NCBI GenBank assembly: GCA_001724265.1
Contig: MEDY01000002.1
Coordinates: 62,001-126,000, forward strand
Direction of reading: 5' to 3'
Length of the DNA stretch: 64,000 bases
DNA from: Rhizaria sp. SCN 62-66
Taxonomy: Eukaryota
Shown here: piece after piece, positions 1-64,000 of the stretch
Layout: each line of letters opens with the position of its first letter
How positions within the stretch are numbered: the first letter of the stretch is position 1
The notes under the pieces: model-generated
Seen by the model: the letters and a program-made list of their open reading frames with translations, nothing else
What the model was told of the DNA's origin: nothing
Databases searched by the model: none
Program-made: the position numbers and the translations under genes

Positions 1-2
1 GC

Positions 3-3000
3 ACAGTCTCTGCTTTATCTAGCTCCAGCTGTGGCGTTAACGCTCACGCTACTCAGCCTTGTGTTTCAACTGGCTCAGGTTCTAGCTCGAGTGCGAATGC
101 TCAAAGTGGTGGTCAGCTGTGCGATGACTACTGGGACTTTGACGGGCTCTGGGCTCGTGATCACATCAAGGCTGGTCTAAGTACTCTCACCTTCACGTCT
201 AACAGCAACAGCACAGTCGTTGCAGATGCTAAGTCCAAGGACAAATATAAGCTTTCTCCCGTCTCAGAGGCTGAGGCGGCCGTTGTATTCGCTGCCAGCG
301 GCGGCGCCAACACCATCATCCCTTTCCTCTCGCCCACCAGTGGCAGCGCCTGCGCCAACACTGGCAATAGTTCAGGCGGCGAGAAACGCGTGTTGTACCG
401 ACTCATCACAGTCGTTGTAGACCTGACCACGCTGCAGCCGTTGCGTGAGCTGTCTTTCTTGCCGCACTTGCTCTCGCCGTTGCAGCACCGTATCGTCGTC
501 CACTTACCGGAGGGTGCTTTTACGATCCCCTTGCCTAACCTACTTACATCCATCGAGTGCGAGCACAACAGCAGCAGTATCGCCGCTCTAAGTAGCCCCT
601 TAGATAGCAACAGCCACAGCGACTCATCACTCGTCCCCGCGTCTAACGATTCGCATGTAAGTACCACGCTTGCACTCCTGCCCTTGGCCGCTGCCATGGC
701 CACCCTGAACACCAATTCCTCTTCCGTAGACTCGACATCAGCACAACAGAAACAGCAGCAGCAGATGTTGCTCTCACCTCTGTCAGTTGCACTCGGCCTC
801 GCCCTGTCGCCCCATTACCGCACCACCGCTTCCGCAGCCGCCTCAGCCTCCGCCGGCGCTGGCGCCTCAGGCTCAGGCCCAGCCTCGGCCGCCGCCGGCG
901 CCGGCACGGGCTCCGGGAGCGTGCTGGCCCTATCCGCCGCCGCCGCGGCCGCCGCGGCCGCCGCGACTGCCGCGACGACGGCGGACACGGCCTTCGCGTC
1001 CTTCTTCCCCCTGCTGCCGCCTGGTGGCACCGCGGCCCCCGTCTCCGTCGCAGCGATGCTGCGCCCCAGCTCCGCGGGCGCGGTCTTCACAGAGCCCCCC
1101 GTGGTGCTCGTGCCGCTGCCGCGCGCGCTCTCGTATGTTAAGCCGCCCGCCATGGCGGTAGCGACGCTAGCGGACCCGGAGGTACTGACCACCGCGCCAT
1201 ACTCGACCGGTGCAAGTGCCGCGGTCAGTAGCGAAGTAAGTACCTCCTTAGTCACGGTCGACAACATCCGTCTCCAACTGCACACCAACAGCAATGCCTC
1301 TGGGGATATCAACGACACAACTGCTACAGCTGCGGCGGCTACGACTGCGCCTGTCGAGCACGGGACTGTCGTGCTTCTGGTTGAGCCCGCCGCCACTGCG
1401 GCGCTGACATCCCCCGCCGCGCTGGCCGCGCCGGTTCTCGTCAGCACGAGTCTGGGCGTCGTCGCTATCCAGCCCCCGCCGCCCGTGACCAACGGCGACG
1501 GGGATTCGCCGTTCTCGCCCTCGCCCGCGCAGAACGCCGACTCCGTGATCGCGAACCCGGATAACACCACCGCGGTGACCCTGCCCGGTGCACCGAGCGC
1601 GGCCAGCGGCAGCGCCAATGCGGCGGTGTGTGCTGGGCGGATGGCAGCGGCGCGCGCGGCGGCTGCGGCGGCGGAGGCTGTCGCTGCCATTGCCACCACC
1701 GGCGGCGCCTCCCCGGGCTGTGACATCTCTTCTTCAGGCAGTCCGAGCAATGCCTATGGCGCTGCGGCTGTCGGGGCTGACGACGCGAGTGAGATGCACA
1801 GTGAGCAGAAGCATCAGCTGCTGGCGAGCGTCGTCCCCTTCGTGCCGGCCGTCGGCCTGGTCGTCGCAAACGTCACCGCGTCGTCGGCGTCATTGCTAGC
1901 GGCAGCTCACCACACCGCGACCCACAGCAACTTCACCTCGAGCAACCTTGGCACTGGCGCTGGCGCTGGCTCAGTGTTTGGGACCAACCCTGGCTCTAAC
2001 AGCAATGCTACTAGCGTCACTGGGACAATGTCAGGGACCAACGCGACTTATCTTAAGTCAGTCCCGGGAACCCCCCAACAGCAACAGCAGCAACAGCAGC
2101 AACCTCAGACTCTCGATGAATTTGTTTCCTCCCCGGTGGCCGGCTTAACTTCCCCCCAAGGCGGCTTGACTTCATCCGCGTTCACCACTCTGACTGCAAC
2201 TACATTAAGCTCCGCAAGTTCTTTTAACAATACCAACAGCAATAGCAACGGCAGCGGCAGCGGCAGTAGCACAAATGGCTCCTACACCGCAGTCGCCGGC
2301 CGGCCCCCGCTGCCTCCTTCTGCTTTCGGCTCCTGTCCCGGCTCTAACGCCATTATCTCTGGCAACAGCAGCTCCTCCGCCACAGCCGCCCCTGCGAATG
2401 TGACTGCCAGTGCGAACGCTAATCCTGTGGCGTTTTCGACCCTGCGCAGCGCGGGTTACTCCCGCACGGTGCGCGGTATCCTCCCGCCGACGCCCACGAA
2501 GGACGCGTCCAGCGCGATCGTCCAGCGGCTGTCCACACTGGACCAAAGTCAGGCCGCGGCCGCACTCGCTCTGCACAACAGCACGCTGAGCAACAACAGC
2601 AATACCAGCGCCAACTCGTCCGCTGCGACGAGCTCTACTGCTGTAGAGCCGACAAAGCCAGGTTTACAGGACTTGGTTGTGACTAGCGGCGGCCCTAACA
2701 CTCCGTTTGCGACTCTAAGTACGCCGCTGTCCAGTCTAAGTACCCCGCGGCCCACGGTCACTTCGCCGACTCCCGTCACGCCGACCAACGTTACTAGCCC
2801 GAACCCTGCGAACCCGAGCTTTAACACTGCGACTAGCTCAAACAGCTCTACGAACGCTTTGCTTGCATTCACGCCAGGTTCCCCTGTTCCTAACAACTAC
2901 TACAATACTGGGAATGCCAACAACAACAACAACAACAGCAACATGATCGCGAGCTCAACTGGCTCTAGCAACTATATCGGCTCTGGAGCCAGTGGCCCTC

Positions 3001-4853
3001 ATGCTTCTGGGTCGAGTGCGCTGTCACCAGCGGCGCCGCCGCCGCGCACGCTGCCGACCGCGGCCGCGTGCGTCAGCGCCGACGCCCGGTGGTCCACCTT
3101 TGCCGTCACGGACTTGCCGTCGCTGCTGACTCACACGACGTCGCTGGTCCACCTGCGGTCGCTGCTCCATGAGCTGGGGTCGATGTACGACGCCACGGCC
3201 GACGACGCCGACGCGTGTTTGCTTGCACTGCACAACAAACGCCGTGTTAGTGGCGGCGCAACGCAGAATAAGAGTATCGCGCTCAGTAGTAGTGTCACTT
3301 CTGCTGGTGCAAGTGCCGCCGGAAAGAGTCTTCTAAGTGCCACGTGTTCCTCGCACTTACTCACCCCGCTGACGCTCACTCAGACTACGACAGCCTCAGG
3401 CACTTGTGCGAAGACCCTTAGTCTCTTCAGCCCTCCCAAGCCGACGCCGGTCACTCCCTCTGCTGACCCAGAGTCTACCTCTGGCTCCGGCTCTGGCTCT
3501 GGCTCTACGACTGCGGCTACAACCGTGACTGCTCTGGTGTCCCCCTCGCTGGCGGCCCGCGCCGCCCGCGTCCGCGCCGCCTCGGCCCTCCTGGCCCAGC
3601 AGCGCGCTGAGGTCGCCCGCGCGCGCTGCCGCGTCCACCGCCGCCGCGCCGCCGCCGCCGCGACGCTGACCGCTCTGGCCGACGCCGCCGACGCCGCCGC
3701 CGCAACCACAAACAGCTTCTGCGCGCTGGCGCCGCCGCTGCTCGACATCCTCAGCGCGTCTGCGCTGGCTGTGAGCCTGCAGGTGAGGCACCAGCAGCAG
3801 CTGCTGGTGACTGCGCTGGCCCGGGCTCTGCCCGTGACGTGTGCGCCGATCCCGGACGACGTGCAGAAGGTGATCGCGACGGCCGAGCTGCGCGGGAAAG
3901 GGCGCACGGCGCAACAGCGGCTGCAGCAGCAGCGGCTGATCGAGGAGCACACGCTGGCCGCGGGCCGGCAGGTCTGGTCGCTGCGCGGGCTGCCTGTGCT
4001 GGCATCGCGGCTGTTCGTGCGCAACGCGGAGCCGCAGATGCTCGAGTCCCTGGCCGTCGTCATCGGCTACGTCACGCAGCTCGTGATCCTGTTTGCGCGC
4101 TACTGCGCCGTGCCGCTGCGGTACCGGCTCGTGTACCGCGGCTCGCGCTCCCTGGTGTTCGACGACGTGGTCGCGCACGGACAGCTGCAGTCTCAGCAGC
4201 AGCAACAGCAGCAGCAGACGCAGCAGCAGCAGCAGATGCAGGCGCAGCAGCAGCAGCAGATGGCGTTGCTGCAGCAACAGCAGTTGCAGCTGCAGCAGCA
4301 GGTGGTGTTGCTCCAGCAGCAGCTCCAGCAGCAGCAGGGTCAGCCGCAGACCGCCGCGACGGCCGCCGCAAGCGCTGGTCTGCAGGCGCAGCTGCAGCAG
4401 TTGCAGCTCCAGCAGCAGCAACAACAGCAGATGCAGTTGCAGCTTCAGCAGCAACAGCAGGCTCTGCGGCAACAACAGCAGCAACAACAACAGCAGCAGC
4501 AACAGCAGCAACAGCACGGGTATCCGCTGTTCATGGCTACCACAGGTAACTCCAGTGACAATGAACACCGTTTCTTCAACGGCATTAACTTGCTCAACAA
4601 GAACATCGAACTGCTGTGCGAGACCCGCTTTGCCACTGCGACGGCGATCCCCTCCGCCACCTCAGTCGTCGCTGGCGCCGCGGGCGCCAAGGCTGCTGCT
4701 GCCGGCGCTGCGGCAGCGGCAGGTGCAACTGCGACTGCCAGCGCTGTTGAGGCGAAGAGCAGCGGAGGCGGAGGCAAGAAGCCAGAGGTCAAGCCGGGAC
4801 GGATGCTGGAGAATCTGCATACGCTGCTTACGTTCGAGGTGCCCGCGCAGTAA
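3..4853 (+). CDS. UVRAG: UVRAG/Vps38-like subunit of class III PI3K complex II (5'-truncated, expanded by low-complexity inserts)
   Basis: Frame is open from position 3 to TAA at 4851-4853. C-terminal motifs AVVIGYVTQLVILFARYCAVPLRYRLVYRGSRSLVFD, YPLF, RFFNGINLLNKNIELL and MLENLHTLL match the UVRAG/Vps38 C-terminal (BARA2) pattern (GYxxHLV...VPLRYP...GSRS...FPLY...GVYLLNKNIAQL...TLPNL). Coiled-coil-like segments precede it. VDLTTLQPL...RIVVHLPEGAF near 410-520 resembles the end of the UVRAG C2 domain. Confidence 0.8.
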   Translation, partial: TVSALSSSSCGVNAHATQPCVSTGSGSSSSANAQSGGQLCDDYWDFDGLWARDHIKAGLSTLTFTSNSNSTVVADAKSKDKYKLSPVSEAEAAVVFAASGGANTIIPFLSPTSGSACANTGNSSGGEKRVLYRLITVVVDLTTLQPLRELSFLPHLLSPLQHRIVVHLPEGAFTIPLPNLLTSIECEHNSSSIAALSSPLDSNSHSDSSLVPASNDSHVSTTLALLPLAAAMATLNTNSSSVDSTSAQQKQQQQMLLSPLSVALGLALSPHYRTTASAAASASAGAGASGSGPASAAAGAGTGSGSVLALSAAAAAAAAAATAATTADTAFASFFPLLPPGGTAAPVSVAAMLRPSSAGAVFTEPPVVLVPLPRALSYVKPPAMAVATLADPEVLTTAPYSTGASAAVSSEVSTSLVTVDNIRLQLHTNSNASGDINDTTATAAAATTAPVEHGTVVLLVEPAATAALTSPAALAAPVLVSTSLGVVAIQPPPPVTNGDGDSPFSPSPAQNADSVIANPDNTTAVTLPGAPSAASGSANAAVCAGRMAAARAAAAAAEAVAAIATTGGASPGCDISSSGSPSNAYGAAAVGADDASEMHSEQKHQLLASVVPFVPAVGLVVANVTASSASLLAAAHHTATHSNFTSSNLGTGAGAGSVFGTNPGSNSNATSVTGTMSGTNATYLKSVPGTPQQQQQQQQQPQTLDEFVSSPVAGLTSPQGGLTSSAFTTLTATTLSSASSFNNTNSNSNGSGSGSSTNGSYTAVAGRPPLPPSAFGSCPGSNAIISGNSSSSATAAPANVTASANANPVAFSTLRSAGYSRTVRGILPPTPTKDASSAIVQRLSTLDQSQAAAALALHNSTLSNNSNTSANSSAATSSTAVEPTKPGLQDLVVTSGGPNTPFATLSTPLSSLSTPRPTVTSPTPVTPTNVTSPNPANPSFNTATSSNSSTNALLAFTPGSPVPNNYYNTGNANNNNNNSNMIASSTGSSNYIGSGASGPHASGSSALSPAAPPPRTLPTAAACVSADARWSTFAVTDLPSLLTHTTSLVHLRSLLHELGSMYDATADDADACLLALHNKRRVSGGATQNKSIALSSSVTSAGASAAGKSLLSATCSSHLLTPLTLTQTTTASGTCAKTLSLFSPPKPTPVTPSADPESTSGSGSGSGSTTAATTVTALVSPSLAARAARVRAASALLAQQRAEVARARCRVHRRRAAAAATLTALADAADAAAATTNSFCALAPPLLDILSASALAVSLQVRHQQQLLVTALARALPVTCAPIPDDVQKVIATAELRGKGRTAQQRLQQQRLIEEHTLAAGRQVWSLRGLPVLASRLFVRNAEPQMLESLAVVIGYVTQLVILFARYCAVPLRYRLVYRGSRSLVFDDVVAHGQLQSQQQQQQQQTQQQQQMQAQQQQQMALLQQQQLQLQQQVVLLQQQLQQQQGQPQTAATAAASAGLQAQLQQLQLQQQQQQQMQLQLQQQQQALRQQQQQQQQQQQQQQQHGYPLFMATTGNSSDNEHRFFNGINLLNKNIELLCETRFATATAIPSATSVVAGAAGAKAAAAGAAAAAGATATASAVEAKSSGGGGKKPEVKPGRMLENLHTLLTFEVPAQ
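4182..4514 (+). repeat. CAG/CAA-rich polyglutamine (Q/L) tract inserted within the UVRAG C-terminal domain
   Basis: About 110 codons dominated by CAG/CAA, lying between GSRSLVFD and YPLF. Confidence 0.9.
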
Positions 4854-5694
4854 ATTTACTCATTTAAAATGTTATATTAGTTCTTTGTATACCGATTTAC
4901 TGTTCTTTTTAACTGTTTGCGCCCCTGCTCGCGCGCTTAGCGTGGCAATGGGCTGCTCAACTCACGCTTCGACTGAGCTGTCCGTCGCGGCGAAGGCTTC
5001 AGTCTACGCATACAAATACATCATATTGTTCCAAACATCCAATCATTGCACTTTTACGTTGACTTAACTTGGGTTACTGCGTGTTTTGATTGCACTTGTT
5101 GTTCGCAAACGTGCCTTTGCAAGAGGTAAGCTGGGCTGGCGGGTTCTGCTTGGCTACCACGGGGGTCACTATGCTGGAAACCCACTTTAACAAACATTAG
5201 TAAAAGCATAATTTTATTGAAATACATAGAATCAGTATTACATTAAGATAACCGAGTATCATCCCCACTGACGATTCGTACATGGAGATATGCCTTGCTG
5301 AAGCGAGCCGGAGCTGGCATTCGTGGCTGCTCCGCGCCTGAGTAGGGCACGTTTCCGAGTCGCCCATTTGAATATTCAACAGCACTACTGATACCGTATA
5401 TAACGGCATGGACTCTTGAAAGCAAAACTTCTATTAAACACATCCGCGACCTCTAAATTACTTTGCTTGCACATTTGATCCTGTCTGCGCATTACATGTT
5501 TCTCTTTTGATGCTCTGGCCCTGACCGTGGCGCCTTCATCTCTCCTCTCTGTCATACGATCCCTCATCAAGCCACTTGCCTCCGTACCATTCTAACCGAA
5601 CTTTTCGATTCTTGATTTGCACTATCTTTGCAGTCACACCCTTTTTATTTCTTTGGAGAGCGCATATCCGTCTCAAAGCGCGCGCTCCCCGGCC

Positions 5695-7850
5695 ATGGAT
5701 CCTGCCGCGCCGCCGCCGCCGCCGCAGCTGCACCCGCAGCCCGCCGCGGCCCGCCGTCGCGGTCTCTCCTCCTCAGACGCGTACCCACCGACGCACCACG
5801 CTGCCTCACACGGCCCCGTGGTTTCCGCGGACGATTCAGCGCTCCTGGCGGCGATGCCGGCACGCGCCCTGCTTTGGGGCCCTCCTGGGGCTCCGCTGGC
5901 GCCGCCGCCGCCGCCGCTGCCGCCGGCGGGCCCCGCTGCCGCCCCAGCCTCCGCCGCCACCACAGCCGCCGCGCCCGGCGCCCCGCAAGGCGCGTACGGC
6001 CCCCCCGCGCCTGCCGCCAACGCTGGCAGCAGCAACAACAGCGGCGGCGGCAGCAGCGGCGGTGGCGGGATCAGTCGGCCTCAGCTGTCGCCGCACTACG
6101 CCGCAGCGACTGCCACGGACTCGGCCTCGACCCCCGCCCACCCTCATAGTAGAAGCAGCATGAGCTCCAACGGTAGCGGTGGCGGCGGTGCCGGTGTCGG
6201 TACCGGTGGTGCCCACGGTCAGTACGCGCCGCTCACGGTCACGGTCACAGGTGCCGACCGGTACCACAATCACCCCAACAACAACAGCGGCAATGCCCAC
6301 GGTGGTAGCTACATGACGACTAACGGCGGCTACCAACAGCCGCAACAGCCGCAACAGCAACAGCAACAGACGCAGCATTTGTCTCCGCAGCACCACTACA
6401 ACCAGCTCCAGCAGCAGCAGCTGCTGCTGTTGGCCCGGGCGGGCAGCACCAGCAGCAGTGGCCTCAGCACGCACACCACAAATAACAACAACAACAACAA
6501 CGGCAACAACAATGGTGGTTCTAACGTCAACGCAGCAGGCGGCAGCAGCGCGAACAACCTCAGCACGAGTAGCACGAGCTACAATGCCTACGGCCCCGTC
6601 GCGGTCACTGCGAGCGCTGCCATCGGCGTCGCCCGCGGCAGCAACAGCAACAGCATCAGCAACAGCAACAGCAACTTCAACCCCAATGCCCGCTACAGTG
6701 TCGCAAACAGCACTAATAGCCGCAGCAGCACGAGCACCAAGTCGAGCATCAGCACCGCCATCGGGGGCGGCTTAACTAACAGCACGGGTGCCCTCGGAGG
6801 TGGTGGCGGCTTGACTAATGGCATGGGTGCTGCCGCTGGTGGCGTTGCGCCGCTGCCGCTGCCAATGCCGTACGTGTCGGGCATGCCTCCATCGCCCGCT
6901 CTGCCTCTGTCACACTCGCAACAACCACAGCAACAGCAACAGCAGATGCAGCAGCATGGTCATTTGCCGTTGCCTATGGGCGTTGTTAATAGTAATTTAG
7001 GATCGTTGTCACCGATTATCGACACTCGTCCTTATAATAATAACAATTACACCATGAACAATAGCAATAATACGAACAACAATATAAGGGACTTCCCGCC
7101 TCCGCCGTCACCCTTACACGGCGGGGCTAGCACACCCTTACACGTGCCTTTACACGTCCCCGGCACGCCCCTACACGGCGGCCTAAATACCCCCTTACAC
7201 GGGACGCCGTTACACGGTGCCGCCAGCAGCCCCTTACACGGAGGCCACATTGGGACCCCCTTAAACGGCACCCCCTTACCCTTGGGGGCACTTACACCCC
7301 GCACTCTTACAGCTACAAACTCGTTCACAAACAACAACATGAACAACAACATTAACAATATCACCGGCGCTGGGACCAACATGACGAGCCCTAGCTACGG
7401 TGCCGCTGCCAGTGCCAGCGCCAGCGCCAGCGCCGCCGGCGTCAGCGGTAGCGGCAGCGTTGGCCTGATCGGATTCGCTTTGGGAACCCCGCAGAGTCGG
7501 GCTCGGTCGCGCGTGCTGCCCCAACCGTACGCTCCCTACAACAGCTCTAACAACAACAATACCAATGCTAATTACAATACCAATAGCCTCGGTATGGGCA
7601 ACAGCGGCAACTACAGCAATAATCCACTCTTCGCCTTAAGCAACACCGGCAACTACGCCGATGCGAATGGGAACCAGTTCGACAACGGCGGCGCGAGCGG
7701 TATTGGCAGCCTCAACACAGTCTACAACGGCGGGGGCAGCAGCAACGACCACAGCGTCAGTGGCCGCGGCCGCGGCAGCGGCGACAGGGCCGTGCTCAAC
7801 AGCAGCGGCAATGCCAACATGAGTGCATTGTACCAACAACAACTGCAGCA

Positions 7851-7881
<31 letters not shown>

Positions 7882-8985
7882 AGGAGTGCGAGGTCGACGA
7901 GTCGACTCTCTGGCCCCGGCAGCAGCGCCGTCGGCGTGGGCTTCGACGCAGCCACTGCAGCCGGCGTCGGCGTCGGTGGCATGACTCTCAGGCCAAACCC
8001 CAACAGCAGCACCAGTCTAAACGGCAATACTGTTAACAACGGCAGACAATCCCCGTATCCGAGCGCCTCAGCCGCCCTGCTGGCCGCCATCCGGACCCCG
8101 AGCCGGTCGAGCAGCAACAACAACCGCGGCGCGAGCGGCATCGGGCTGACTGGCGGCTTGACTTTCGGCGATAGCGGCTTAAATTCCCCCGGCGACCCTT
8201 CGGGCTCACCGGTGCAGACGCGTGCGCTGCTCAACAACACTGCCTCCGCCTCTACTGCTAACAACAACAACAACAACAACGCTGCTAGTTCGAGTTACAA
8301 CAACAGCAGCAACGTTTACGGTGGCATCAGCTCAGGAGCCTCCCCTGCGTTGGCGTTGAGCACGCATATGCGGGCCGTTTCTGACTTGAATAAAGAGTTC
8401 AGGACACTCGCGCTCGCCTGGCGCCGGGCCCCCTCTCAGCCCACCACAAACGCCAACGGCAACAACAACAACAATGCTGGCAACGCCACCCCGCCGGCTC
8501 CCGGGGTGACTGTGGGCACCGCGGGTCCCGATGGTTCGAATGCAAGCCGCCCCTTGACGTCAGTGGCGGCGCAGGCAGCCGCTATTGCGAACACGCTCTT
8601 TGCTGCCCGCTTCAATTCCCAGAACAACAATGCGAACATCGTGACCCTTGTGAACGGTGTGCAAACTACGACGAACAACGGCTTCGGCATCGTCGGCATC
8701 CACCACAACTTCCCCTCCACCGGCGCTGTCGTTGGAAACGCGATCATTCCCCCTACAGCCTTTGCCGCCGCTGCCCGCGCCGCCGCCGCTGCCGCCGCCG
8801 CCACTGCCAGTAACAACAACAACGGCGGGAGTGCCCCCATGGGCGCCGGCATGGGTGCCTCAGGTGTTACCGCGACAAGGAGTGGCAGCACATTCGTAAA
8901 TCGGGCGCCGGCGAGGGCCCACAGGCGCCGCGCAATGCACGCCTTGACGCCCCTCATCGCCAGCCGCATTGCGCAACAACAACAA

Positions 8986-9016
<31 letters not shown>

Positions 9017-12000
9017 AGCAGGCCCAGGCCCAGGCTCAACAGCAGCTGCCCACTGGCACCGGCTCTGGCTCCAATTTCGGCTTCGGCAATAACAACAGTT
9101 ATAGCGCCAGCGGCAACAACAGTGGCGTCGACTCGATCCGCAGCAACGCGGCCCGCCGTAGCAACACCAGTGACATGCAGGCTCGCCGCTCCGGCCCCTT
9201 CGCTGCCAGTGCGGGCGCCGCCGGAGTCAGCCTGACCAGCATGAGCGGCAGTGTCCGCGGCAGCGGTCGCAGTGCGGGGTCCGTGGCCGCGGTCACGTCG
9301 GAGGCGTCGCCCTATGTCGGGGCCACCCCGGCCCCGTCGTTGCCGCAGTCCCTCACGAACTCGTTCGGCCACGGCCAAACCGCCGGCCCAAACGCCGGTC
9401 AGAACAGCGGTCAAAACGGCGATCTCGCGCCGCAGCTGCAGGGCAGTTCCCCAGGACGACAGGGCGGACTGGCCGGATCCAGCGGCCCCCGCAGGCGCAG
9501 GCTGAACGCGGCGAGCATGTCGTCGACCTCGAGCAACGGCACCGCGACCAGTGCTGTCTCCGGCTCCGGCTCCGGCTCAGGCTCGGGGTCTGCGTTTGGC
9601 TTTGGCTCTAACGGCAACGGCGACGGGAGTAATCTCAATAGCAACAACCGCAAAAGTGCCGGCACGTTGTCGCCCGTCCGCGTGACCAAGGGCACCGCGA
9701 ATCTAAGTGTCCGGCTCAGTACCCGCGGCGACAGCGACGACGGCGACAACGAAGCCGACTACGATAACAAGAGGGTCGCCACTCCTAACAAGAGCACGCG
9801 CGGTGACCGTGGTGTGGCCACGGGAGCCACTGGTACCCATGTGGGGTCTCCCGGCAGTGCTGACACTGGCACGGGCACTGACGGCACGCCTCGTCCCGCT
9901 ATGATCAGTCCCAAGATGAACAGCAGCAATGACTCCGACGACGACGCCGAAGGTGGTGATGCCAGAGACTGCGAGGACGACTCGCACGGCGGCCTGACTC
10001 CGTCGCACGCTCGGCTCCGTAAGAGGACGAGTCCGCCCAACAAGACTAAGAGGATTATTCCCGCAACAGCAGCGGGCAAGAACAGCAGCAACACGACGTT
10101 TTCTGCGGTAGCGAGCGGCGTTTCAGACTCTGAGAATGAGATGACTCTGAGCAACTCGACCACAAAGCACCGCCATCGCCGGAACAACACCGACTCCGTT
10201 GCTCTGAATGACATGCTAGAAGAGGGTGGGGAGGAAGGCGACCAGCATAACAACCAGCACAATGCCCACGGCCACGATCAGGAGCCGGGGGTTGACCATG
10301 GCGAGTACTTGGACGGCGACTACTACTTAGACGAGGACGAGGACGAAGACTACGGCGAGTATTACGAAGGCGACGAGGAGACCGGCCATATCTACCCCAA
10401 TAGCAACAAAAACGGGGGTCCTCTCACCGCTGAGCAGCAGCAGCAACAGCAGACTGACGCTGAGGCTGCTACTGCCGCCGCCGCTGCCGCTGACGCTCCC
10501 AATGCGACCGCTGCCACGAACGCAGCTAACGCCGGCCCCGAGCACGTCGAGAACGAGCAGGACACCGCCGCCGCGGCCGCCGCGTTACACCGCGCCCCGG
10601 CGCCCGTGCTGAAGCCGCGCGTGCCCGCCGCCGTCACGGCGATGAAGTTCCTCGACCACCCCGCGACCTTGGTCTTCTCGCTCGTCGTGACGCTGTATGT
10701 GCTGTACGTGCCGCTGATCGTTGTGCTGACCACGACGGGCTCGCTTGATGTCTATTTCTCAGCGACACAGATGTTCTGCTGGGTCTGTTTCACGGTCGAG
10801 TTCGGTCTCCGTATGGCGTACGAGCCCGGCTACCGCACTAACTGGATCCGGTGGGCCGAAATGCTCGTTCTGGTCTCCACCTTCATCGTCGACATCCCGT
10901 GGCTGTGGTCCGAACTCATGAGTAACACGTCCGCGGGCGCGATGTTCTACCTCTCCCCCGACAGCACCGTCTACGACTACCTCTGGCCCGCGTGGATGCG
11001 ACTTACATTCTTCCTCCGCCAACTCCGCCTCTTGCGCCTGCTGCGCGTCGTCGACAACGTGGCCCGGTTCGCGCGTTACTTCGAGGAGCGTTCCCGCGCC
11101 CAGAAGCGCGCCGCAGATGCGCAGCAGCGCGCCGAGCGCCGCGCCGCGTACGCGCGCTTCCTGGAGATTGTCGCCGAGTACCGCGGCCAGCTCGCCGCAC
11201 ACCGCGCCGCGACCTCGAAGCGCCACGAGGAAGCAGCGATGGCGTACAACAACGCTCTGGCGGCGGCGGTGGCCGCGGGCGGGGTCCGTAACATGGGCAA
11301 CATGAACGGCGGCGGATTTGGCTTTGGCATGGGGCCCATGGGACCGAACGGGGTTTACGGCGACAGCTCGAACGTCGGCTGGGATCCCAACGGCTTCAAC
11401 GCTGCAGCTGGAGGCGGCTTAACTTCACCCGGTGCAATGTCTGCCTACTATGGTGGTGGTTCCTTTACGTCCCCGTTCAACCCCGCAATTCATCAGCAGT
11501 TCCCGCCCTCTATGAGCAATGTCAGCGCTGCGTCCACCGCCGGTTATGGCAACGCGAACGCCTATGCGACAGGCAACCCCTTCTACGGTGTCGGCGCCGG
11601 CCCCGGCAACAACATGCTGATGCTTGACCCGCTGATGCTGCAGCAGTTGGCGCAAGTGACCGCCGACCAGTACGGCGCGAGCGCTGAAGACCAGGAGTTC
11701 GTGTCGCATATCATGGCTGGCAACTCGCAGTTGTTCGACAACGAGACTGAGCTCATCCCAACTCACGCTAACTACCAGAAGCACCTCTTCATGCTGACTC
11801 TGATCCTGCAGGCCAACGGTGCCTTTGACTCCGCCCCTGCGATGCCAGTCAACAACTACCCCCCGTACGGCAATTACAACAACTACGGGGGCCCGCAGCA
11901 GCAGCAGCAGCAGGGCCAAGGCGTTGTGTCACCCACCGACGATGTGACCGTGAGCGGACACGCCGTTGGTCCCGGCGGCAACGACAGCAACAACACTAAC

Positions 12001-15000
12001 AATGCGGTTGCTAATGTCGCCCCCGGTGCGTACGAGTACGAGTACCAGCGCAACGACGACTCCAGCTTCACCCAAACCCAGCAGCCTGGGCAGCCGGGGC
12101 AGGTGCCGCAGTTCCAGCAGCAGGGCGGTCAGAGCACGAGCAGCCAGACCGGGACGGCAAGTGGCCACTCAGTGCCGCCGACGCCCCCCATGAGAGGCAA
12201 CACCCTCGCAAACACCGCTAACATGAAAATGAACGCGAACATAAACATGATGAATAACAATGGCGGCAACAACTCGCCCTTTGTGGCCACGGTTACGGGT
12301 ACGGGTTCCAGCTCCAGCACCACAGGCACCTCTGGTACCGGTGTCGGCTTAACTGCGAACGGCAGCACCAGTGCTTTTGCCAGTGCGTTCCCTCCGAACA
12401 TGATCGGCGGGCAAGCCTCCTCTGTCCGAGGCGGCTTAATTTCTGGCGGCGGCCTAACTTCTGGCGGCGGTGTGTACACCCCTAGTCCGTCGGTATCACG
12501 TCACGCCACCGCTGTCCGCGAGCTCCATGCCGCGGGCGGCTTAACTTCGAGCAGCGCAGCCCCCATCATCATCCACACGAGTGGCCCTGCCGGCGCCACT
12601 TCCGGCACTGGCGTCAACAACACGGTGAACAACACAGTTGCGGACAGTGTCATCGAGAGCTTCACTGGCGGCCACACTGGCGTGGGTGGCAGCGGGAGCG
12701 CGCTGCACCACTCGCACTCGCAGAACCACATCGGCGCTTTGCCGTACCACCAGCAGCAGCAGCCGCGGTATTCCCTGCTCAACCACGCCGCCTCTGTCAC
12801 TCAGCAGCAGCCGCCGCTGCAGCCGACTGTCAGCATCACAGTGTATACCCCGACCAACACAAACACCGCGGCCATGCCATTGACTGCGCCCGGCATCGGG
12901 TTCCTCCCGGTCGGCACCAACAGCATCGGCAGCGGCAGCGCCGGCCTCAATACGAGTCTGAACAGCCCTAACGGCAGCAACAACAACACGCTGAACCCGC
13001 CGAGCGCTCTGCACACCGGCCGCCGCGGCGACGCCCGCGGCACTCTGGCGCGCAATGTGTTGTTCCACACAATGCGCGCTACCATGGGCGCCGGGGCTCT
13101 TGCTGCGACGCCGTCGGCGGCCGCGACCAACATCGTGACTCCGATGACCGTGAGCACCAACAGTAACTACAACACGGCGGCCAACAGCAAGGCGGGCACC
13201 AACACGAGCGGGAATAGCGGGTTTAGCTATGCGGGGCTGGCTGCCACTGCCGCGCCCGCGTCCACGGGCATAGTCACGTTCAGTGATGTGTCGGGCATGC
13301 AACAGCACCAGCAGCAGCAAATGCAGCAATTGCAGTTGGTTAATAACCAGCGTCATCCTGCGTATGACATCTGGCGGCCACCGAACCAGATGAACATGAC
13401 CAATGCTAATAATAACACTCGCAGTGCCACGGGCACGAGCAATGGGTCCACCACTGCATCTGACGCAAGCTTCGCCAACAATGGTACGAACGCGGGGATG
13501 ATGATGAACAACAACGGCGGCGCTGGCGCGTTTACCATGTCTGGGCCCGTGCCTGTGACTGTGAACATCCCGAGCACCACCGACTCATTTGCGACCTCCG
13601 GCGCCAGCGGGACTGTCAACAATGCCAACACCGGGAACAATAGTGCGACTAACAATCACGGGTTTTCCCCTAGCGGCGGCTTGCACATTGCGCAGGCCCC
13701 TGCTTCTGGCCGAGACAGCGGCTCTGTTGCCTCCACATCAGGCTCCTCACAGTCGCATTCGCAGTCGCGGACTCAGTCCCACGGACTCGGACAGGGCCAG
13801 GGACAGGGGCAGACGCTGCTGTTGCACCAAATGACCAATGTGCCTTTCATCCAGACTCACGGCCCCGGCAGCGGCGGCGGCGCCAGTGTGAGCAGCCCCA
13901 CCCTGCACAGCACTCCTGGCACTGGCAGCGGCAGTGGCAACAGCGGCGCGGACAACACCGCAGCAGCACCACAGGGACGTGACCTCGCCACGCATCTCGG
14001 CATCGCACCCGGCGCCCCGCATAGACACATGTCGTTAAAGGCCTCCCCTCCGCTGCCGCCGTACTCGCAGTTCAACAGCAGCAGCAACAGCAGCGGCCTC
14101 GACTCCGGCTCCGGCCCGCACACTCAGCTACCCTCCGGCTCCTCGCCGCTGGGGCTCGACGAGCGCGAACATGAGGACACGCTGCAGGGGCTGCCGCGTC
14201 TCATCGTGCCCCCCGCCCGGCCCATACTCGACTCGCTCTCGGCCTCCGACGCGTCCACCGGCGTGTCGAACGGCGACAACCACGGCAACAACAACAACAA
14301 CGTCAACCGTGGCGACTACGCCAACGACGTCATCACTCCGCTGCCGCTGCTGCCCAGCGCCGCCGCCGTGGCCGCCGCCGCCGGCGTTCCGCTCAGCAGC
14401 GGCGCTGCCGGTCCGGCCAGCGGCGGCCTCACCGCGGCCGACGCTGCGCTGCTGGGCAGCTACCGCTCGCGGTCGCGCACACGCGCCCACCAGCCCGTCA
14501 ATGGTACGACGACAGTGCTGCCGCAGCCGTACGCACGCAGCCCCGTGTTCGGCGGCGCAAACAGCGTCATAACCGTCGGCGGGGATCCAACCTCGCCCGC
14601 CCTCTCGTTCGCCGCCCACTCAATCGCCAACAACAACGCTAACAACAACGCGAACAATAATGCGAGTAATGCGGGCATTGTAGGTGGCATGTTTGCCCCC
14701 GGTGGCGGCGGCTTACCTTCAATGACGTTAATGGTGCCGACAGGCAGCGTCCGCAGCCGAAACAAGAACCGCAGAAACAACCACAGCACAACCCGCAGCA
14801 ACGTCAACCCGAACCCCGCGAACAACGCTAACGGTAACTTGAGTGGCGCGTTGAGCCCCAGCCACAGCGCCAGCCCAGGTCCCGGCTCCGGCCCCAGCGC
14901 CAGCCCCGGCCCCGGCTCCGGCGGGTCGATGCCCGGCACTGTCTCAGGCTCGGTGTCGAACTCAGTCGGCAACACCCCCAGTCCGGCGCCGCACTTGACC

Positions 15001-16479
15001 GCGCAGCACAGCGCCGGCGCGAACGCTGTGGCCACCCACGGCCAGATGAGCATGCAGGGCCGGCACAGCGCCCACGGTCAGGCCGGGCTTGGGCTCAGTC
15101 CCCCCGGCACCGCCGCCGGTCAAATCCCCAATCAGGCCCCCGGCCAGGCCCCCGGCCACCTGCTGACCGTGGTCAAGGCGGGCAGTGCGGGCGGCCACCG
15201 GCCGTCTCAGACCCAGCCCGGCGGCGGCTCGACGGCCGCGAACGCCGCGGGCGGGTCGCCGAGCATGCAGGCGTCGCCGGCGCCGACCGTAGTCAGCGTG
15301 AGCTCCGCCAACAGCAACCCGTCGCGCGGCAACACACCGATGCGGCGCTCCTTCGTCAAGCCCAACGACGGCGCGGCGACGGCGGCGATGGCCATGAACA
15401 TGAACGCTGCCATCGCCGCCGCGGCCGCCGCAGCCGCTGCCGCCACGCTCGGAGGTGTCGCTCCGTCAGGCTTCGCGTTCCCCCCGGCGGGCTTCCCGTC
15501 CGGCCACGGCCAACAGGGTCAGGGCCAACAGCAGCATGGGCATGGGCACGGTGGTAAATCGACTGTGGGCAGTCCCGGCCGTCACGGCCACCACCGCCGC
15601 GCGGGCAGCGTGTCTCCCATCCCAGTCAACCCGTCGTCACTGATGGCGAAGCGCACTCTCGCCGGCCGCCACCTCAACTTTAACACCAACGCGGCCGGCT
15701 CCAACCTGAGTGGGAGCGGAAACACTGTCAGCAGTCTGAGTGGGGCGACGGCCGGCGGCGGCACCCCCGTCGTCGCCCCCGGTGCCAACGGGGGCGGCGT
15801 GATGGCTCTTTCAGTCACGCCCGACTTGCAACGCCCCAACAGTCGCTTCGCATTGCACAACAACCTTGCTAACGCAAACGCGGTGCATAGCCCTGGCATG
15901 ACTGCGAGCAACTACAATAGATCAGTTTCCCCCTCGGCAGCGCTCTTCTGGGGCGCCACCAACCCCAACCCCGCGGGACGGATTGACTACAACACCCCCG
16001 CCGGCCTCAACACGTCCAACTCGCTCGCGCTGAGCAGCGCCGCTCTCGGCTCCAGCAACAGCGGCGGCGTCCCGCCCACCATCATCGGCAGCGGTTTCAC
16101 TAACACCAGCAGCAACACCGTCATCAACGGCAGCAACAGCACAACTGCTGGGATCCGGCCTCTGATGCGGATGCCGTCGCCGGTGCTTGAGGCGCACTAC
16201 CTGACCCAGTCGCAGTCGCACGCGCACGCGCAGGCGCAGCTCCAGGCTGCTAACGGCGCCCCTGGCTCCGGAACTTTTGGCGCTGCCCCGCCCGGTGTCG
16301 AGCGCCTCCCTAGCGCGTTGATGCTGTACCGCGGCTTAGCTTCCGGGTCGCCGTAGCCCCTCGTGGCTGCCAGCGCCCATGGTCAGTCCCACCACGCCCG
16401 AAGCGGCGGCACGCACACGCGCGCTGCGTCCAGCGTCACCTCAGCGATGCTCAGCCAGCTCAGTAGCATCAACAACGGC

Positions 16480-16516
<37 letters not shown>

Positions 16517-19500
16517 GCAACGCTGGAAGTGTGCATTCGCCAGCCGTCTTTGACGCCAACGGCAACCCTAGCAGTTCGTTCGGCACCTATGCTCTGCCCC
16601 CGCCGACTGTGGCGTTGGACTCCCACGACCACAGCAACGCCACCTCGCACGGCGACGTGTCCCTCAGGACCCCCGGGGGCGGCCTAACTTCCCCGCCCTC
16701 TGCGGACGGGATCTCCGCGACGCCCGGTCTGTTCGGCACAAACACCGATTCTGACTCGAACGCGGCCAGCAGCGGCCCCAGCCTCCACGGGCCGGCCGGG
16801 CAGTCCGTCAGCGTCCTCGGCGCCGCCAGCGCTGTGCCCCGCGGCAGTGGCTCCAGCCCGATGTACGTCAGTCGCCAGGGCAGTCCGCGCCACGTGAACG
16901 CCGCTCTCGCAGCGGGCCTCAGCGGCGGCGTCAGCTCCGGCGGCGTCGGGCTCGACGTCGGGCTCAGCATCAACGTTACGGGCACCGGCCCCAGGAGTCC
17001 CATGCGTTCAGCCAAGCGCAGCCCGCACGCGCCGCGTAGCCCCAGCGCGATACAGCACCACACGCGCGCCAATAGCCCGTCGCACAACTTCAACAACGGC
17101 CAGTTCTTCCCCGGCAGCAGCGGCGCGGCCACCAACGCTAACAGCGTCCAGCTTAGTCCCTCGGCAAGCACGCCGAACCCACATGGGAATGCGCTGCAGC
17201 TGGGGGCGTCGCCGACCGCGGCGGCCGCCGCGGCTGCTCTGCTGAACAACACGAGCAGCAATACCAGCGTGCTCGCGTCGTTCTATGGCAACAACGCGAC
17301 GTCGAATGCAATCGCCGCCGCGCTCGCAGCCGCTGGCAGTCCCAACGGCGGTGGCAATGCCAACAACGGCCCGTTATCGGTACAGCAGCAGCAAACCATG
17401 GGTATTGCCTCCGGCCGCTTTTACCCCGGTCCCGGCACGCCCACTTCACGTCTCTCGCAGCACTTCCAGAGCAACAACAACAACAACAACGCGAACATGA
17501 ACTCGCCGCTGATGTCACCCGCATTCAACGCTGCAGGTGAGGCGAGCGTGAACTCACTCGGTCGTCGGTCACCACCGGGCACGCCCACATACGGCATCAA
17601 CGGTGTGAACAATAACAACGGCGCTGGCGTGGGGTCAATGCCTCCGCTGCTGGCCAGTTTGACTGGCTCCCGCAACCACTCGCTCGGACCCAACGCGGTC
17701 GCTGCGGGACTCAACAGCCACCACGGCATGGCGCAGAGTGCGGGCACGTCGAGCAGCAGCAGTAACATTGATGCTACGATGTACAATAGCGTTAATAACG
17801 TCAACATGATGAGCAGCGTCAACAGCAACATGTTCAACGGATGGCATGATACGGAGTCTGGTCACGGTAAGACGGGTGGCGACGTTTACAGCTCGAACCC
17901 CGCGATGGACGACAACATGAACGGCAACGGTAACTTTATCAACGGTGTCGGCGTCAACGGTGGCTACAACGGCGCTGTACTGTCGTCTGAGCTTGTGCCA
18001 CAGGGGCCCGGTCCGCTTTTGGCTATCACAAAGGACCCTGCCGGTGGCATCTTACTACCGGAGACACAGGAGTGGCTGCAGTCAGTCAATAACCCGCTGA
18101 ACCACATTTCCCACTTCGACTTTAACACGCTCAACAACGAGCTCTTCAGCGGCAACGAAGAGACCAATGAGCAGTTCTCGCAGGAGCTTGCCGGTGTGCG
18201 CATCGGACTCGAACTCGGACTGCAGACGTCGCTGCGTCTCATTCTCGCAATGGTAATCCTGATCCTTCTCCTCGGTCTGCTGCTGCCTAGCAACACCGTC
18301 TCCCGTGCACCACTGTATTTCCTCACGTCAGTCAACGCCGTCGTCGCCCTCGGCGACCCTCTCGCGCAAAGCACCGCGGTGACTCTGTTCACCGCTTCAT
18401 TCGCCGACGAGCTCATCAAGATGGTCATCAACGGCGTCGTCGTGTACTCGAACCCGTCGCTGGCATCAATGCGCACCCGCGATCTGGCCCACTACAGCGT
18501 CGGCGCCGTCAGCGCCACTATGTCCGCACGCGCGCATCTGCACTCAGAGATCGTTGGCCTGCTGATCATCACCACGGCCGCCATCGTGCTCGGCGCTCTT
18601 GGCGGTTTCGGCATCAACTGGCTTATTTCAGTGCTGATTATCCAGCCTATCGTGCAAATGACCGACTTCGTCGCCGAACTGGCCCGCAACCCGCTCGCCA
18701 AGATCAAGCGCAAGCGGCCCGAAGCCTCCCGCTCCTGTCTGTCCGCGAGGCTCAAGGCCGACAACATCGACGGCCGCTTCCAGACCGCCGAGCTCGAGGC
18801 CACGCTGGTTCAGCTTGCCGGCCTGCTTCAGGTCGGCTTCGGCGTCGCCGGTGCTAAGATCATCTCGCACAACCTCATCGGTCCTTACCTGGACCCCATG
18901 TTGCCCGGTCGTAAGATCTGGGGCGTGTTCGGCTTCGGCTCCATCCGCCGGTTCAACTTCGTTGTCGAAGTGCTCGAGCGCGACGTCATGCTGTTCATCA
19001 ACCAGATTGCAGAGCTCGTGCACACGCAGTGCCACAGCTACGGCGGTCACCCGAACAAGAACATGGGCAACGCTTTCCTCATCGTCTGGAAGCTACCAGA
19101 ACAGGCCTTCTTGGACGATGACGACGACGGCGGCGGCGGCGAAGACGACGACCAGCTCGCGCCCCCGCCAGACTGCCTCAGTCTCGCGATGCTGGAGCCG
19201 GAGTTCACGGACTCCGACTACGACACGACGCCGAGTGAGTTCAGCCAGTCTGCGTACGACTCGAATGCGGCGTCCGCGCCCGGCTCGGACTCTGGCTCGC
19301 GGATTGACCGGCTGAGCGGCAGTGACCTCAGCAACAGCTACAGCGGCAGCGACATGAGCAGAGGGCGCATGCGCGGCCGCTCGCCTAACTACTCGGGCTC
19401 CTCATCCACCCGCAGCAGCAGCTACAGCGGCAGCGACACCGACAGCGGCGACTACAGCAGCGCCTGCAGCACGTGCTCCTACTCTGGCGGTCCGTACCGT

Positions 19501-22500
19501 TCCTCAGGCTCGGACTCGGACTCAGCCTCTGACTCGAGCACGCGAAACGGCTCCAACGCCAGCTCCAGTACGATGAGCGCCGCGCGCCGAGCGCTGCGGG
19601 GACGGTCATACAGTGACGCGAGCCAGTCCAGCGCCAGCGTCAATGGCGGCTCGAGCTCCAGCTCCAGCTCGTCGTCCTCCTCGAGCAAGGCCGGGCTGCT
19701 CGCTGTTCCCGCGAACGACAGCATGCGCAGCCGCACGCGTGACAGCGAGCACCGGGACACGCGCGGCACGCGTGACTCGCGCAAGAGCGGCAAGAGCAAG
19801 GGCCGCGACCACCGCGCTCGCGACCGCAGTACTCGCGACGGTACCCGTGACCCGCGTGAGCCCCAGCGACTCAACGACTCGCGCACCGAGCAGCAGCCGC
19901 GCCGCGGGCTGCTCGCGCGCTCGCACTCACAATCGCAGTCGCACTCCGTGTCCGAGTCGGAAACGGCGCCCGAGCCGAGCCCCGTCAGCTCGCGCGCGCA
20001 GAGCCGCGCTCTGGGCAGCATTGGCGGCGGCAGCGGTGTTAACGTTCACGAGGACAGCGCGAGTCGGGCGCAGAGCCGCGGTCAGCTGCCGCTGCACTCG
20101 TCGTCCCGGTCTGGCCGGCTCGACAAGGCGAGACTCACCAAGTCTCGCACGTCGGACGCGAACAACCCGCACAACACCAGCGTCGTCCATGCCAGCAGCA
20201 GCCGCAACAGCAACCGGCGCATCACGTCGTCGCGCGCGCTCGGCAGCCGCAGCGGCAGTGACAGCGAGAGCGACCGCACCAGCACGCGGCTTTCTTTCGG
20301 CAGCGGCCGCGACTCGACCCGGCTCTCGACGCGTCCGCTCACCCTGCAGAACAACATGAGCAGCATGACTATCGACAAGCACAGCCTCAACAGCAGTGTG
20401 TTCGAGTCCCGCTCGCGTGCCCCCTCGGTCACTGCGCAGAACGTCGCCGCGACCCCCGGTTTCGGCCTGCGCGCGCGCGCCCCCTCGGCCGCAAGCGCAA
20501 GCAACACCGACACGGGTCGTGCGCGCACTCGCACGTTGCCCGCGATCACGAATGCGAGCTCCAGCAACACTGCGGACGGGCTGAATAGCACTGCGCTCGT
20601 CGCGTCTAGATCGTCTATTGCGACGCTGCCCAACACCATCAGCACGCCCGGGGCGGATGAGAGGCGCCTGATCAAGTACAGGAGTGCGCAGATCACGGAG
20701 AAGCGCCACCACTCGCGGCGTCACGGCAAGCGCAGTCACCGCCACGACCGCGATGCGCGCGACACGATGAACTCTGACGACACACACGCCTCCCGCGACA
20801 CTCGCGACACCTGTGACACACGTGACCGTGAGCGCGACCGTGACCGTGAGCACCGCCACCACCGCGACACCCGCGACTCCCGCGACACGCGTGACACGCG
20901 TGACCGTGAGTACCGGCACCGCGAGCGCGTGCTCAGCCTCCGGAGCAGCCGCGGCAGCTCGCGTCCCGGCACGGCGCTGGCTTCGCACCCAGGCTCCTCC
21001 GCCAGCGTTGATGTCAGCGGCAACCTCAGCGGCGGCGGCGGCGGCGGCGGTGGCGGCATGGGGCTGCTGCGCCACAGCAGCGACACAACGACCACCAACA
21101 GCACCATCTCCGCCTCTTTGACCGCCGCGGCCGCCGCAGCCGGTGCCGCGGCCGCCATGGCCAGTTCGCATAGCAGCTCCATAATGAGCAAGCACCCGAC
21201 CGGGCTCGAGGGGCTGACTCTCTTCACGGCCCCGTCGCCGGACCCGGGCACTGAGAGCGGCGACGAGCGGTCGCCCACGCTGTCGCTGCGCCACCACGGC
21301 CACGGCAGCCACAGCCACCACCACAGCGGCGGCGGCGGCGGCGCGCACAGCCACTCGAACTCGCGATCGCGCCGCACGACGCTGGACTCCACCTCGCTGG
21401 CCAACGCCGTCGATACCAGCGGCGCCAACACGACGCTGTCGGCCGCCATGCTCCGTGAGCACCGCCGCGCGCGCCGCCGCGGCGCCGTGGTGTCCCCCGT
21501 GCCGCCCGCGGGCGGCGGCGGGCTCACGGTCACCACGACGGTGTCACCGGTGCTGCGGGTGCGGCGCAACAGCCTCATGCGCCACGGCTCACTGCCGCTG
21601 ACCGTCTCCGGCGCGGCCACGGTTGCCGGGACTGCCACGGTCACCGGCTCGCACTCGCGGTCGCCGTCGCCGTCGCCGTCGCCGTCTCGGTCCACCTCCA
21701 CGACGTCTTCGTCCTCGTCCTCGGCGACAGACTCTGTGTCGTCGTCGACCCACTCCTCGTCGACGTCGTCCTCCTCGAACGCGGTCGTGCACCTGGTCGG
21801 CGCCAACCCCGCCACCAGCGCCGCCGCCGCGAACCTCATGGCGCTTGCGGTGCCCAGGTCGGACGCGTCATCGCGCCGCCGCCTTAGTAGCCGCCGCCGC
21901 GGCTCGGCGGCCCAGCAGCGCCCTCCTTCGTCGGCATTCGCACCCGCTAATGCGTCAAACAACAGCAACCATACCGCTGGGGCGGTGCCAGGCGCGTCCT
22001 CGGCGTTCCCGGCCGCGACGCCCGCGATGGGCGCGGCCGCTGCCCCGACTGGCGGCATCGCGTTGCTCGCGAGCGGCGCCATGTCCCCGCCGCGCCGCTT
22101 CCGCTCCGGCTCTGTGGTTACGCTGCCGACCTCGCCCGTCGCCCCGTCGCCGCCCGCGCGCCCGCTGCCCGGGCTCGCGGCCGCGCAGGACGGCGACAGC
22201 AGCATGGCCGCCGCTGCCGCCGCCGCCGCCGCGGGCGTGTCCGTGGCGCAGCCCGGCGGCCGGTCGGTGGTGCCGGTGCCACTCGCATTGCCGCAGCCGT
22301 CGGGCCTGTCGTCGCCCGCAGTGCACCACGCGCTCCCGCAGCAGCAGGTGACGCTGCACACGCGCCGCCGCGGCGACAGTTACGCCACGGGCCCCTTCTC
22401 CCCGCTGCCGCCCGCGGCTGCGTCGTCGGCGCATGCCAACAACGGGCGCAGCACGCCCAAGGGTATCGACGGCTTCGCTTTCTGGGACACCCCGGCGCCC

Positions 22501-25500
22501 GTGGCCGCTGCCTCGCAGCAGCAGCAACATCAGCTGTCGCAGGTGCTTGCGGCGGCGGCCGGAGCACCGCTCCCGGGCTCGCCAGTGCATTTCACGTTAT
22601 CTGGCGCCCTGAGCCCCGGGGCCCCGTCGGGCGCGGTATCCGTGTCCGGTGGCGGCGGCCACATCAGCAGCACCGGGCTGTCCCTGCTCTCCAACACGAA
22701 CAACGCCAACCTGCCCGCGCACGCCAGCTCCGCCAGCGCGAGCTTTGGCTCCTCCAGCGCCGGGGGCGCGAGCTTTGGCGCCTCCAGCGCCGGGGGCGCG
22801 AGCTTTGGCGCCCCCAGCGCCGGGGGCGCGGGCAACGGTAGCGCGACGGTCCTGCCTCTGCGCGACGCCGCCGCCGCGGCCGCCAACGCCAACAACGGCG
22901 ATGGCGGCAGCGTGAGTGGCGTGGCTAGCCCCCGCATCCAGCACCGCCAGGCCGCCGCCGCGCAGTCCGCCGCCGCGGCCGCGGCCGCCGCCGCCAGCGG
23001 CCGCCGCCAGTCGACGCTGTCACGCCCCCTCGGCGCGCCCGGCGCGGGGCTGCCGCAGTCGCTCACCTCCCCCGGCGCCGCCTCCGGCGTCCTTGAGCCC
23101 GGGGGCGCGTCAGCCCTGGCAGGCACCGCCGGGGGGTCCACGGTCAGTGCACTGCTCTTGAGCGGGGGCAGCGGCAGCGGTGTGATGAGCGGCCGGCTCG
23201 GCCCCAAGCCGTCGCCAGACTTCCTGCCCCACCAGGCTCTCGGCGGCACCGCCATACACTCATCTCCACCGTCGTCGTCGTCGTCCTCCTTCTCCTCCTC
23301 GTCTGCGGCGGCGGTGGGCGGCAGCGGTGGCGGCGGTGTGACGGTGTTCAGCTCAGGCGTGTTTGGCGGCAGCTTCAATGGCTTGCAGTCGCTCTCCAGC
23401 TTCAACAACAACGTCACCAAGGACACCGCGAGCAACGCCAACAACGCCGGCGCCAACGCGGCGCGGCCCACCTCGGCCACTTACGCCAGCAACAACGGCG
23501 TCAGTCTGCTCTCGATGGTGCAGCCCGCTCCCCTCGACACAACGTTCCTGAGCCACGCGGTGACGAAGAACGACGGCAGCTCGTCTAAGGGCCCCAGCTC
23601 CCCGACGCACGTCGAGCCGTCGCCGCCGAGTAACAAGGCGGCTGGCGCGATGTCCCCTGCCGCAAGCGGGGACTTCGAGAACAGTGCGACCCTCCGCGGC
23701 AACCACATGTCCCCTAGGTACGCTGAACGAAGATACTGCGCATCAAAGTAAATTAACGTTAATGCGATGCATATTAAATTGTGTTATTGCATACTTCTGG
23801 ACTCTTTTGCTAATCTATATTTCTTGTATTTTCTTGTTTTGTAATCTTCTTTCTGCAGTCGCATGCCCCGCCGGTCCCCGTCGCTGGCCCCGCGCCGGCT
23901 CACGGCCTCTTCACCCGCCATCTCCGGTCTGCGGCTGCTAACTCCCGCGGCGACTACAACGACGCTCGCGGCGCACGCCTCCAACGCCAGCAGCACCCCC
24001 AGCGGTAATCACGCGAACAACGCTCATAACAGCGTCGGCGGTGGTAACTCCTCGAGTACAGCGAACCCGAACGGTCTCCCGATGCTACACATGGACACCC
24101 CGACTTCGCCGACACTGTCGATGCTGCGGCGGCCGTCGCTGCCTTTTGCGTCCCCCGCGGCCGCGGCGGGCGCCGGCGGCGGCGGCAGTGGTGTGGTTCC
24201 GTTCAACCTGGGCGCCCGCGCTCGGTCTGGATCAGTTGACTACCACCACACGCACGGTCACCACAGTCACCACAACCACCACAACCACAGGAGCGAACGC
24301 AGTGACCGTGACCGCGACCGTGAACGCAGTGACCGTGAGCACCATCGCAGTGACCGTGAGCGCGACCGCGATCGTGACCGTGAGCATCACAGCCACCACC
24401 GCAGTGACCGTGAGCGCGACCGTGACCGTGAGCACCGTGGCAGCCGCCGCGACTCCCTGGCCGACACGCCCGTTGCCGGGGTCGCCAGCCCAACCGGCAC
24501 GGTGGGCAGCACCACGGGCCAGCGGCTGCTGCGCCACATGGAGTTCGCGAATGAGGGCGACTTGCTCTTTAGCGTCGGCGAGCAGGGCGAGGAGCGGCTG
24601 CGGACCAAGAAGGACAAGAAGGACAAACGGGACAAGAAGGAGAAGAAAGACAAGAAGGAGAAGAAGAGCAAGAAGGACAAGCGCGACACAGTCGCCACCA
24701 ACGGCAGCGAAGTCGCAATGATCGACGGCGGCGGCCCGAACCTGGTCGACAGCGTCGCCGGCTCTAGTCAGGACCCTTCGTCTCCTATGCAACAGCAGGC
24801 CTACTCGCTACAACAGCAGCAGCAGCAACAGCTCGGTCACAGTCATGCCGTCTCTCTCGTCTCCACGATGAGCTCTCAGAACGGCGGCCCGCAGCCCAGC
24901 AACAGCCACAGCAACAACGCGCGCAGCAGCAACAGCAGCAGCAACGTCGCCACCAGTGTCCCGCAGATGAGCCGCGTGCCCACCCTCAGCGCCAACGTGC
25001 CCACTGACGGCACGGCCCCGGGCGCTGCCGCGGCCGCTGGCGCCGGCGGCGGCGACAGCAACAGCGACACGTTCAGTTCCTACGGCCAGATGTTGCAGCG
25101 CTCTAAAACGCATCACCACAGCAACCTGCAGCACTCCGCGTCCGCCAACGCAGGCGCAAGCGCTGCCGCTGGCGCTGCTGCTGCTGCTGGTGCCACCACG
25201 AGCATTGCCCCCACGTCATTGTTCGACAACTCGGCCGCGACCTCGACTACGAACGCGGGCAGCGGCGACGCGCTGAGCCCGCTCTCCCCGCTGAACAACC
25301 CCGCGCCTCACGCCAACGCCGCCCACGCCAGCGCTCTTCTCCACACCGCGGCCAACACGAGCGCCGCCAACAGCGCAGTCGCCAGCCCCAGCACGGTCAC
25401 CAGCTCCCGCGTCGTCTCCCCGTTCGCCGCCAGCGTCACCGCGCACCGGTCCGACCTGGTGACGTCGCCGTTCGCGGCGCTGGGCAGCAGCTACGCCGTC

Positions 25501-28500
25501 GCCGGTCTCAGTGCCGGTGGCGGCGGCGGCGGCGGCGTCATGCACGGCGCCCAGGCGCCCGCGGTGACGGTCAGTGTGACCCAGGGCGGGCATGGCGTCG
25601 TGTCGCCGTCGCCGACCGGGTTTAACACCGCGACTGGCAGCGCGGGCGGCAGCGTTGGCAACCCCGCCAGCCACCAAGCCACGCCGCAGGTCACCACCGT
25701 GGGGCTCAGCAGCAGCGGCGGCACGGGCAGGGTGGGGCGGCATCGCCGCTCGCAGTCGGGCTTTCGCGACTCGTCCGTGTTCTCGCCGCTGACGACGCTG
25801 ACCACCACCACGGCGGGCGCGGCAAGTGCCAACGCGGCCAACAGTGCGGCGCCGGCGCCGAGCGTGGTGATCGCCGAACACCTGAGCGGCGGCGGTGGAG
25901 GCGGCATGGTCCCGGGCACCACAGGCACCTCTAGCCGCGGCCACTCGCGCTGCAACAGCGCCACCAGCGCTGTGCTCAACGCGCTCATCCTCAACACCAA
26001 CGCCAACACCAGCGGCACCACCTCGGGCACCACGTCGCCGCCCTACAGCACCACCGGCGGTGCCGTCGCGAACGCGGGCGGATCAGGACCCATGCCTCAG
26101 CTGTTACCCATGGGTTCCATGGGTTCCGCGCCGATGCCCACCATCGGCGGCTTAACCACCGGTCCCTTGCCGATCCGCCGACTGTCGAGCCACTACCACA
26201 GTAACTCGAGCTCCGCCAACGTCAACGGCGTTGCCGGTCTGTATGCCAGCGGCTTCACCTACGAGGACGAAGGCGACGACCCAGTGTTCTACTCGAAGCC
26301 CCACTCGAGCCGCAACAGCTTCCTCCTCACCAACGCCGCGGCCGCCGCCGCAACTGGCTCTGCTGCCGGAGCCGGCGCGGCGTGCCCGACTGCGAGCGCC
26401 AACACGACTGCGATGGCCCAGGCCGCGGCGTTCGCGTCGCTGCGCAGCCACGACCCTCTGCTGAACCCCACGCACTCGGGCTCTTCCGCGCCCAGCGGCA
26501 GCGGCCACGGCTCCGGCGTTGCGCAGCCGCTCTACTCGGAGGCGGGCGTGTTGCTGCCAGTCGCGGGCGCGCCCGTGGTGTACTCGCGGCCGCCCTCGCG
26601 CGCGCGGTCGCCGCATCCGTTCATCCGCTCTCTGTCCCCGCTGCACTCGGCGCTCAGCGGCGCCGCGGGCGCTGCTGGGGCGGGAGATGCTGGGACGGGC
26701 GCGGGCAGCAGCGCGGGCAGCATGGTGACTGCGCTGAACAAGGCCGGCAGCGACGGACCGAGCGCGAACATCTTGCATAACAGCGCCGACCTCGCCAACG
26801 GCTCCGTTCCCGGCTCCATCGAGTTGCCGGTCACCTCTACGCGGTCGCGTCGCGCATCATTCAACCACGGCAGCGCGACCCTCGGCGCGGGCGCCGGCGC
26901 CGGCGGGGGCGCGACGGTGGGCTTGGGCTCGTACGTGTCACTGGCCCCCGCCGCCGCGGGCGCGGGCGCGGGCGGTGAGCCGAGCGCAGTGCTGTCGCTT
27001 CTGTCGCCCGCGATCCACGGCCACAGCCACTTCCCCGCCACGATGTCGGCCGCCGGCGCGCACGCGAGCGCCGGCGGCGGCGTCCCGGGCAGCAGCGACA
27101 GCACTGCGCCCGGCACCAGCTCGCGCCGCAGCAGCACGCACCGGCTGCTGTCGCGGCGCAACTCGCGCCAGCAGCCGCTCGCGGCCACGCCCGCGCTGGC
27201 GCAGGCCGCCGCCGCCGCGACCACGGCGGTGGCCGCCTCGGGGGTCGCGAGCAGTGCTCACGGACACGCCCACGGTCACCCGCACGGTCTGAGCCCCGAC
27301 GCGTCCGAGGCCAGCAGCCCGGCCCACGGCCACAGCATCGGCCACCGCCACCACAGCGGTAGCGGCGCGCTGCTGGGCTCGGGGCCGGGGTCCTCGAGTG
27401 CGAGTGCGGCCCACACCCACCCCAGTCTCGACGACAGCACCACGGGCCCCTCGACTGGGGTCCACACGCGCGCGCTGACCGCCGAGGCCGGTCAGGCTGC
27501 AGGGGCCCATAGCGGCAGCGCTGGCGGCGCTGCGCCGTCGAGCGCAAACGCTGCCAGTGCCGGTTCTGCGGCGACGCCGTTGATTGTGGTGCCCCCGGAC
27601 GTCTTGCTCTCCCCTACCGGGCCTGTGACCGCCAGCGCGAACGACGCCGCTGCACCGGAGAGACTGACCACCACTGTCCCGGCCGCCGTCGCCCCTGGCG
27701 TCAGTGTCCCGACCGCGGCCGCGACTAGCGCACCTGCGGCCACGAACGCTGCGACCACCGTTAGTAGTGCTACGACGGCGGCGACAACGGCGACGGCGAC
27801 GGCGACGACGGCGACATCGGCGCGCATTGCTGGTGTTACCCAAGGCACCAATAAAGCATTCATGGAGCGTCCCGTCACCGACTCGCTCGAGATTTTCCGG
27901 TCCACAGCCGCGCACGCCCCCACGGTGATGTACGCCCACGGCAGCGCCGTCGCCGGTAGCGGCGCTGCGGGTGGCAGCCACGCCGGCGGCAGCAGCTCTG
28001 CCACTGGCGAGGCCCACGCGCCGGGCACGCTCTCCGCCGCCGCCAACCACAACAATAATAACAACAACAACAACAACAGCAACAACAACGGCAGCGGCAG
28101 TAACGCTGCCGGCAACGGCCAGCCCCACGCCGCCAACGCGGCCAGCGGAGCCGCCGCGGGCGCGGGCGCTCAGCCCCCAGCGTGCGGCCTGCCCGACTGT
28201 GACGACGGCGTTGCGGGCCCCGGCGGTGCTGGTGGTGCGTCCAGTCCGCAGCGGCGGCGCGCGCGCGCGCCGCGGCGGCGGTCGAGCAAGAAGGTCGCCG
28301 CCGAGGCCGCGCTCAACGCCGCGCTGGGGGCGACGCGCGGCACAGGCGCAAGCGCGGGCACCTTCTCGGCCGTGGCCGCGCAGACAGTGATCGTGACGAC
28401 CCCGCTGGCGTCGGTCCTCAGCAGCGACGGCACGGTTGTCAACACGGTGGCGCTGGCGGCGATTCCTGACGTCGACGACTCGAACCTGAGCGACAGCAAC

Positions 28501-31107
28501 AGTGACAGCGGCAGCAGCACGCGTAGTGACAGCAGCAGCGGCAGCTCCAGAAGCGACTCAAGCAGCGCGACACTGGGGACGCGCGCACTCAACCGCAAGA
28601 CTAACGCTAAGGACAAGAAGGAGAAGATCGGCAAGCTCGTCGACCACTCGAAGCGCACACGCACCGCCCCCGTGCCCAGCTTCCTCCACCCGCACATCAT
28701 CACCGAGGAGAAGATTGACACCAGCAGCAGCCACAGCAGCAGCAGCAGCAGTTCAGCTCACCTCGAAGGCAACAACAACAACAGCAGCAGCAGCAGCAGC
28801 AGCAGTAGCAGCAGTAGCCAAAGCAGCAGCCTCATCGTCGTCGCCGCTCCCGCCGCCCCCAGCACCGGAGTCCTCGCGTCCGGCGCCGCCTTGGCCTCGG
28901 CCGCGACGGGCGCCGTCTACGCCAGCTCCGGCATCGCCGCCGGCGGGTATCCGCTGCCGACGGGGCCCGAGCTGCAGATGCATGAGCACTACTCCCGCAA
29001 CAACAGCCGCGCCACCAGCCACCGCAAGCGCAGCGGCAGCAGGCACCGCCGCCGCCGCCACCGCAACCGCCATGCGGGCGCCGGCGCCACCGGCGGCAGC
29101 AGCGGCAGCGGCGGCCACGACCACGGCCACAGCCGTCATGGGGGAAGCATCGCAGCCGTGCCGGTTCACACCGCCAGCGGCGGCGGCGGCGCTGAGACGT
29201 CGCACCTGCCGAAGCTGCCCATGGTCACGCGCGCCTCATCCACGGCGACCGCGGCGGCCGGCACGTCGCTTGTGCCCCGCGGCTCCGGTGTCTCCGGTGT
29301 CTCCCGCGGCTCCGGCAAGTCTCACTCAACGACGGTCAGCGCGGCCTTCGCCGAGGCCCGCGCCGCGCGCGCGCGCCGCCGCGGCGAAAAGGACGCGCTG
29401 CTGCTGGAGGCGCTTAACGGCACGCAGCAGTACGAGGAGTACCGCATGGAAGTTCTGCTGCATCGACTAACGCGCTTCACCAAGAACACGCGCGAGGAGC
29501 TCATGGCGACCGCGCACGAGGCCCTGGCCGCGTTCATCTACACCCAGATCGAGCTGCACACCACGCCAGGGCTGGAGCGCTGGCGCGCGCACCGCCGCCT
29601 GCGGGCCCGCAACCCTGACTGGAGCCTCGAGATGGGCTTCGGGCTGCACATCGGCTGGGCCATTGAGGGCGCAATTGGTTCTCGCAACAAGATCGATGCC
29701 AGTTATTTGAGTTCGAACGTGAACCTGGCGGCTCGCCTCGAGGGCGCGACGCAGCAGTATGGAGTGCACGTTCTCATGTCGGGCCACTTCGTCGTGCTTC
29801 TGCACCCGGACATCCGCGCGCGCTGCCGCCACCTCGACTGCGTCACCGTCAAGGGCTCCACCGTGCCGCTTGACCTCTACACGTTCGACCTCGCCGACGC
29901 CATCATTCCCAACACCAACTGGGCGGCGCTGACGAACCCGTACCGGTCGGGCGCCAACGGCGGACTGGCCGCGGCGGCCGCGGTGGGCGGCCCGGGCGAG
30001 ATGATGCAGCCGCGGCGCCCGCTGTTCCCCAACTTTCCCGGGTTCAACCGCTCTTCCCCGCTGCACCAACAGTACCAACAGGCGCTGGCGTTGCAGCAGG
30101 CGCGCCAGCAGCAGGCGCTCACTCAGCAACAGCTGTCACAGCAACAGCACCAGCCGCAGCTACAGACGCAGCAATCACAGTCTCAGCCACAACAACATCA
30201 GCAGCAGCAGCAGCAGCAGCAAGTGCAGCAATCTCACCCCGCTTCGAACGCTGCTTTCGTCGCCGAGAATGGCGCCGCTGCGAACGCGTCTGTGATGAAC
30301 GTCAACACCGCCGCCGCCGCCGCCGCGCTCGCCCGCCGTCCGCCCATGCCCGGCGCTGCGGGGTTCTTCCCCCACACAGTCACGCACGCGCACGGCACTG
30401 CCGCCGGCGCGGGCGGCTTAACTTCCGGCCAGCAGCAGCAGCAGCAGAACATGGTTATGTCTCCCGAGACTGAGTCTCTGCTGCTTGCGGCCGGCTCCGG
30501 CAGCGGCGGCACCCCCACCACGGTCGCCGCGGCGGCCGCCGCAGCCGCCGCGGTGGGCGCGGCCGCGGGCTCTGGCGCTGGCGGCGTCATTGGCGACACG
30601 CCCAGCAATGCGGCCACGGCCGGCAACGGGTTTATGTTCGGCGCAAACGGCGAGATGAACAGCCCGTTCAACCGGATCGACCTCGCCGCCGCTGCCGCCG
30701 CCGAGGCCGGCGACTCGACTAGTATGGACACGCCGCTGAACATCACCACCAACGCCGTGAACAACATCAACAACGCCGCTGCGTTCGCCAACGCCGGCGG
30801 CGCTGGCAGCGCCAGCGGCGGTTCCAACGCCACAGCGGCTGCTGCTGCGGCCGCGCTCGCGGTTGCCGCGGCCTCTGCCGGCGCTGGCGTCGGCAACAAC
30901 GCCGCGGCGTGGCTGCAGGGCAACCGCCGGCTCACGCAAGGGTTCGACCGCTTCTCCTCCTACGGCGCGCCGTCGACCGCGATCCCGCTCACCGCCGCCG
31001 CCGCTGCCGCTGCCAACGCCAACGCCAACACCAGCAACCACAGCGGCAGAGTCGGCAGCGGCAACGCGGCCGACGCCGCGTCTATCTCCGGCGCCGGCGG
31101 CATCACT

Positions 31108-31148
<41 letters not shown>

Positions 31149-32162
31149 TGGCCTGGACACGAGTCTGCTGGGGCCGCTGCCGCCGCAGTCGTGGCTGCCG
31201 ACGATGCGGGGCCGCCGCGCGTCGCTGGACAGCTCGCTGGTGCTAACGATCGCGCAGCAGCACAGCCTTAGCGGCGCGCACGGCGGCGGCGGGCCATCGA
31301 TCACGCCCAGTCTCGCCGCGATGCACCTGGGCCCCTCGCCGAACAACCAGCAGCAGCACATGCACCACACGATGCTGCAGAGCCAGCAGCTGCTGCAGGG
31401 CCAACAGGGTATGTTCGGCGTCAACGCCACTCCGGCTGCCGCCAGCACGGCGATCGTAACCTCCGGCCTGAACAACAGCACGGTCTCGCCCGGCCTCGGC
31501 AACCCCGGCACTGGCGCTGGCGCTGGCGTTGGCGTCGTGAGTGTGACCGGCGGCGGCGGCGGCTACCAGGGCCGCATGCGCCGCCGCGGTAGCCAAGCAT
31601 TCCTGACCGGCCACCTCCCCCTCAGCACCACCAACGCCAGCGCTCTGGGTGGCGGCGGCATGACGGGTGGCAGTGCCGCCGGTTTGATGGGGACGGCCAG
31701 CGTCCGCTCGTCGTCTGTGCATCCCCTCGCGGCCACTACCAGCGGCGCGCTGGTCGCCACGCCGGCGCCGGCGCAGATGGGCCAGAGCCAGGGGTCCGCT
31801 CACGGCCACGGGTATGGACACGGGCACGGCGGCCGAGGCAGTCAGAACAACACGACGTCCGACGCTGCCAGCGCGGCGAGCCTCGCTGCCGGTACCGTGA
31901 CCCCCAGCATCAACAACGCGGGATACAACCGCATGACCACGACCGGTGGCAACAGTCAGCAGCAGCAGCAGCAGATGCAACAGCAGCAGCAGATGCGGAA
32001 TGCCGGGTTCTTCAACCCGCCGTTGTCGACCCGGAGCACGCTCAGCAACGTCAACAACGTTAACGGCGGCAGCGGCAGCTTCGCCACGGGCCTCAGCGCC
32101 TTCTTCGCGCCCAACGTCAACAACAGCAACAATACCACCGCGGCAGACTCCAATGTGTACGC

Positions 32163-32234
<72 letters not shown>

Positions 32235-35200
32235 ACAGCAGCAGGGTCCCAACGGCGAGGACAGCGACGTGTCGTTCCTCGGGGCGATGGGCCCTAGAGT
32301 CGCGTACAATAACAACAACAATAACCACATTCACCGGCGCACGAGCAGCACTCAGCCGCTGCTCAACGAGAGCCTCAGCGGCAACAACCCCAACCTGCAC
32401 AATGTAAGTACCGCCAGTGCCAATGTAAGTACCCTGCCCGGACTGCTCCGCGTGCCCTCGGCGACCCCGCTGTCGCCCCGGTCCACCCTGACCAACTTCG
32501 CGGGCGTGAATGCCGCTCTGGGCGGCATGGGCATTACGCGTGCGAGCTCCGTGCGGCCGCTTGAGATCGATCCGAACGCGTTCTACGGCAACCCTAACGG
32601 GCCCGTGGCTGCCAACAACAACATCGTGACCGGCGGAATGACTGGAGGCGGCGGGAGCACGGGGCACGGCGGCCACTACGGCGCAGGCAGCACCGGTCCC
32701 GGGCAGTTCGGCGTCGTGAGCGCGATGATGAACAACAGCAACGTTGGCGGCGGAAGTAATATCAACATCAACAGCAACATGAACGCTGCGGGCTTCTTCG
32801 CGCCGCCGACCGTCGACATCACCGGCGGCGGCGGCAGCAGCGCCACTCCCGGTGTGTACTCCTTCTACGCCGCCGGCGGCAACGCGGGCAGCACGGCCGG
32901 GGTCAGCGCCACCGGGGGCGGCGAGACCCGGTCCCCGCCGGCCGCGCTGAGCATGCTGCGCGGCATGAGCATCCACCGGCCCGTGTCGTCGCTCTCGGCG
33001 CTGGCGTACAACAACCTCCTGAACAACGCCGCCGCCGCCAATGCGAACGCCGGGTCTCAGGGCGGTGTCGCGTCGCCGTCACATCAGCAACAGCAGATGC
33101 ATCTCATGTACCAGCAGCACCAAATGCAGCTGCAGCACCTCCAGCAGCAGCACCAGCACCAAATGCAGCAGCAGCAGCAACAACAGCAGCAAATGATGAT
33201 GTCCGGCGGCGTCTGCGTCTCGCCCCCGCTGCCGCACGAGTCTACCACGCCCGGGCTGCAGGCCCACTCGCACGGCGGCGCGGGCGGCAGCGACCACGGC
33301 AGCGCCGCTGGCTCCAACGTCGCCGCCGCGGCCAACAACGCAGCGCAGGCGAACGCAGTGGTCGGCGTGGGTTCGCCAGGCAGCGTCACGTCGATGCTCT
33401 CGTTGCACCAGCAGCAGCAGAGGCAGCAGCAGCAACACGGTGGCCACATGGGCTCTCCGCGCAGCACCGGCTCTGGCTTCGCTGCCGCCGTCGCTGGTCT
33501 CGCTGGCGGCGTCACCGGGCACACTCCCCCGATCGACGCGGCCCACGCTATGTCGACCAGTGTGCACGGCAGCACCGGCAGCGGCGGCGGCGTTTCCGGT
33601 CACGGCTCTTCCGGTGCGAACATGGCGGCAGCGGCCGGTTTTGCGACGCCGCGCAACGCGGGCATGATGCCCATGTTTGAGCGGACCAACTCGCAGATCC
33701 ACCTGCAGCAGCAGGCGCAGCGGCAGCTCATGCAGCAGCACCAGCAGATGCCCGGGCTGACTGGGCCCGGCTCGCTGTCCGTCGCCGCGGTCGCCGCCGC
33801 CGCCGCCACAGCCGCCGGCCTCACCCTCAACCAGGCCCCGGGCTCTGACGGAAGTAATCCTTTCACCAACGCCGGCGATACAGGCGCTGGCGCTGGTGCC
33901 GCCGGTAGCACTGGTGGGAGTAAGTCTTTCAATCTGCTCTCGCAGATGAACTGGCCCGATGTGAACCTTGCGCAACTGCAGTTTCTCGTCTCGAACGGTT
34001 TCGGCTCCGCGCCCCTCGCCTCCCTCCGCATCCCCTACACGAACCTGCCGTCGACGGTGCGCACGAGCATCAACCGCGAGCGCCGCCGCACGCGCCGGTC
34101 CACCGCCGTCGGCGCCGTCGGCTCCAGCGGCGGCAGCGTCGGCAGCAGCGACGGCATGAGCCTCAACGCCGGCGCCGGCCTGCCGTCCCCGTCGGTCGCC
34201 GCCGCAGTCGCCGCCGCCGCAGCCGCGGCTGCTGCTGGCGGGAGCGCCGCTGCTGCGGGGGCCGGTGGCAGCGCGATGGCTCGCATCCCGGCGACGTACA
34301 CACTGAGCGACGCGCTGAACGCGATGCTAGCGGCCGCGGGCAGCGAGTCCGTCTCCGCCGTCGCCGCCGCGGCCGCTGCCTCGGCTGTCATCGGCGGCGG
34401 CGGCGGCATCAGCGGCACTCCGCAGCTGTCTCAGACCCCCGGAGTTGGCGCGACTTCTAACAGCCCCGGCGTTGCTGGCGGCGCTGGCGGCAACACGGCC
34501 TCGGCCACGCCCAACTCGAGCGCAAACGCAACCGCGAACGCCGCGACGGTGGGTGCCAGCAACGGGATGACGATGCCGCTCTCGCCGCTCTCCCCGCCCG
34601 TGTCGTCCCGCGGCACGCTGCCGCCGCCGCAGTCGCTGCGCGCAGGCAGCAACACCAGCAGCAGCGGCGCCAACAGCGCCGGCGCCGGCGCCGGCGGCCA
34701 CCACCACCTCCACGGCGACCCCCAGGGCGGCAGTAGAGGCAGCGGCGGCAGCAGCGGCGGCAACGTCTTTTTCAACGTCAACACCTCCCCCATGAACACC
34801 AGCGTGACTGGGTTCAGCCCCGCCTCAGCCGCCGCCGCTGCCGCCGCCGCCGCGGCCGCGAGCGTGCTGGCCAGCGGCGGCTCCGCCACCCCGGGCCCCG
34901 GATACAGCCACGGGTCGCTGCGATCGCCGCACCATGGCCACGGCCACGCGCACGGACAGCTGCTCCAGCAAAGCGGCCAGTTCGCCGGCGGTAACATGGC
35001 TCAGCTGCAGCACCCGTTCACGCCCTCCAATGCGCACAACAACACCACTGGGAGCAGCGACCCCGCGCTTACCCCCGCGCACACGCCGGCCTCGCATGCC
35101 GGCAGCGCCGCGGGCGGCGTCGGCGGGATGACCAGCGCCGGCGGCGCGGGGATGCCGCTGTTCCAGCGTACCCCCTCGATCACGCGGGGCGGGTCCTCAG

Positions 35201-38200
35201 GCCGTCTGGGCCCGCATGGCCACAGCCAGTCGTCGGCGGCGCTCCGCAGCAGCAGCACGGGCCGCACCGCGTCGCTGCTCTCGCCGCTGCACAACAACAG
35301 CGGCTACGGCGGTGGCCTGGGCAGCGGCAGCAACGCCAACACGATGTTCACGTTCAACGGCATCCCATCCACGGTGGCGGCCAACGGCGCCAACAACGGC
35401 GGGTTCGTGAGCTACGGCCTGGGACTTTCTCTGAGTCCGTCGCAGCATCAGCAGATGATCCTGCTCCATCAACAGCACCAGCAACAACAACAGCTGCTGC
35501 TGCAGCAGCAGCAGCAGCAGCAGCAGCAGAGTGGCCCTTCGTCGGGCAGCTTGACGTCCCGCAACAGCATCCTCGGCGGCGCGCGCGGCCGCTTTATGCC
35601 CGCCACAACCCCACTGTCTGCCGCGAACCTCAACGCCAACGCCAGCGCCAGCGGCAACAGCGGCTTCGTCACGGTCATGCCCCCCACGTCGCTCACCATC
35701 ACGCTGAACAACAGCAACCACGGCAACACCAACAACAGCAGAAGCGCGTTCAGCCACGGCAACCCGAACGTGCACTCGCCCAACGGCGACACGACCACGC
35801 CGATCGCGACCCCCGTGGCCCGCAAACAGATCCAGTCGCCGCGCGCCACCGCGGCCGGCCCCGGTGCCGCGGGGGTCGCCGGTGTTGACGCCAGCGACAC
35901 TGCCACCGACGGGGTCGAGAGTCTCCTCGTCGGCGGCGGTGGCGGCGGCGGCGGCATCGGGACTCGCGCGTTCGGCTTCGCGGCGTTCGAGACTGACTCG
36001 CCGGCTATCACGGAGGTGGGCGCGACCGCGGGCGGCGCTGGGGTGCGTTCGCAGTCTGCCGCCGCGGGCTTCAACAACAACAACAACGCCAACAACACCA
36101 GCGTTAGCAGCAACAAGAACAACAACAGCAACCTGACCCCGAGCCAGGGCGTTGTTGCCGTGACCACGCTGACCCCGGGTGTCAACGCAATCGCGGTTGT
36201 GCCCATCGCGCTTAGCAGCAGCAGCAATACGACCAACCCGCAGCAGCAACAGCAGCAGCAACAGAGTCAGCAGCAAGGGCTGTCGGCGGCGGACGGTGGC
36301 CCCACCACCAGTGTGTTCGGCGCCTCCACGGCCTCGACGCCCCCGATCCAGCTGCAGCTGCCGCCGCACGCCAACGGCAACACGTCCGTGCAGCTCAGCA
36401 GCGGGGATCTAAGTGCCGCCCAGCAGCAGCAGCAGCAGCAGTCGATGAGCCCTGCGTCGCTGCTCCGGCGCTCGCTGCCGTCGCCGAGCTCAAACAAGGG
36501 CACCCGTCACCATAAACACCAGCAACAACAACAGCAGCAGCATCAGCAGCAGGGCGGTGTAGGCATGAACAGTGGCGTCGTGGCCGTCACCAACAGCTCT
36601 TTCGTCAGCAACACCGGCAGAGTCGCCGGCGCCGGCGCTGGTGCTCATGGAGTCGTCGGCGTGACCGTGTCGAGTGGCGATGAATCCAGCCCCGTCAAGC
36701 AGGCCTTCCACGCGAAGTTAAGCCGCCTCGGCGCACTGGCCCCGCTGCAGCTGCCGAGCGACCACGACTCCGCGGGACGGCTGCCGCTGGTCTCGCCGCT
36801 GTCGCCGGACGCCAAGGCGCGCGCGCCGAGCCCCAACGGCAGCGGCGATGACAGCGACAGCGGCAGCCCCACGCAGCCCCACGGCACCGTCGGCGTCCAC
36901 GGCAACGGCAACTTCGGCGTGGCGCCCGTCTACGGGATTAAGACGAGCGCCGCTGACTCCGCAGACACGATGCCCTCCGCTCGGGGCTACGGCGTGTCTG
37001 ACGGCACTGAAAGCCAGCACAGTCAGGGCCAGATGCGGCCCCGCGGCCGCGGGCAGGCGTTTAACTTCGCGCCCGATCCCAGACCGAGCAACGCCAACGG
37101 TAACGGCAACGGGAATGTCAGTACCACAAACGCGCGCACCAACGCCCGCAACAGCACCGACACCATCGCCAGCACCGTCAGCTCTGCTCACAACAACACG
37201 AACAACAACGACGCCAACGTCAACGTCAGCGCCGAAGGGCCGGCGATGAGTCCCCGCGCCTCTGACGATATGTCGCAGTACGGCGGCAGCCGCATGGCGC
37301 CCCGGCCGCGGCACAGGCGCGGCCCGTCGATCGACCTCAACCCGCGCCGCCAGTCCGTCGTCGAAACAGAGGACAGTACAAACATTGACGCGGCCGCCGC
37401 GGCCACAGCGGCTGCGGCGGTGACGGCGGCTATGCGCGCGAGCGCGAGCACAAACGCCAACCGCGGCAGCTTCAGCAGCCTCGGCGGCAACAACAACAAC
37501 AACAACAACACCGGTGCGAGCGACGTCCACAACACCAGCAGCCACCGCGACAGCGCGCGCACTGTGTCCAGCGTCATCACCACCTCGGGCACCGCCGCCG
37601 CCAGCGGGGCTGCCGCCGCCGCCGGTGGCGGGAGAGCCAGCTCCACGTCGGATTCGCACCCGTCGCGTACCTCCGCTGGCGCCAGCGCCTCGAGAGACGG
37701 CGGCGTCGCCAGAAGTGCAAACGCGGCCCTGGGCTCCAACGTCTCCGCCGCTGCCGCCGCGGCCGCTGCTGCCGCGGTGGCCGGCGCCGCCGCCGTGGTC
37801 GCCGCAGCAGCAGCCGCGACACAGGCCGGCGGCGGCTTTAGCGACGAGCTGCTGTCGTCCCTCTCCGTGCACACTACCGGCAACAACAGGGCGTCTGAGA
37901 ACGCGTCTGGCAATGGGCCGACGCCGCCGCCGCAGCTGCAGGCGCGCGCGCTCACAAAGACCCAGTCGCAGCCCCCCTTGCAGTCGCACGCGCCCTCGCA
38001 CGCGCCCTCGCACGCGCACTCGGAGGCGTTGGCACTGTCACAGACGCGGGCGCTGCCTCAGGCGCACGCCGCCGGCCGCTCTGGGGCCGTGCTAGACGCG
38101 AGCATCGGCGGCAAGATGACGGTGCTTCCACCCACCGGCCCCGCCTTCGTACCGACGGACGACCGCTACAGCGACGCCGAGGACTCGGACTCGGACTCGA

Positions 38201-39531
38201 GGCACTCCCTCAGCCGCGACAACCGCAGCCTCGGCGACGTGAACAACGCCAAGCCCGCCCCGCCACTGCCGCCGCATCTGTCTCGTGGTGCAGGCAGTGC
38301 CGGCCACGGCGGTCAGAATGGAGTCCCGACGACGACGAGAGCTAGAGCCGCCGCCACCGGAACCGCCGCCGGGGCGACTGCGGGCGCAAGCGCGGGCGCG
38401 AACGCTGCTGCTAGCGACAGGCTGAGCCGCGACTTCAAGTCCGGCGCCTTCGTCGTACCTGGCCCGACGGGCCCGAAACAGTCTGGCCTCAGCGTCGGCC
38501 ACGGCGAACTTGTGACTGACAACAGCAGCAGCCACGACAACGACGAGGAGGACAGCGTCGATGACGAGCGACGCAACAGCGACATCGCTGGCGGCGGCGA
38601 CGGCGGTGGCGGCAGCGCCGGTCTGCGCGACCGTCAGCCTGCGGCTAAGGCGGGCAAGTCTAAGGGGCTCTCCGCAATGACCGTGGGCAGCGGAGGCCGC
38701 GCGGCGTCGATGCCCGACGCGGACACGCTCGCCGCTGCCATCAACGCCGCGAACAACGGCTCCGCCAGCAATAACAGCCACAGCAACAGCGGCAACACGC
38801 TGAGCCCGAGCGCTGCTGGCAACGCTGTGCAGAGCCAAGGCATGCGTCACAGCGCCATCCACATCCCGCCCCACAGCTCGCACCCGAACGCCACCACGGT
38901 CGACGGCGGCAGCGATAGCGGGTTTGGATCCGGGTCCGGCGCCAGCACCACGGACGACGAGCACGAGCGCGAGGACAGCAAGGGCGCCGGCCATAGTAAG
39001 GCGGCGGGGAGCAAGGGCGGGAAGAGTGTTGGAACCGCTGGTGCAACTGCTGCCAGCATTGCCGCAGGCAGCACTTCTGCAAACAACACCAAACACTCTC
39101 ACACTGCGCCCTCGACTGCGGCTGCGGCTGCGGCTGGCGCCAGCGCCCAGTCCGGCCCCGGGCTGAGCGGCATCCTGAGCACGGAGCGCTTCAACGCCGA
39201 CTTCGCGTCTGCGCTGCAGCAGGTGCAGCGCGCGGATACCGCGAGTCTGGACCTTCCACTCAGCGCCGACGGCCTCAAGATCAAGACGATCGCGATGCTG
39301 CTGCCGAAGCTGCAGGCCGGCATCCCCGACGGGTTTGTCGCCACATTCAACCACGGCACGCGGCTTTACCTTGCGGGCCGCTGGCGCGCCGCGCGGCGGG
39401 TGCTACAGGACCGCTGCTTAGTCATGATGCCGGGCGACAAGCCTACGCGCGTGCTGCTCGACTATATGGCGCAGTTTGACTACAAGGCGCCCGAGGACTG
39501 GCGTGGCGTCAGGAACCTCACCAAGAAATAA
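5695..39531 (+). CDS. Giant transmembrane ion-channel-like / class III adenylyl cyclase-family protein (Paramecium AC / Plasmodium AC-alpha type), ~11,231 aa; join(5695..23717,23859..39531) with in-frame TAG at 16354-16356; probable pseudo-cyclase
   Basis: ORFs 5617..16356 and 16363..23751 are in the same frame, separated only by TAG. A phase-2 intron 23718..23858 joins them in frame to ORF 23863..39531. Family motifs occur in the expected order: S1-S4 (RLTFFLRQLRLLRLLRVV), S5/S6, QPIVQMTDFVAELARNPL, TAELEATLVQLAGLLQVGFGVAGAKII, DPMLPGRKIWGVFGFGSIRRF...NKNMGNAFLIVWKL, MGFGLHIGWAIEGAIGSRNKIDASYLSSNVNLAARLEGATQQYG...VTVKGS, and C-terminal YLAGRWRAA...DKPTRVLLDYM...APEDWRGVRNLTKK. Start chosen at GCC-ATG-G (5695); the track's 5617 start is a TTG. 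Confidence 0.8.
7108..7310 (+). repeat. Degenerate tandem repeat CCCTTACACGG encoding repeated PLH(G/V) peptides
   Basis: About 10 degenerate copies (cccttacacggc, cccttacacgtg, cctttacacgtc, cccctacacggc, cccttacacggg, ccgttacacggt, cccttacacgga, cccttaaacggc...), nearly all using the otherwise rare TTA Leu codon. Confidence 0.85.
10642..11070 (+). other. Voltage-sensor-like S1-S4 domain of the giant cyclase
   Basis: Hydrophobic helices, S2 motif FTVEFGLR, and S4 with Arg at every third residue (LRQLRLLRLLRVV). Confidence 0.8.
16354..16356 (+). other. In-frame TAG inside the cyclase gene (candidate recoded codon)
   Basis: TCG CCG TAG CCC CTC GTG: frame, GC content and codon style continue unchanged, with no AT-rich spacer or intron. 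S1-S4 lies upstream, S5/S6 and the cyclase downstream. Confidence 0.8.
18190..19095 (+). other. S5/S6 helices, GFG motif and N-terminal half of the class III cyclase domain
   Basis: GVRIGLELGLQTSLRLILAMVILILLLGLLLP; EIVGLLIITTAAIVLGALGG; QVGFGVAG (GFG at 18835-18843); FGFGSIRRF; NKNMGNAFLIVWKL. Confidence 0.85.
20740..20930 (+). repeat. Mixed-charge RD/RE/H repeat (CGTGAC/CGCGAC units), with a related copy at ~24290-24440
   Basis: RDTRDTCDTRDRERDRDREHRHHRDTRDSRDTRDTRDREYRHRER. The second block RSDRDRDRERSDREHHRSDRERDRDRDREH shares the DNA word GTGACCGTGAG and is followed by a KKDKKDKRDKKEKK tract at ~24607-24685. Confidence 0.75.
22738..22830 (+). repeat. Three tandem 30-bp units encoding ASFG(S/A)(S/P)SAGG
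   Basis: GCGAGCTTTGGC(T/G)CC(T/C)CCAGCGCCGGGGGC x3, near-perfect. Confidence 0.9.
23718..23858 (+). other. Spliceosomal intron (141 nt, phase 2) in the cyclase gene
   Basis: GTACGC...AT-rich...GCTAAT branch-like site, polypyrimidine tract, TTCTGCAG. Splicing gives AG|T CGC ATG (S-R-M), in frame with ORF 23863. Confidence 0.9.
29503..29892 (+). other. C-terminal half of the class III cyclase domain
   Basis: AHEALAAF...MGFGLHIGWAIEGAIGSRNKIDASYLSSNVNLAARLEGATQQYGVHVLMS...LDCVTVKGSTVPLDLYTFDL. Confidence 0.9.
32164..32244 (+). repeat. (CAG)20 perfect microsatellite within a Q27 tract
   Basis: 20 uninterrupted CAG at 32164-32223, followed by CAA CAG CAG CAA CAG CAG CAG. Confidence 0.95.
39301..39531 (+). 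other. C-terminal TPR-like tail typical of this cyclase family
   Basis: LQAGIPDGFVATFNHGTRLYLAGRWRAARRVL...PGDKPTRVLLDYMAQFDYKAPEDWRGVRNLTKK-stop. Confidence 0.75.
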
Positions 39532-40106
39532 GGAGGGCTGGTCGAAAGCAAAGCAATGCTGGGTCAGCTTGTTTTGTGGCGCATCACTTCTCAATCGTTC
39601 CTGTTACACATACTCAGAGTTATTTTTCACAACAAACGATTTTACGGATTAACAATGGTTTATAGTTTTTTATTTACTTTGGATTTGAATTTAGTACATG
39701 CGCTAATGCGCTATAATACAGTGATATTTTGCATATCTACGAGACTTGTGGAGATATCTTTGCTTTTATGCTGTTTGTTCTTGGTCATTGTATACTGCAG
39801 GCTGACAAGCATCGCGGGTGTGAGGCTCCATAGAAGGCTAATTTTGCAGTTCTACAGCTCTATCACATAACCGTCAGTAGAGATTCTGGGCGAACTTGTG
39901 GATTTAAGTGAGGTTTTCTAACTAAATCCAATTTCATTTCCTCTTAAACCTTTGCGCAGTTCGTGGAACTCGACTCAGAAATCAGGTCCCTTCGCGTGCT
40001 GGTTCAAACGCGGCCCCCTCCCTCTTTCCCCCGGACTGCTCCACACCTTCCCTACTTTCTCAACCCCCCGCTCGGGCGTCTGCGCGTCTTGCCGTGACCG
40101 CGCCCG

Positions 40107-43100
40107 ATGCCCCTGCAGGAGCGGCGTCCCACGGCGCTGTCTGTGGCCGGCCCCGGCTCTGCGCTGGGCAGCCCTGGTGACGGCTCTCAGTCGCATCACC
40201 ACCGCAGCCTCAACGTGCAGGAAGCGGGCATCTTTCTCGAAGTAGATAACGACGTTGCCGACTACAACGCACAATCCGAGTACGTTCTTTATGTCTCTAT
40301 GTCTTTGCATTGCTTGCACTCGTTAACCTTTTGTCTATATTGCAATGCACTCGTCCGCAATCTCGTGTCCTCTTCCTTGCCCCCTTTCGCTCACTACCTC
40401 TCTCCCTATGTTCTCGCATGACGTGTTTCCTCTGCACACCAACAGCACATGTGAGGACCGCGCCAACGCCTTTGTGCGCCACCCGGTGTACAATATCCTG
40501 CTTATCCTGTTGATTTTCTTTGACACCATCTTCATCATGCTGCGCCACTTTGAAGTCGTCAACCGGACCAAGTTCGAGCTTGTCTCTTTCGTCCTCTGTG
40601 TCTGTTTCCTCGCTGAGGATCTCTTCCGCGTTCTCCTCCTCCGCCGAGCTTTCTTTACCGTGTTTAACGTGCTCGATTTTATGCTCGTCACCGTCTGCTT
40701 CGGACTGTATATTGACCAAATCTTCACGCGCACCATCAAGTTCAACAGCGCTATCCTGTTCCTCACCTTCGCTTTGCAAGTATGCCGCCTTTTCGTCCGC
40801 TTTATCGCCCAGCTGGCGTACATCTCCGCCTCTGCGCGCAGCATTGTCGGGCAAAACAAGCAGCGCTACCGCAAGAACGGCTTCGACCTGGACCTCGCCT
40901 ACATCACCAAGGGGCTCATCGCGATGGGCCTTCCCAGCACCGCCATCGAGGGCGCTTATCGCAACCCCATCGCCGAGGTCGCGCGCTTCTTTAACACCAT
41001 GCACGCGGACCACTACTTGATCATCAACCTCTGCGCTGAGCGCACCTACGACGCGCGCCCCTTCCACGGCCGCGTGGCACGGTTCATGTTCGACGACCAC
41101 AACCCGCCGCTGTTCCCCACAGCGCTGCACTTCGTGGCGCGGCTCGCGGCCTTCACGGCGCTGGATCCCGCCGCCGTGGTCGCGCTGCACTGCAAGGGTG
41201 GCAAGGGCCGCACCGGCACCATGGCGTGCATCTGGCTGCTCGCACTCTTCCCCGCGCTCTACTCGGAGCAGGTCATGCGGCTCTTTGCCGACCGCCGCAC
41301 CGACGGGGAGAAGCGCGGCAAGCTCCAGGGCGTGGCCGGGCCGTCTCAGATTCGGTATATTGAGTACTTTGAGCAGTATCGCAACAAGTGCCTCGCTTTA
41401 ATCGCGCTGAATAGTAACAACAGCATCAACGCGGCGACCGCTAACTTGAGTAGTCCCGGCTCAAATGCTGGCTCTGGCTCCATGATTGCGAGCGCGACGG
41501 CCCATGCTGCTGTTGACCCGAGCAATGCCCTTGCAGTCTCTGGGAGTAACCAGACTCCTGCCCGTGACAACCTGAGTGTGATCAGTCCGTCTCACGCCAG
41601 TGCCAGCGGTATTGACTACAGCAATAACATCAATAGCAGAAGCACTGCTCCTGTTGTCAGTAGCACGCATGTCAATCCCTCAAGCGATTCCACAACAGGC
41701 GGCAAGCTTGGGACCGACAGCAACGCGAACGCACAGTCGACTGGAACTACGGCCGCTTCAGCAGCAGCGGCGGCTGCGGGTATTGCGGCGTCGCCGACGG
41801 CCGCCTCAGCCCACAGCTCCGCGTTAGTCGCGGCCAGCTGCGCGCCCGCCGGCCCCGCCGCCCGCAGCAACAGCAGTGCCCTCAGCGTCGGCTGGGACAT
41901 CTTAGACTCCGCCCCGCCAGTCGAGCTGCTAACTCTCTCGGTGCACAACGCATTCAGCTACGTCGACAGCAAGGGCAAGCGGCAGCGCGGGTGGCCGGAG
42001 CACGAGTCGTTTGCCGTTTATATCACCTACTACCCGCACGGCCGCGAGCAAGGCCGCGAGTGGCATCACCCGCAGAAGGAGGCCCGGGCGCGTGCGGCCC
42101 GCGCGAAGCGCATGCGCAAGATCGCCAAAATGCAACAAAAGCTGCTGGCGTCGCATGCGGCGGCCGTGGCAGCGGCTGAGGAGGCAGCACGGGTCGCCGC
42201 TGAGGCCGAGGCGGCGGCAGTGGCGGCAGCGGAGGCTGCCGCGGAGGCGGAGGCCGCTGCGGTGGCCGAGGCTGAGGCTGCAGGGTTGATGTATAATGTG
42301 ACCGGTAGCACGAACAATATGAACAATGTGAGTGTCAATGGTGGTGACGCGTTGCAGTTTTCAGACCAGTTTGATGAGCAGCAGCAGCTTTTGTGGCAGT
42401 GGCAGTGGCAGCGGCAGCAGCTTGCGGCTGCGGGCGGCGGCGTCGAGGGTGACGGTGGGCTATCGTCACAACAGCAGCAGCAACTGCAGCAGCTAGGTGA
42501 CTGTGAGCAGGTCAGATGGGAGGAATTCCATCTGGCCCCCTTAGACATGAGTATGTACAACATGACTGGTGAAGGGCTCACTGCTGAGCAACAACAGCTG
42601 CAACAACAGCAGCAGATGCAGCAGCAGTACATGTGGCTTCAGCAAATGCACCAGCACTACAATCAACAGCCACAACTGACGCATCAGCAGCAGGATCTAG
42701 AGCAAACTCTAGCTCATGTCGACAACAGCGAGCAGCTGCAGCAGAAGCAAGATGACTGTGAACAGGGCACAATGGATACCAACAATGTTGAGTTGGAGCG
42801 CCTCGGCAGCAAGCTAACGTGGCTCAACATTAAGTCTTCTCCCCATAACGACAACGGGGACGATGATACAGCTGCAACGAGCAACACTCTGACGAATACG
42901 AACAATGATGAGACTCAAGAACAGAGCCCTAACAGCAACACTGACGACGAGGAGCACGCTAGCGCTGGCCGCAGCAACAACAGCAATGATGACGACGACA
43001 ACTTCGCCACGATCAACACCAGCGGTCATATTGGTGAGGGCAGCCTCGACAACGGCAGCAATAGCATCGGGGACGGCGCGATTTGCGGTGTGTCAGTCAA

Positions 43101-46100
43101 GTTCAACACCCGCATTCGTGCGCATCACTCGATCTCGCACAAGCGGACGGGGGATCAAAGTCAAGCCGCCTCGCCGTGTCATAGCCCGATCGCGTCCCCG
43201 ACTCAAATCCACGCCGTTATTACGGATCCCAAGTCTGCCAACAACAACAACACTCTCAACAGCGAGTTGATCGACGACGAAGTTAAAGCGAGCACGGATA
43301 ACCTCTCCGGTGGCAACATCGGTCTGTGTCACTCGGCGACAATGCCCAACGATGCGACTCTCACCAGCTCTAACGTGGGGATGCTGACCCGCTCTCACAG
43401 CCACTTCCCGGCGCAACAGGGAGGACAGGGGGCGCCGATGCCCAGCCTCTACTACACGGGGGGCTATCCAGCGTCGGGCAACGCGCCCCCGCACGGCACC
43501 GGCAGTGCTTCGCTGCGCCCCCATAGCTCGCAGTCGCAGTTCAGGCCCCTGTCGGCTCTCTCGCTGACTGCACAGCAGCAGCAACAGCCGCTGCCCCAGT
43601 CACATCAACAGCAGGCGCAGTTGCAGCAGCAGCAATTACAGCTGCAGCTGTCTCACCATTCTCGCAACTCGTCTCGTGCTTCATGGCACCAGCAGCCCCA
43701 GCAGCGGTTCAGCCACCCTCACTCGACCACCTCAACCGGCACCTCGTTCCCCTCCACACCAGGCGCGATCGCCGCTGGCACAGCAGCAGCAGGAGCAGGC
43801 GCAGGCGCATCGGGCACTAGTGTTAACGGCTCATTCGTCTTTCCGGGAGGCTTAACTTCCGGCCTCGTCCCCGCCTCTGCCCACAGTCACCTCTACAGCA
43901 ACGGCTCTCGCCCCGGCTCCGCTGCGGCAACGCCGCTCTACGCTGGTTCCCGGCGCCTTTCACGCTATGGCTCGACTGCAAGCTCCACGGCGACTGCTGC
44001 TGCCGCGGCGGCCGCGGCAGCGGCAGTGGCGGCGGCCGCAGCGGCGACCGCGGCTGTGGCGAGGGAGGCTGCGGACGCGGCGGCGGCGGTGGCGGCGGAG
44101 GGCGGCGGCGCTGGTTTTATCGACCTGCAAAGCAGCAGCAGCAGCAGCAGCAGCAGTAGCAGCGAAGACGGCTCGGATAGAGACAGTGATAGAGACAGCG
44201 GCCATGACGACGGGGTTGCTAGGACTACCAACTCAGCCGCAAGCAGGAGCAAGGGCAAGAGTGTTAACAACAACAGCTTGTCTAAGAATAACAAGCAGAA
44301 TGTTACAAGCGCTCGCAACAACTTTAATCGCAACAGCAACAGCAACACCACAGTGAGCAATGCTATGAATAACAGCGACGCTGGTGTTGTATGCGTCGAT
44401 AACATGAGCCAAACGGTGCATAATGGGGACCTCCACACGATCGTCGACAACAGCGACGACAACGCTGAAGACGGTGACGAAGACAACAACAACAACGACA
44501 ACGACAACGGCGATGATAACGATGACGATGACGAATACGGTGACTACTACAACGACGACGGCTTTGACGCCAACAATCACAACAACACTGCCAACCAGCA
44601 TCTGTTCAGTCGGCCCACTGACATCGACAATAGCAAGCCGTCTTTGTTCGGTCCCGGCCATCTCAACCTCAACCTGGGCAACATTCACTGCGACAACAAC
44701 AATAATAGGAGCAAGGGCAAGAATGGCAGCCTCACCACGAGCAATCAGTCCCAGCTGCAGCAGCAACAGCTCGCTCGGTGCGAATCAGTCGGCTCCAACA
44801 CGGGCTCACACGGCAGCTTAGGTAAGCCGCCACGTGTTACCCCGCGTGCGCCGCAGTCCGCACGCGCACAGTCGCGGTCACTTGCTCCGCCCGCGAAGGG
44901 CTCGCTCACGCGGCAAAAGAGCACCGAAGACGTCCACTTAACGCCGACTGCAGCGGCAAACTCCCTCGGGTTTTTCTCAGCCCACTCGGGCTCTGGTTCT
45001 GGCTCCGGCGGCGCTGTCACTGGCTCCAACTCCAACTCCAACTCTGGCGCGGGCGCGGGCTCCGGCTCTGGCGCTGGCACTGTAACCGGTTCAGGCTCTC
45101 CAAAGAGCGTTGGGCCAGGCAGTCCAAACGTGGAGCACCGCGGGTCACTTGCGCAGCAGCAGGAGAGACAGAGACTGCGACAGCGACCGCGCCAGCTCAA
45201 ACATCAGCAGTCGTTGGGCAGCATCGTCACCGCCAGCAACCGGAGCAGCCTGGTCGGGGGCTTTGGCGGCAGTGGCACCACGCTGACTGCCGCCGTCGCC
45301 GCTGCGCTCGCTGGGGCCAAGTCCCGCACTGCAACACACACCAAAGCAACAGCGAAAGCCACACTGGTACCTGCGAGTGCGAGTGCCCAGCTAAACTCTA
45401 GCTTTGCCCACGCAGGCTCCGGCGTGACTTCCGGAGACTCGGCGACGATTGGAGACACACATGATTCCCTGACGCAACAACAGCAACAGCACCCGCAGCA
45501 GCATAGGCCGCCCTCCCGCGGTGGAATGGGGCTGTCGATGAGTGTGATCCCGCCCAATCGGTCGCTTTCCCGTAATCACACGGGTTCGTACCAGCAGCAA
45601 CAGTTTTATCTGCAGCATGCGCCTCAGTACGTGGCTCTCAGCAACAGCGGCGCTTTCCCAGTTCCTGCGATGTATACTGTGCCGGGACAACACCATCAGC
45701 AGTCGTGTCCTCTGTTCAGTCCCGCCCCGGCCTCGGCGACTCCGCTGCAGCAGTCGCGGAAGTCGGACCCGGCCGATGGCAGCCCTGGCGCTAACAATGA
45801 CGCTGCGACAGAGACTGCTGGTGATGAAGCTTCTGCTGAAAGCAAGTCTAACAACGCTCATGCCAGCGCTAACAGTGGTAGCAGTGTTGCTGCTCGTGTT
45901 ACTGCCATGGGAACAGTCATCGATGCGATCACTTCCGTGGACATCCCTGTCAGTGCTGCTGACAACGCTCAGAATATAAGCGCCTCACCCGGTATAAGCG
46001 CCCTGGGCGACAGCCCCCAGTTCTTCCCCACTGCGAACAATACGCCCAGTGTCTTGCCGCGCCACCTACCCGAAGAACACACGTTAAGCACCCCTGTAAC

Positions 46101-47631
46101 CGAGATGAGGACCGTGGCCGCCACCTGCGCCGCAACAGAGGGGCTCAACACGAGTGGCATTGCAGCTGCTAAGCATCCTGTGTGCACATGCTCAGTGCGC
46201 GGTTTCTCCCCGCATCACCAAGGCCCTTACACCGGTAACCCGCAAGGTACTTACGCAGGCGGCGCTGTCCCCGGCAGCGGTCGCTTTGGCCACGCCGGCT
46301 CCGGTCTTGTTCCCCCTTACATCTCGATGAGCTCGCGGCCGACGACCCCCCTACATTCCGCCCGTCTCCAGCTGCAGTCGAGTCTGCACCATCCCAGTGC
46401 AGTGGGCGCCGGCGGCGGCAGCGCGTCCGCTCAGATGCAGTCGTCGCGACTGCATCCCAGCATCCTCGCTGCGCACACCCGCCAGAGCTACAGCCACAAC
46501 GCTAGCTGGGGCAACGGCAACAGCAACTTAGTCTCTGGTGCGTCGTTTGCGCACTCTAGCACTGCATGCGTGAACAACAGTACTGCTGATGCGCCAGTGC
46601 ACGGCTCGAATGACTTTGATAACAGCTCCGCCGCCGCCACCGCAACTGCCGGCACTGCTAACACTGGGTTTTCCTCGGCATCGAACTTCAACAACACCAA
46701 CAACAGTTCTTTCTACGGCTATGGCAACACCAGTCTCAACAACGCGAATACTGGTGGGCACGCGTACGGCCCCAACACTAGCTTTGCGAGCCAAAACTTC
46801 CGCAACAGCGGCGCCAGCGCTTCAGCCGCAGCCGCCGCGGCCGCAGTCAGTTCCGCTGCCCTGGACGCCAAGCGCATGCGGACACTGGCGATCCTGGAGC
46901 GGGCCTCGCGCCGCGCCGCCGCTGCCGCCTCCGCTGGCACCAACACGCACGCGAGCGCTAACAGTGAAGCTGACGCTCCTCGTGGCAGCGTGGCGAGCAT
47001 GGGCTCTGCGACGGGCGCTTCAGGTATGCGTTTGCGGCAAGCAAGGGTTTCTCAGCTCACCAAAACGCCCAGCGTCGGTCCGTCGACTACGACTGCTCAC
47101 GGTCACGCCCACGGTCACTCTGCTAGAGAGAGCCCTGGGTCTGCGGCCCACAGTCGATTGCCGCGAGCCCACAGTCACTTCGGCTCCGTGATCGAAGAGA
47201 ACTCTGATCTCACGACGAGCAGCAGCAACGCGAGCGGCAACAACAGCGGCAACAGCGGCGCCGGCGCCAGCAGCGGCGCGACGATGACGACGTCAGCTAG
47301 AGGCCCTTTGACTGGCGGCAAGCCGGGTCTCGTGCGGGGCGTTACTCTGAACAGGCCCGGGAGCGTGATCGCCGGCGGCCGCACTCTCAGCGAACATGTA
47401 CCCGTCGCCGATGAAGCTGCCGTCACGAACGCAGATCAGCGCACTGAGAATGGCGAGACCCGGCTCACCGTCACTGAAGACCCCGATAACAACGACACGG
47501 TCAGCGGTGAGGGCGACGCTGCGGCGACACTGGACAACAACATGACGTTTGTGGGCGACACCGCCCGCGATTGCACCAGCGACGTGAATGCTGCGTACAC
47601 CAACGCCGACACTGAAGCTGACGGTGCCTCC

Positions 47632-47663
<32 letters not shown>

Positions 47664-50600
47664 GGACACTGCCAACCGCAAGAAAGCGCGCCGCCGTCGC
47701 TGGTTTCCGTTCCTCAAACGCCGCAGCAGCAGCGCGGACGCAGCGGGCGCTGTTGACGCGTCCGCTGCTGCTGCTGCTGTCGGCGGTGGCGCGGCTGTGG
47801 CCGGCAGTGGCGCCGCCGCGGCAGTGTCGGGGCCTGTTCCGTCGTCGGACGTCAGCGGCTATACGTACCAGACGTTCCGTGTGCAAGCGCGCAAAGAAAA
47901 GCCCTCCGCGCTTTACGCACCGCTCTTCACTCCGCAGCAACAACAACAGCAACAGCAGCAAGTAACGCAATCGCATGCGCAGGGACAGGCTCAGAAATCA
48001 CTGGCCCAGAGCCAAAGCGATGCCTCAGCAACTGCTACTACTGCTGCTGCTGCTGCCGGCACTGACTCAGCCGTTGATAATACCACGCCCGGTGGCAGCG
48101 ACCCCAAGGACAGCGTTGGCGACAGCGGCGATGGCGACGGTGGCATTGCTCTGGGCGAGTTCCCCCTTGACGCCGACGGTCAATTCAACACTTCCGACGT
48201 GTTTTTCCTCCTCAAGTCATTCAAGCGCGACCAGCGGCGGCGCCTGTTGCTGCGCGGCGACATCAAAATCGAGATCATTCGCCACGGACTTGCGTCGAAA
48301 CAGGTTATGTGCTGGTTCTGGCTTAACACCGCGTTCATGTAGCCCAAGCTCGAGTTCACGGAGGCGTATAACGAGTTGGAGCGGGTGCAGCGTGTGTCGG
48401 ACGCGGCCGCAAAGGCCAAGGCCGAGGCCGATGCCGAGGCTGAGGCGCGAATGACGGCGGCGATCGCGGCCGCGGAGGCCGAGGCGGAGGAAAAGGCTCA
48501 GGCGCAAGCGGCGGAGGCTGAGACTGCGGCCGACGCGAATGCTGATGGCGTGAGTGTCAGTGTTGCGGGCAACAATGTAAGTAGGACTGCTGGCGGCGAT
48601 GTAAGTAGTCCCTTGTTGGACCCCATTTCGTATGCGTACATCACGAACAACAACAGTCTCACCACGAATGGTTGCTCAAGCCCAAGCAGTGCGAATGTCA
48701 GCGCGAATGTAAGTAGCTCGCGGCTTGCATTAGATCTCGCCGCAGCAGAGCCCGACACTGATACGGTTGGCAATGCAACGCGTAATTCACAATCGCTCGC
48801 TGCGACAACGATGCCCCCCAGAACTGCGACAGCTGTGGCGGCAACGGGCGCATCGATGGCGGACAGCGTCAAGGGTGCGGATAATGTTAGTGTTGCTAGA
48901 GCTGATGTCACAGCAACAACGACTGTTAGCGGCCAGAATACTGACAGTCCCAACAGCAGCGATAACAAGGCTCTTGTTGTCACTGAACCAACAACGAGCA
49001 CGGCTGTTCAGACTCTCGCGAGCAATCCTAATGCCAGCGTTGCGCTTGAGAAGTCGAGTAATCCTTTCAGTAACCCCCTGAGTGATCTCGGTCCTATCTT
49101 GCCCCGCTCAGCTATTCTAGCGCATGCGCTGCCAAACATTCTCCGCGCCCCAGCCATCACCAACAACAATAACGTCAACAAGAACTCGACATTCAGCACC
49201 GGTTCCTCTGTTGCTGTTGCGAGTGCTGCTCCGACCGCTAACAGCAACAGTCTCGCTGTTGCGCCAGCAGCAGCAACAGCTGCGAGTGTCAGGCTACGGT
49301 CGCCGCCATCTTCGGCTATGCCCGCATCAGTGTCAACGTCAACGGCCTTAGCGCCACCACGCGCACGGTCTGTCTCCCAGTCGCAGCCGCAGGCCCCGTC
49401 ACTGTTGCTGCGCAACGCAGCCCCCGGCGCACCCTACGCTCTCGGTTCCTCCCTTCTCTCAGTGCCGGTGCGGCTTAACTTGCGCAAGGCTCAGATCGAT
49501 GACGTGGACAAGGCAGCCAAAGTGTCGGAGGACTTTGTTATTACGCTGACGTACAGGCACGTATGGCACGGTGAACCTATCGGCGCGCGCAATCCCGCGT
49601 ACATCAACGCCAGCGGTAGCAACAACGCCAGCATCAACAGTAGCGCGGACAATAACCGAGAGAATCCGGCCGCGGTGCCTCTGGTGACTGAGACTGACGC
49701 TGCGGCTGATCCCGTGAACAGGAGCAGTACTGCTGTTGCCTTGCGTAATAACAGTGTTGTGACACGCAACACTGCCAGCCCTAGCGTTGCTGACGTCGCG
49801 CTTATTGGTAGCCTCCGTGCAACCTCGCCTGTTGCGGCTGCTGGTGTAAGTGGGGACGTCGATTTAAGTGCCTCCGCACCCGTTCTAAGTATCTTGGAGA
49901 CTGTGGTCGCCGGCGGCTGGGTGCTGGGATTGGATGCGGCAGATCTAAGGGGTCGCGATGGTGTAAGTGGCGTCGATCTCCTCCCGTGGCCGGACGCGAA
50001 ACGCGAAAACGAAGCCGTATCTCTCGCCAAAGAGCTTGTTGTGTCCACTGCGACGACGGTGGATGGGCTGCTACACAGTGGGTTGATTCAGATGTATCCG
50101 CAGCAGCAGCAACAGCCTTCGCAGCAACAGCTGATGTACGCAGCCTCTCCTCGTCCTAGCTGTGCTAATCTCAACAACTTCTCTACATCTGACAAGACTG
50201 CTATTTATAACGCCAACACTCCTGCTTTTGCGGACGCTTACAACGGGGGCAACGCTGATAACAGCTTCACAAATGCTGTTGAGATGACCGTGCTTGGCAA
50301 GAGCTCAAGCGACGCCCACGTCAGCATCGTCAACGTTAGCAGCTCGCGCGACCTCAATCTAAGTACCGCGCCCCTTAGTCCCCTCGTGGCATCGCACTCG
50401 CAGACGCTGCTGACCCCGCTCGTGTCGAGCCAAAGCGGCGTTGCGCACACCGACACGTCGACGATCGCGGTCGCCGCGTCACCCGATCTCGCCGCAGTCG
50501 CGGAAGCTACTCCTGAGACTACGTTGGTAGCAGACGGTGCTGGGGGTGGGGAGACGGGCATTGAAGCTCAGACTGTGCATGAAGCTGGGACTGTCGCTGA

Positions 50601-53600
50601 CTCTAAAAACAACAATGACGCTGCACCTACGGTTGAAAACGTTGAGAAGGCTCAGAAGAACGATCACACTGACAGCTGCAGTGACGGTGGTGATTTGTAC
50701 GACGTCGAGACTGTGCTAGACAGCTCTAGCGAAGACGAAAAAAGTCAGGCTGCGGCTTACAATAACAAGCCGCGTGGCTCTGGTTCAGGGGCTCGTCTCA
50801 ACACGAACGCTCACGGTCAGAATGCCCGCCGCGGCCACTCGCGGTCCAACAGCAGCACGAGTCAGGAGAAGCTGCTGCAGTTGACCAGTTTAGCGATGAT
50901 GTCACCGTCTGGATCAGCAGCACCAATGCCCACATTCTTTGTGTCGCCGTCGCACAGCTACAGCAGCCATCAGGCGCAGCAGCAGCAGAGGCCTGGGCAG
51001 CAGCAGCAGCCGGGCTTGCCGAAGCAGTCAAGCGTTGTCTCGGTCGGCTCAGTCTCTGGCTTCCGTGACAGCGTCAACCTCAGCAGCAGCAACAGCAACA
51101 GTGGTGAGAATAACGTGAACGCTAGCAGTAACAACAAGTACGGCATCTCCGCGACGCTGCTCGCTAACGCCACCGCCGCCGCGGCCGCTGCAGCCTTCAA
51201 GGGCTCGGCCTCCGGCGGCGGCGGGACCCGGGGCAGTGTGAAGCAAGGCGGCAGTCGCCGGTCAATCGCCAACGGCAACGGCAGCGGCAGCAACGGCTAC
51301 GGTTACGGCCCTAACCAGGCCAGGGGCAGCATCGCTGCGAGCAGTGTGTTCCCAAGCAACGCCAGTGACGAGGCGCTCTATGTTGACTACGAGGCGGATG
51401 AAACGTCCTCCGTTGCGCCCACAGTCAAACCCGGCGGCCATATTGCCACCAGCAACAGCGCCGGCACTATCTCTGCTGGTGGCAACAGCGCGAACGCGCC
51501 CTCTGGCGTGGACAATGCGTTCCAACAGCAGTACCGCCTGCACTATGGAAGCGGTGCTAATAATTCTGATGTTGGCAACACCGTCCGAGGTGGGTTAAGC
51601 GCTGGAGAGAGTCCGTACACTGTGCGCCGCCGCGGCGACGACGTGAATACCTCTAACAGCACCGAGAATCGCGGCAACATCAGCAATGCCACCGCTGCTG
51701 CCATGATCGCGGCTGCAGCGGGAGCGAAGGTAAGCCGCCAGGGGTCGACTCACAGTCACTCTCACCACGCCAAGGGTAGCACGCACAACAGTTCTAACTA
51801 CGCAGGCGACTCGAATAGCTCTGTGTTTAGCGCCAGCGGTGTTGACAGCAGTCTCAGCAACAGTAGCGAGCGCCACAACAACAACAGCAACGCCGCCAAC
51901 ACTAGCGCGAATGCGGTGAACGTGAGTAAGAGCAAGAGCAACAGCAGCAATAGCAGCAACAACAGTATTATCAACGCTGAAACAGGTGCTGTTGTGCTGG
52001 TGCCCGCTGTGACGCGGCCGTCAGTCAGCGGCATTGTTGCTATGCTGCCTGCATCTGCGTACAACAGCAATCATGCCGTGAAGTTTCACAACACGAGCAA
52101 CACCAGTGACGCGTCAAGCATTAGCGACCACAATAGCCACGACATCAACAGCAGCGGCAGCAACGCGTTTGTCGCCCAGCATCTGCTGCGCAACGGCAAC
52201 AAGACCAACGCCCGCGCTAGCGTCGTCGTCATCCGCGGCGGAAAGCCCCATGACCGAGCGCGCGACCGTGGGCATGAGCAGGAGCCTGACTACGAGGACG
52301 TGGAAGCGGATGACCTGGAAGAGGTGTACACCGAGCAGCATCCATGCGGCGTGCACTTCAACCGCTCACAATCGCTGAAGACGGAGGCGATCCCGACTGG
52401 CACCTATACCAGCAGCAGCAGCGGCGGCGGCAATAACGCTCACAGGAACGCCGCTGACTCTCCGGCTGGCGCCAGTGCGACGGCAAGTGCGTCTGCTACT
52501 GGTGGTGCTGCGACTCGTTTCGGACTTGCTCCTGTGGTCATTCCGAGCAATTCTAACACGAGCACGAACTCCAACTCCAACAGCAGCGCGAATACCAACA
52601 GCTCCGCCACCAGCTCGACCGGTACTGATGGTACTCCTGGCACGACAACAGGTTCTGATAACGCTACCCCCGCATTCGCCGCTGCAACTGGTGGAAACGA
52701 CCATGTCGGTGCGATCAGCGTCGGCTGGGTGGGCGTCAGTCCCGGCGGCGCCGAGGCCGTGTTCTCTGTCTCCGACGTTATGCCGAAGCGCCACCTTGCG
52801 TCCAGCAGCAGCGGGGGCAACAACAACGCTGCGATCGCCAACTTGAACGCGCCTCTCGCGAAAGACGGCGTTTCCGGCGGCGTTGGCATCCCCAGTATCG
52901 CGAAGATGGGCAATGTAAGTGGGCTAGGCTCGTCTCAGTACCCGCGCCCTTACAGCCCGCAGCCGTCCCCTTCGCCGCCGCCAGCTGTCGCCAGCGATAT
53001 GCTGCCGGGAAGCACGTACAATTCCATCAAAGCCAACGCCGCCTCCAATAGCAATATCAATGTCAGAGCTGGCGTTGCAACGAAGGTCACTCTGCAAGCT
53101 CCAACCCCCATCATCCCGCAGCAGCACCAGCAGCCGTCTTCTGAAGCCAACCCCGATCAGCCGCCGCCGGAGCTGCAACAGCTGCAGCTCCAGTTGCAAC
53201 AGCAGCAGCACATGCAACAGCTACAGCAGAGCTTAGAGCCCGGGCAAGCCCAGCTTGTGCCCAATATCAGCGCTGTCGGCAGCCAGCACGATAGCGGCGC
53301 TTTTGTGAGAGACAATAATGACGGGGTGGCGGGAACTAAGGGACTTAGTACCATGAGTCTAAGTGGTGACGTGCTTTATCAAAGCGACTTAGAGCACTCA
53401 CAGTTACAGCTACAGCTGCAACAGTTATCACAACAGCGATCCGCCGTGCTTGCTCTCGCGCAACCGCAGCCACAGTCGCAAGTGAATGAGAACAACAGCA
53501 ACATGTTGCACAACATTAACGCCGTCCCGACCTCGTCTTCGCCCCACGACGCCGCCTTCAACGCCAGCGCCGACAGCGGCTTCAGCGTCGCCGACATCAG

Positions 53601-53799
53601 CGGCGGCGACAACCACAACGCCGCTGACGTCATCAATGTGAGCCACATCCCCCGCGGGAGTGTCTGCGCCAGCGAGGCCCTTACATTCGATCTCCCGCGC
53701 GCGCCTAGCCTGGCCCTAACATACTCGCTGCCGTTGTCGGGCGCAACGCCGGTGCAGAGGTCACAGGAAGACGGCGAGCAACAGCGAAAGCAAGAGTAA
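40107..53799 (+). CDS. TPTE: Voltage-sensing phosphoinositide phosphatase (VSP/TPTE-like: 4-TM sensor + PTEN-type phosphatase + fragmented C2), ~4,508 aa; join(40107..40279,40446..53799) with in-frame TAG at 48340-48342
   Basis: Four TM helices, linker ARSIVGQNKQRYRKNGFDLDLAYIT, IAMGLPS...EGAYRNPI, NLCAERTYD, FDDHNPP, active site HCKGGKGRTG (from 41188), QGVAGPSQIRY. C2 strands: PVELLTLSVH (~41915), LRGDIKIEI...MCWFWLNTAFM (~48250-48339) and RLNLRKAQIDDVDK...EDFVITLTY (49471-49555). ORFs 40345..48342 and 48376..53799 share one frame. Confidence 0.82.
40280..40445 (+). other. Spliceosomal intron (166 nt, phase 2) in the VSP gene
   Basis: GTACGT...pyrimidine-rich...CAACAG. GA|C gives Asp and joins the ATG-40107 exon in frame to T-C-E-D-R-A-N-A-F-V-R-H-P. 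Confidence 0.8.
48340..48342 (+). other. In-frame TAG inside the C2 domain of the VSP gene (candidate recoded codon)
   Basis: GCG TTC ATG TAG CCC AAG CTC: directly follows the conserved FWLNTAFM strand. The last C2 strands are encoded ~1.1 kb downstream in the same frame. Confidence 0.85.
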
Positions 53800-54271
53800 G
53801 CAAGTACGCTAAGAAAGAGCAGTATCGCCGCACCCAGTCGCTGTGAATCTGACGATATCCGTGTGTGCCCGATGGTAACAAGTAACAAACCGTGGTGGCC
53901 ACCGCCAATTATGAATAGCAACGAGATTCCGTGGCTTTATGTGTGTCTTGTGCAGATTATTTTTGCGAATTAATGATTTAAACATTTATTTTTGATATTT
54001 TACAATAGTTTTTAATCAAATCGCTTTTTTTTGTTTCTGTGTCAGTCCCTTGTTAGTTTCTTGATCGCATAATCAAGGCAGGCTGAACAAAGCGAGCCAT
54101 ATCTCCTTTCATGTGAACAACGTTACATAAATACAATACATCTGTGCTTTTGTGTCACAATTGGGCTTGTTTTGTACAGACTGTATTTGTTAACTTCTTT
54201 CCTCCTGGCCATATACGATCTTAAACAATGACTAGGAAAGTTCTCGTGTTGTGCTGCTGAAGCTCTCAGTT

Positions 54272-54649
54272 TCACTGCGGCGTTGTCGTCTCATTCGCGG
54301 CGAACAACAGCGCGCGCAATGCGCTGTTTCTACCGCCGTTGGCGGTAGTGGTAGTGCTGGCGGCCGCCCGGAGCACCAGCATGGCAGGCTCGCCCTCCTT
54401 GACTGTGTACTCCCCTTCAGCTACCAGGTGGCCCACCACCGTCCGGAGCTCCGGCTCCTCCACCACGGTGTCGTACCGCGCGCGCAGCTCGGCCCCCGCG
54501 GCGGCGACGACGGCGGCCGTCGCGACGGCGTTGTCGCCCTACAGGTTGAGCTTGTTGAAGGCGTCAGTGAGCGAGGAACGGATGCGGGCGGCGCGGATGC
54601 GCGCCAGAGGGTCGTCGGTCACCCACCCGTCGATGTACGTAGGGTCCAT
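54272..54649 (-). CDS. Small hypothetical protein (~125 aa from ATG 54649; upstream exons possible) with in-frame TAG at 54541-54539
   Basis: GC-rich island with strong C/G-ending codon bias on the minus strand: MDPTYIDGWVTDDPLARIRAARIRSSLTDAFNKLNL*GDNAVATAAVVAAAGAELRARYDTVVEEPELRTVVGHLVAEGEYTVKEGEPAMLVLR...TTTPQ-TGA. ORFs 54539..54727 and 54272..54466 share a frame. A TTCCGCAG acceptor-like site ends at 54651. Confidence 0.55.
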
Positions 54650-55085
54650 TCTGCGGAATGCGGAACAATAAAGTACATTTAGAAAGTATAATAAGGCAAA
54701 ATTGTGTGTTATCAAATCAACCATCATATATTAGTGCCGTGTTTCCAATGACGGTCTTCCCATGTCACTACATATCCTCAAAGTTAGCTCGCCAATCCAC
54801 TCAGTCACCTGGTCAGAGTCGGAGTTGTTGCTGTCGCATATTGGTAAGACTGAAACAACAAGCAAATAGCACAGAGATCAAACTACACACAGTCACTTAT
54901 CTTTCATTATGTATTACAACTCCACGCACTCTGGGCGAGAACAGAAAAGCTCTCTGCACACAGACGCGCGTCTATATCTTTTATCATTTGGTCTTCACCA
55001 CTGTCGTTAGTTCTCCTCAACAAGTAAACCAACAACAGAAACTCAACCCATCATCAACTCAACCCACAACAGCAACACGAATTAT

Positions 55086-56819
55086 TTACTTCTTCTTGTT
55101 GCCCGCGCCGCCGGCGGTGTGGCGGAAGAAAGCGATGTCGCCATCCTTAACCTCGTACTCCTTGCCGCGCTGCATGAGCTTGCCGGCCTTCTTGACCTCG
55201 GCCTCGGAGCCGTACTTGATAAGGTCGTCGTAGGCGAACATGTCGGCGTTGACGAAGCAGCGCTGGAAGTCGGTGTGGATCACGCCAGCCGCGCCGGGCG
55301 CGAGGGTGCCGTTCTTGATGGTCCACGCGCGCACCTCGACCTTGCCGCAGGTGAAGTAGTGGATCAGCCCGAGCGCCTTGTAGCCCGTAACGGAGATGCG
55401 CGGCACCATCGTCTGCGACTCGCAGGCGGCCTGCTCCTCGGGGGTCATTCCCACCCAGCGCTGCTCGAAGGTGATGGAGAAGGGGATCAGCGTGGAACCC
55501 GGGGAACGCTTCTGGACCCACTCGTGCACGTCGGGCAGGAACTTGTTCGACTTGTTCACGAAGTCCTTGTCGGAGATGTTGCACAGGTACACGATCGGCC
55601 TAAAAAATAATAATTAAAAAGAAATACATATGAAGAGAAAGCCAAAGAAAAAAAATTGTTAGAAACTTTAAGAGGATACAAATCGAAAGAGACCAAGCAG
55701 CCTAGAATTAAAACACAAAATATAAATAAAAAAACCCACTGTTATATCGTGGTTCCGTTCTTTAATTAAATAAAACATCTGTCTGTAGCCCCTAAGTTAC
55801 GATTATATACGTACTTGGCGGTGAGGAGCTGGAGCTCGTTGAGGGTCTCGACGTCGTCGTTGGTCCAATCACCCTCACGGATGTCGACGTTGTTCTCGAG
55901 GTAATCCAGCGCCTTCTTCATCGTCTCGTACTGGCGCTGCGTCTCCTTGGTCTTGTTGACGCCGCGTGTGATGATCTTATGCAGGTCATCGTGCTTGCGC
56001 TTGACGAGGGAGAGGTCCTTCTGGATGAGCTCGGTGGAGATGATGTCCAGGTCGCGCACGGGGTCAACGGACGACTCAACGTGCTCAACCTCCTTGTCCT
56101 TGAACGCGCGGCACACGTGGAAGATGGCGTCGACGGCGCTGATGTGCGACAGGAAGGCGTTGCCGAGGCCCTTGCCCTCGGACGCGCCCTTGACGAGACC
56201 GGCGATGTCGTGGATCGTCAGCACAGCGGGGATCTCCTTCTCGGGCTTGTAGATCTTGACGAGCTGGTCCATGCGCTCATCGGGCACGGGGATCTTGGCG
56301 AAGGCAGGGTCGATCGTGCAGAAAGGGTAGTTAGCCGCCGGGACGTTGTGCTTCGAGAGCAGGTTGAACAGCGAGGACTTGCCAATCTGTATACATGTGC
56401 ATGAAACCAAACAAAAACACGTGGAATAGATAGAATGTGAGCTGGATGTTTGTTGAGTTAAACTATACTAAACCTAAGTAAGATCTGAGCGATAAATAGT
56501 TGAGAGATGGAGACGTACGTTGGGCATGCCGACGATACCGATGGAGACTGGAGTGGGGGACACAAACAGCGCAATAAAGCACACAAAAAGATCACATCGT
56601 GAGCCATAGAGTAAATATAAGGTGGGAAAATAAAAGAATGTAATACAGAGGGTGTCCTGTTCAAGAAGAAATGGGGGATTTGGCGCGGGAAAGAGGAGCC
56701 GGAGTCAGCAATGTGGGATTCTTCGGAGTCGCAAGCCAAGAGAAAAGAAAGTGATACGTACCATCGTTACCAGGACGGCCAAGGTAAGCCTTCTTGACGG
56801 GGGCGTTCTTCTTGGACAT
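55086..56819 (-). CDS. OLA1: Obg-like ATPase 1 (YchF family), 390 aa; exons 56819-56762, 56547-56519, 56386-55815, 55599-55086
   Basis: Spliced product MSKKNAPVKKAYLGRPGNDVSIGIVGMPNIGKSSLFN...NYPFCTIDP...DIAGLVKGASEGKGLGNAFLSHI...LLTAKPIVYLCN...YFTCGKVEVRAWTI...APGAAGVIHTDF...GKEYEVKDGDI. Exons total 1173 nt with frame preserved at every junction. Confidence 0.95.
55600..55814 (-). other. OLA1 intron 3 (215 nt, phase 2)
   Basis: GTACGTAT...TTTTTAG; AA|G gives the Lys of LLTAKP. Confidence 0.92.
56387..56518 (-). other. OLA1 intron 2 (132 nt, phase 0)
   Basis: GTACGTCT...ATACAG; splits the P-loop GMPN|IGKS. Confidence 0.92.
56548..56761 (-). other. OLA1 intron 1 (214 nt, phase 1)
   Basis: GTACGTAT...CTCCAG; G|TC gives Val. 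Confidence 0.88.
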
Positions 56820-57389
56820 GTTAAGTACCAAACGACGAAAGTGACGTTCAAACACGGTCCCGTCACGCCGCTACATATCACCCCGTTTCCCTCGCACCTT
56901 TCTTTGCTTCGCTCGCTTCGCTGCAACAGCGGACCGAGAGCTTTTTTAGGAACCGGCTGAAGGTCCGACCGACCAACCTCGCTGCATCACTCTAAGTCCT
57001 GAATGGAACAGACGGTATCTTCGTGTAATCTTATTAGATAGTGCAGCAAGTAATGCAGCTGTGATTCACATGGTCGAATTTAGTTAATTCTTGAACGAGG
57101 TATCAACAGACGGATGGTGTAATGTGAAATCTACGCGCAAACACGTTTTGTTACCTCTCACTGGACCCCTCCCAACTTCTTTATCTCACCACGTACGTCG
57201 CTCAAACAGATCCTGCAACACAAGTTACTTTGCACTGCATAACCCCGCAGTCTTGGCAACATCTATCTCTTTTTTCGCTGTTAAAAGCCTCCTTTAGCCT
57301 TCAATCGGCTCTGTCCAGCCAATTCTCTTCGTAAGAACAACGTGTCCTCACACTACAGCACTGCCTGACTGAACGACAGTAACAACATC
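56820..57389. promoter_or_regulatory. Probable bidirectional promoter / 5' UTR region between divergent OLA1 and TLC genes
   Basis: 570-bp spacer between head-to-head start codons; no specific element identified. Confidence 0.4.
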
Positions 57390-58478
57390 ATGACCAACAA
57401 GCCATCCAACAAGAACAAGTCCCCCGCTGCGTCGTCGACGTCTGACGCTGTGCAGCAGCCCGTCTGCTCCGCCGACGCCGCCGCGATCAACATTCTGACT
57501 CCGCACCAGCGCCGCTTCGCGCTCACCGACGTCAAAGCCGCCCCTTCCGTCCTGACGACGATCAGGCGCCAGTTCCGCGTCGACGACATCAGCTTCATCC
57601 ACGCCCTTGTTGGCCTTGCACTGGCGACCGTGGGCATGCTTACAGAGACCCCCACGCTCAAGTTCTGGCACTGGGCCGACGAAGGAGGTTTCTTCTCCTC
57701 CCCGACCTCCGCTTTCCAGATTGCTACGTTCGCAATCTCCATCTCTTACTTCTTTTACGACACCTACTGGATCTTTGTCAAGGCCCGCGCCCGCGCTAAC
57801 CACGAGGGCGTCAACCCGGGCGGCTTAACTTTCACTCTCGAGGACTACGGGTACCTGTTCCACCACTTCGCCTGCGTCTTCGGGCTCGGTTTCCCAGTGC
57901 TCTATAAGGTCGACGGCCCCATTGGTATCGTGGCCTACTTCATTGGCGAGGCGTCGAACCCGCCGCGTGCGGTCGCCGAGTTTATCTCCTGGGAGCTGGC
58001 CGAGATGCGGGCGACCATCGCCAAAGCGGGCAAGGCGGGGCTGGCCAAAGCCGGAGTCACGCTGGAGCAGTGCACGAAGACCTATTCGTACCTGTACAAC
58101 ATGCAGGAGATGATGGCACAGGCGCACTTCGCGTCGTTTATTGTCTGCCGCCTCTATTTGGTCAAGTTCGTGTTTTCCTACATGCTCCCCATGTGCGAAC
58201 TCTGGACTTCCAAGGCCGCTGCCATCATGGTCCTGCTTTTCTCCCTCGCCAGCGTGATCTTCATCTTTAACGCGCGTAAGGTCGCGATGAAGGAGCACGT
58301 GGAGGTACACATGAGTCCCTTTGCGCGCATCGCCGCCGCCGCCGCCACGGCCACCACGGGCGCGGGCAACGTCGACAGTGATGCCATCTACAATAACAGC
58401 GAGAGGGAAATTGCGAGCCACAGTCAGACTCAAGCTCACGCTCCAGCGAAGGGAAAGAAGAGTAACAAGCTCGACTAA
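57390..58478 (+). CDS. TLC (TRAM/LAG1/CLN8) domain membrane protein, TLCD/TMEM136-like, 362 aa, intronless
   Basis: Motifs ISFIHAL, SISYFFYDT, YLFHHFAC, GEASNPP and FASFIVCRL, with multiple TM helices; ATG to TAA. Confidence 0.85.
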   Translation: MTNKPSNKNKSPAASSTSDAVQQPVCSADAAAINILTPHQRRFALTDVKAAPSVLTTIRRQFRVDDISFIHALVGLALATVGMLTETPTLKFWHWADEGGFFSSPTSAFQIATFAISISYFFYDTYWIFVKARARANHEGVNPGGLTFTLEDYGYLFHHFACVFGLGFPVLYKVDGPIGIVAYFIGEASNPPRAVAEFISWELAEMRATIAKAGKAGLAKAGVTLEQCTKTYSYLYNMQEMMAQAHFASFIVCRLYLVKFVFSYMLPMCELWTSKAAAIMVLLFSLASVIFIFNARKVAMKEHVEVHMSPFARIAAAAATATTGAGNVDSDAIYNNSEREIASHSQTQAHAPAKGKKSNKLD

Positions 58479-59840
58479 GTACTTTCACAGTCGACTAAGT
58501 ATGCTCATACACTTGCTTAAAGTTGAGATACTTAGCGTGTTTGGAAGCAAGTACGCTTTGTGCTTACTACGTGGGAGGTTGTTGCTAGAGATTTGTAAAG
58601 ATGGTGGTTGCATTTTGCATTTGTATTTTTCTTACTATACGTTTCTTATATTATGCTATGACGTGTGGGCCGTATATGTTGCGATGACTCACTCGTATAG
58701 CTATGACTCCTCAAAGCTATCGTCTTATACCTTGAGAGAAAGTCATTATCTTATTTCCGAAAGCGACTTCACGTAGTGTCACATTCTCCTGTTATCATGA
58801 CTGCTCAACTTACGTAACCTTGTTTCTGGTTGATATATAACGCAGTTTGTTTTGCGTGTGTGTGAAACATTGTGCATGGACAAATCTTTAAAACGCTTCT
58901 CTCATCTTGTGACTTCGATTTCGAACTGAAGTCAGCACACGATGCCGACAATACACACAAATTTCAAGTTATCCGAAACTAAATCCAATCAACTGATTGT
59001 GCAGCGTTGTAAACGCCAACAATATAATAAACTAATGTAACATGTATTATCGGTCATAAATAAGTGTGTTTGGTTGACGAAACCTAAACCGTTCACAACA
59101 ACGTATGACGGTTGTTCCTAAACTTAAACTGATAATTAACATAGAATACGGTGATTCATATTACACTAAAAGGCCAACAAAGCGCCAGCAACTTCAATAA
59201 TAATAATGAGATTTTGTCGTCAAGTGGTGACAGGGGAAGGGAAGAAGACAAATATGAACGGGTAAAAGGGTAAGTAGTATTTGAACATAAAAACACATGA
59301 CAATACTAGCGTTGCTATGCGGCTGTGTGTTTTAATACTTGTGATTTTACAAACGAAACTGAACGAAACAAAGAGTACACACAAACTATACAGAAAAAGC
59401 GCAACAGATAAAGACGTTTACACACCACAAACAAAGTGGTGGGAACAAACTCTTTTGCGCTCTCGCAGAGTCTCCGAGAGGCAAAGTTACATAGAAACAA
59501 AAAACACAAAAACGACGTGTTTTCTTTTCACTTATCACTAAATACAGAAACAAATACAAAACTACAAGAGAAACGAAAACCAGGACAAACAAACGACAAA
59601 GCATTAACAACAGCGATTGATGTGCAAACAAGCACGCCAACCAACCACGTGTTACCACTAGTACCGTGAGGCCTTTATGGTTGATGTTGCTGGTGCTGCT
59701 GTAGTTGCGACTGTGTTGCTGCGCCTTAAGTGATAAAACATGTTTCACGTGAAGGCAGAGCGCAGAGAGCGTGTATAACATCATGTTGCCGCTGCTGTTC
59801 TGCTCTGCTAAGGCGTGCATTTCACGTGTGCGCTTTCGCC

Positions 59841-62800
59841 TTAGGTGATGAAATAGCGCAGAGGAAACATAAAGTGCCCGGCATGCGCCGTCCGCACGCA
59901 CGGACTCGGCCCGCGGTGCCCCACAGTGCCGTTACTGCCCGTGCTAGACGGCGCAGGCTGGTGGTACCCGTCGCCGGGCCAAGGGCCGACCTGCTCGGCC
60001 GTCGCGCGCACACCGCAGCAGGCGAAGAGAAAGCTGCCGTCGGGACCCTTGGTCGGCGGCTGCGGGTGGTAGCCGCACAGACTCGCCCCCATCAGTCCCA
60101 CCGCGTTCGCGCTCGCTGAATCAGCAGCCCCGCCGCCGCTGCCGCCGCTGGAAAGTTTAGCCGCGGCCGCGGTGGTGTGCGCGAGGCAGAAGACGTCGTC
60201 GCAGCGCCAGCACACGCGCGCCGCGTACTGGATCTCGCTGCGGGCCGCGTGGGTTTCCTTGCCGTTCTCCGTCTCGGCCGTCGTGTTGGGACCAAAATGC
60301 GTGAGCAGCGACGGAGTAGCACTGAAGAACGGGGTCTTGGTCGCCGGCGCGAGCGCAAAAGTGCCCGTGCCGGGGGCCGTGTTGGCGCTCAGCGCGGGCG
60401 GCGTCGCCGCGGTGGTGTCGGCGGACACGGCCAGCAGACTGGCCGGGGTCACGGGGGCCGGGCCGTTGCCGCTGCCGCCGCCGAGGAACGTCTTGCTGTT
60501 GACCGTGAGCACGACGTCGACGCGGCCTAACTTATCCGCCCAGTCGAACAGCACCTCGCCGGGGCCGTATGCGTCGACCAGAGGCGCGTATTGGTACCCG
60601 AAGTAGGACTTGAGCATCGGGACGGCGGGCGGGGCGGTGCTGTTGTGCCTGCCGCCGACGCTGGCGCTGTGCTGCTTGACTGCGTGCTTCCACGCCGCGA
60701 TGCCGTGCTCGAGTGCGCGGTGCCGGTGCGAGTACACGCGCGTCATCGCCACCGCGGCGCCGGACTCGACGACAGTGCCCTCGCGCGCGCGGAGCTCCTC
60801 GGCGCGCACGGCGACGAACTGCTGCCCCGTGACAGGGTGGCGCAGCACGAAATCCCGCTCGTACGACAGCGAACGGTCGCTGCCTTCCTCTGCCTCCCAC
60901 GCGCGCTTGACGCGGAAGCGCACGAGCTCGATCGACATGGCGTCCGTGCCGCGCACAGTCACAGTGAAGAGCGGCGCCTGCCCGCGGCCGCGCTTGCGCG
61001 CCGACTTGCGGTCGTCAAAGATGCGCAGGATGACGATGTTGCTCGCGTCGCGCTCCTTGTTCATGGCGGCCAGCTCGGCGGCCTGCTTCGGCGTCTGGCC
61101 CATGTCCAGGTTGGGGAACAGGCGCCAGCCGCGCAGCAGCGCGGTGTGGAGCGCGATGTGTTTATCCACGAGGACGCCCGTGGCGCGGGACCGCAAATGC
61201 ACGGCGACGCCGTTGTTGATGCGGTTACGCGCCGCTTTGCGCGGGTCCAGCGTGTCGATCTTTGCGCTGTGGCGCGCGCAGCAATTGAGCTGGTTCTGCA
61301 GCCCGCGGATCGAGGCCGCGTCGACCAGCGCCGTGACGTTGACGGGGCTCTTGTTGTTGGCATTGCCAGTGCTCGGGTCGTCGTCGTTGTCGTGGTCGCT
61401 GTGGTCATTATCGTCGCCAGTCCTGTTACTGGAGGTGTTGATCTCACCGTCAACGTTCCCATCGTCGTCGTCGTCGTCGGTGTCGGAGACGTCGTAGTCG
61501 TCCCCATCGTCGTCGCCGTCGCCGCCCGCCCCACCGCCGCCGCCGCCGTGGCCGTGGCCGCCGCGCGCGCTGGCGGCCGACCCGCTTGGCCCCGCCAGCC
61601 CTCCCAGCCGGCTCGCGCCGGTGGCGTACTCGGCCGCCTCGCCGGGGGTCTGCGCCAGCGACGCGATGCCGCTGTAGGCCTGCATGAGCGACTGTGCGAG
61701 CCCTTCGATCTGCGTCATCTTGCTCGCGGACTCCTCGACCTCCCGGATCTGCCCCACAGTCACCTTGTGGTCGCGCGCGTCGACGATGTCGAACAGCACG
61801 GGCACGTACACCGGCGAATCGCTGGGGTGCACGAGGGCGAACTTGGCGCAGCCCACGGTGAGCGCGTCCGCGTACGTCGCCGCGTCAACGCCGGCCTTGC
61901 GGGCCGGGTGCGTGTTCTGGAATAGCTCGCCACAGACCTTGCACACGCGCACTGCGTGCCCGCGCTCCGTCTGCGTCCACCACTTGGACTGCGCCGCCAA
62001 ACGCTGCACCCAGGCGGCGTCGGCCACGGGGTGGTAGAAGGGGAAGGGCGCGAACGGGCTGTTGGCCGTCAGCGCAGACCGGTCCGTCAGCACGGGCGGC
62101 GTCGCGGGCGCTGTCGCAGCGTTGCACAGCACCAAGTCGATGACGCCGTTGTCGTCGGCAAAGTCCTCGATCTGCTGCACGTTGGTGACGGGCAGCAGCA
62201 TCAGCGGGTGCCGCAGCTCCATGTCGCCAATCTTGCGCGTCGCCACCTTGTTCAGCGCCCGGAACGACGATACGACCTCTGCCCACACCTTGATAGACCA
62301 GAACGTCGCCCGCTGCTGCTCCGCCGAAGCTTCGTTCGCCGCGCCCGACACGTCGCACCGCGGCAGCGTGAACGAAAACCACGGCGGCTGACGCACACCA
62401 CGGGCGTCCGTCCTCGCGGGGCCGTAGCCCCCCGCGGCGCTCGCGCTGCCGGAAGTTAGGCCGCTGTCGTAAACGTTGATTGTAAGTCTGGGGTGCGCGG
62501 ACGCCCGCGCGGCGAGGTCGTGCGACAGCGATGCGTGGAGCGCCTCGGTGCGGAACACGGCCGACTTGCGGCGCGACTGCGAGATGGCCTCGAGGCTCGC
62601 CAAACGAGCGCGCGTGTCGGCCTCTGCGCTGCGCTGCGCGCGCTCGGCGGCGTTGAGTCGGCGCAGACGCAGCGGGGTGTAGAGCGAGCCCTCGTGCGGG
62701 CAGGGCGAGCAGCCGAGCATTTTGACCGGGGCGGCACGTAGCAGGCCAGTCCATTGGTGGCTGCCGCGGCGGGCGCTGTTAGGGCCCGAAGCGGCGGAGG

Positions 62801-63998
62801 CGGCGGCGGCGGGGTCGGTTTCGTCGTCGTCGTCGTCGTCGTCGTCGTCCCCGTCGCCGTCGTCGCCCGAGTCGTCGTTGTCCGACACCACGAACTCCTG
62901 ATCCGGGTCATACTCATCATCAAAGCCCAGCGCCGTGACGAACGGCATCTGCTTCTGATTCGCCGCCGCCGCCACCTCAGCCATCACAGTCGCGACAGCC
63001 GTCAGCGTCACGGTGTTCGCGCTGGGCGTGCTGGCGGGCTTCTTCACGCCGCCGTTGTCGTCCTCGTCAGAGTCGGGCTCACGGTCGTCGTCGTCCTCGT
63101 CCTCGTCGTCCCCGCCGTTGGGCAGCAGGTCCGGGCGGAGGTTGCTGGGGCCCAGATGCGGCGGAGGCCGGACGGGCGCGGGCGCGAAGCCGCAGCAGGG
63201 ATGCACCACGAGCGGCATCAACGCGCTGCTGGCGCTGCTGTTACCATGCGCGGCCCCAGCGGCCGAGGTGGGGGTGGTGGCGGCGGAGGACTCGGTGCTG
63301 TTGACTGAGGAAGCCTTGCCGCCGCCGATGCGGAACACCTTGCTTGCGGCCCCGGCGCCTGCGGGCGTCGGCGCGGGCGCAATGGAGGCCTTGCTGATGC
63401 TCGAGGGCCCGCGCGCGCTCACGTTGCCGCTGCTGTTGGACGTCGCGATATTGCCGCCGCTAACGGGGTTGTTGGCGTTGAGGTCGGCGAGCTTCTCCGG
63501 GTGGCGCAGGCACGCGCCGCCGTGGTTGACGTCATCGCTGAAGTACCGCTGGCACTTGGTGCAGATGCGCAGCAGGCGGTGCCGCTCGTCCGCGGTCGCG
63601 TGCTCGGTCCAGCTGAACCGCGCCCCCGCGGCTGGCATCAGCACCACGTCGACGGGGATCACCACGGTGCCGTCCTGCTTCCACGCGTCTAGCTGCCGCT
63701 GCCGCTGGAGGTTCGCCGCGGTCGCGAGCGAGAACACGTCCGCGTCGGCGGTCGGCGGCGGCACCACGGCGGCCGTGGCGCCGATCGAGGCGCGGCGGCG
63801 GAGGTTCGGCACACCAGGTCCCCCGGCCGAGGCCCCCCCGCCTGCGGCGGCGGCGGCGGCGGCCGCGGCGGCCACAGCGGCGGCGCCGGAGCCTGCGGTG
63901 ATGCTACCGCGCGTCTTCTTGCTGTGCAGCTCGATCAAGTCCTTGACCGTGGCGCGGTACGCATACAGCAGAGGCTCGCCGGCGCATCCGGGGTCGTC
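59841..63998 (-). CDS. Large hypothetical protein (5'-truncated) with three repeats of a Cys/His zinc-finger-like module
   Basis: Frame is open from the window end (DDPGCAGEPLLY...) to TAA at 59843-59841. Contains RICTKCQRYF..CLRHP..CCG..GCSPCPH, RVCKVCGELF..C..HP..CC and RVCWRCDDVF..CGYHP..CCG..PCVRTAH. Confidence 0.8.
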   Translation of the reverse strand, partial: DDPGCAGEPLLYAYRATVKDLIELHSKKTRGSITAGSGAAAVAAAAAAAAAAGGGASAGGPGVPNLRRRASIGATAAVVPPPTADADVFSLATAANLQRQRQLDAWKQDGTVVIPVDVVLMPAAGARFSWTEHATADERHRLLRICTKCQRYFSDDVNHGGACLRHPEKLADLNANNPVSGGNIATSNSSGNVSARGPSSISKASIAPAPTPAGAGAASKVFRIGGGKASSVNSTESSAATTPTSAAGAAHGNSSASSALMPLVVHPCCGFAPAPVRPPPHLGPSNLRPDLLPNGGDDEDEDDDDREPDSDEDDNGGVKKPASTPSANTVTLTAVATVMAEVAAAANQKQMPFVTALGFDDEYDPDQEFVVSDNDDSGDDGDGDDDDDDDDDETDPAAAASAASGPNSARRGSHQWTGLLRAAPVKMLGCSPCPHEGSLYTPLRLRRLNAAERAQRSAEADTRARLASLEAISQSRRKSAVFRTEALHASLSHDLAARASAHPRLTINVYDSGLTSGSASAAGGYGPARTDARGVRQPPWFSFTLPRCDVSGAANEASAEQQRATFWSIKVWAEVVSSFRALNKVATRKIGDMELRHPLMLLPVTNVQQIEDFADDNGVIDLVLCNAATAPATPPVLTDRSALTANSPFAPFPFYHPVADAAWVQRLAAQSKWWTQTERGHAVRVCKVCGELFQNTHPARKAGVDAATYADALTVGCAKFALVHPSDSPVYVPVLFDIVDARDHKVTVGQIREVEESASKMTQIEGLAQSLMQAYSGIASLAQTPGEAAEYATGASRLGGLAGPSGSAASARGGHGHGGGGGGAGGDGDDDGDDYDVSDTDDDDDDGNVDGEINTSSNRTGDDNDHSDHDNDDDPSTGNANNKSPVNVTALVDAASIRGLQNQLNCCARHSAKIDTLDPRKAARNRINNGVAVHLRSRATGVLVDKHIALHTALLRGWRLFPNLDMGQTPKQAAELAAMNKERDASNIVILRIFDDRKSARKRGRGQAPLFTVTVRGTDAMSIELVRFRVKRAWEAEEGSDRSLSYERDFVLRHPVTGQQFVAVRAEELRAREGTVVESGAAVAMTRVYSHRHRALEHGIAAWKHAVKQHSASVGGRHNSTAPPAVPMLKSYFGYQYAPLVDAYGPGEVLFDWADKLGRVDVVLTVNSKTFLGGGSGNGPAPVTPASLLAVSADTTAATPPALSANTAPGTGTFALAPATKTPFFSATPSLLTHFGPNTTAETENGKETHAARSEIQYAARVCWRCDDVFCLAHTTAAAAKLSSGGSGGGAADSASANAVGLMGASLCGYHPQPPTKGPDGSFLFACCGVRATAEQVGPWPGDGYHQPAPSSTGSNGTVGHRGPSPCVRTAHAGHFMFPLRYFIT

Positions 63999-64000
63999 AG

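Follow-up and report, generated by a model that had tools for sequence, protein, structure and literature searches.

Whether about 34 kb of mostly low-complexity sequence can encode one channel-cyclase, or is a broken gene, a series of unusual introns or an assembly artefact, is the question raised by the window analysed here (64,000 nucleotides of contig MEDY01000002.1, assigned to Rhizaria sp. SCN 62-66). The initial annotation had described a ~34-kb, two-exon gene for a protein of ~11,200 aa, and the reading frame agreed with this: from the earliest ATG (5695, forward strand) to the terminator TAA at 39529-39531, the coding sequence was 33.7 kb long and translation of frame +1 gave a spliced product of 11,231 aa. 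Exon 1 (5695..23717, forward strand) broke off 2 nt into a codon at a 5' splice site, GTACGC, beginning at 23718, and exon 2 (23859..39531, forward strand) stayed open down to its terminator. Between 5596 and 39529, the only stops in frame +1 were a TAG at 16354 and two TAAs at 23749 and 23842, both TAAs falling within a 141-nt segment, GT(23718)..AG(23858). This AT-rich segment (23718..23858, forward strand, 33% GC, with a polypyrimidine tract) is the predicted intron, and judged from sequence it corresponds to the single 141-nt intron proposed earlier. Its 5' site, GTACG, was common to three OLA1 introns, so that all four readable introns in the window were short, AT-rich and began with GTACG; the AT-rich stretches within the gene comprised Asn runs and this one intron, and no others. 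Matching to public sequencing runs revealed no spliced read across the intron and one X2 contig that retained it (the listed read joints had sides of 20-23 letters at repeats and were not counted as splicing), and no read or contig among the public matches covered the entire gene. There were no tRNA genes and no Rfam matches in the window.

The 11,231-aa product comprised 680 aa of family sequence and 10,551 aa of insert, rich in A, S, G, N, T, P and Q. The earlier statement that over 90% of the protein is low-complexity was borne out for non-family sequence (93.9%) but not for low complexity as scored by crude entropy masks, which covered 77-83% of this protein vs. 5-25% in 40 compact relatives. 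The four inserts measured 1,641, 2,357, 3,412 and 3,141 aa, close to the 1,650, 2,370, 3,420 and 3,130 aa first reported.

A family profile built from 47 compact relatives and searched against the window matched frame +1 at 10618-11118, 18673-19101, 29479-29901 and 39325-39531, corresponding in order to profile positions 46-205, 503-668, 667-808 and 866-934 (E 9e-12, 6e-36, 3e-43 and 2e-16, respectively). Together with a TM5/TM6 stretch from 18190, these matches recovered the four islands noticed at first sight. P0001, a compact homologue of 935 aa, matched the same four pieces in identical order; the islands thus share one frame and follow the order seen within single compact proteins, in keeping with their attribution to one gene. 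The cyclase domain was interrupted exactly at profile 667/668, these positions being adjacent across the third insert.

Island 1 (10618..11118, forward strand) corresponded to a voltage-sensor-like S1-S4 module, with an S1 hydropathy peak at 10660-10740 and an Arg at every third residue of S4; when compared with the PDB, the family profile matched Cav and Kv voltage sensors (E 1e-4 to 9e-3). Island 2 (18190..19101, forward strand) held TM5 and TM6, which gave hydropathy peaks at 18214-18303 and 18544-18642 and enclosed a short outer loop, followed by a linker and the first cyclase half; a GFG (GXG) motif in the linker after TM6 aligned with the family GFG, and the island was 46% identical to P0087. 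A single-sequence PDB search with it returned 0 matches. Island 3 (29479..29901, forward strand), the second half of the class III cyclase domain, kept the Ser, Asn and Arg, was 54% identical to P0087 and matched bPAC at E 2e-7 in a comparison with PDB cyclases; Pfam PF00211 scored E 1.6e-4 and 21.8 bits on it, just below the 21.9 cut-off. Island 4 (39325..39528, forward strand) was a probable C-terminal helical tail, 43% identical to P0001, in which profile positions 866-934 of the helical domain were matched and 808-866 were not. The conserved TM5-TM6 loop domain (profile positions 205-503) had no significant match in the window, where TM5 and TM6 were separated by only ~80 aa, compared with a family loop domain at profile positions ~230-500 carrying conserved Cys. 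Pfam gave no match on islands 1, 2 and 4, and nothing beyond the weak cyclase match on the four long insert-bearing pieces; PF26726, precomputed for P0001 and for a longer relative, P0272, was not returned by the Pfam scans in this analysis. The model of a compact homologue resembled cyclase folds with TM-scores of 0.7-0.79, normalised to the target.

By profile and by the names of compact-homologue clusters in the ESM Atlas (“Adenylyl cyclase alpha, putative”, with family rows in Ciliophora, Oomycota and Apicomplexa), the protein belongs to the Paramecium/Plasmodium AC-alpha channel-cyclase family, which matches the initial assignment to Paramecium/Tetrahymena AC and Plasmodium AC-alpha. The 151 relatives had a median length of 943 aa and a maximum of 1,360 aa, in line with the ~1,000 aa attributed to characterised members; the tenfold expansion originally claimed amounted to about twelve-fold with respect to the median relative. 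We consider it probable that the locus is one real two-exon gene of a GC-rich protist seen in activated-sludge data, encoding an 11,231-aa AC-alpha member with translated inserts. K+ conductance of its channel-like membrane module is putative.

Six catalytic positions were mapped through the alignment with bPAC; in class III cyclases we take these to be two metal-binding Asp, a substrate-binding Lys and Ser/Thr/Asp, and a transition-state Asn and Arg. The residues read S-K-N-S-N-R here vs. D-K-D-S-N-R in 21 of the 151 relatives, and an ungapped alignment with the canonical P0087 showed D to S and D to N replacements at the metal-binding positions; Lys and Ser of the substrate site and Asn and Arg of the transition state were kept. 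The residue set of a competent class III adenylyl cyclase was therefore incomplete, with both metal-binding Asp gone, and for this reason the protein probably cannot act as a cyclase unaided. The term cyclase thus stood for family and fold, but activity is doubtful: alone or as a homodimer, the domain would be predicted not to make cAMP. From the loss of the Asp residues, this member of the AC-alpha family would seem to be either a pseudo-cyclase, acting as a voltage-sensing pseudo-enzyme, or a partner subunit that lends a half-site to a canonical paralogue. The same loss, taken with the in-frame stop codon, would equally be expected of a decaying gene copy.

That stop codon, TAG at codon 3554 (16354..16356, forward strand, context G-TAG-CCC), lies within the second of the stretches that had been described as stop-free; it was overlooked then and was also present in an X2 contig (15528-16464). 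If it is a stop, the product would be a long N-terminal protein whose one family part is the voltage-sensor module, and the 23 kb downstream would be an untranslated, recently disabled remnant, either a pseudogene or a null allele. Recurrence of the TAG in the X2 contig, loss of both Asp and the unrecognisable TM5-TM6 loop domain would all suit such a broken gene, which we nevertheless regard as unlikely, since frame +1 stays open for 23 kb past the TAG, with GC3 of 0.85-0.87 and no frameshift, and any decay must be very recent. Moreover, P0272, an uninterrupted call of 3,650 aa on a 15.9-kb contig of a public assembly, lacks the second metal-binding Asp (read by eye) and yet is intact. Finally, the C2 domain of the neighbouring voltage-sensor phosphatase gene contained an in-frame TAG (48340) that again stood in the heptamer G-TAG-CCC, of which there were only 3 occurrences in 48 kb, and the same heptamer in two neighbouring genes points to a shared cause instead of two independent accidents.

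If the gene is intact, TAG 16354 must be either read through or a sequence error. TAA was the terminator in 6 of 6 ORFs of the window, and in-frame TAGs numbered 2 in ~19,500 codons, both in the one heptamer context. Short introns around either TAG were considered and rejected by reading, no frame-preserving GT..AG that spared the conserved residues being available beside 48340; a PDB search with the phosphatase stretch across its TAG gave a chance match only (E 0.38). The nuclear codes of the rhizarian exLh and of Iotanema spirale, as described in PMC5304391, use UAG as sense and UAA as stop, and share with the present locus in-frame UAGs in otherwise intact genes and the UAA terminator. They differ in frequency: PMC5304391 gives 1.6-5 UAGs per gene. 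The scarcity of TAG here and its shared context fit context-dependent read-through or a motif-specific error better than reassignment.

The inserts themselves seem to remain in the mRNA and to be translated. Insert 1 (5695..10617, forward strand), an A/G/S/N-rich N-terminal extension, had 0, 42 and 62 stops in frames 1, 2 and 3 (GC3 0.75); insert 2 (11119..18189, forward strand), in the cytoplasmic S4-S5 linker, had 1, 74 and 66 (GC3 0.79); insert 3 (19102..29478, forward strand), which separates strand beta3 from helix alpha3 of the cyclase domain and contains the intron, had 0, 22 and 37 in one exon portion and 0, 27 and 50 in the other (GC3 0.87 and 0.85); and insert 4 (29902..39324, forward strand), which links the cyclase domain to the C-terminal tail, had 0, 70 and 46 (GC3 0.85). 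Inserts 1 and 4 contained no Pfam family. The totals (1 stop in frame 1, 235 in frame 2 and 261 in frame 3) are far beyond chance. Overall GC3 was nearly the same in inserts (0.83) and islands (0.84), compared with a GC content of 33% in the intron, and insert codon usage (RSCU) correlated with that of the islands (r 0.91) and of OLA1 (0.83), vs. 0.52 for off-frame controls; all tandem arrays (9 of 9) had periods that were multiples of 3. Contigs from X1, a poly(A) RNA library, matched inside inserts 2 and 3 with 0-1 mismatches, where carried-over DNA is possible, and one of them (18013-18307) ran from insert 2 into island 2. Run X3 contained next to nothing of the stretch, and depth bins, which mix organisms, were left out of the evidence. 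The insert sites were family hot spots coinciding with low-confidence loops in the model of P0001, insert 2 mapping to its linker 191-222. Stop counts, exon-like codon usage and poly(A)-library contigs were thus all in favour of the original view that the inserts are coding.

Unconventional removal of the inserts, leaving a mature protein of ~700-1,000 aa, would account for the compactness of the relatives and for the full-length transcript not having been seen; it is nonetheless very unlikely, given that selection would neither keep an intron open nor preserve codon bias in it, and the inserts have 1 in-frame stop in 10,550 codons and exon-like codon usage. The short, AT-rich introns with a GTACG start also differ from inserts of 60-73% GC, poly(A)-library contigs lie inside the inserts and across one boundary, and in P0272 the inserts at these sites are likewise open. 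An intein was rejected, the junctions read showing low-complexity sequence and no Cys/Ser ... His-Asn pattern. Although the source is metagenomic, the matching public contigs among the listed pieces do not exceed 972 nt and false joints arise at repeats, an assembly artefact joining unrelated pieces is highly improbable, because chance joins would not leave four islands correctly ordered with strand and frame shared, the tandem arrays are only 9 and small in 34 kb, and the listed X2 contigs match at many places with 0-1 mismatches.

The trait was not restricted to this gene. Neighbouring genes carried the same kind of inserts, and in the voltage-sensor phosphatase gene the phosphatase and C2 parts were ~2,300 aa apart in one frame; insert growth would thus seem to be a property of the genome, not an adaptation peculiar to this gene. 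The disordered scaffold and the proneness to phase separation proposed in the initial annotation are hypothetical. The best matches of the last OLA1 exon were 75-68% identical, with named fungal and animal sequences at ~50%.

The single-gene reading with translated inserts would imply a voltage-sensor/K+-channel-like membrane module joined to a single class III cyclase domain and a helical tail. Four predicted cytoplasmic inserts of biased composition would amount to 94% of the protein, one of them N-terminal, one in the S4-S5 linker, one in a mid-cyclase loop and one ahead of the C-terminal tail. Placed in loops and linkers, they may still allow the folded parts to assemble. The inserts most likely arose by runaway expansion of low-complexity coding DNA across the genome, in loops under little constraint, given that neighbouring genes are affected as well. 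More tentatively, the complete picture could possibly be one of an unsampled protist lineage with about ten-fold inflation of its proteins by translated disordered inserts, and with G-UAG-CCC decoded or read through and UAA as terminator. The giant AC-alpha would then be a full-length voltage sensor without catalysis of its own, serving a canonical cyclase as partner or tether.

Provided that it is produced at full length, the protein would be an extreme natural test of the disordered load that a membrane signalling protein can carry, including a 3,412-residue loop in a catalytic fold. As neighbouring genes and the 3,650-aa relative share the trait, the whole lineage would appear to tolerate such growth. 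The locus is also a trap for annotation: the three stop-to-stop ORFs present invite the three-way split foreseen in the initial annotation, and the cyclase domain would be divided between two of them. In addition, two TAGs in one context and TAA terminators throughout raise a question of stop-codon decoding in this organism.

P0272 was the sister of the second cyclase half (support 0.955) and shared its insert sites with the window protein, an insert of 1,175 aa falling at profile 667/671; it also resembled that protein in its degenerate catalytic site and in a C-terminal tail ending in KK. It is a third of the length, with a mid-domain insert of 1,175 vs. 3,412 aa, and has no internal stop; its A/S/P/L/Q-rich inserts could not be aligned with those of the window, the alignment being restricted to the islands. 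A metagenome scan with island 3 found 2 short, distant loci (39-40% identity) and no close relative for insert comparison.

Members of the AC-alpha family are described in PMC3283738 and PMC2279260, citing Weber 2004 and Schultz 1992, as ion-channel/adenylyl-cyclase fusions of Paramecium, Tetrahymena and Plasmodium, and the GXG motif is placed after TM6 in PMC3283738. The window protein has in common with them the S1-S4 module, two more TM helices, a GXG after TM6, one class III cyclase domain and probably the helical C-terminus. It differs in being ~12 times longer (11,231 aa vs. a median of 943), in a cyclase domain split by 3,412 aa, in the replacement of both metal-binding Asp and in the unrecognisable TM5-TM6 loop domain. 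Mammalian membrane adenylyl cyclases carry C1 and C2 on one chain. Their C2 half resembles the window domain in lacking the metal-binding Asp and having the Lys for substrate and the Asn and Arg of the transition state; the window protein, in contrast, has a single domain, and a C1-like partner would be a separate protein.

Between 5596 and the terminal TAA (39529), frame +1 of the giant gene (5695-39531, + strand; 59-73% GC in a GC-rich window) contained only three stops, one TAG (16354) and two TAA codons (23749 and 23842). These two TAA codons were located in a 141-nt segment (23718-23858, + strand; 33% GC) which starts with GTACGC and ends with a pyrimidine tract and CAG; the length of this predicted intron is a multiple of three, and the reading frame is therefore kept. 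All three introns of the OLA1 gene on the opposite strand started with GTACGT, so that GTACG was common to the four readable introns. From the earliest ATG (5695), the spliced gene ran for 11,231 codons before its stop and was interrupted once, by the TAG at codon 3554. The stop map, the ATG and the 141-nt segment bore out the coordinates, sizes and intron proposed in the initial annotation, in which the in-frame TAG had been overlooked.

The giant gene is real and belongs, as an extreme case, to a known family. When the second of its four family-like islands (18190-19101) was used in a word-based search, a single transcriptome protein, P0001 (935 aa), was recovered, and it aligned to all four islands in the same order. 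The full HMMER scan with P0001 yielded 4,320 relatives at E ≤1e-3 (877 at ≤1e-30), and the 150 listed were 385-1,360 aa long. A family profile built from 47 of the first 60 relatives (those of 880-1,200 aa) gave four significant colinear matches in the six-frame translation of the window, all in frame +1: profile positions 46-205 at 10618-11118 (E 9e-12), 503-668 at 18673-19101 (E 6e-36), 667-808 at 29479-29901 (E 3e-43) and 866-934 at 39325-39531 (E 2e-16). The second and third matches show that the cyclase domain is split at a single point and picks up 10.4 kb further on. Five further profile rows (E 3.9-6) were dismissed as noise. Profile positions 205-503, which represent the conserved loop domain linking TM5 to TM6, had no match in the window. 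Strong hydropathy peaks corresponded to S1, TM5 and TM6 only, and none was detected in the inserts. In the ESM Atlas, P0001 and a closer compact relative, P0087, adjoined clusters named “Adenylyl cyclase alpha, putative”, with the domains Ion_trans, Guanylate_cyc and PF26726, from Apicomplexa, Ciliophora and Oomycota.

The four inserts (5695-10617, 11119-18189, 19102-29478 and 29902-39324) had the character of coding sequence. Over five insert pieces (10,550 codons) there was one stop in frame 1, versus 235 and 261 in the others. GC3 was 0.83 in the inserts and 0.84 in the islands, and synonymous codon usage of the inserts correlated with that of the islands (r 0.91) and OLA1 (r 0.83), while the same DNA read off-frame, as a control, reached 0.52. 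The giant gene had just nine tandem arrays, all small and with periods that were multiples of three, and its AT-rich stretches were Asn runs, the intron being the one exception. No Pfam domain was found in the inserts, which were richer than the islands in A/G/S/P/Q/N/T (69% vs. 38%) and poorer in order-promoting residues (17% vs. 42%). The third insert also contained charged sub-regions (24250-24700, + strand), with His/Arg/Asp/Glu dipeptide repeats (27-nt and 48-nt periods) together with a 9-nt repeat rich in Lys/Asp/Glu, which look like RD/RE- and K-rich nuclear-type motifs.

Public RNA data lent modest support to translation of the inserts. Of the words sampled from 16001-26000, 26% occurred in X1, a poly(A) metatranscriptome library from activated sludge; seven of the eight pieces listed lay within the second and third inserts (0-1 mismatches) and the other (18013-18307) spanned the boundary between the second insert and the second island. 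These matches are contigs from an RNA library, and carried-over DNA could account for them. Contigs from X2, another public run and perhaps the source data, kept the intron and contained the TAG at 16354; none of the X1 or X2 matches spanned the whole gene.

A search limited to proteins of 2,872-9,141 aa gave a single match, P0272 (3,650 aa), 48% identical to the window protein in the second cyclase half. The family profile matched it colinearly, and its own low-complexity inserts fell at the four sites occupied in the window protein, the one at profile position 667/671 measuring 1,175 aa; P0272 aligned to the window over the three best islands only. One additional insert was located in its first cyclase half. 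A FastTree phylogeny computed from the second cyclase half (145 rows, 138 columns) grouped both proteins as sisters (support 0.955), nested among compact relatives. The existence of P0272 shows that the giant form is common to at least two divergent organisms. Insert hot spots in 151 compact relatives were the same sites, with far shorter inserts: those of at least 20 aa were present at profile positions 202 (13 relatives, longest 80 aa), 673 (11, 382 aa) and 818 (four, 41 aa). Mapped onto an AlphaFold model of P0001 (mean pLDDT 78.3), the first three sites fell in low-confidence segments (residues 1-33, 191-222 and loop 657-670) and the fourth starts in coil past residue 806; the cyclase portion of the model matched known structures of class III cyclases.

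The next gene (about 40345-53799, + strand; about 4,480 codons), voltage-sensor phosphatase-like, also contained an in-frame TAG. Its S1-S4-like voltage-sensor start was followed by a PTEN-type phosphatase signature and, about 2,300 aa further in the same frame, a PTEN C2 match (29.8 bits vs. the 27.1 cut-off) which broke off at profile position 98 of 133, precisely at TAG 48340-48342. Both TAGs lay in the heptamer G-TAG-CCC, which occurred three times in 48 kb (CCC codon frequency, 2.5%). All six ORF ends read were TAA followed by a purine, despite a GC3 of 0.8-0.9: 4851, 39529, 53797 and 58476 (+ strand), and 59843 and 55088 (- strand). The long ORFs had no in-frame TGA, and TAA may be the main or only terminator. 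Among the other genes, two long ORFs cut by the window ends were rich in low-complexity A/S/T/Q/G runs, with a long poly-Q region in one (3-4853, + strand) and repeated Cys/His-containing blocks in the other (59841-63998, - strand; a weak YL1 match, E 0.0035, was under the cut-off). Unlike these, the OLA1/YchF GTPase gene (about 55089-56819, - strand; four exons, three AT-rich introns) had no low-complexity inserts, and the nearest public proteins to its last exon were 75-68% identical. A further ORF (57369-58478, + strand) encoded a TLC (TRAM/LAG1/CLN8) domain (E 9e-9, 36 bits vs. the 24.6 cut-off). The in-frame TAGs may be read through or reassigned, may stem from a sequence error tied to the motif, or may be two recent nonsense alleles. 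Genetic codes in which UAG specifies an amino acid and UAA terminates translation are known (PMC5304391, PMC11687900 and PMC10553269); UAG use in the organisms covered by the first is far commoner than in the window.

Six catalytic positions were placed through a family-to-bPAC alignment. The window protein had S-K-N-S-N-R at these positions; D-K-D-S-N-R was present in 21 of the 151 relatives, the group nearest to the window protein, and many others were degenerate. The roles of these residues in class III cyclases are textbook knowledge. The ungapped alignment with P0087 placed both changes, D to S and D to N, in the window protein; in P0272, read by eye, the second Asp and the Lys were also missing. 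From these residues we infer that the giant protein would be unable to bind the catalytic metals and might act as the half-site partner of a canonical paralogue, or as a non-catalytic voltage-sensing protein. In PMC3283738 and PMC2279260, members of the AC-alpha family are presented as putative fusions of a K+ channel and a cyclase in which TM6 is followed by a GXG motif, the K+ conductance having one demonstration only, in Paramecium. The window protein has this motif, as GFG, after TM6; relative to the known family, it is new in being so large, in having its catalytic domain split and in lacking the metal ligands.

Follow-up and report, generated by a model that had tools for sequence, protein, structure and literature searches.

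In-frame UAG codons in three genes of an uncultured wastewater eukaryote: evidence for a possible UAG-sense nuclear code

UAG-sense codes and the organism behind the window

Few nuclear code changes are known outside ciliates, and fewer still in which UAG and UAA differ in meaning. In the rhizarian exLh, a member of the Sainouroidea recovered from the bug Lygus hesperus, UAG is described as Leu with UAA and UGA as stops (Panek et al., 2017; PMC5304391). The account of that code lists 384 UAG codons in 71 genes, gives UAA as the stop of 56 and UGA as the stop of 15 of the 71, and derives the Leu meaning from conserved positions together with likelihood (PMC5304391). UAG = Gln, with UAA kept as stop, is recorded for Iotanema spirale (Fornicata; PMC5304391) and for the ciliates Hartmannula sinica and Trochilia petrani (PMC11687900). 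Uncultivated phyllopharyngean ciliates, found by mining metagenome assemblies, are reported to read UAG as Leu and to carry suppressor tRNA genes (PMC11687900).

Here we analysed a 64-kb stretch of DNA (the window), which is best explained as part of the nuclear genome of an uncultured, unicellular eukaryote with GC-rich DNA that lives in wastewater or bioreactor communities; the organism turns up again in wastewater runs from 2015 to 2025 that belong to several studies. Seven genes were modelled (Table 1), and a Pfam search with g1 returned no family. Neither tRNA genes of any kind nor Rfam matches, rRNA included, were found within the 64-kb window. The organism was placed by one gene, OLA1, whose exon 3 had Guttulinopsis vulgaris as its best named match (68% identity); other named sequences among the 120 matches listed reached ≤ 61%. 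In a 32-row OLA1 tree, which holds one named rhizarian, the window sequence was the sister of a group made up of Guttulinopsis and 13 unnamed sequences (SH-aLRT 94), so that the nearest named relative by OLA1 would be the Guttulinopsis clade (Sainouroidea, Cercozoa). Sainouroids are described as abundant in wastewater plants (PMC8827150), and the Guttulinopsis genes reported end almost only in UAA (PMC5304391). Against this placement, the only sainouroid genome in print, that of Rosculus vilicus, has 37.7% GC, as compared with ∼64% in the window.

Table 1. Genes, introns, in-frame TAG codons and the conserved C2 segment in the window.
Feature	Position	Strand	Description
g1 (partial)	3..4853	+	1,616 codons; low complexity; TAA end; no in-frame stops
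g2	5695..39531	+	2 exons (first ATG 5695 to 23717; 23859-39531); TAA end; in-frame TAG 16354
TAG no. 1	16354..16356	+	CCG TAG CCC; in g2
g2 intron	23718..23858	+	141 nt; AT-rich GT..AG; donor GTACGC; modelled from sequence
g3	40345..53799	+	TAA end; in-frame TAG 48340
TAG no. 2	48340..48342	+	ATG TAG CCC; in g3
Final conserved C2 segment, RLNLRKAQIDDVDKAAKVSEDFVITLTY	49471..49554	+	g3 frame; 377 codons past TAG 48340
g4 (small orphan)	54272..54649	-	125 codons; TGA end; in-frame TAG 54541
TAG no. 3	54541..54539	-	CTG TAG GGC; in g4
OLA1/YchF	55086..56819	-	4 exons; TAA end; no TAG
OLA1 introns	55599-55813, 56387-56518, 56548-56761	-	all three seen removed in RNA run X5
g6 (TLC-domain)	57390..58478	+	TAA end; no in-frame stops
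g7 (partial)	59841..63998	-	1,385 codons; TAA end; no in-frame stops

Coding sequence on both sides of three TAG codons

Together, the six gene models other than OLA1, taken stop to stop, comprise 19,249 codons, with three in-frame TAG and no TAA or TGA, and none of them needs a frameshift, the 11,264-codon frame of g2 included. An earlier sequence-only reading had reported the three TAGs and gene models free of in-frame TAA, TGA and frameshifts, and its three TAG positions and contexts match the sequence to the letter. To score the surroundings of each TAG we used a codon-usage log-likelihood trained on the TAG-free genes only. On both sides of every TAG the gene's own frame scored +0.20 to +0.48 per codon and the other two frames were negative; GC3 upstream and downstream was 0.83/0.83, 0.65/0.65 and 0.89/0.86 for the three sites in order. 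The proposal that the TAGs interrupt otherwise continuous frames was thereby borne out at all three. In the two big genes, stops make up 2.2–5.2% of off-frame codons, so the open runs of 1,818 and 7,678 codons that follow their TAGs are, in our view, not accidental.

Real gene ends look different. Six of the seven genes end in TAA (4851, 39529, 53797, 55088, 58476 and 59843) and one in TGA (54274). The 300 nt after these stops have a GC content of 0.35–0.47 and negative coding scores, and contain four to eight further frame-0 stops in six of the seven cases (none past the g2 stop). The 300 nt past each TAG, by contrast, have a GC content of 0.62–0.68, in agreement with the earlier observation that GC falls after real ends and not after the TAGs. 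That no gene ends in TAG is true (0/7), but it says little, because only seven genes are counted and a relative of the lineage uses almost only UAA. The restriction to TAG is likewise correct as a count and weak as an argument: with this window's codon usage, 64–69% of single-base nonsense paths yield TAG, so that three of three (P = 0.26–0.33) is no more than chance would give.

The product of g3 combines a PTEN-type phosphatase and a C2 domain with a membrane domain that resembles a voltage sensor. The stop-to-stop frame of the gene runs for 4,490 codons from 40327 (first ATG at 40345), and TAG 48340 is the sole stop in that frame between 40324 and 53797. The codon lies inside the PTEN-type C2 domain (..CWFWLNTAFM-TAG-PKLEF..), at residue 181 of a 400-aa g3 piece in which Pfam PTEN_C2 covers residues 147–184. 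A 909-aa orthologue on L001 is 44% identical to g3 over 345 aa and shares the motif NTAF[I/M]; there, the corresponding C2 segment follows only five residues after NTAFI. The g3 segment RLNLRKAQIDDVDKAAKVSEDFVITLTY aligns with L001 residues 819–846 (pairwise E 0.017, 39% identity). Opposite TAG 48340 itself stand N in L001 and P in human PTEN, where a variable loop or lineage-specific insertion begins, a position that is informative about neither Leu nor Gln.

In g4, TAG 54541 is codon 37 of 125 (..FNKLNL-TAG-GDNAV..), and the ATG stands 2 nt past a CAG acceptor at 54653/54652. The only g4 homologue found in the protein library was its own 36-aa truncated form, a 36-residue stump listed as a protein. 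Because the last conserved part of the g3 C2 domain lies in frame well downstream of TAG 48340, and because 88 codons that score as coding follow TAG 54541 with the next in-frame ATG 54 codons away, translation, as judged from the sequence, must go past the TAG at both sites.

TAG 16354 is codon 3,587 of the stop-to-stop frame of g2 (11,264 codons from 5596) and sits in a low-complexity stretch (..LASGSP-TAG-PLVAAS..) for which a homologue search gave no match. Between 5593 and 39529, frame +1 contains just this TAG and the TAAs at 23749 and 23842, both of which fall within the AT-rich g2 intron. Functional sequence follows 3′ of this TAG as well, as g2 encodes there the C-terminal half of the catalytic domain of a class III nucleotide cyclase (PDB match to a photoactivated adenylyl cyclase, E 6.5e-7; Pfam Guanylate_cyc 20.4 bits, under the 21.9 cut-off).

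How the UAG codons may be read

Coding sequence clearly continues beyond UAG in three genes, and we therefore lean, with moderate confidence, towards decoding of UAG as an amino acid in this organism; code changes of this kind are rare but have precedents. The ribosome would insert an amino acid at UAG and continue, and UAA (mostly) and UGA would end genes; the likeliest decoder would be a dedicated tRNA with anticodon CUA, and the code would be of the UAG-sense nuclear type seen in the sainouroid exLh. This reading is built on three codons in one 64-kb window, and the tRNA, the efficiency of decoding, the amino acid and the taxonomic link are the parts of it that we infer. As to the amino acid, the 'probably Gln' of the sequence-only reading is not supported by the three sites, and the nearest named relative belongs to a group with documented UAG = Leu; Gln is a tentative first choice and Leu a close second, each short of an even chance, with some other residue a smaller but real prospect.

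As the sequence-only reading had noted, TAG is very rare (3 of 19,249 codons) and absent from OLA1. Codon counts in the window are CAG 784, CTG 544, TTG 132, TTA 59 and CTA 54. By analogy with TTG beside CTG, a neutral TAG = Gln would be expected ∼190 times beside CAG, and a TAG = Leu would be expected at the order of TTA, CTA and TTG. UAG usage thus appears far below that of a settled synonymous codon, which counts against a sense meaning; if UAG is sense, its scarcity suggests either that the change is young or that decoding is still inefficient and selected against.

The same scarcity suits the strongest rival, leaky readthrough, in which UAG remains a stop codon but near-cognate tRNAs decode it at these sites at a rate that suffices for gene function; the TAGs would then be mildly deleterious mutations that are tolerated, or would serve as regulated switches between isoforms. 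The earlier remark that two of the three sites have C at +4 is accurate: 16354 and 48340 share G-TAG-CCC, whereas all seven real stops are followed by a purine, and low-complexity or inserted sequence surrounds two of the sites. Readthrough is stimulated by contexts such as CARYYA and CUAG. None of the three TAGs has either (the sequences that follow are CCC CTC, CCC AAG and GGC GAC), and the 120 nt downstream fold no better than shuffled sequence (z = +0.25, +0.16 and +0.26; 200 shuffles each). Moreover, with readthrough of a few per cent, most g3 protein would lack an intact C2 domain and g4 would mostly be a 36-residue peptide, and we know of no window under the standard code in which three of seven genes undergo programmed readthrough. 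We therefore regard leaky readthrough as unlikely, though first among the alternatives.

Somewhat less probable still are genuine nonsense alleles, i.e. mutations of recent date that abolish or truncate the product of genes which the organism can spare or has in another copy; in a polyploid or heterozygous clonal lineage they might be confined to a single haplotype. Given the share of nonsense paths that lead to TAG, mostly via the abundant CAG, three TAGs would be unremarkable. Contigs from other studies bear on this directly. A DNA contig from a different study (X3) covers 48067-50351 with no difference and another covers 53757-55242, again with none; a contig from a third study (X4) covers 53584-55257 with a single difference, at 54516, which changes an amino acid near TAG 54541 and leaves the TAG in place. 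The TAGs at these two sites are thus real in the DNA. Three more runs, each from a different study (2017 to 2025), contain TAG 54541, and among the rows listed no letters other than TAG were seen at 48340-48342 or 54539-54541. All compared runs are contigs, which lose rare variants, so minor alleles could be hidden in them, and the mutations could be young because the compared strains are near-identical (0–1 differences per 1.5–2.3 kb). Against this stands the persistence of TAG 54541 across studies and in the strain with the nearby amino-acid difference. Furthermore, three of seven genes would have been hit, yet 19,249 codons of slippage-prone, low-complexity sequence show no frameshift, TAA or TGA. 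The transcript with UAG was assembled at a depth of 12.7, a mild hint, contig depth being a poor measure, that strong nonsense-mediated decay is not at work.

That the genes are mis-modelled, with the TAGs spliced out or RNA-edited or each 'gene' consisting of two, we consider very improbable. All three sites read G-TAG and hence contain GT, the organism has introns, and TAG 48340 falls exactly where the 377-codon insertion relative to L001 starts. However, all four confirmed or evident introns are AT-rich (GC 0.28–0.46) with donor GTACG[T/C], and a polyA run (X6) also shows one OLA1 intron removed, whereas the hexamers at the TAGs are GTAGCC, GTAGCC and GTAGGG, with GC-rich surroundings; splicing there is unlikely by sequence. 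The insertion is open throughout and scores as coding, and the AT-rich spacer seen between all real genes is absent at all three TAGs. The check for editing or splicing suggested earlier could be made at one site of three: an X5 RNA contig (54179-54652) spans all of the g4 coding region, colinear with the DNA, with no difference and no gap and with UAG retained, so the codon is real in RNA. Five letters before the contig ends it ceases to match the genome, and this break coincides with the CAG acceptor ahead of the g4 ATG, as would be expected of a spliced mRNA.

That the source contig was wrongly assembled or sequenced at the TAGs, for which we found no point in favour, is negligible in probability and is refuted at 48340 and 54541, where independent assemblies of other studies carry the same TAG and so dispose of the C>T consensus error envisaged by the sequence-only reading at two of the three sites.

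Comparison with known UAG variants

Should UAG indeed be read as an amino acid here, a new lineage with this kind of code would come from ordinary wastewater metagenomes, and its very low UAG usage may reveal the first steps of a reassignment. There is also a practical warning, as standard gene callers truncate these proteins at TAG. A tie to the Sainouroidea, if true, would either date the exLh code change or point to a second one in the group. A more speculative version, which we hold to be possible but doubtful, is early stop-codon capture: a deep sainouroid relative would have ceased to use UAG for termination, a step to which the predominance of UAA in Guttulinopsis points for the group, and would now use it as sense at a few weakly constrained positions. 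If so, the organism would be a living intermediate between standard-code relatives and exLh, on which the 'codon capture' and 'ambiguous intermediate' models could be tested with public wastewater genomes.

In the ambiguous systems of Condylostoma, karyorelict ciliates and Blastocrithidia, and in programmed readthrough, a stop codon is likewise translated inside genes; as these are described, however, the same codon also ends genes by position, whereas TAG ends none of the seven genes of the window, a small sample. The phyllopharyngean ciliates resemble our case in their discovery from environmental assemblies, in a change confined to UAG and in UAA as the preferred stop, but tRNA(CUA) genes were found for them, and they are AT-rich ciliates, in contrast to the GC-rich non-ciliate of the window. 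Iotanema, Hartmannula and Trochilia also have UAG alone reassigned and UAA as the main stop; they belong to unrelated lineages, and Gln is demonstrated there, whereas in the window it is a guess from the CAG transition. The reported features of exLh come closest: UAG alone occurs in frame, gene ends are divided between UAA and UGA at 56:15 (6:1 in the window), UAG is avoided in highly expressed genes and here is absent from OLA1, and the nearest named OLA1 relative of our organism, Guttulinopsis, is of the same group. The two differ in UAG usage (384 codons in 71 genes as against 3 in 19,249 codons) and in habitat, an insect as against wastewater for an organism whose sainouroid link is one gene.

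In-frame TAG codons and the ends of genes

The window is eukaryotic nuclear DNA of approximately 64% GC. Seven gene models were derived from open frames, coding statistics and RNA contigs (see table below), and contigs from two RNA runs (X5 and X6) have three canonical introns removed from OLA1, the gene used to place the organism. Two TAAs appear in the g2 frame because a 141-nt intron lies there. The donor is unusually uniform, each of the four intron 5′ ends (23718, 55813, 56518 and 56761) reading GTACGT or GTACGC, and the introns are AT-rich (GC 0.28-0.46 in the three measured, vs. a GC3 of 0.65-0.89 in the surrounding exons). tRNA and Rfam scans of the 64-kb window gave no matches.

Gene models and intron of g2, with coordinates in the window
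Feature	Positions	Strand	Remarks
g1	3-4853	+	partial
g2	5695-39531	+	two exons
g2 intron	23718-23858	+	141 nt, AT-rich, GT..AG
g3	40345-53799	+	
g4	54649-54272	-	
OLA1	56819-55086	-	four exons
g6	57390-58478	+	TLC domain
g7	63998-59841	-	partial

The in-frame TAGs at 16354 (g2), 48340 (g3) and 54541 (g4), and the codons next to them, are exactly as the sequence-only reading had them, as are the seven gene ends, six TAA and one TGA. No in-frame TAA or TGA is needed, again as claimed: the 19,249 codons of six models hold three TAG, no TAA and no TGA, and OLA1, counted apart, has no in-frame stop. The drop in GC said to follow real ends only was also borne out, with values over 300 nt of 0.35-0.47 after all seven stops vs. 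0.62-0.68 after the TAGs. Over the same distance past the real stops the coding score is negative, and four to eight frame-0 stops follow six of the seven. Using a codon-usage score trained on TAG-free genes only, we obtained frame-0 values per codon before and after the TAG of +0.30 and +0.34 (16354), +0.20 and +0.24 (48340), and +0.48 and +0.36 (54541), while both other frames scored negative around each site. Likewise, GC3 is the same on either side of each TAG, and the AT-rich spacer found between all real genes is present at none of them. The earlier description of the TAG sites is correct, including the C at +4 of two of them (C, C and G follow the TAGs at 16354, 48340 and 54541 respectively). 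The seven real stops are each followed by a purine (A at 4851, 54274 and 55088; G at 39529, 53797, 58476 and 59843).

The three sites in protein, DNA and RNA

Judging from domain content, translation has to pass the TAG at 48340. Here g3, which encodes a voltage sensor, a PTEN-type phosphatase and a C2 domain, has a Pfam PTEN C2 match (profile positions 62-102 of 133) that spans the TAG and ends three residues after it. A metagenome scan with the C2 piece around 48340 found one related locus among the 589 pattern matches listed, a contig (L001) encoding a compact g3 orthologue of 909 residues that ends in TAA; across the voltage sensor and phosphatase the two proteins share 44% identity (345 residues). 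In the orthologue, CWFWLNTAFI is followed by five residues and then by RIILRKEQIDEVARDKNV..LQLEY; in g3, CWFWLNTAFM is followed by the TAG, by 376 further low-complexity codons and then, in frame, by RLNLRKAQIDDVDKAAKV..ITLTY. The end of the C2 domain is encoded beyond the TAG, so that a protein stopping there would lack it. A protein search with this C2 piece returned no homologues, and the alignment of PDB PTEN across the TAG was weak (E 0.83). The 4,490 codons of g3 exceed the length of its orthologue (L001 496-3225) through in-frame poly-Q/N/A/S-rich insertions, one of which, 377 codons long, lies within the C2 domain.

Downstream of the TAG at 16354, g2 matches adenylyl cyclases of solved structure (E 6.5e-7) over one half of a class III cyclase domain. 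This is weaker proof that the TAG is passed, since the half-domain could have a separate start; there is no AT-rich intergenic-type spacer near the site. Apart from its single intron, g2 is one 11,264-codon frame (stop-to-stop). By eye, ∼18760-19130 resembles the first part of such a cyclase domain, although Pfam finds nothing there; some 3,500 open low-complexity codons follow this candidate start, and the cyclase-matching part lies at ∼29570-29800.

At 54541, the 88 codons past the TAG carry a strong coding signature, the first in-frame ATG comes 54 codons later, and the other frames contain no ORF. The small gene g4 has no homologues in a word-index search and no Pfam family, and its AlphaFold model, built without alignment, is unusable (mean pLDDT 43.1, no confident fold). 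With a complete HMMER search against 1.84 billion representatives, two matches were obtained. One is g4 itself in a 36-aa truncated form; the second, a repetitive 974-aa protein (E 6.8e-4), proved on pairwise comparison to be a chance repeat match. The gene is an orphan but is transcribed, with an mRNA that seems to be spliced to an upstream 5′ exon.

The sites at 48340 and 54541 could be followed in contigs of two DNA and two RNA runs across 40200-60000, with differences known from the rows listed; these are assembled contigs and may hide minor alleles. Run X3, from another study, has contigs over 48067-50351 and 53757-55242 with no difference in either. Run X4 belongs to a third study (2025); its contig spanning 53584-55257 departs from the window at one letter, 54516. 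This difference changes an amino acid eight codons after the TAG at 54541, and therefore a slightly different strain retains that TAG. Contigs of other studies thus carry the TAG at both positions, which excludes sequencing or assembly error there. In the RNA run X5, a 479-letter contig covers 54179-54652 with no differences and no gap. It is RNA, because the OLA1 contig of the same run lacks all three introns and because the genome match ends five letters from the contig end at a CAG/A acceptor, 2 nt before the g4 ATG; this suggests that an upstream exon is spliced onto the g4 mRNA. At 54541 the UAG is retained in the transcript, unspliced and unedited. That X4 has no listed piece at ∼48180-48359, and that parts of g3 have no RNA contig, carries no evidential weight either way.

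OLA1 contigs in X4 and X6 at 55245-55332 and 56027-56342 show many differences, three bases apart. Such a pattern suggests that the same study also contains a related strain or species, and the codons at the TAG sites could be read in that relative.

Readthrough, decay or a changed code

The observation of three in-frame TAGs is confirmed and is no artefact, and the organism most probably translates UAG. We lean, with modest confidence, towards a true nuclear code in which UAG is sense, although a dedicated tRNA and efficient readthrough would each account for the data of the window. Leaky readthrough under the standard code, with no reassignment, would fit how very rarely TAG is used, and the C at +4 of two sites vs. 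the purine after all seven real stops; however, none of the three sites has a known stimulating context, no RNA structure lies downstream (z = +0.16 to +0.26) and a low-level version would waste most of the product. We regard it as unlikely. Several points speak against nonsense alleles in decaying genes. That TAG is the only interrupting codon had been held significant: the count of three against no TAA or TGA stands, but the argument is weak, because CAG is so common that 64-69% of nonsense paths (window codon usage) give TAG, and three of three by nonsense mutation is unremarkable (P = 0.26-0.33). Yet the 11,264- and 4,490-codon frames are intact in slippage-prone sequence, functional parts lie downstream of the TAGs, and the TAGs were found in runs of three further studies, from 2017 to 2025. 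Removal by splicing, or alteration by RNA editing, is improbable: a GT is present at all three sites (G-TAG), but its context there is GTAGCC, GTAGCC and GTAGGG rather than the GTACGC or GTACGT of the four known introns, the sites lie in GC-rich, open, coding-like sequence and not in AT-rich sequence, and the X5 contig at 54541 shows neither process.

The amino acid and the organism's relatives

If UAG is sense, its rarity is the most interesting point. As the sequence-only reading had remarked, TAG is very rare relative to CAG (3 vs. 784). From the TTG:CTG ratio (132:544), a settled synonym of CAG would be expected some 190 times, and for a codon meaning Leu the expectation would lie between tens and a hundred; with only three, either the change would be young, or UAG is still poorly decoded and selected against. 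The earlier preference for Gln was a guess, its one ground being that CAG is a transition away. The TAG at 48340, which falls where a variable loop begins, aligns to N in the L001 orthologue and to P in human PTEN; protein searches found no homologues for the sites at 16354 and 54541, and a search for paralogous copies of the three contexts within the window matched only the sites themselves.

The stretch occurs in public metagenomes of bioreactors, wastewater and activated sludge (12 rows, nine studies); 4 of the 12 contain half or more of the sampled words. A viral contig collection held no exact matches to the window and no relatives of it, and candidate mis-binned contigs of the organism among prokaryote genomes were rejected, all 80 loci kept being bacterial YchF (42-57% identity). 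The best matches to OLA1 exon 3 are environmental proteins (69-74% identity); among the 120 matches listed, the best named one is Guttulinopsis vulgaris (EukProt EP00461, 68%), and other named matches reach at most 61%. For a quick tree by maximum likelihood, 32 rows were taken from these 120 hits (the closest and all named), and the result placed the window sister to Guttulinopsis plus 13 unnamed sequences (SH-aLRT 94). Resting on one gene and one named rhizarian, this is a lead rather than a placement.

The lead matters because the code of a sainouroid, rhizarian exLh, is reported in PMC5304391, and it would point to Leu as the meaning of UAG. That paper describes 384 in-frame UAGs, read as Leu, in 71 genes of exLh, with UAA (56) and UGA (15) as stops, and states that nearly all known Guttulinopsis transcripts end with UAA, a 'UAA-only' statement on which its supplementary tables may bear. 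In the literature, supplementary tables aside, we found no other report on a sainouroid genetic code and no GC-rich sainouroid genome. In the eRF1 of exLh, the residue corresponding to Leu69 of the human protein is Ala. Sainouroids (Rosculus, Guttulinopsis) are described as prominent in wastewater plants (PMC8827150), whereas the sole published sainouroid genome, that of Rosculus vilicus, is given as 37.7% GC (PMC10770858) vs. ∼64% here, which counts against identity with known sainouroids. Other changes confined to UAG are reported, to Gln in Iotanema (PMC5304391) and, among ciliates, to Gln in two species and to Leu in one clade (PMC11687900); if true, a UAG-sense code here would be a further case of this already known kind of variant.

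Follow-up and report, generated by a model that had tools for sequence, protein, structure and literature searches.

The codon UAG probably encodes glutamate throughout this genome, in which UAA and UGA remain stops, and the VSP-like gene of the window (the whole stretch of 64,000 nucleotides analysed here) would be translated through the TAG at 48340 into a single protein of 4,484 residues. Sequence comparison provides the basis for this reading: genes that end in TAA or TGA, in-frame TAGs in otherwise intact genes, and a glutamate-type tRNA with the anticodon CUA together make it likely that UAG is decoded as glutamate. The TAG at 48340 is not specific to its gene, but one of many in-frame TAGs. 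We found no report of a nuclear code in which UAG specifies glutamate and both UAA and UGA are stops. The features of the window are listed in Table 1.

Table 1. Coordinates of the features within the 64,000-nucleotide window.
Feature	Position	Strand	Remarks
Second in-frame TAG of the window	16354..16356	+	within a 6,000-codon gene (5695-23751)
TPTE/VSP-like gene	40345..53799	+	4,484 codons if TAG is read through; ends in TAA
Hydrophobic N-terminal region, probable voltage-sensor-like domain	40444..40899	+	inferred from homologues
PTEN-like phosphatase domain	40900..41400	+	HCKGGKGRTG loop at 41188-41217
Probable first two C2 strands	41920..42033	+	by eye, against P0135 and P0137
Middle C2 strands, the last being the FWLNTAFM strand	47860..48339	+	Pfam PTEN_C2 for 48241-48342; earlier strands by eye
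In-frame TAG, putative sense codon (likely Glu)	48340..48342	+	
Low-complexity insert within C2	48343..49470	+	376 codons; 59% GC, 19% T; no in-frame stops
Last two C2 strands	49471..49554	+	homologue-derived profile and BLASTP
TAA, true terminator of the VSP-like gene	53797..53799	+	
Third in-frame TAG of the window	54539..54541	-	small gene, about 54275-54650

The frame of the VSP-like gene is open from 40327 up to the TAG, with candidate start methionines at 40345 and 40408, and continues past the TAG for a further 1,818 codons to a TAA. Its product shares with TPTE, TPTE2 and the voltage-sensing phosphatases the active-site loop and the order of domains, in which a probable membrane region precedes the PTEN-like phosphatase and the C2 domain comes last. 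Coverage of 40444-41370 by TPTE2-like homologues reaches 97-100%; a Pfam search of the hydrophobic N-terminal region (40444-40899) gave no match of its own. The gene differs from TPTE/VSP in being about 8 times as long: three low-complexity inserts split its C2 domain (about 1,940, 100 and 376 residues), and the tail runs to 1,400 residues. About 1,940 codons separate the probable first two C2 strands from the remaining C2 domain downstream, and the strands are spread over about 2,550 residues.

The C2 domain straddles the TAG at 48340, as the earlier note had proposed, and the codon is very probably translated. Upstream, LRGDIKIEII (48250-48279) and VMCWFWLNTAFM (48304-48339) lead up to the TAG (48340-48342). 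This part matches positions 63-98 of the 133 positions of Pfam PTEN_C2 (29.6 bits, cut-off 27.1), so that the last third of the model is absent there. Downstream, RLNLRKAQIDD...DFVITLTY occupies 49471-49554 in the same frame as VMCWFWLNTAFM, one base shorter than first described (49555). The downstream peptide alone has no Pfam match at E 0.001. When homologues supply a profile of just the two final C2 strands, this peptide ranks first in a six-frame translation of 1.72 million residues, with E 0.004 for a profile of the 9 closest homologues (runner-up E 8.5) and E 0.07 for one built on 99 segments, which came from 97 of the 120 homologues (runner-up E 2.4). BLASTP with P0137 likewise returns a separate piece in the region of 49471 (41% identity, E 1e-4), and in five homologues the C2 domain is interrupted at this point too, by a shorter insert. 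Among 64 motif matches the column of the TAG holds E 14, R 11, T 9, Q 8 and others 22. Since the column is so variable, the site is evidence for reading of the codon, not for the residue that is inserted: the E or Q anticipated after the strand agrees with the likely glutamate, but the column itself does not prescribe it. Nor is the site the best internal evidence, as had been thought; stronger evidence comes from eRF1, the CUA tRNA and stop-codon usage.

Stop-codon usage was assessed in 918 kb, about 3% of the 35-Mb genome and partly picked for holding a TAG. Counting a candidate stop as continued if at least 40 same-frame coding codons follow, we find continuation for 0 of 84 TAA, 0 of 52 TGA and 22 of 40 TAG codons; a stricter run gives 0 of 54, 0 of 30 and 14 of 19, respectively. 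The other 18 TAGs, inspected by eye, comprise 7 just inside introns, 3 sense codons, 7 wrong-frame or antisense artefacts and 1 unclassified case. In about 0.9 Mb there is no clear example of a gene ending in TAG, the one ambiguous case (L012) being a TAG two codons before a TAA. Gene ends in this sample are mainly UAA, with UGA at about a third; both are kept as stops, and neither is used as sense. TAG is rare, with 12 in about 88,400 codons of an unbiased set (about 1 per 7,400), or about 0.5% of glutamate codons. Exonic TAGs lie within Pfam domains at 11 sites. The UCH family gave 2, and Helicase_C 1 of 3 flagged TAGs among 88 matches; a Pfam search found no domain in the small window gene at about 54275-54730, nor around five further TAGs. 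Searches for matches with TAG as the sole stop gave none that is exonic in kinesin (1 of 54), DEAD (1 of 43), ABC (0 of 20), DHC_N2 (0 of 13), myosin (0 of 6), cyclase (0 of 10), SNF2 (1 of 25) or AAA (0 of 22), the flagged TAGs in kinesin, DEAD and SNF2 being intron acceptors. No exonic TAG was found in the dynein cores, where inspection by eye places the 9 aligned TAGs out of frame or at the edges of introns.

The single eRF1 gene found carries an exonic TAG in its N domain and itself terminates with TAA. The TAG column reads E 106, D 10 and V 1 in 117 homologues; it can vary, since the closest relative (P0004) has Val and another eRF1 (L188) has Gln. The eRF1 region recurs in a metagenome contig from a separate assembly (L183), with 1,626 of 1,626 bases identical, TAG included; the metagenome scan for relatives returned only an identical contig and no close relative besides. 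Near the codon-reading motifs the protein carries T32S, G57S and T58K (human numbering), with E55, Y125 and N129 kept. Position 32 is Thr in all 117 homologues and Ser here. In human eRF1 the T32S change is almost neutral (PMC3632111), so that none of the changes identified is one known to abolish the reading of UAG, and the retained E55, Y125 and N129 suggest that eRF1 may still partly read UAG.

A candidate decoder is a single-copy tRNA gene with the anticodon CUA (G000:C84:76008-76080), with a fully paired cloverleaf and an Rfam score of 58 bits. This suppressor tRNA has a glutamate-type body: identity to tRNAs of the same genome is 47/73 for Glu(CTC), 47/75 for Glu(TTC), 39/73 for Asp, and 33/73 and 29/74 for Gln. 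Its exact 20-base D-arm occurs at 120 bacterial loci, 119 of them tRNA-Glu and 1 uncalled, and all 8 E. coli matches listed are annotated as tRNA-Glu. No UUA tRNA occurs among 10 pattern matches, and a viral scan for similar CUA tRNAs gave 0. The tRNA would be expressed, charged by the ordinary glutamyl-tRNA synthetase, and able to outcompete eRF1 at UAG. If UAG is decoded less efficiently than GAG or GAA, this would explain both its small share of the glutamate codons and its absence from the dynein cores.

Glutamine is the residue most seriously to be weighed against glutamate. A genome-wide UAG = Gln, as in Iotanema, Hartmannula and Trochilia, would have one of two decoders, near-cognate tRNA-Gln(CUG) or the CUA tRNA if glutaminyl-tRNA synthetase charges it, and a GlnRS-like gene is present in the genome. 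Hand-added Pfam bit sums over the 11 exonic sites are E 605.5, Q 601.7, K 600.9, S 595.8, Y 587.6, L 584.8 and W 580.3. Glutamate is thus the best of the 7 of 20 residues scored (Asp was not among them), by just 3.8 bits over Gln, of which one kinase site gives 2.4; at that site S stands in 4, and E in 1, of the five closest solved kinases shown. RAF-type kinases have Q at this position. Individual columns are acidic and nearly without Gln: besides eRF1, a kinase hinge (E 19, D 3, Q 0 in 25 paralogues) and Ubc6/UBE2J (D 87, E 13, Q 1; 131 matched among 150). At the SUV3 column, the human structure shown has D and the other one S. In its neighbourhoods TAG is like CAG and unlike GAG, the fraction with at least 3 Gln within 5 residues being 0.20 for TAG (30 uncurated sites), 0.23 for CAG and 0.02 for GAG, with 3 of 12 TAGs in the unbiased set; in a ubiquitin-like domain, TAG stands where the parent ubiquitin genes carry CAG. 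TAGs arising from CAG by C-to-T change in unconstrained tracts would also give Gln-like neighbourhoods, whatever UAG means. Together with the tRNA body, which is not Gln-type, the acidic columns make glutamine improbable as the general meaning.

About equally improbable is an ambiguous UAG in a code in transition, mostly glutamate with substantial glutamine and premature termination. The rarity of TAG, the dynein cores, the single CUA tRNA gene and the UAG-reading residues retained by eRF1 are consistent with it. A C after the stop codon is a weak-termination context; the base after TAG is C at 7 of 12 sites, which is confounded by the Gln-rich tracts. On the other hand, the TAGs in eRF1, a kinase hinge and an E2 enzyme imply that decoding must suffice for important proteins, and clear TAG gene ends are missing. 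Ambiguity overlaps with glutamate decoding, mainly as a difference of degree. More speculatively, and rather doubtfully, a rhizarian flagellate may be mid-way in a change of UAG to glutamate, with an eRF1 that partly reads UAG and a UAG in its own N domain acting as a negative-feedback switch. Excess eRF1 would truncate its own synthesis and so balance termination against the single suppressor tRNA. A TAG falls by chance in a gene of the size of eRF1 with a probability of about 6%, so that the evidence for feedback is only suggestive. Bacterial RF2 is autoregulated by frameshifting. Autoregulation of plant eRF1 via read-through and NMD is described in PMC5397192. In both systems, as in the one proposed here, translation of a release-factor mRNA could depend on release-factor activity; in plants the regulation takes place at the ordinary stop codon and 3' UTR, whereas the putative switch would lie within the N domain, at an in-frame UAG.

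Under the standard code, the TAG at 48340 would need a local cause: a splice donor, an A-to-I edit to Trp, programmed read-through, a pseudogene lesion or an assembly error. A GT does overlap the TAG, with 33 in-frame AG acceptors before 49471, and many TAGs flagged in family matches turned out to be acceptors of introns (in Pkinase 4 of 9, in a subsequent set 5 of 7). The earlier note had ruled out the TAG as an acceptor, but not as part of a donor (AT|GTAG). A donor in the VSP-like gene is unlikely, since the insert is coding-like (59% GC, 19% T, open) in comparison with 35-40% T in two eRF1 introns, and GTAGCC differs from the donors observed. The 7-mer GTAGCCC is common to two of the three window TAGs; as a recoding signal it was rejected, being absent at other TAG sites, whose flanks differ and have no common context. 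Predicted downstream folds are ordinary at all 3 sites (z -1.2, 0.6 and -0.5), and Trp is the lowest of the 7 residues, 25 bits under Glu. Read contigs are sparse, and none of the listed pieces spans 48340, nor is a splice joint or altered base listed at that position, which favours neither side; errors should hit TAA and TGA too, yet those are spared, and the eRF1 TAG is confirmed by the second contig. Local causes also leave the CUA tRNA and the missing TAG gene ends unexplained. Genome-wide they are largely refuted, and a standard code with a local event at 48340 is very unlikely.

That UAG specifies pyrrolysine or another standard residue (Leu, Ser, Tyr, Lys) is barely credible, even with Lys less than 5 bits below Glu in the Pfam sum, a sainouroid rhizarian with UAG = Leu (PMC5304391) and an ARAGORN label 'Pyl' for the CUA tRNA, as that label probably reflects the anticodon alone, the tRNA body is Glu-type, a search for a long-arm CUA tRNA found none, and Leu, Tyr and Ser lie 10-21 bits under Glu.

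Protein matches hint that the organism is probably rhizarian. Rhizarians account for 3 of 5 named HSP90 matches looked up (65-69% identity) and 2 of 2 for the VSP (41-46%), and the closest named homologues of the VSP-like protein among those looked up are from Paulinella; none of 3 named eRF1 matches is rhizarian. Ubiquitin monomers begin MSMQ, and a polyubiquitin junction was looked for and none found; the 18S gene likewise yielded no placement. UAA and UAG nearly always switch meaning jointly, and the few exceptions serve in studies of how release factors and tRNAs can separate them. A code with UAG = Glu that keeps UAA and UGA for termination would, if true, be a new entry among the codes. 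With TAG so rare and eRF1 so little changed, codon capture in this organism may be at an early stage or have stalled, which, if true, makes codon capture versus an ambiguous intermediate testable. Standard annotation would cut or split several hundred genes here, eRF1 among them, and such rare-codon codes may escape automated screens.

In the published codes compared here that reassign UAG only, it is Leu, Gln or Ser; among them UAG = Glu is reported only alongside a change of UAA. Rhizarian exLh has UAG = Leu and Iotanema spirale UAG = Gln, both UAG-only (PMC5304391); phyllopharyngean ciliates have UAG = Leu or Gln, and Scotinosphaera UAG = Ser (PMC11687900). As here, UAG is sense and UAA is still a stop in these codes; in contrast to them, the residue here is probably Glu and UGA is a common stop. 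PMC5304391 predicted a CUA tRNA, which is present here; its cases are transcriptome-only, whereas a suppressor tRNA gene is identified here. Iotanema eRF1 carries T32G, and Thr32 is also changed here, to Ser, a mild change. UAG use is widespread in the codes of PMC11687900, compared with about 1 TAG in 7,400 codons here. If the placement holds, this would be a second, independent code change in Rhizaria, with a residue unlike that of exLh. UAR = Glu is known from peritrich ciliates and Blastocrithidia (PMC11687900, PMC12153298). There, UAG is read by tRNA-Glu(CUA), with a Glu-type CUA tRNA likewise present here, and Blastocrithidia shuns the reassigned codons in highly expressed genes. These codes reassign UAA too, and Blastocrithidia has a UUA tRNA and GC-losing genomes; the genome here is GC-rich, uses UAA and UGA as stops, and yielded no UUA tRNA. 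The closest parallel in residue is Oligohymenophorea sp. PL0344 (UAA = Lys, UAG = Glu, UGA stop, 10 CUA tRNA genes; PMC10553269). The organism analysed here is probably not a ciliate. In PL0344, and probably here, UAG is Glu, and in both the CUA tRNA is most like tRNA-Glu; UAA, reassigned there, is the main stop here, and one CUA tRNA gene stands against ten.

A single codon, the TAG at 48340-48342, breaks the frame that runs from 40327 to 53799. The read-through product of 4,484 residues has a hydrophobic N-terminus, followed by a PTEN-like phosphatase and by a C2 domain that low-complexity inserts interrupt; its homologues are TPTE2/VSP-like proteins. Inserts of about 1,940, 100 and 376 residues divide the C2 domain (window 41920-49554); at the place of the last of these, several homologues carry a shorter one. 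Many genes of this genome are giant, with few introns and padded by Asn/Gln/Ala/Ser tracts. The earlier note had proposed that the C2 domain straddles the TAG, and this is borne out: the Pfam PTEN_C2 match runs up to the TAG, ending at profile position 98 of 133, and the last two strands follow downstream. With a profile of these strands from the nine closest homologues, the peptide 49471-49554 ranks first among 1.72 million residues, at E 0.004 against 8.5 for the runner-up; a broad profile also puts it first (E 0.07 against 2.4). The peptide supplies the missing remainder of the domain. On its own it is undetected by Pfam; the suggested PTEN_C2 search recovers the upstream half and the homologue-strand profiles recover the downstream one. 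The polar residue (E or Q) claimed for the TAG position agrees with part of the column (E 14, Q 8 of 64). The column is variable, however, with R 11 and T 9, and the site therefore cannot name the residue.

The window (G000:C2:62001-126000) belongs to a eukaryotic assembly of 34.9 Mb with introns of GT-AG type. The TAG overlaps a GT and could therefore lie within a splice donor. However, GTAGCC is unlike the donors seen in this genome, and the 376-codon insert has no in-frame stops and a composition of 59% GC and 19% T, whereas two eRF1 introns have 35-40% T; the codon at 48340 lies outside the coverage of the read contigs listed, and splice donor and insert were weighed from sequence. Downstream RNA structure is not unusual after the three TAGs tested.

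The observation at 48340 is real and points to a reassignment of UAG that very probably holds genome-wide. In a Markov frame model applied to 918 kb, some of which had been selected for containing TAG, candidates continue in frame at 22 of 40 TAG codons and at none of 84 TAA or 52 TGA codons. The remaining 18 TAGs were judged by eye as intronic (7), sense (3), wrong-frame (7) or unassigned (1). Several kinase genes end in TGA, and TAA and TGA are therefore both stops. The six long genes of the window all end in TAA and contain 2 in-frame TAGs in 18,862 codons. In 384 kb not selected for TAG, about 88,400 codons include 12 sense TAGs, which amounts to about 0.5% of Glu codons; the filter used for this count does not catch 48340 itself. 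Among TAGs flagged in family matches, those that proved to be intron acceptors were set aside (4 of the 9 sole-TAG Pkinase matches, and 5 of 7 candidates in a later set); eleven exonic sites inside Pfam domains are left. No sense TAG was found in dynein cores. The genome has about eleven dynein heavy chains. Two giant genes of the window adjoin each other, and a GTPase gene separates the VSP gene from a TLC-domain gene.

Coordinates of neighbouring genes, the CUA tRNA and the TAG-containing part of eRF1
Feature	Location	Strand	Description
Giant gene	window 5695-23751		about 6,000 codons; membrane-domain and adenylate-cyclase-like, by eye
Giant gene	window 23863-39531		about 5,200 codons; membrane-domain and adenylate-cyclase-like; weak Pfam cyclase match, E 0.007
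GTPase gene with introns	window about 55090-56700	minus	MMR_HSR1 match; YchF/OLA1-like by eye
CUA tRNA	G000:C84:76008-76080 (L038:1489-1561)	minus	
eRF1 gene, N-domain region with TAG	G000:C63 about 103370-103700 (L031)	minus	

A tRNA pattern search yielded 10 matches, including one CUA-anticodon tRNA, one Lys tRNA and no UUA tRNA; no long-arm CUA tRNA is found among 14 matches, judged from the matched strings. Rfam scored 63 of 506 tRNA candidates, hence the tRNA set is incomplete. The CUA tRNA (58 bits in Rfam, full pairing, single copy) is followed by a T run. GC-rich coding regions flank it, and its contig bears kinase and kinesin genes as well. Its T stem is entirely the same as that of the genome's tRNA-Glu(CTC), as are the first five pairs of the acceptor stem, and its identity to the genome's tRNAs is 47/73 and 47/75 for Glu, 39/73 for Asp, and 33/73 and 29/74 for Gln. 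Exact bacterial occurrences of its 20-base D-arm lie in tRNA-Glu at 119 of 120 loci among the matches listed, the best of which is 55/73 identical to the CUA tRNA, above the genome's own Glu tRNAs. The gene combines a D-arm that matches bacterial tRNA-Glu with a host-like tRNA-Glu acceptor stem, with host, organelle or bacterium as candidate sources. Cytosolic and mitochondrial GluRS-like genes and a GlnRS-like gene are present (assigned by eye).

Taken together, the tRNA and the alignment columns suggest that UAG is probably glutamate. Seven residues, not including Asp, were scored at the eleven sites; their Pfam bits, added up by hand, total E 605.5, Q 601.7, K 600.9, S 595.8, Y 587.6, L 584.8 and W 580.3, placing Glu 3.8 bits ahead of Gln. 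Orthologue and paralogue columns are more telling: the kinase hinge has E 19, D 3 and Q 0 in 25 paralogues (S or E in the five closest solved kinases shown), Ubc6/UBE2J has D 87, E 13, N 12, S 11 and Q 1 of 131, and SUV3 has D or S. Glutamine is an unlikely reading. Two observations speak against Glu: TAG neighbourhoods match those of CAG in Gln richness in an uncurated set of 30 (3 of 12 in the 384-kb set), and a ubiquitin-like domain that forms part of a 629-codon fusion frame (L089:1501-1716, contig G000:C681) carries TAG in place of the parent genes' CAG. We read the Gln-rich surroundings as mutation from CAG in unconstrained tracts, although UAG=Gln predicts the same pattern. Mixed (ambiguous) decoding is similarly improbable, and Leu, Trp, Tyr and Ser are excluded. 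The ubiquitin genes (L087-L091) are divergent monomers that start with MSMQ and have a short tail after GG, some internally deleted; no polyubiquitin junction was found among them.

Two of three eRF1 candidates are pelota, leaving one eRF1 gene, whose N domain contains an exonic in-frame TAG near human position 107 (by offset). Stopping there would abolish the release factor. The column has E 106, D 10 and V 1 in 117 homologues, excluding three fused proteins; the Val belongs to P0004, the closest relative (84% identical), which keeps Thr32 and has T58K and M34V in common with the eRF1 described here. A metagenome contig (L183) is identical across 1,626 bases, TAG included. The protein carries T32S (Thr in 117/117 homologues), G57S and T58K, and retains E55, Y125 and N129. 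T32G in Iotanema is tied to lost UAG reading (PMC5304391); T32S is described as largely without effect, with 55, 125 and 129 as the UAG-specific positions (PMC3632111). Since T32S is mild and these positions are retained, this eRF1 may still read UAG. The TAG in eRF1 could serve feedback or autoregulation, but a TAG would fall in this gene by chance about 6% of the time; the plant eRF1 feedback described in PMC5397192 acts at the normal stop.

The gene for the CUA tRNA, the use of stop codons and the TAGs in frame are all observed directly. A Glu-charged tRNA(CUA) would read UAG and not UAA, following the pairing argument of PMC5304391, and would compete, imperfectly, at UAG with an eRF1 that is only partly changed. 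Selection would then have cleared TAG from gene ends and would keep coding TAG rare.

With low identities, the organism leans towards Rhizaria: the named VSP neighbour is Paulinella, and the five named HSP90 matches are Mataza, Leptophrys and Lapot, but also Euplotes and Ploeotia. The 18S (L044:1501-5945, contig G000:C706) is very divergent and contains four matches to group I introns in Rfam; an ORF in this locus (L044:2107-2637) matches the His-Me homing endonuclease family (E 3e-14). Matching sequencing runs, in small shares, are from activated sludge and wastewater, a candidate habitat. PMC6133090 and PMC5030685 were used for taxonomy and yielded no placement. The genome of P0004 would tell whether the code change is common to both lineages.

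The literature covered, with most subscription journals and supplementary code tables outside its scope, shows no case of UAG=Glu in which UAA is still a stop, and PMC9161772 adds no Glu case. Known UAG-only changes are to Leu, Gln and Ser (PMC11687900); UAG=Glu is described only for a ciliate whose UAA changed as well (PMC10553269) and within UAR=Glu codes (PMC12153298).
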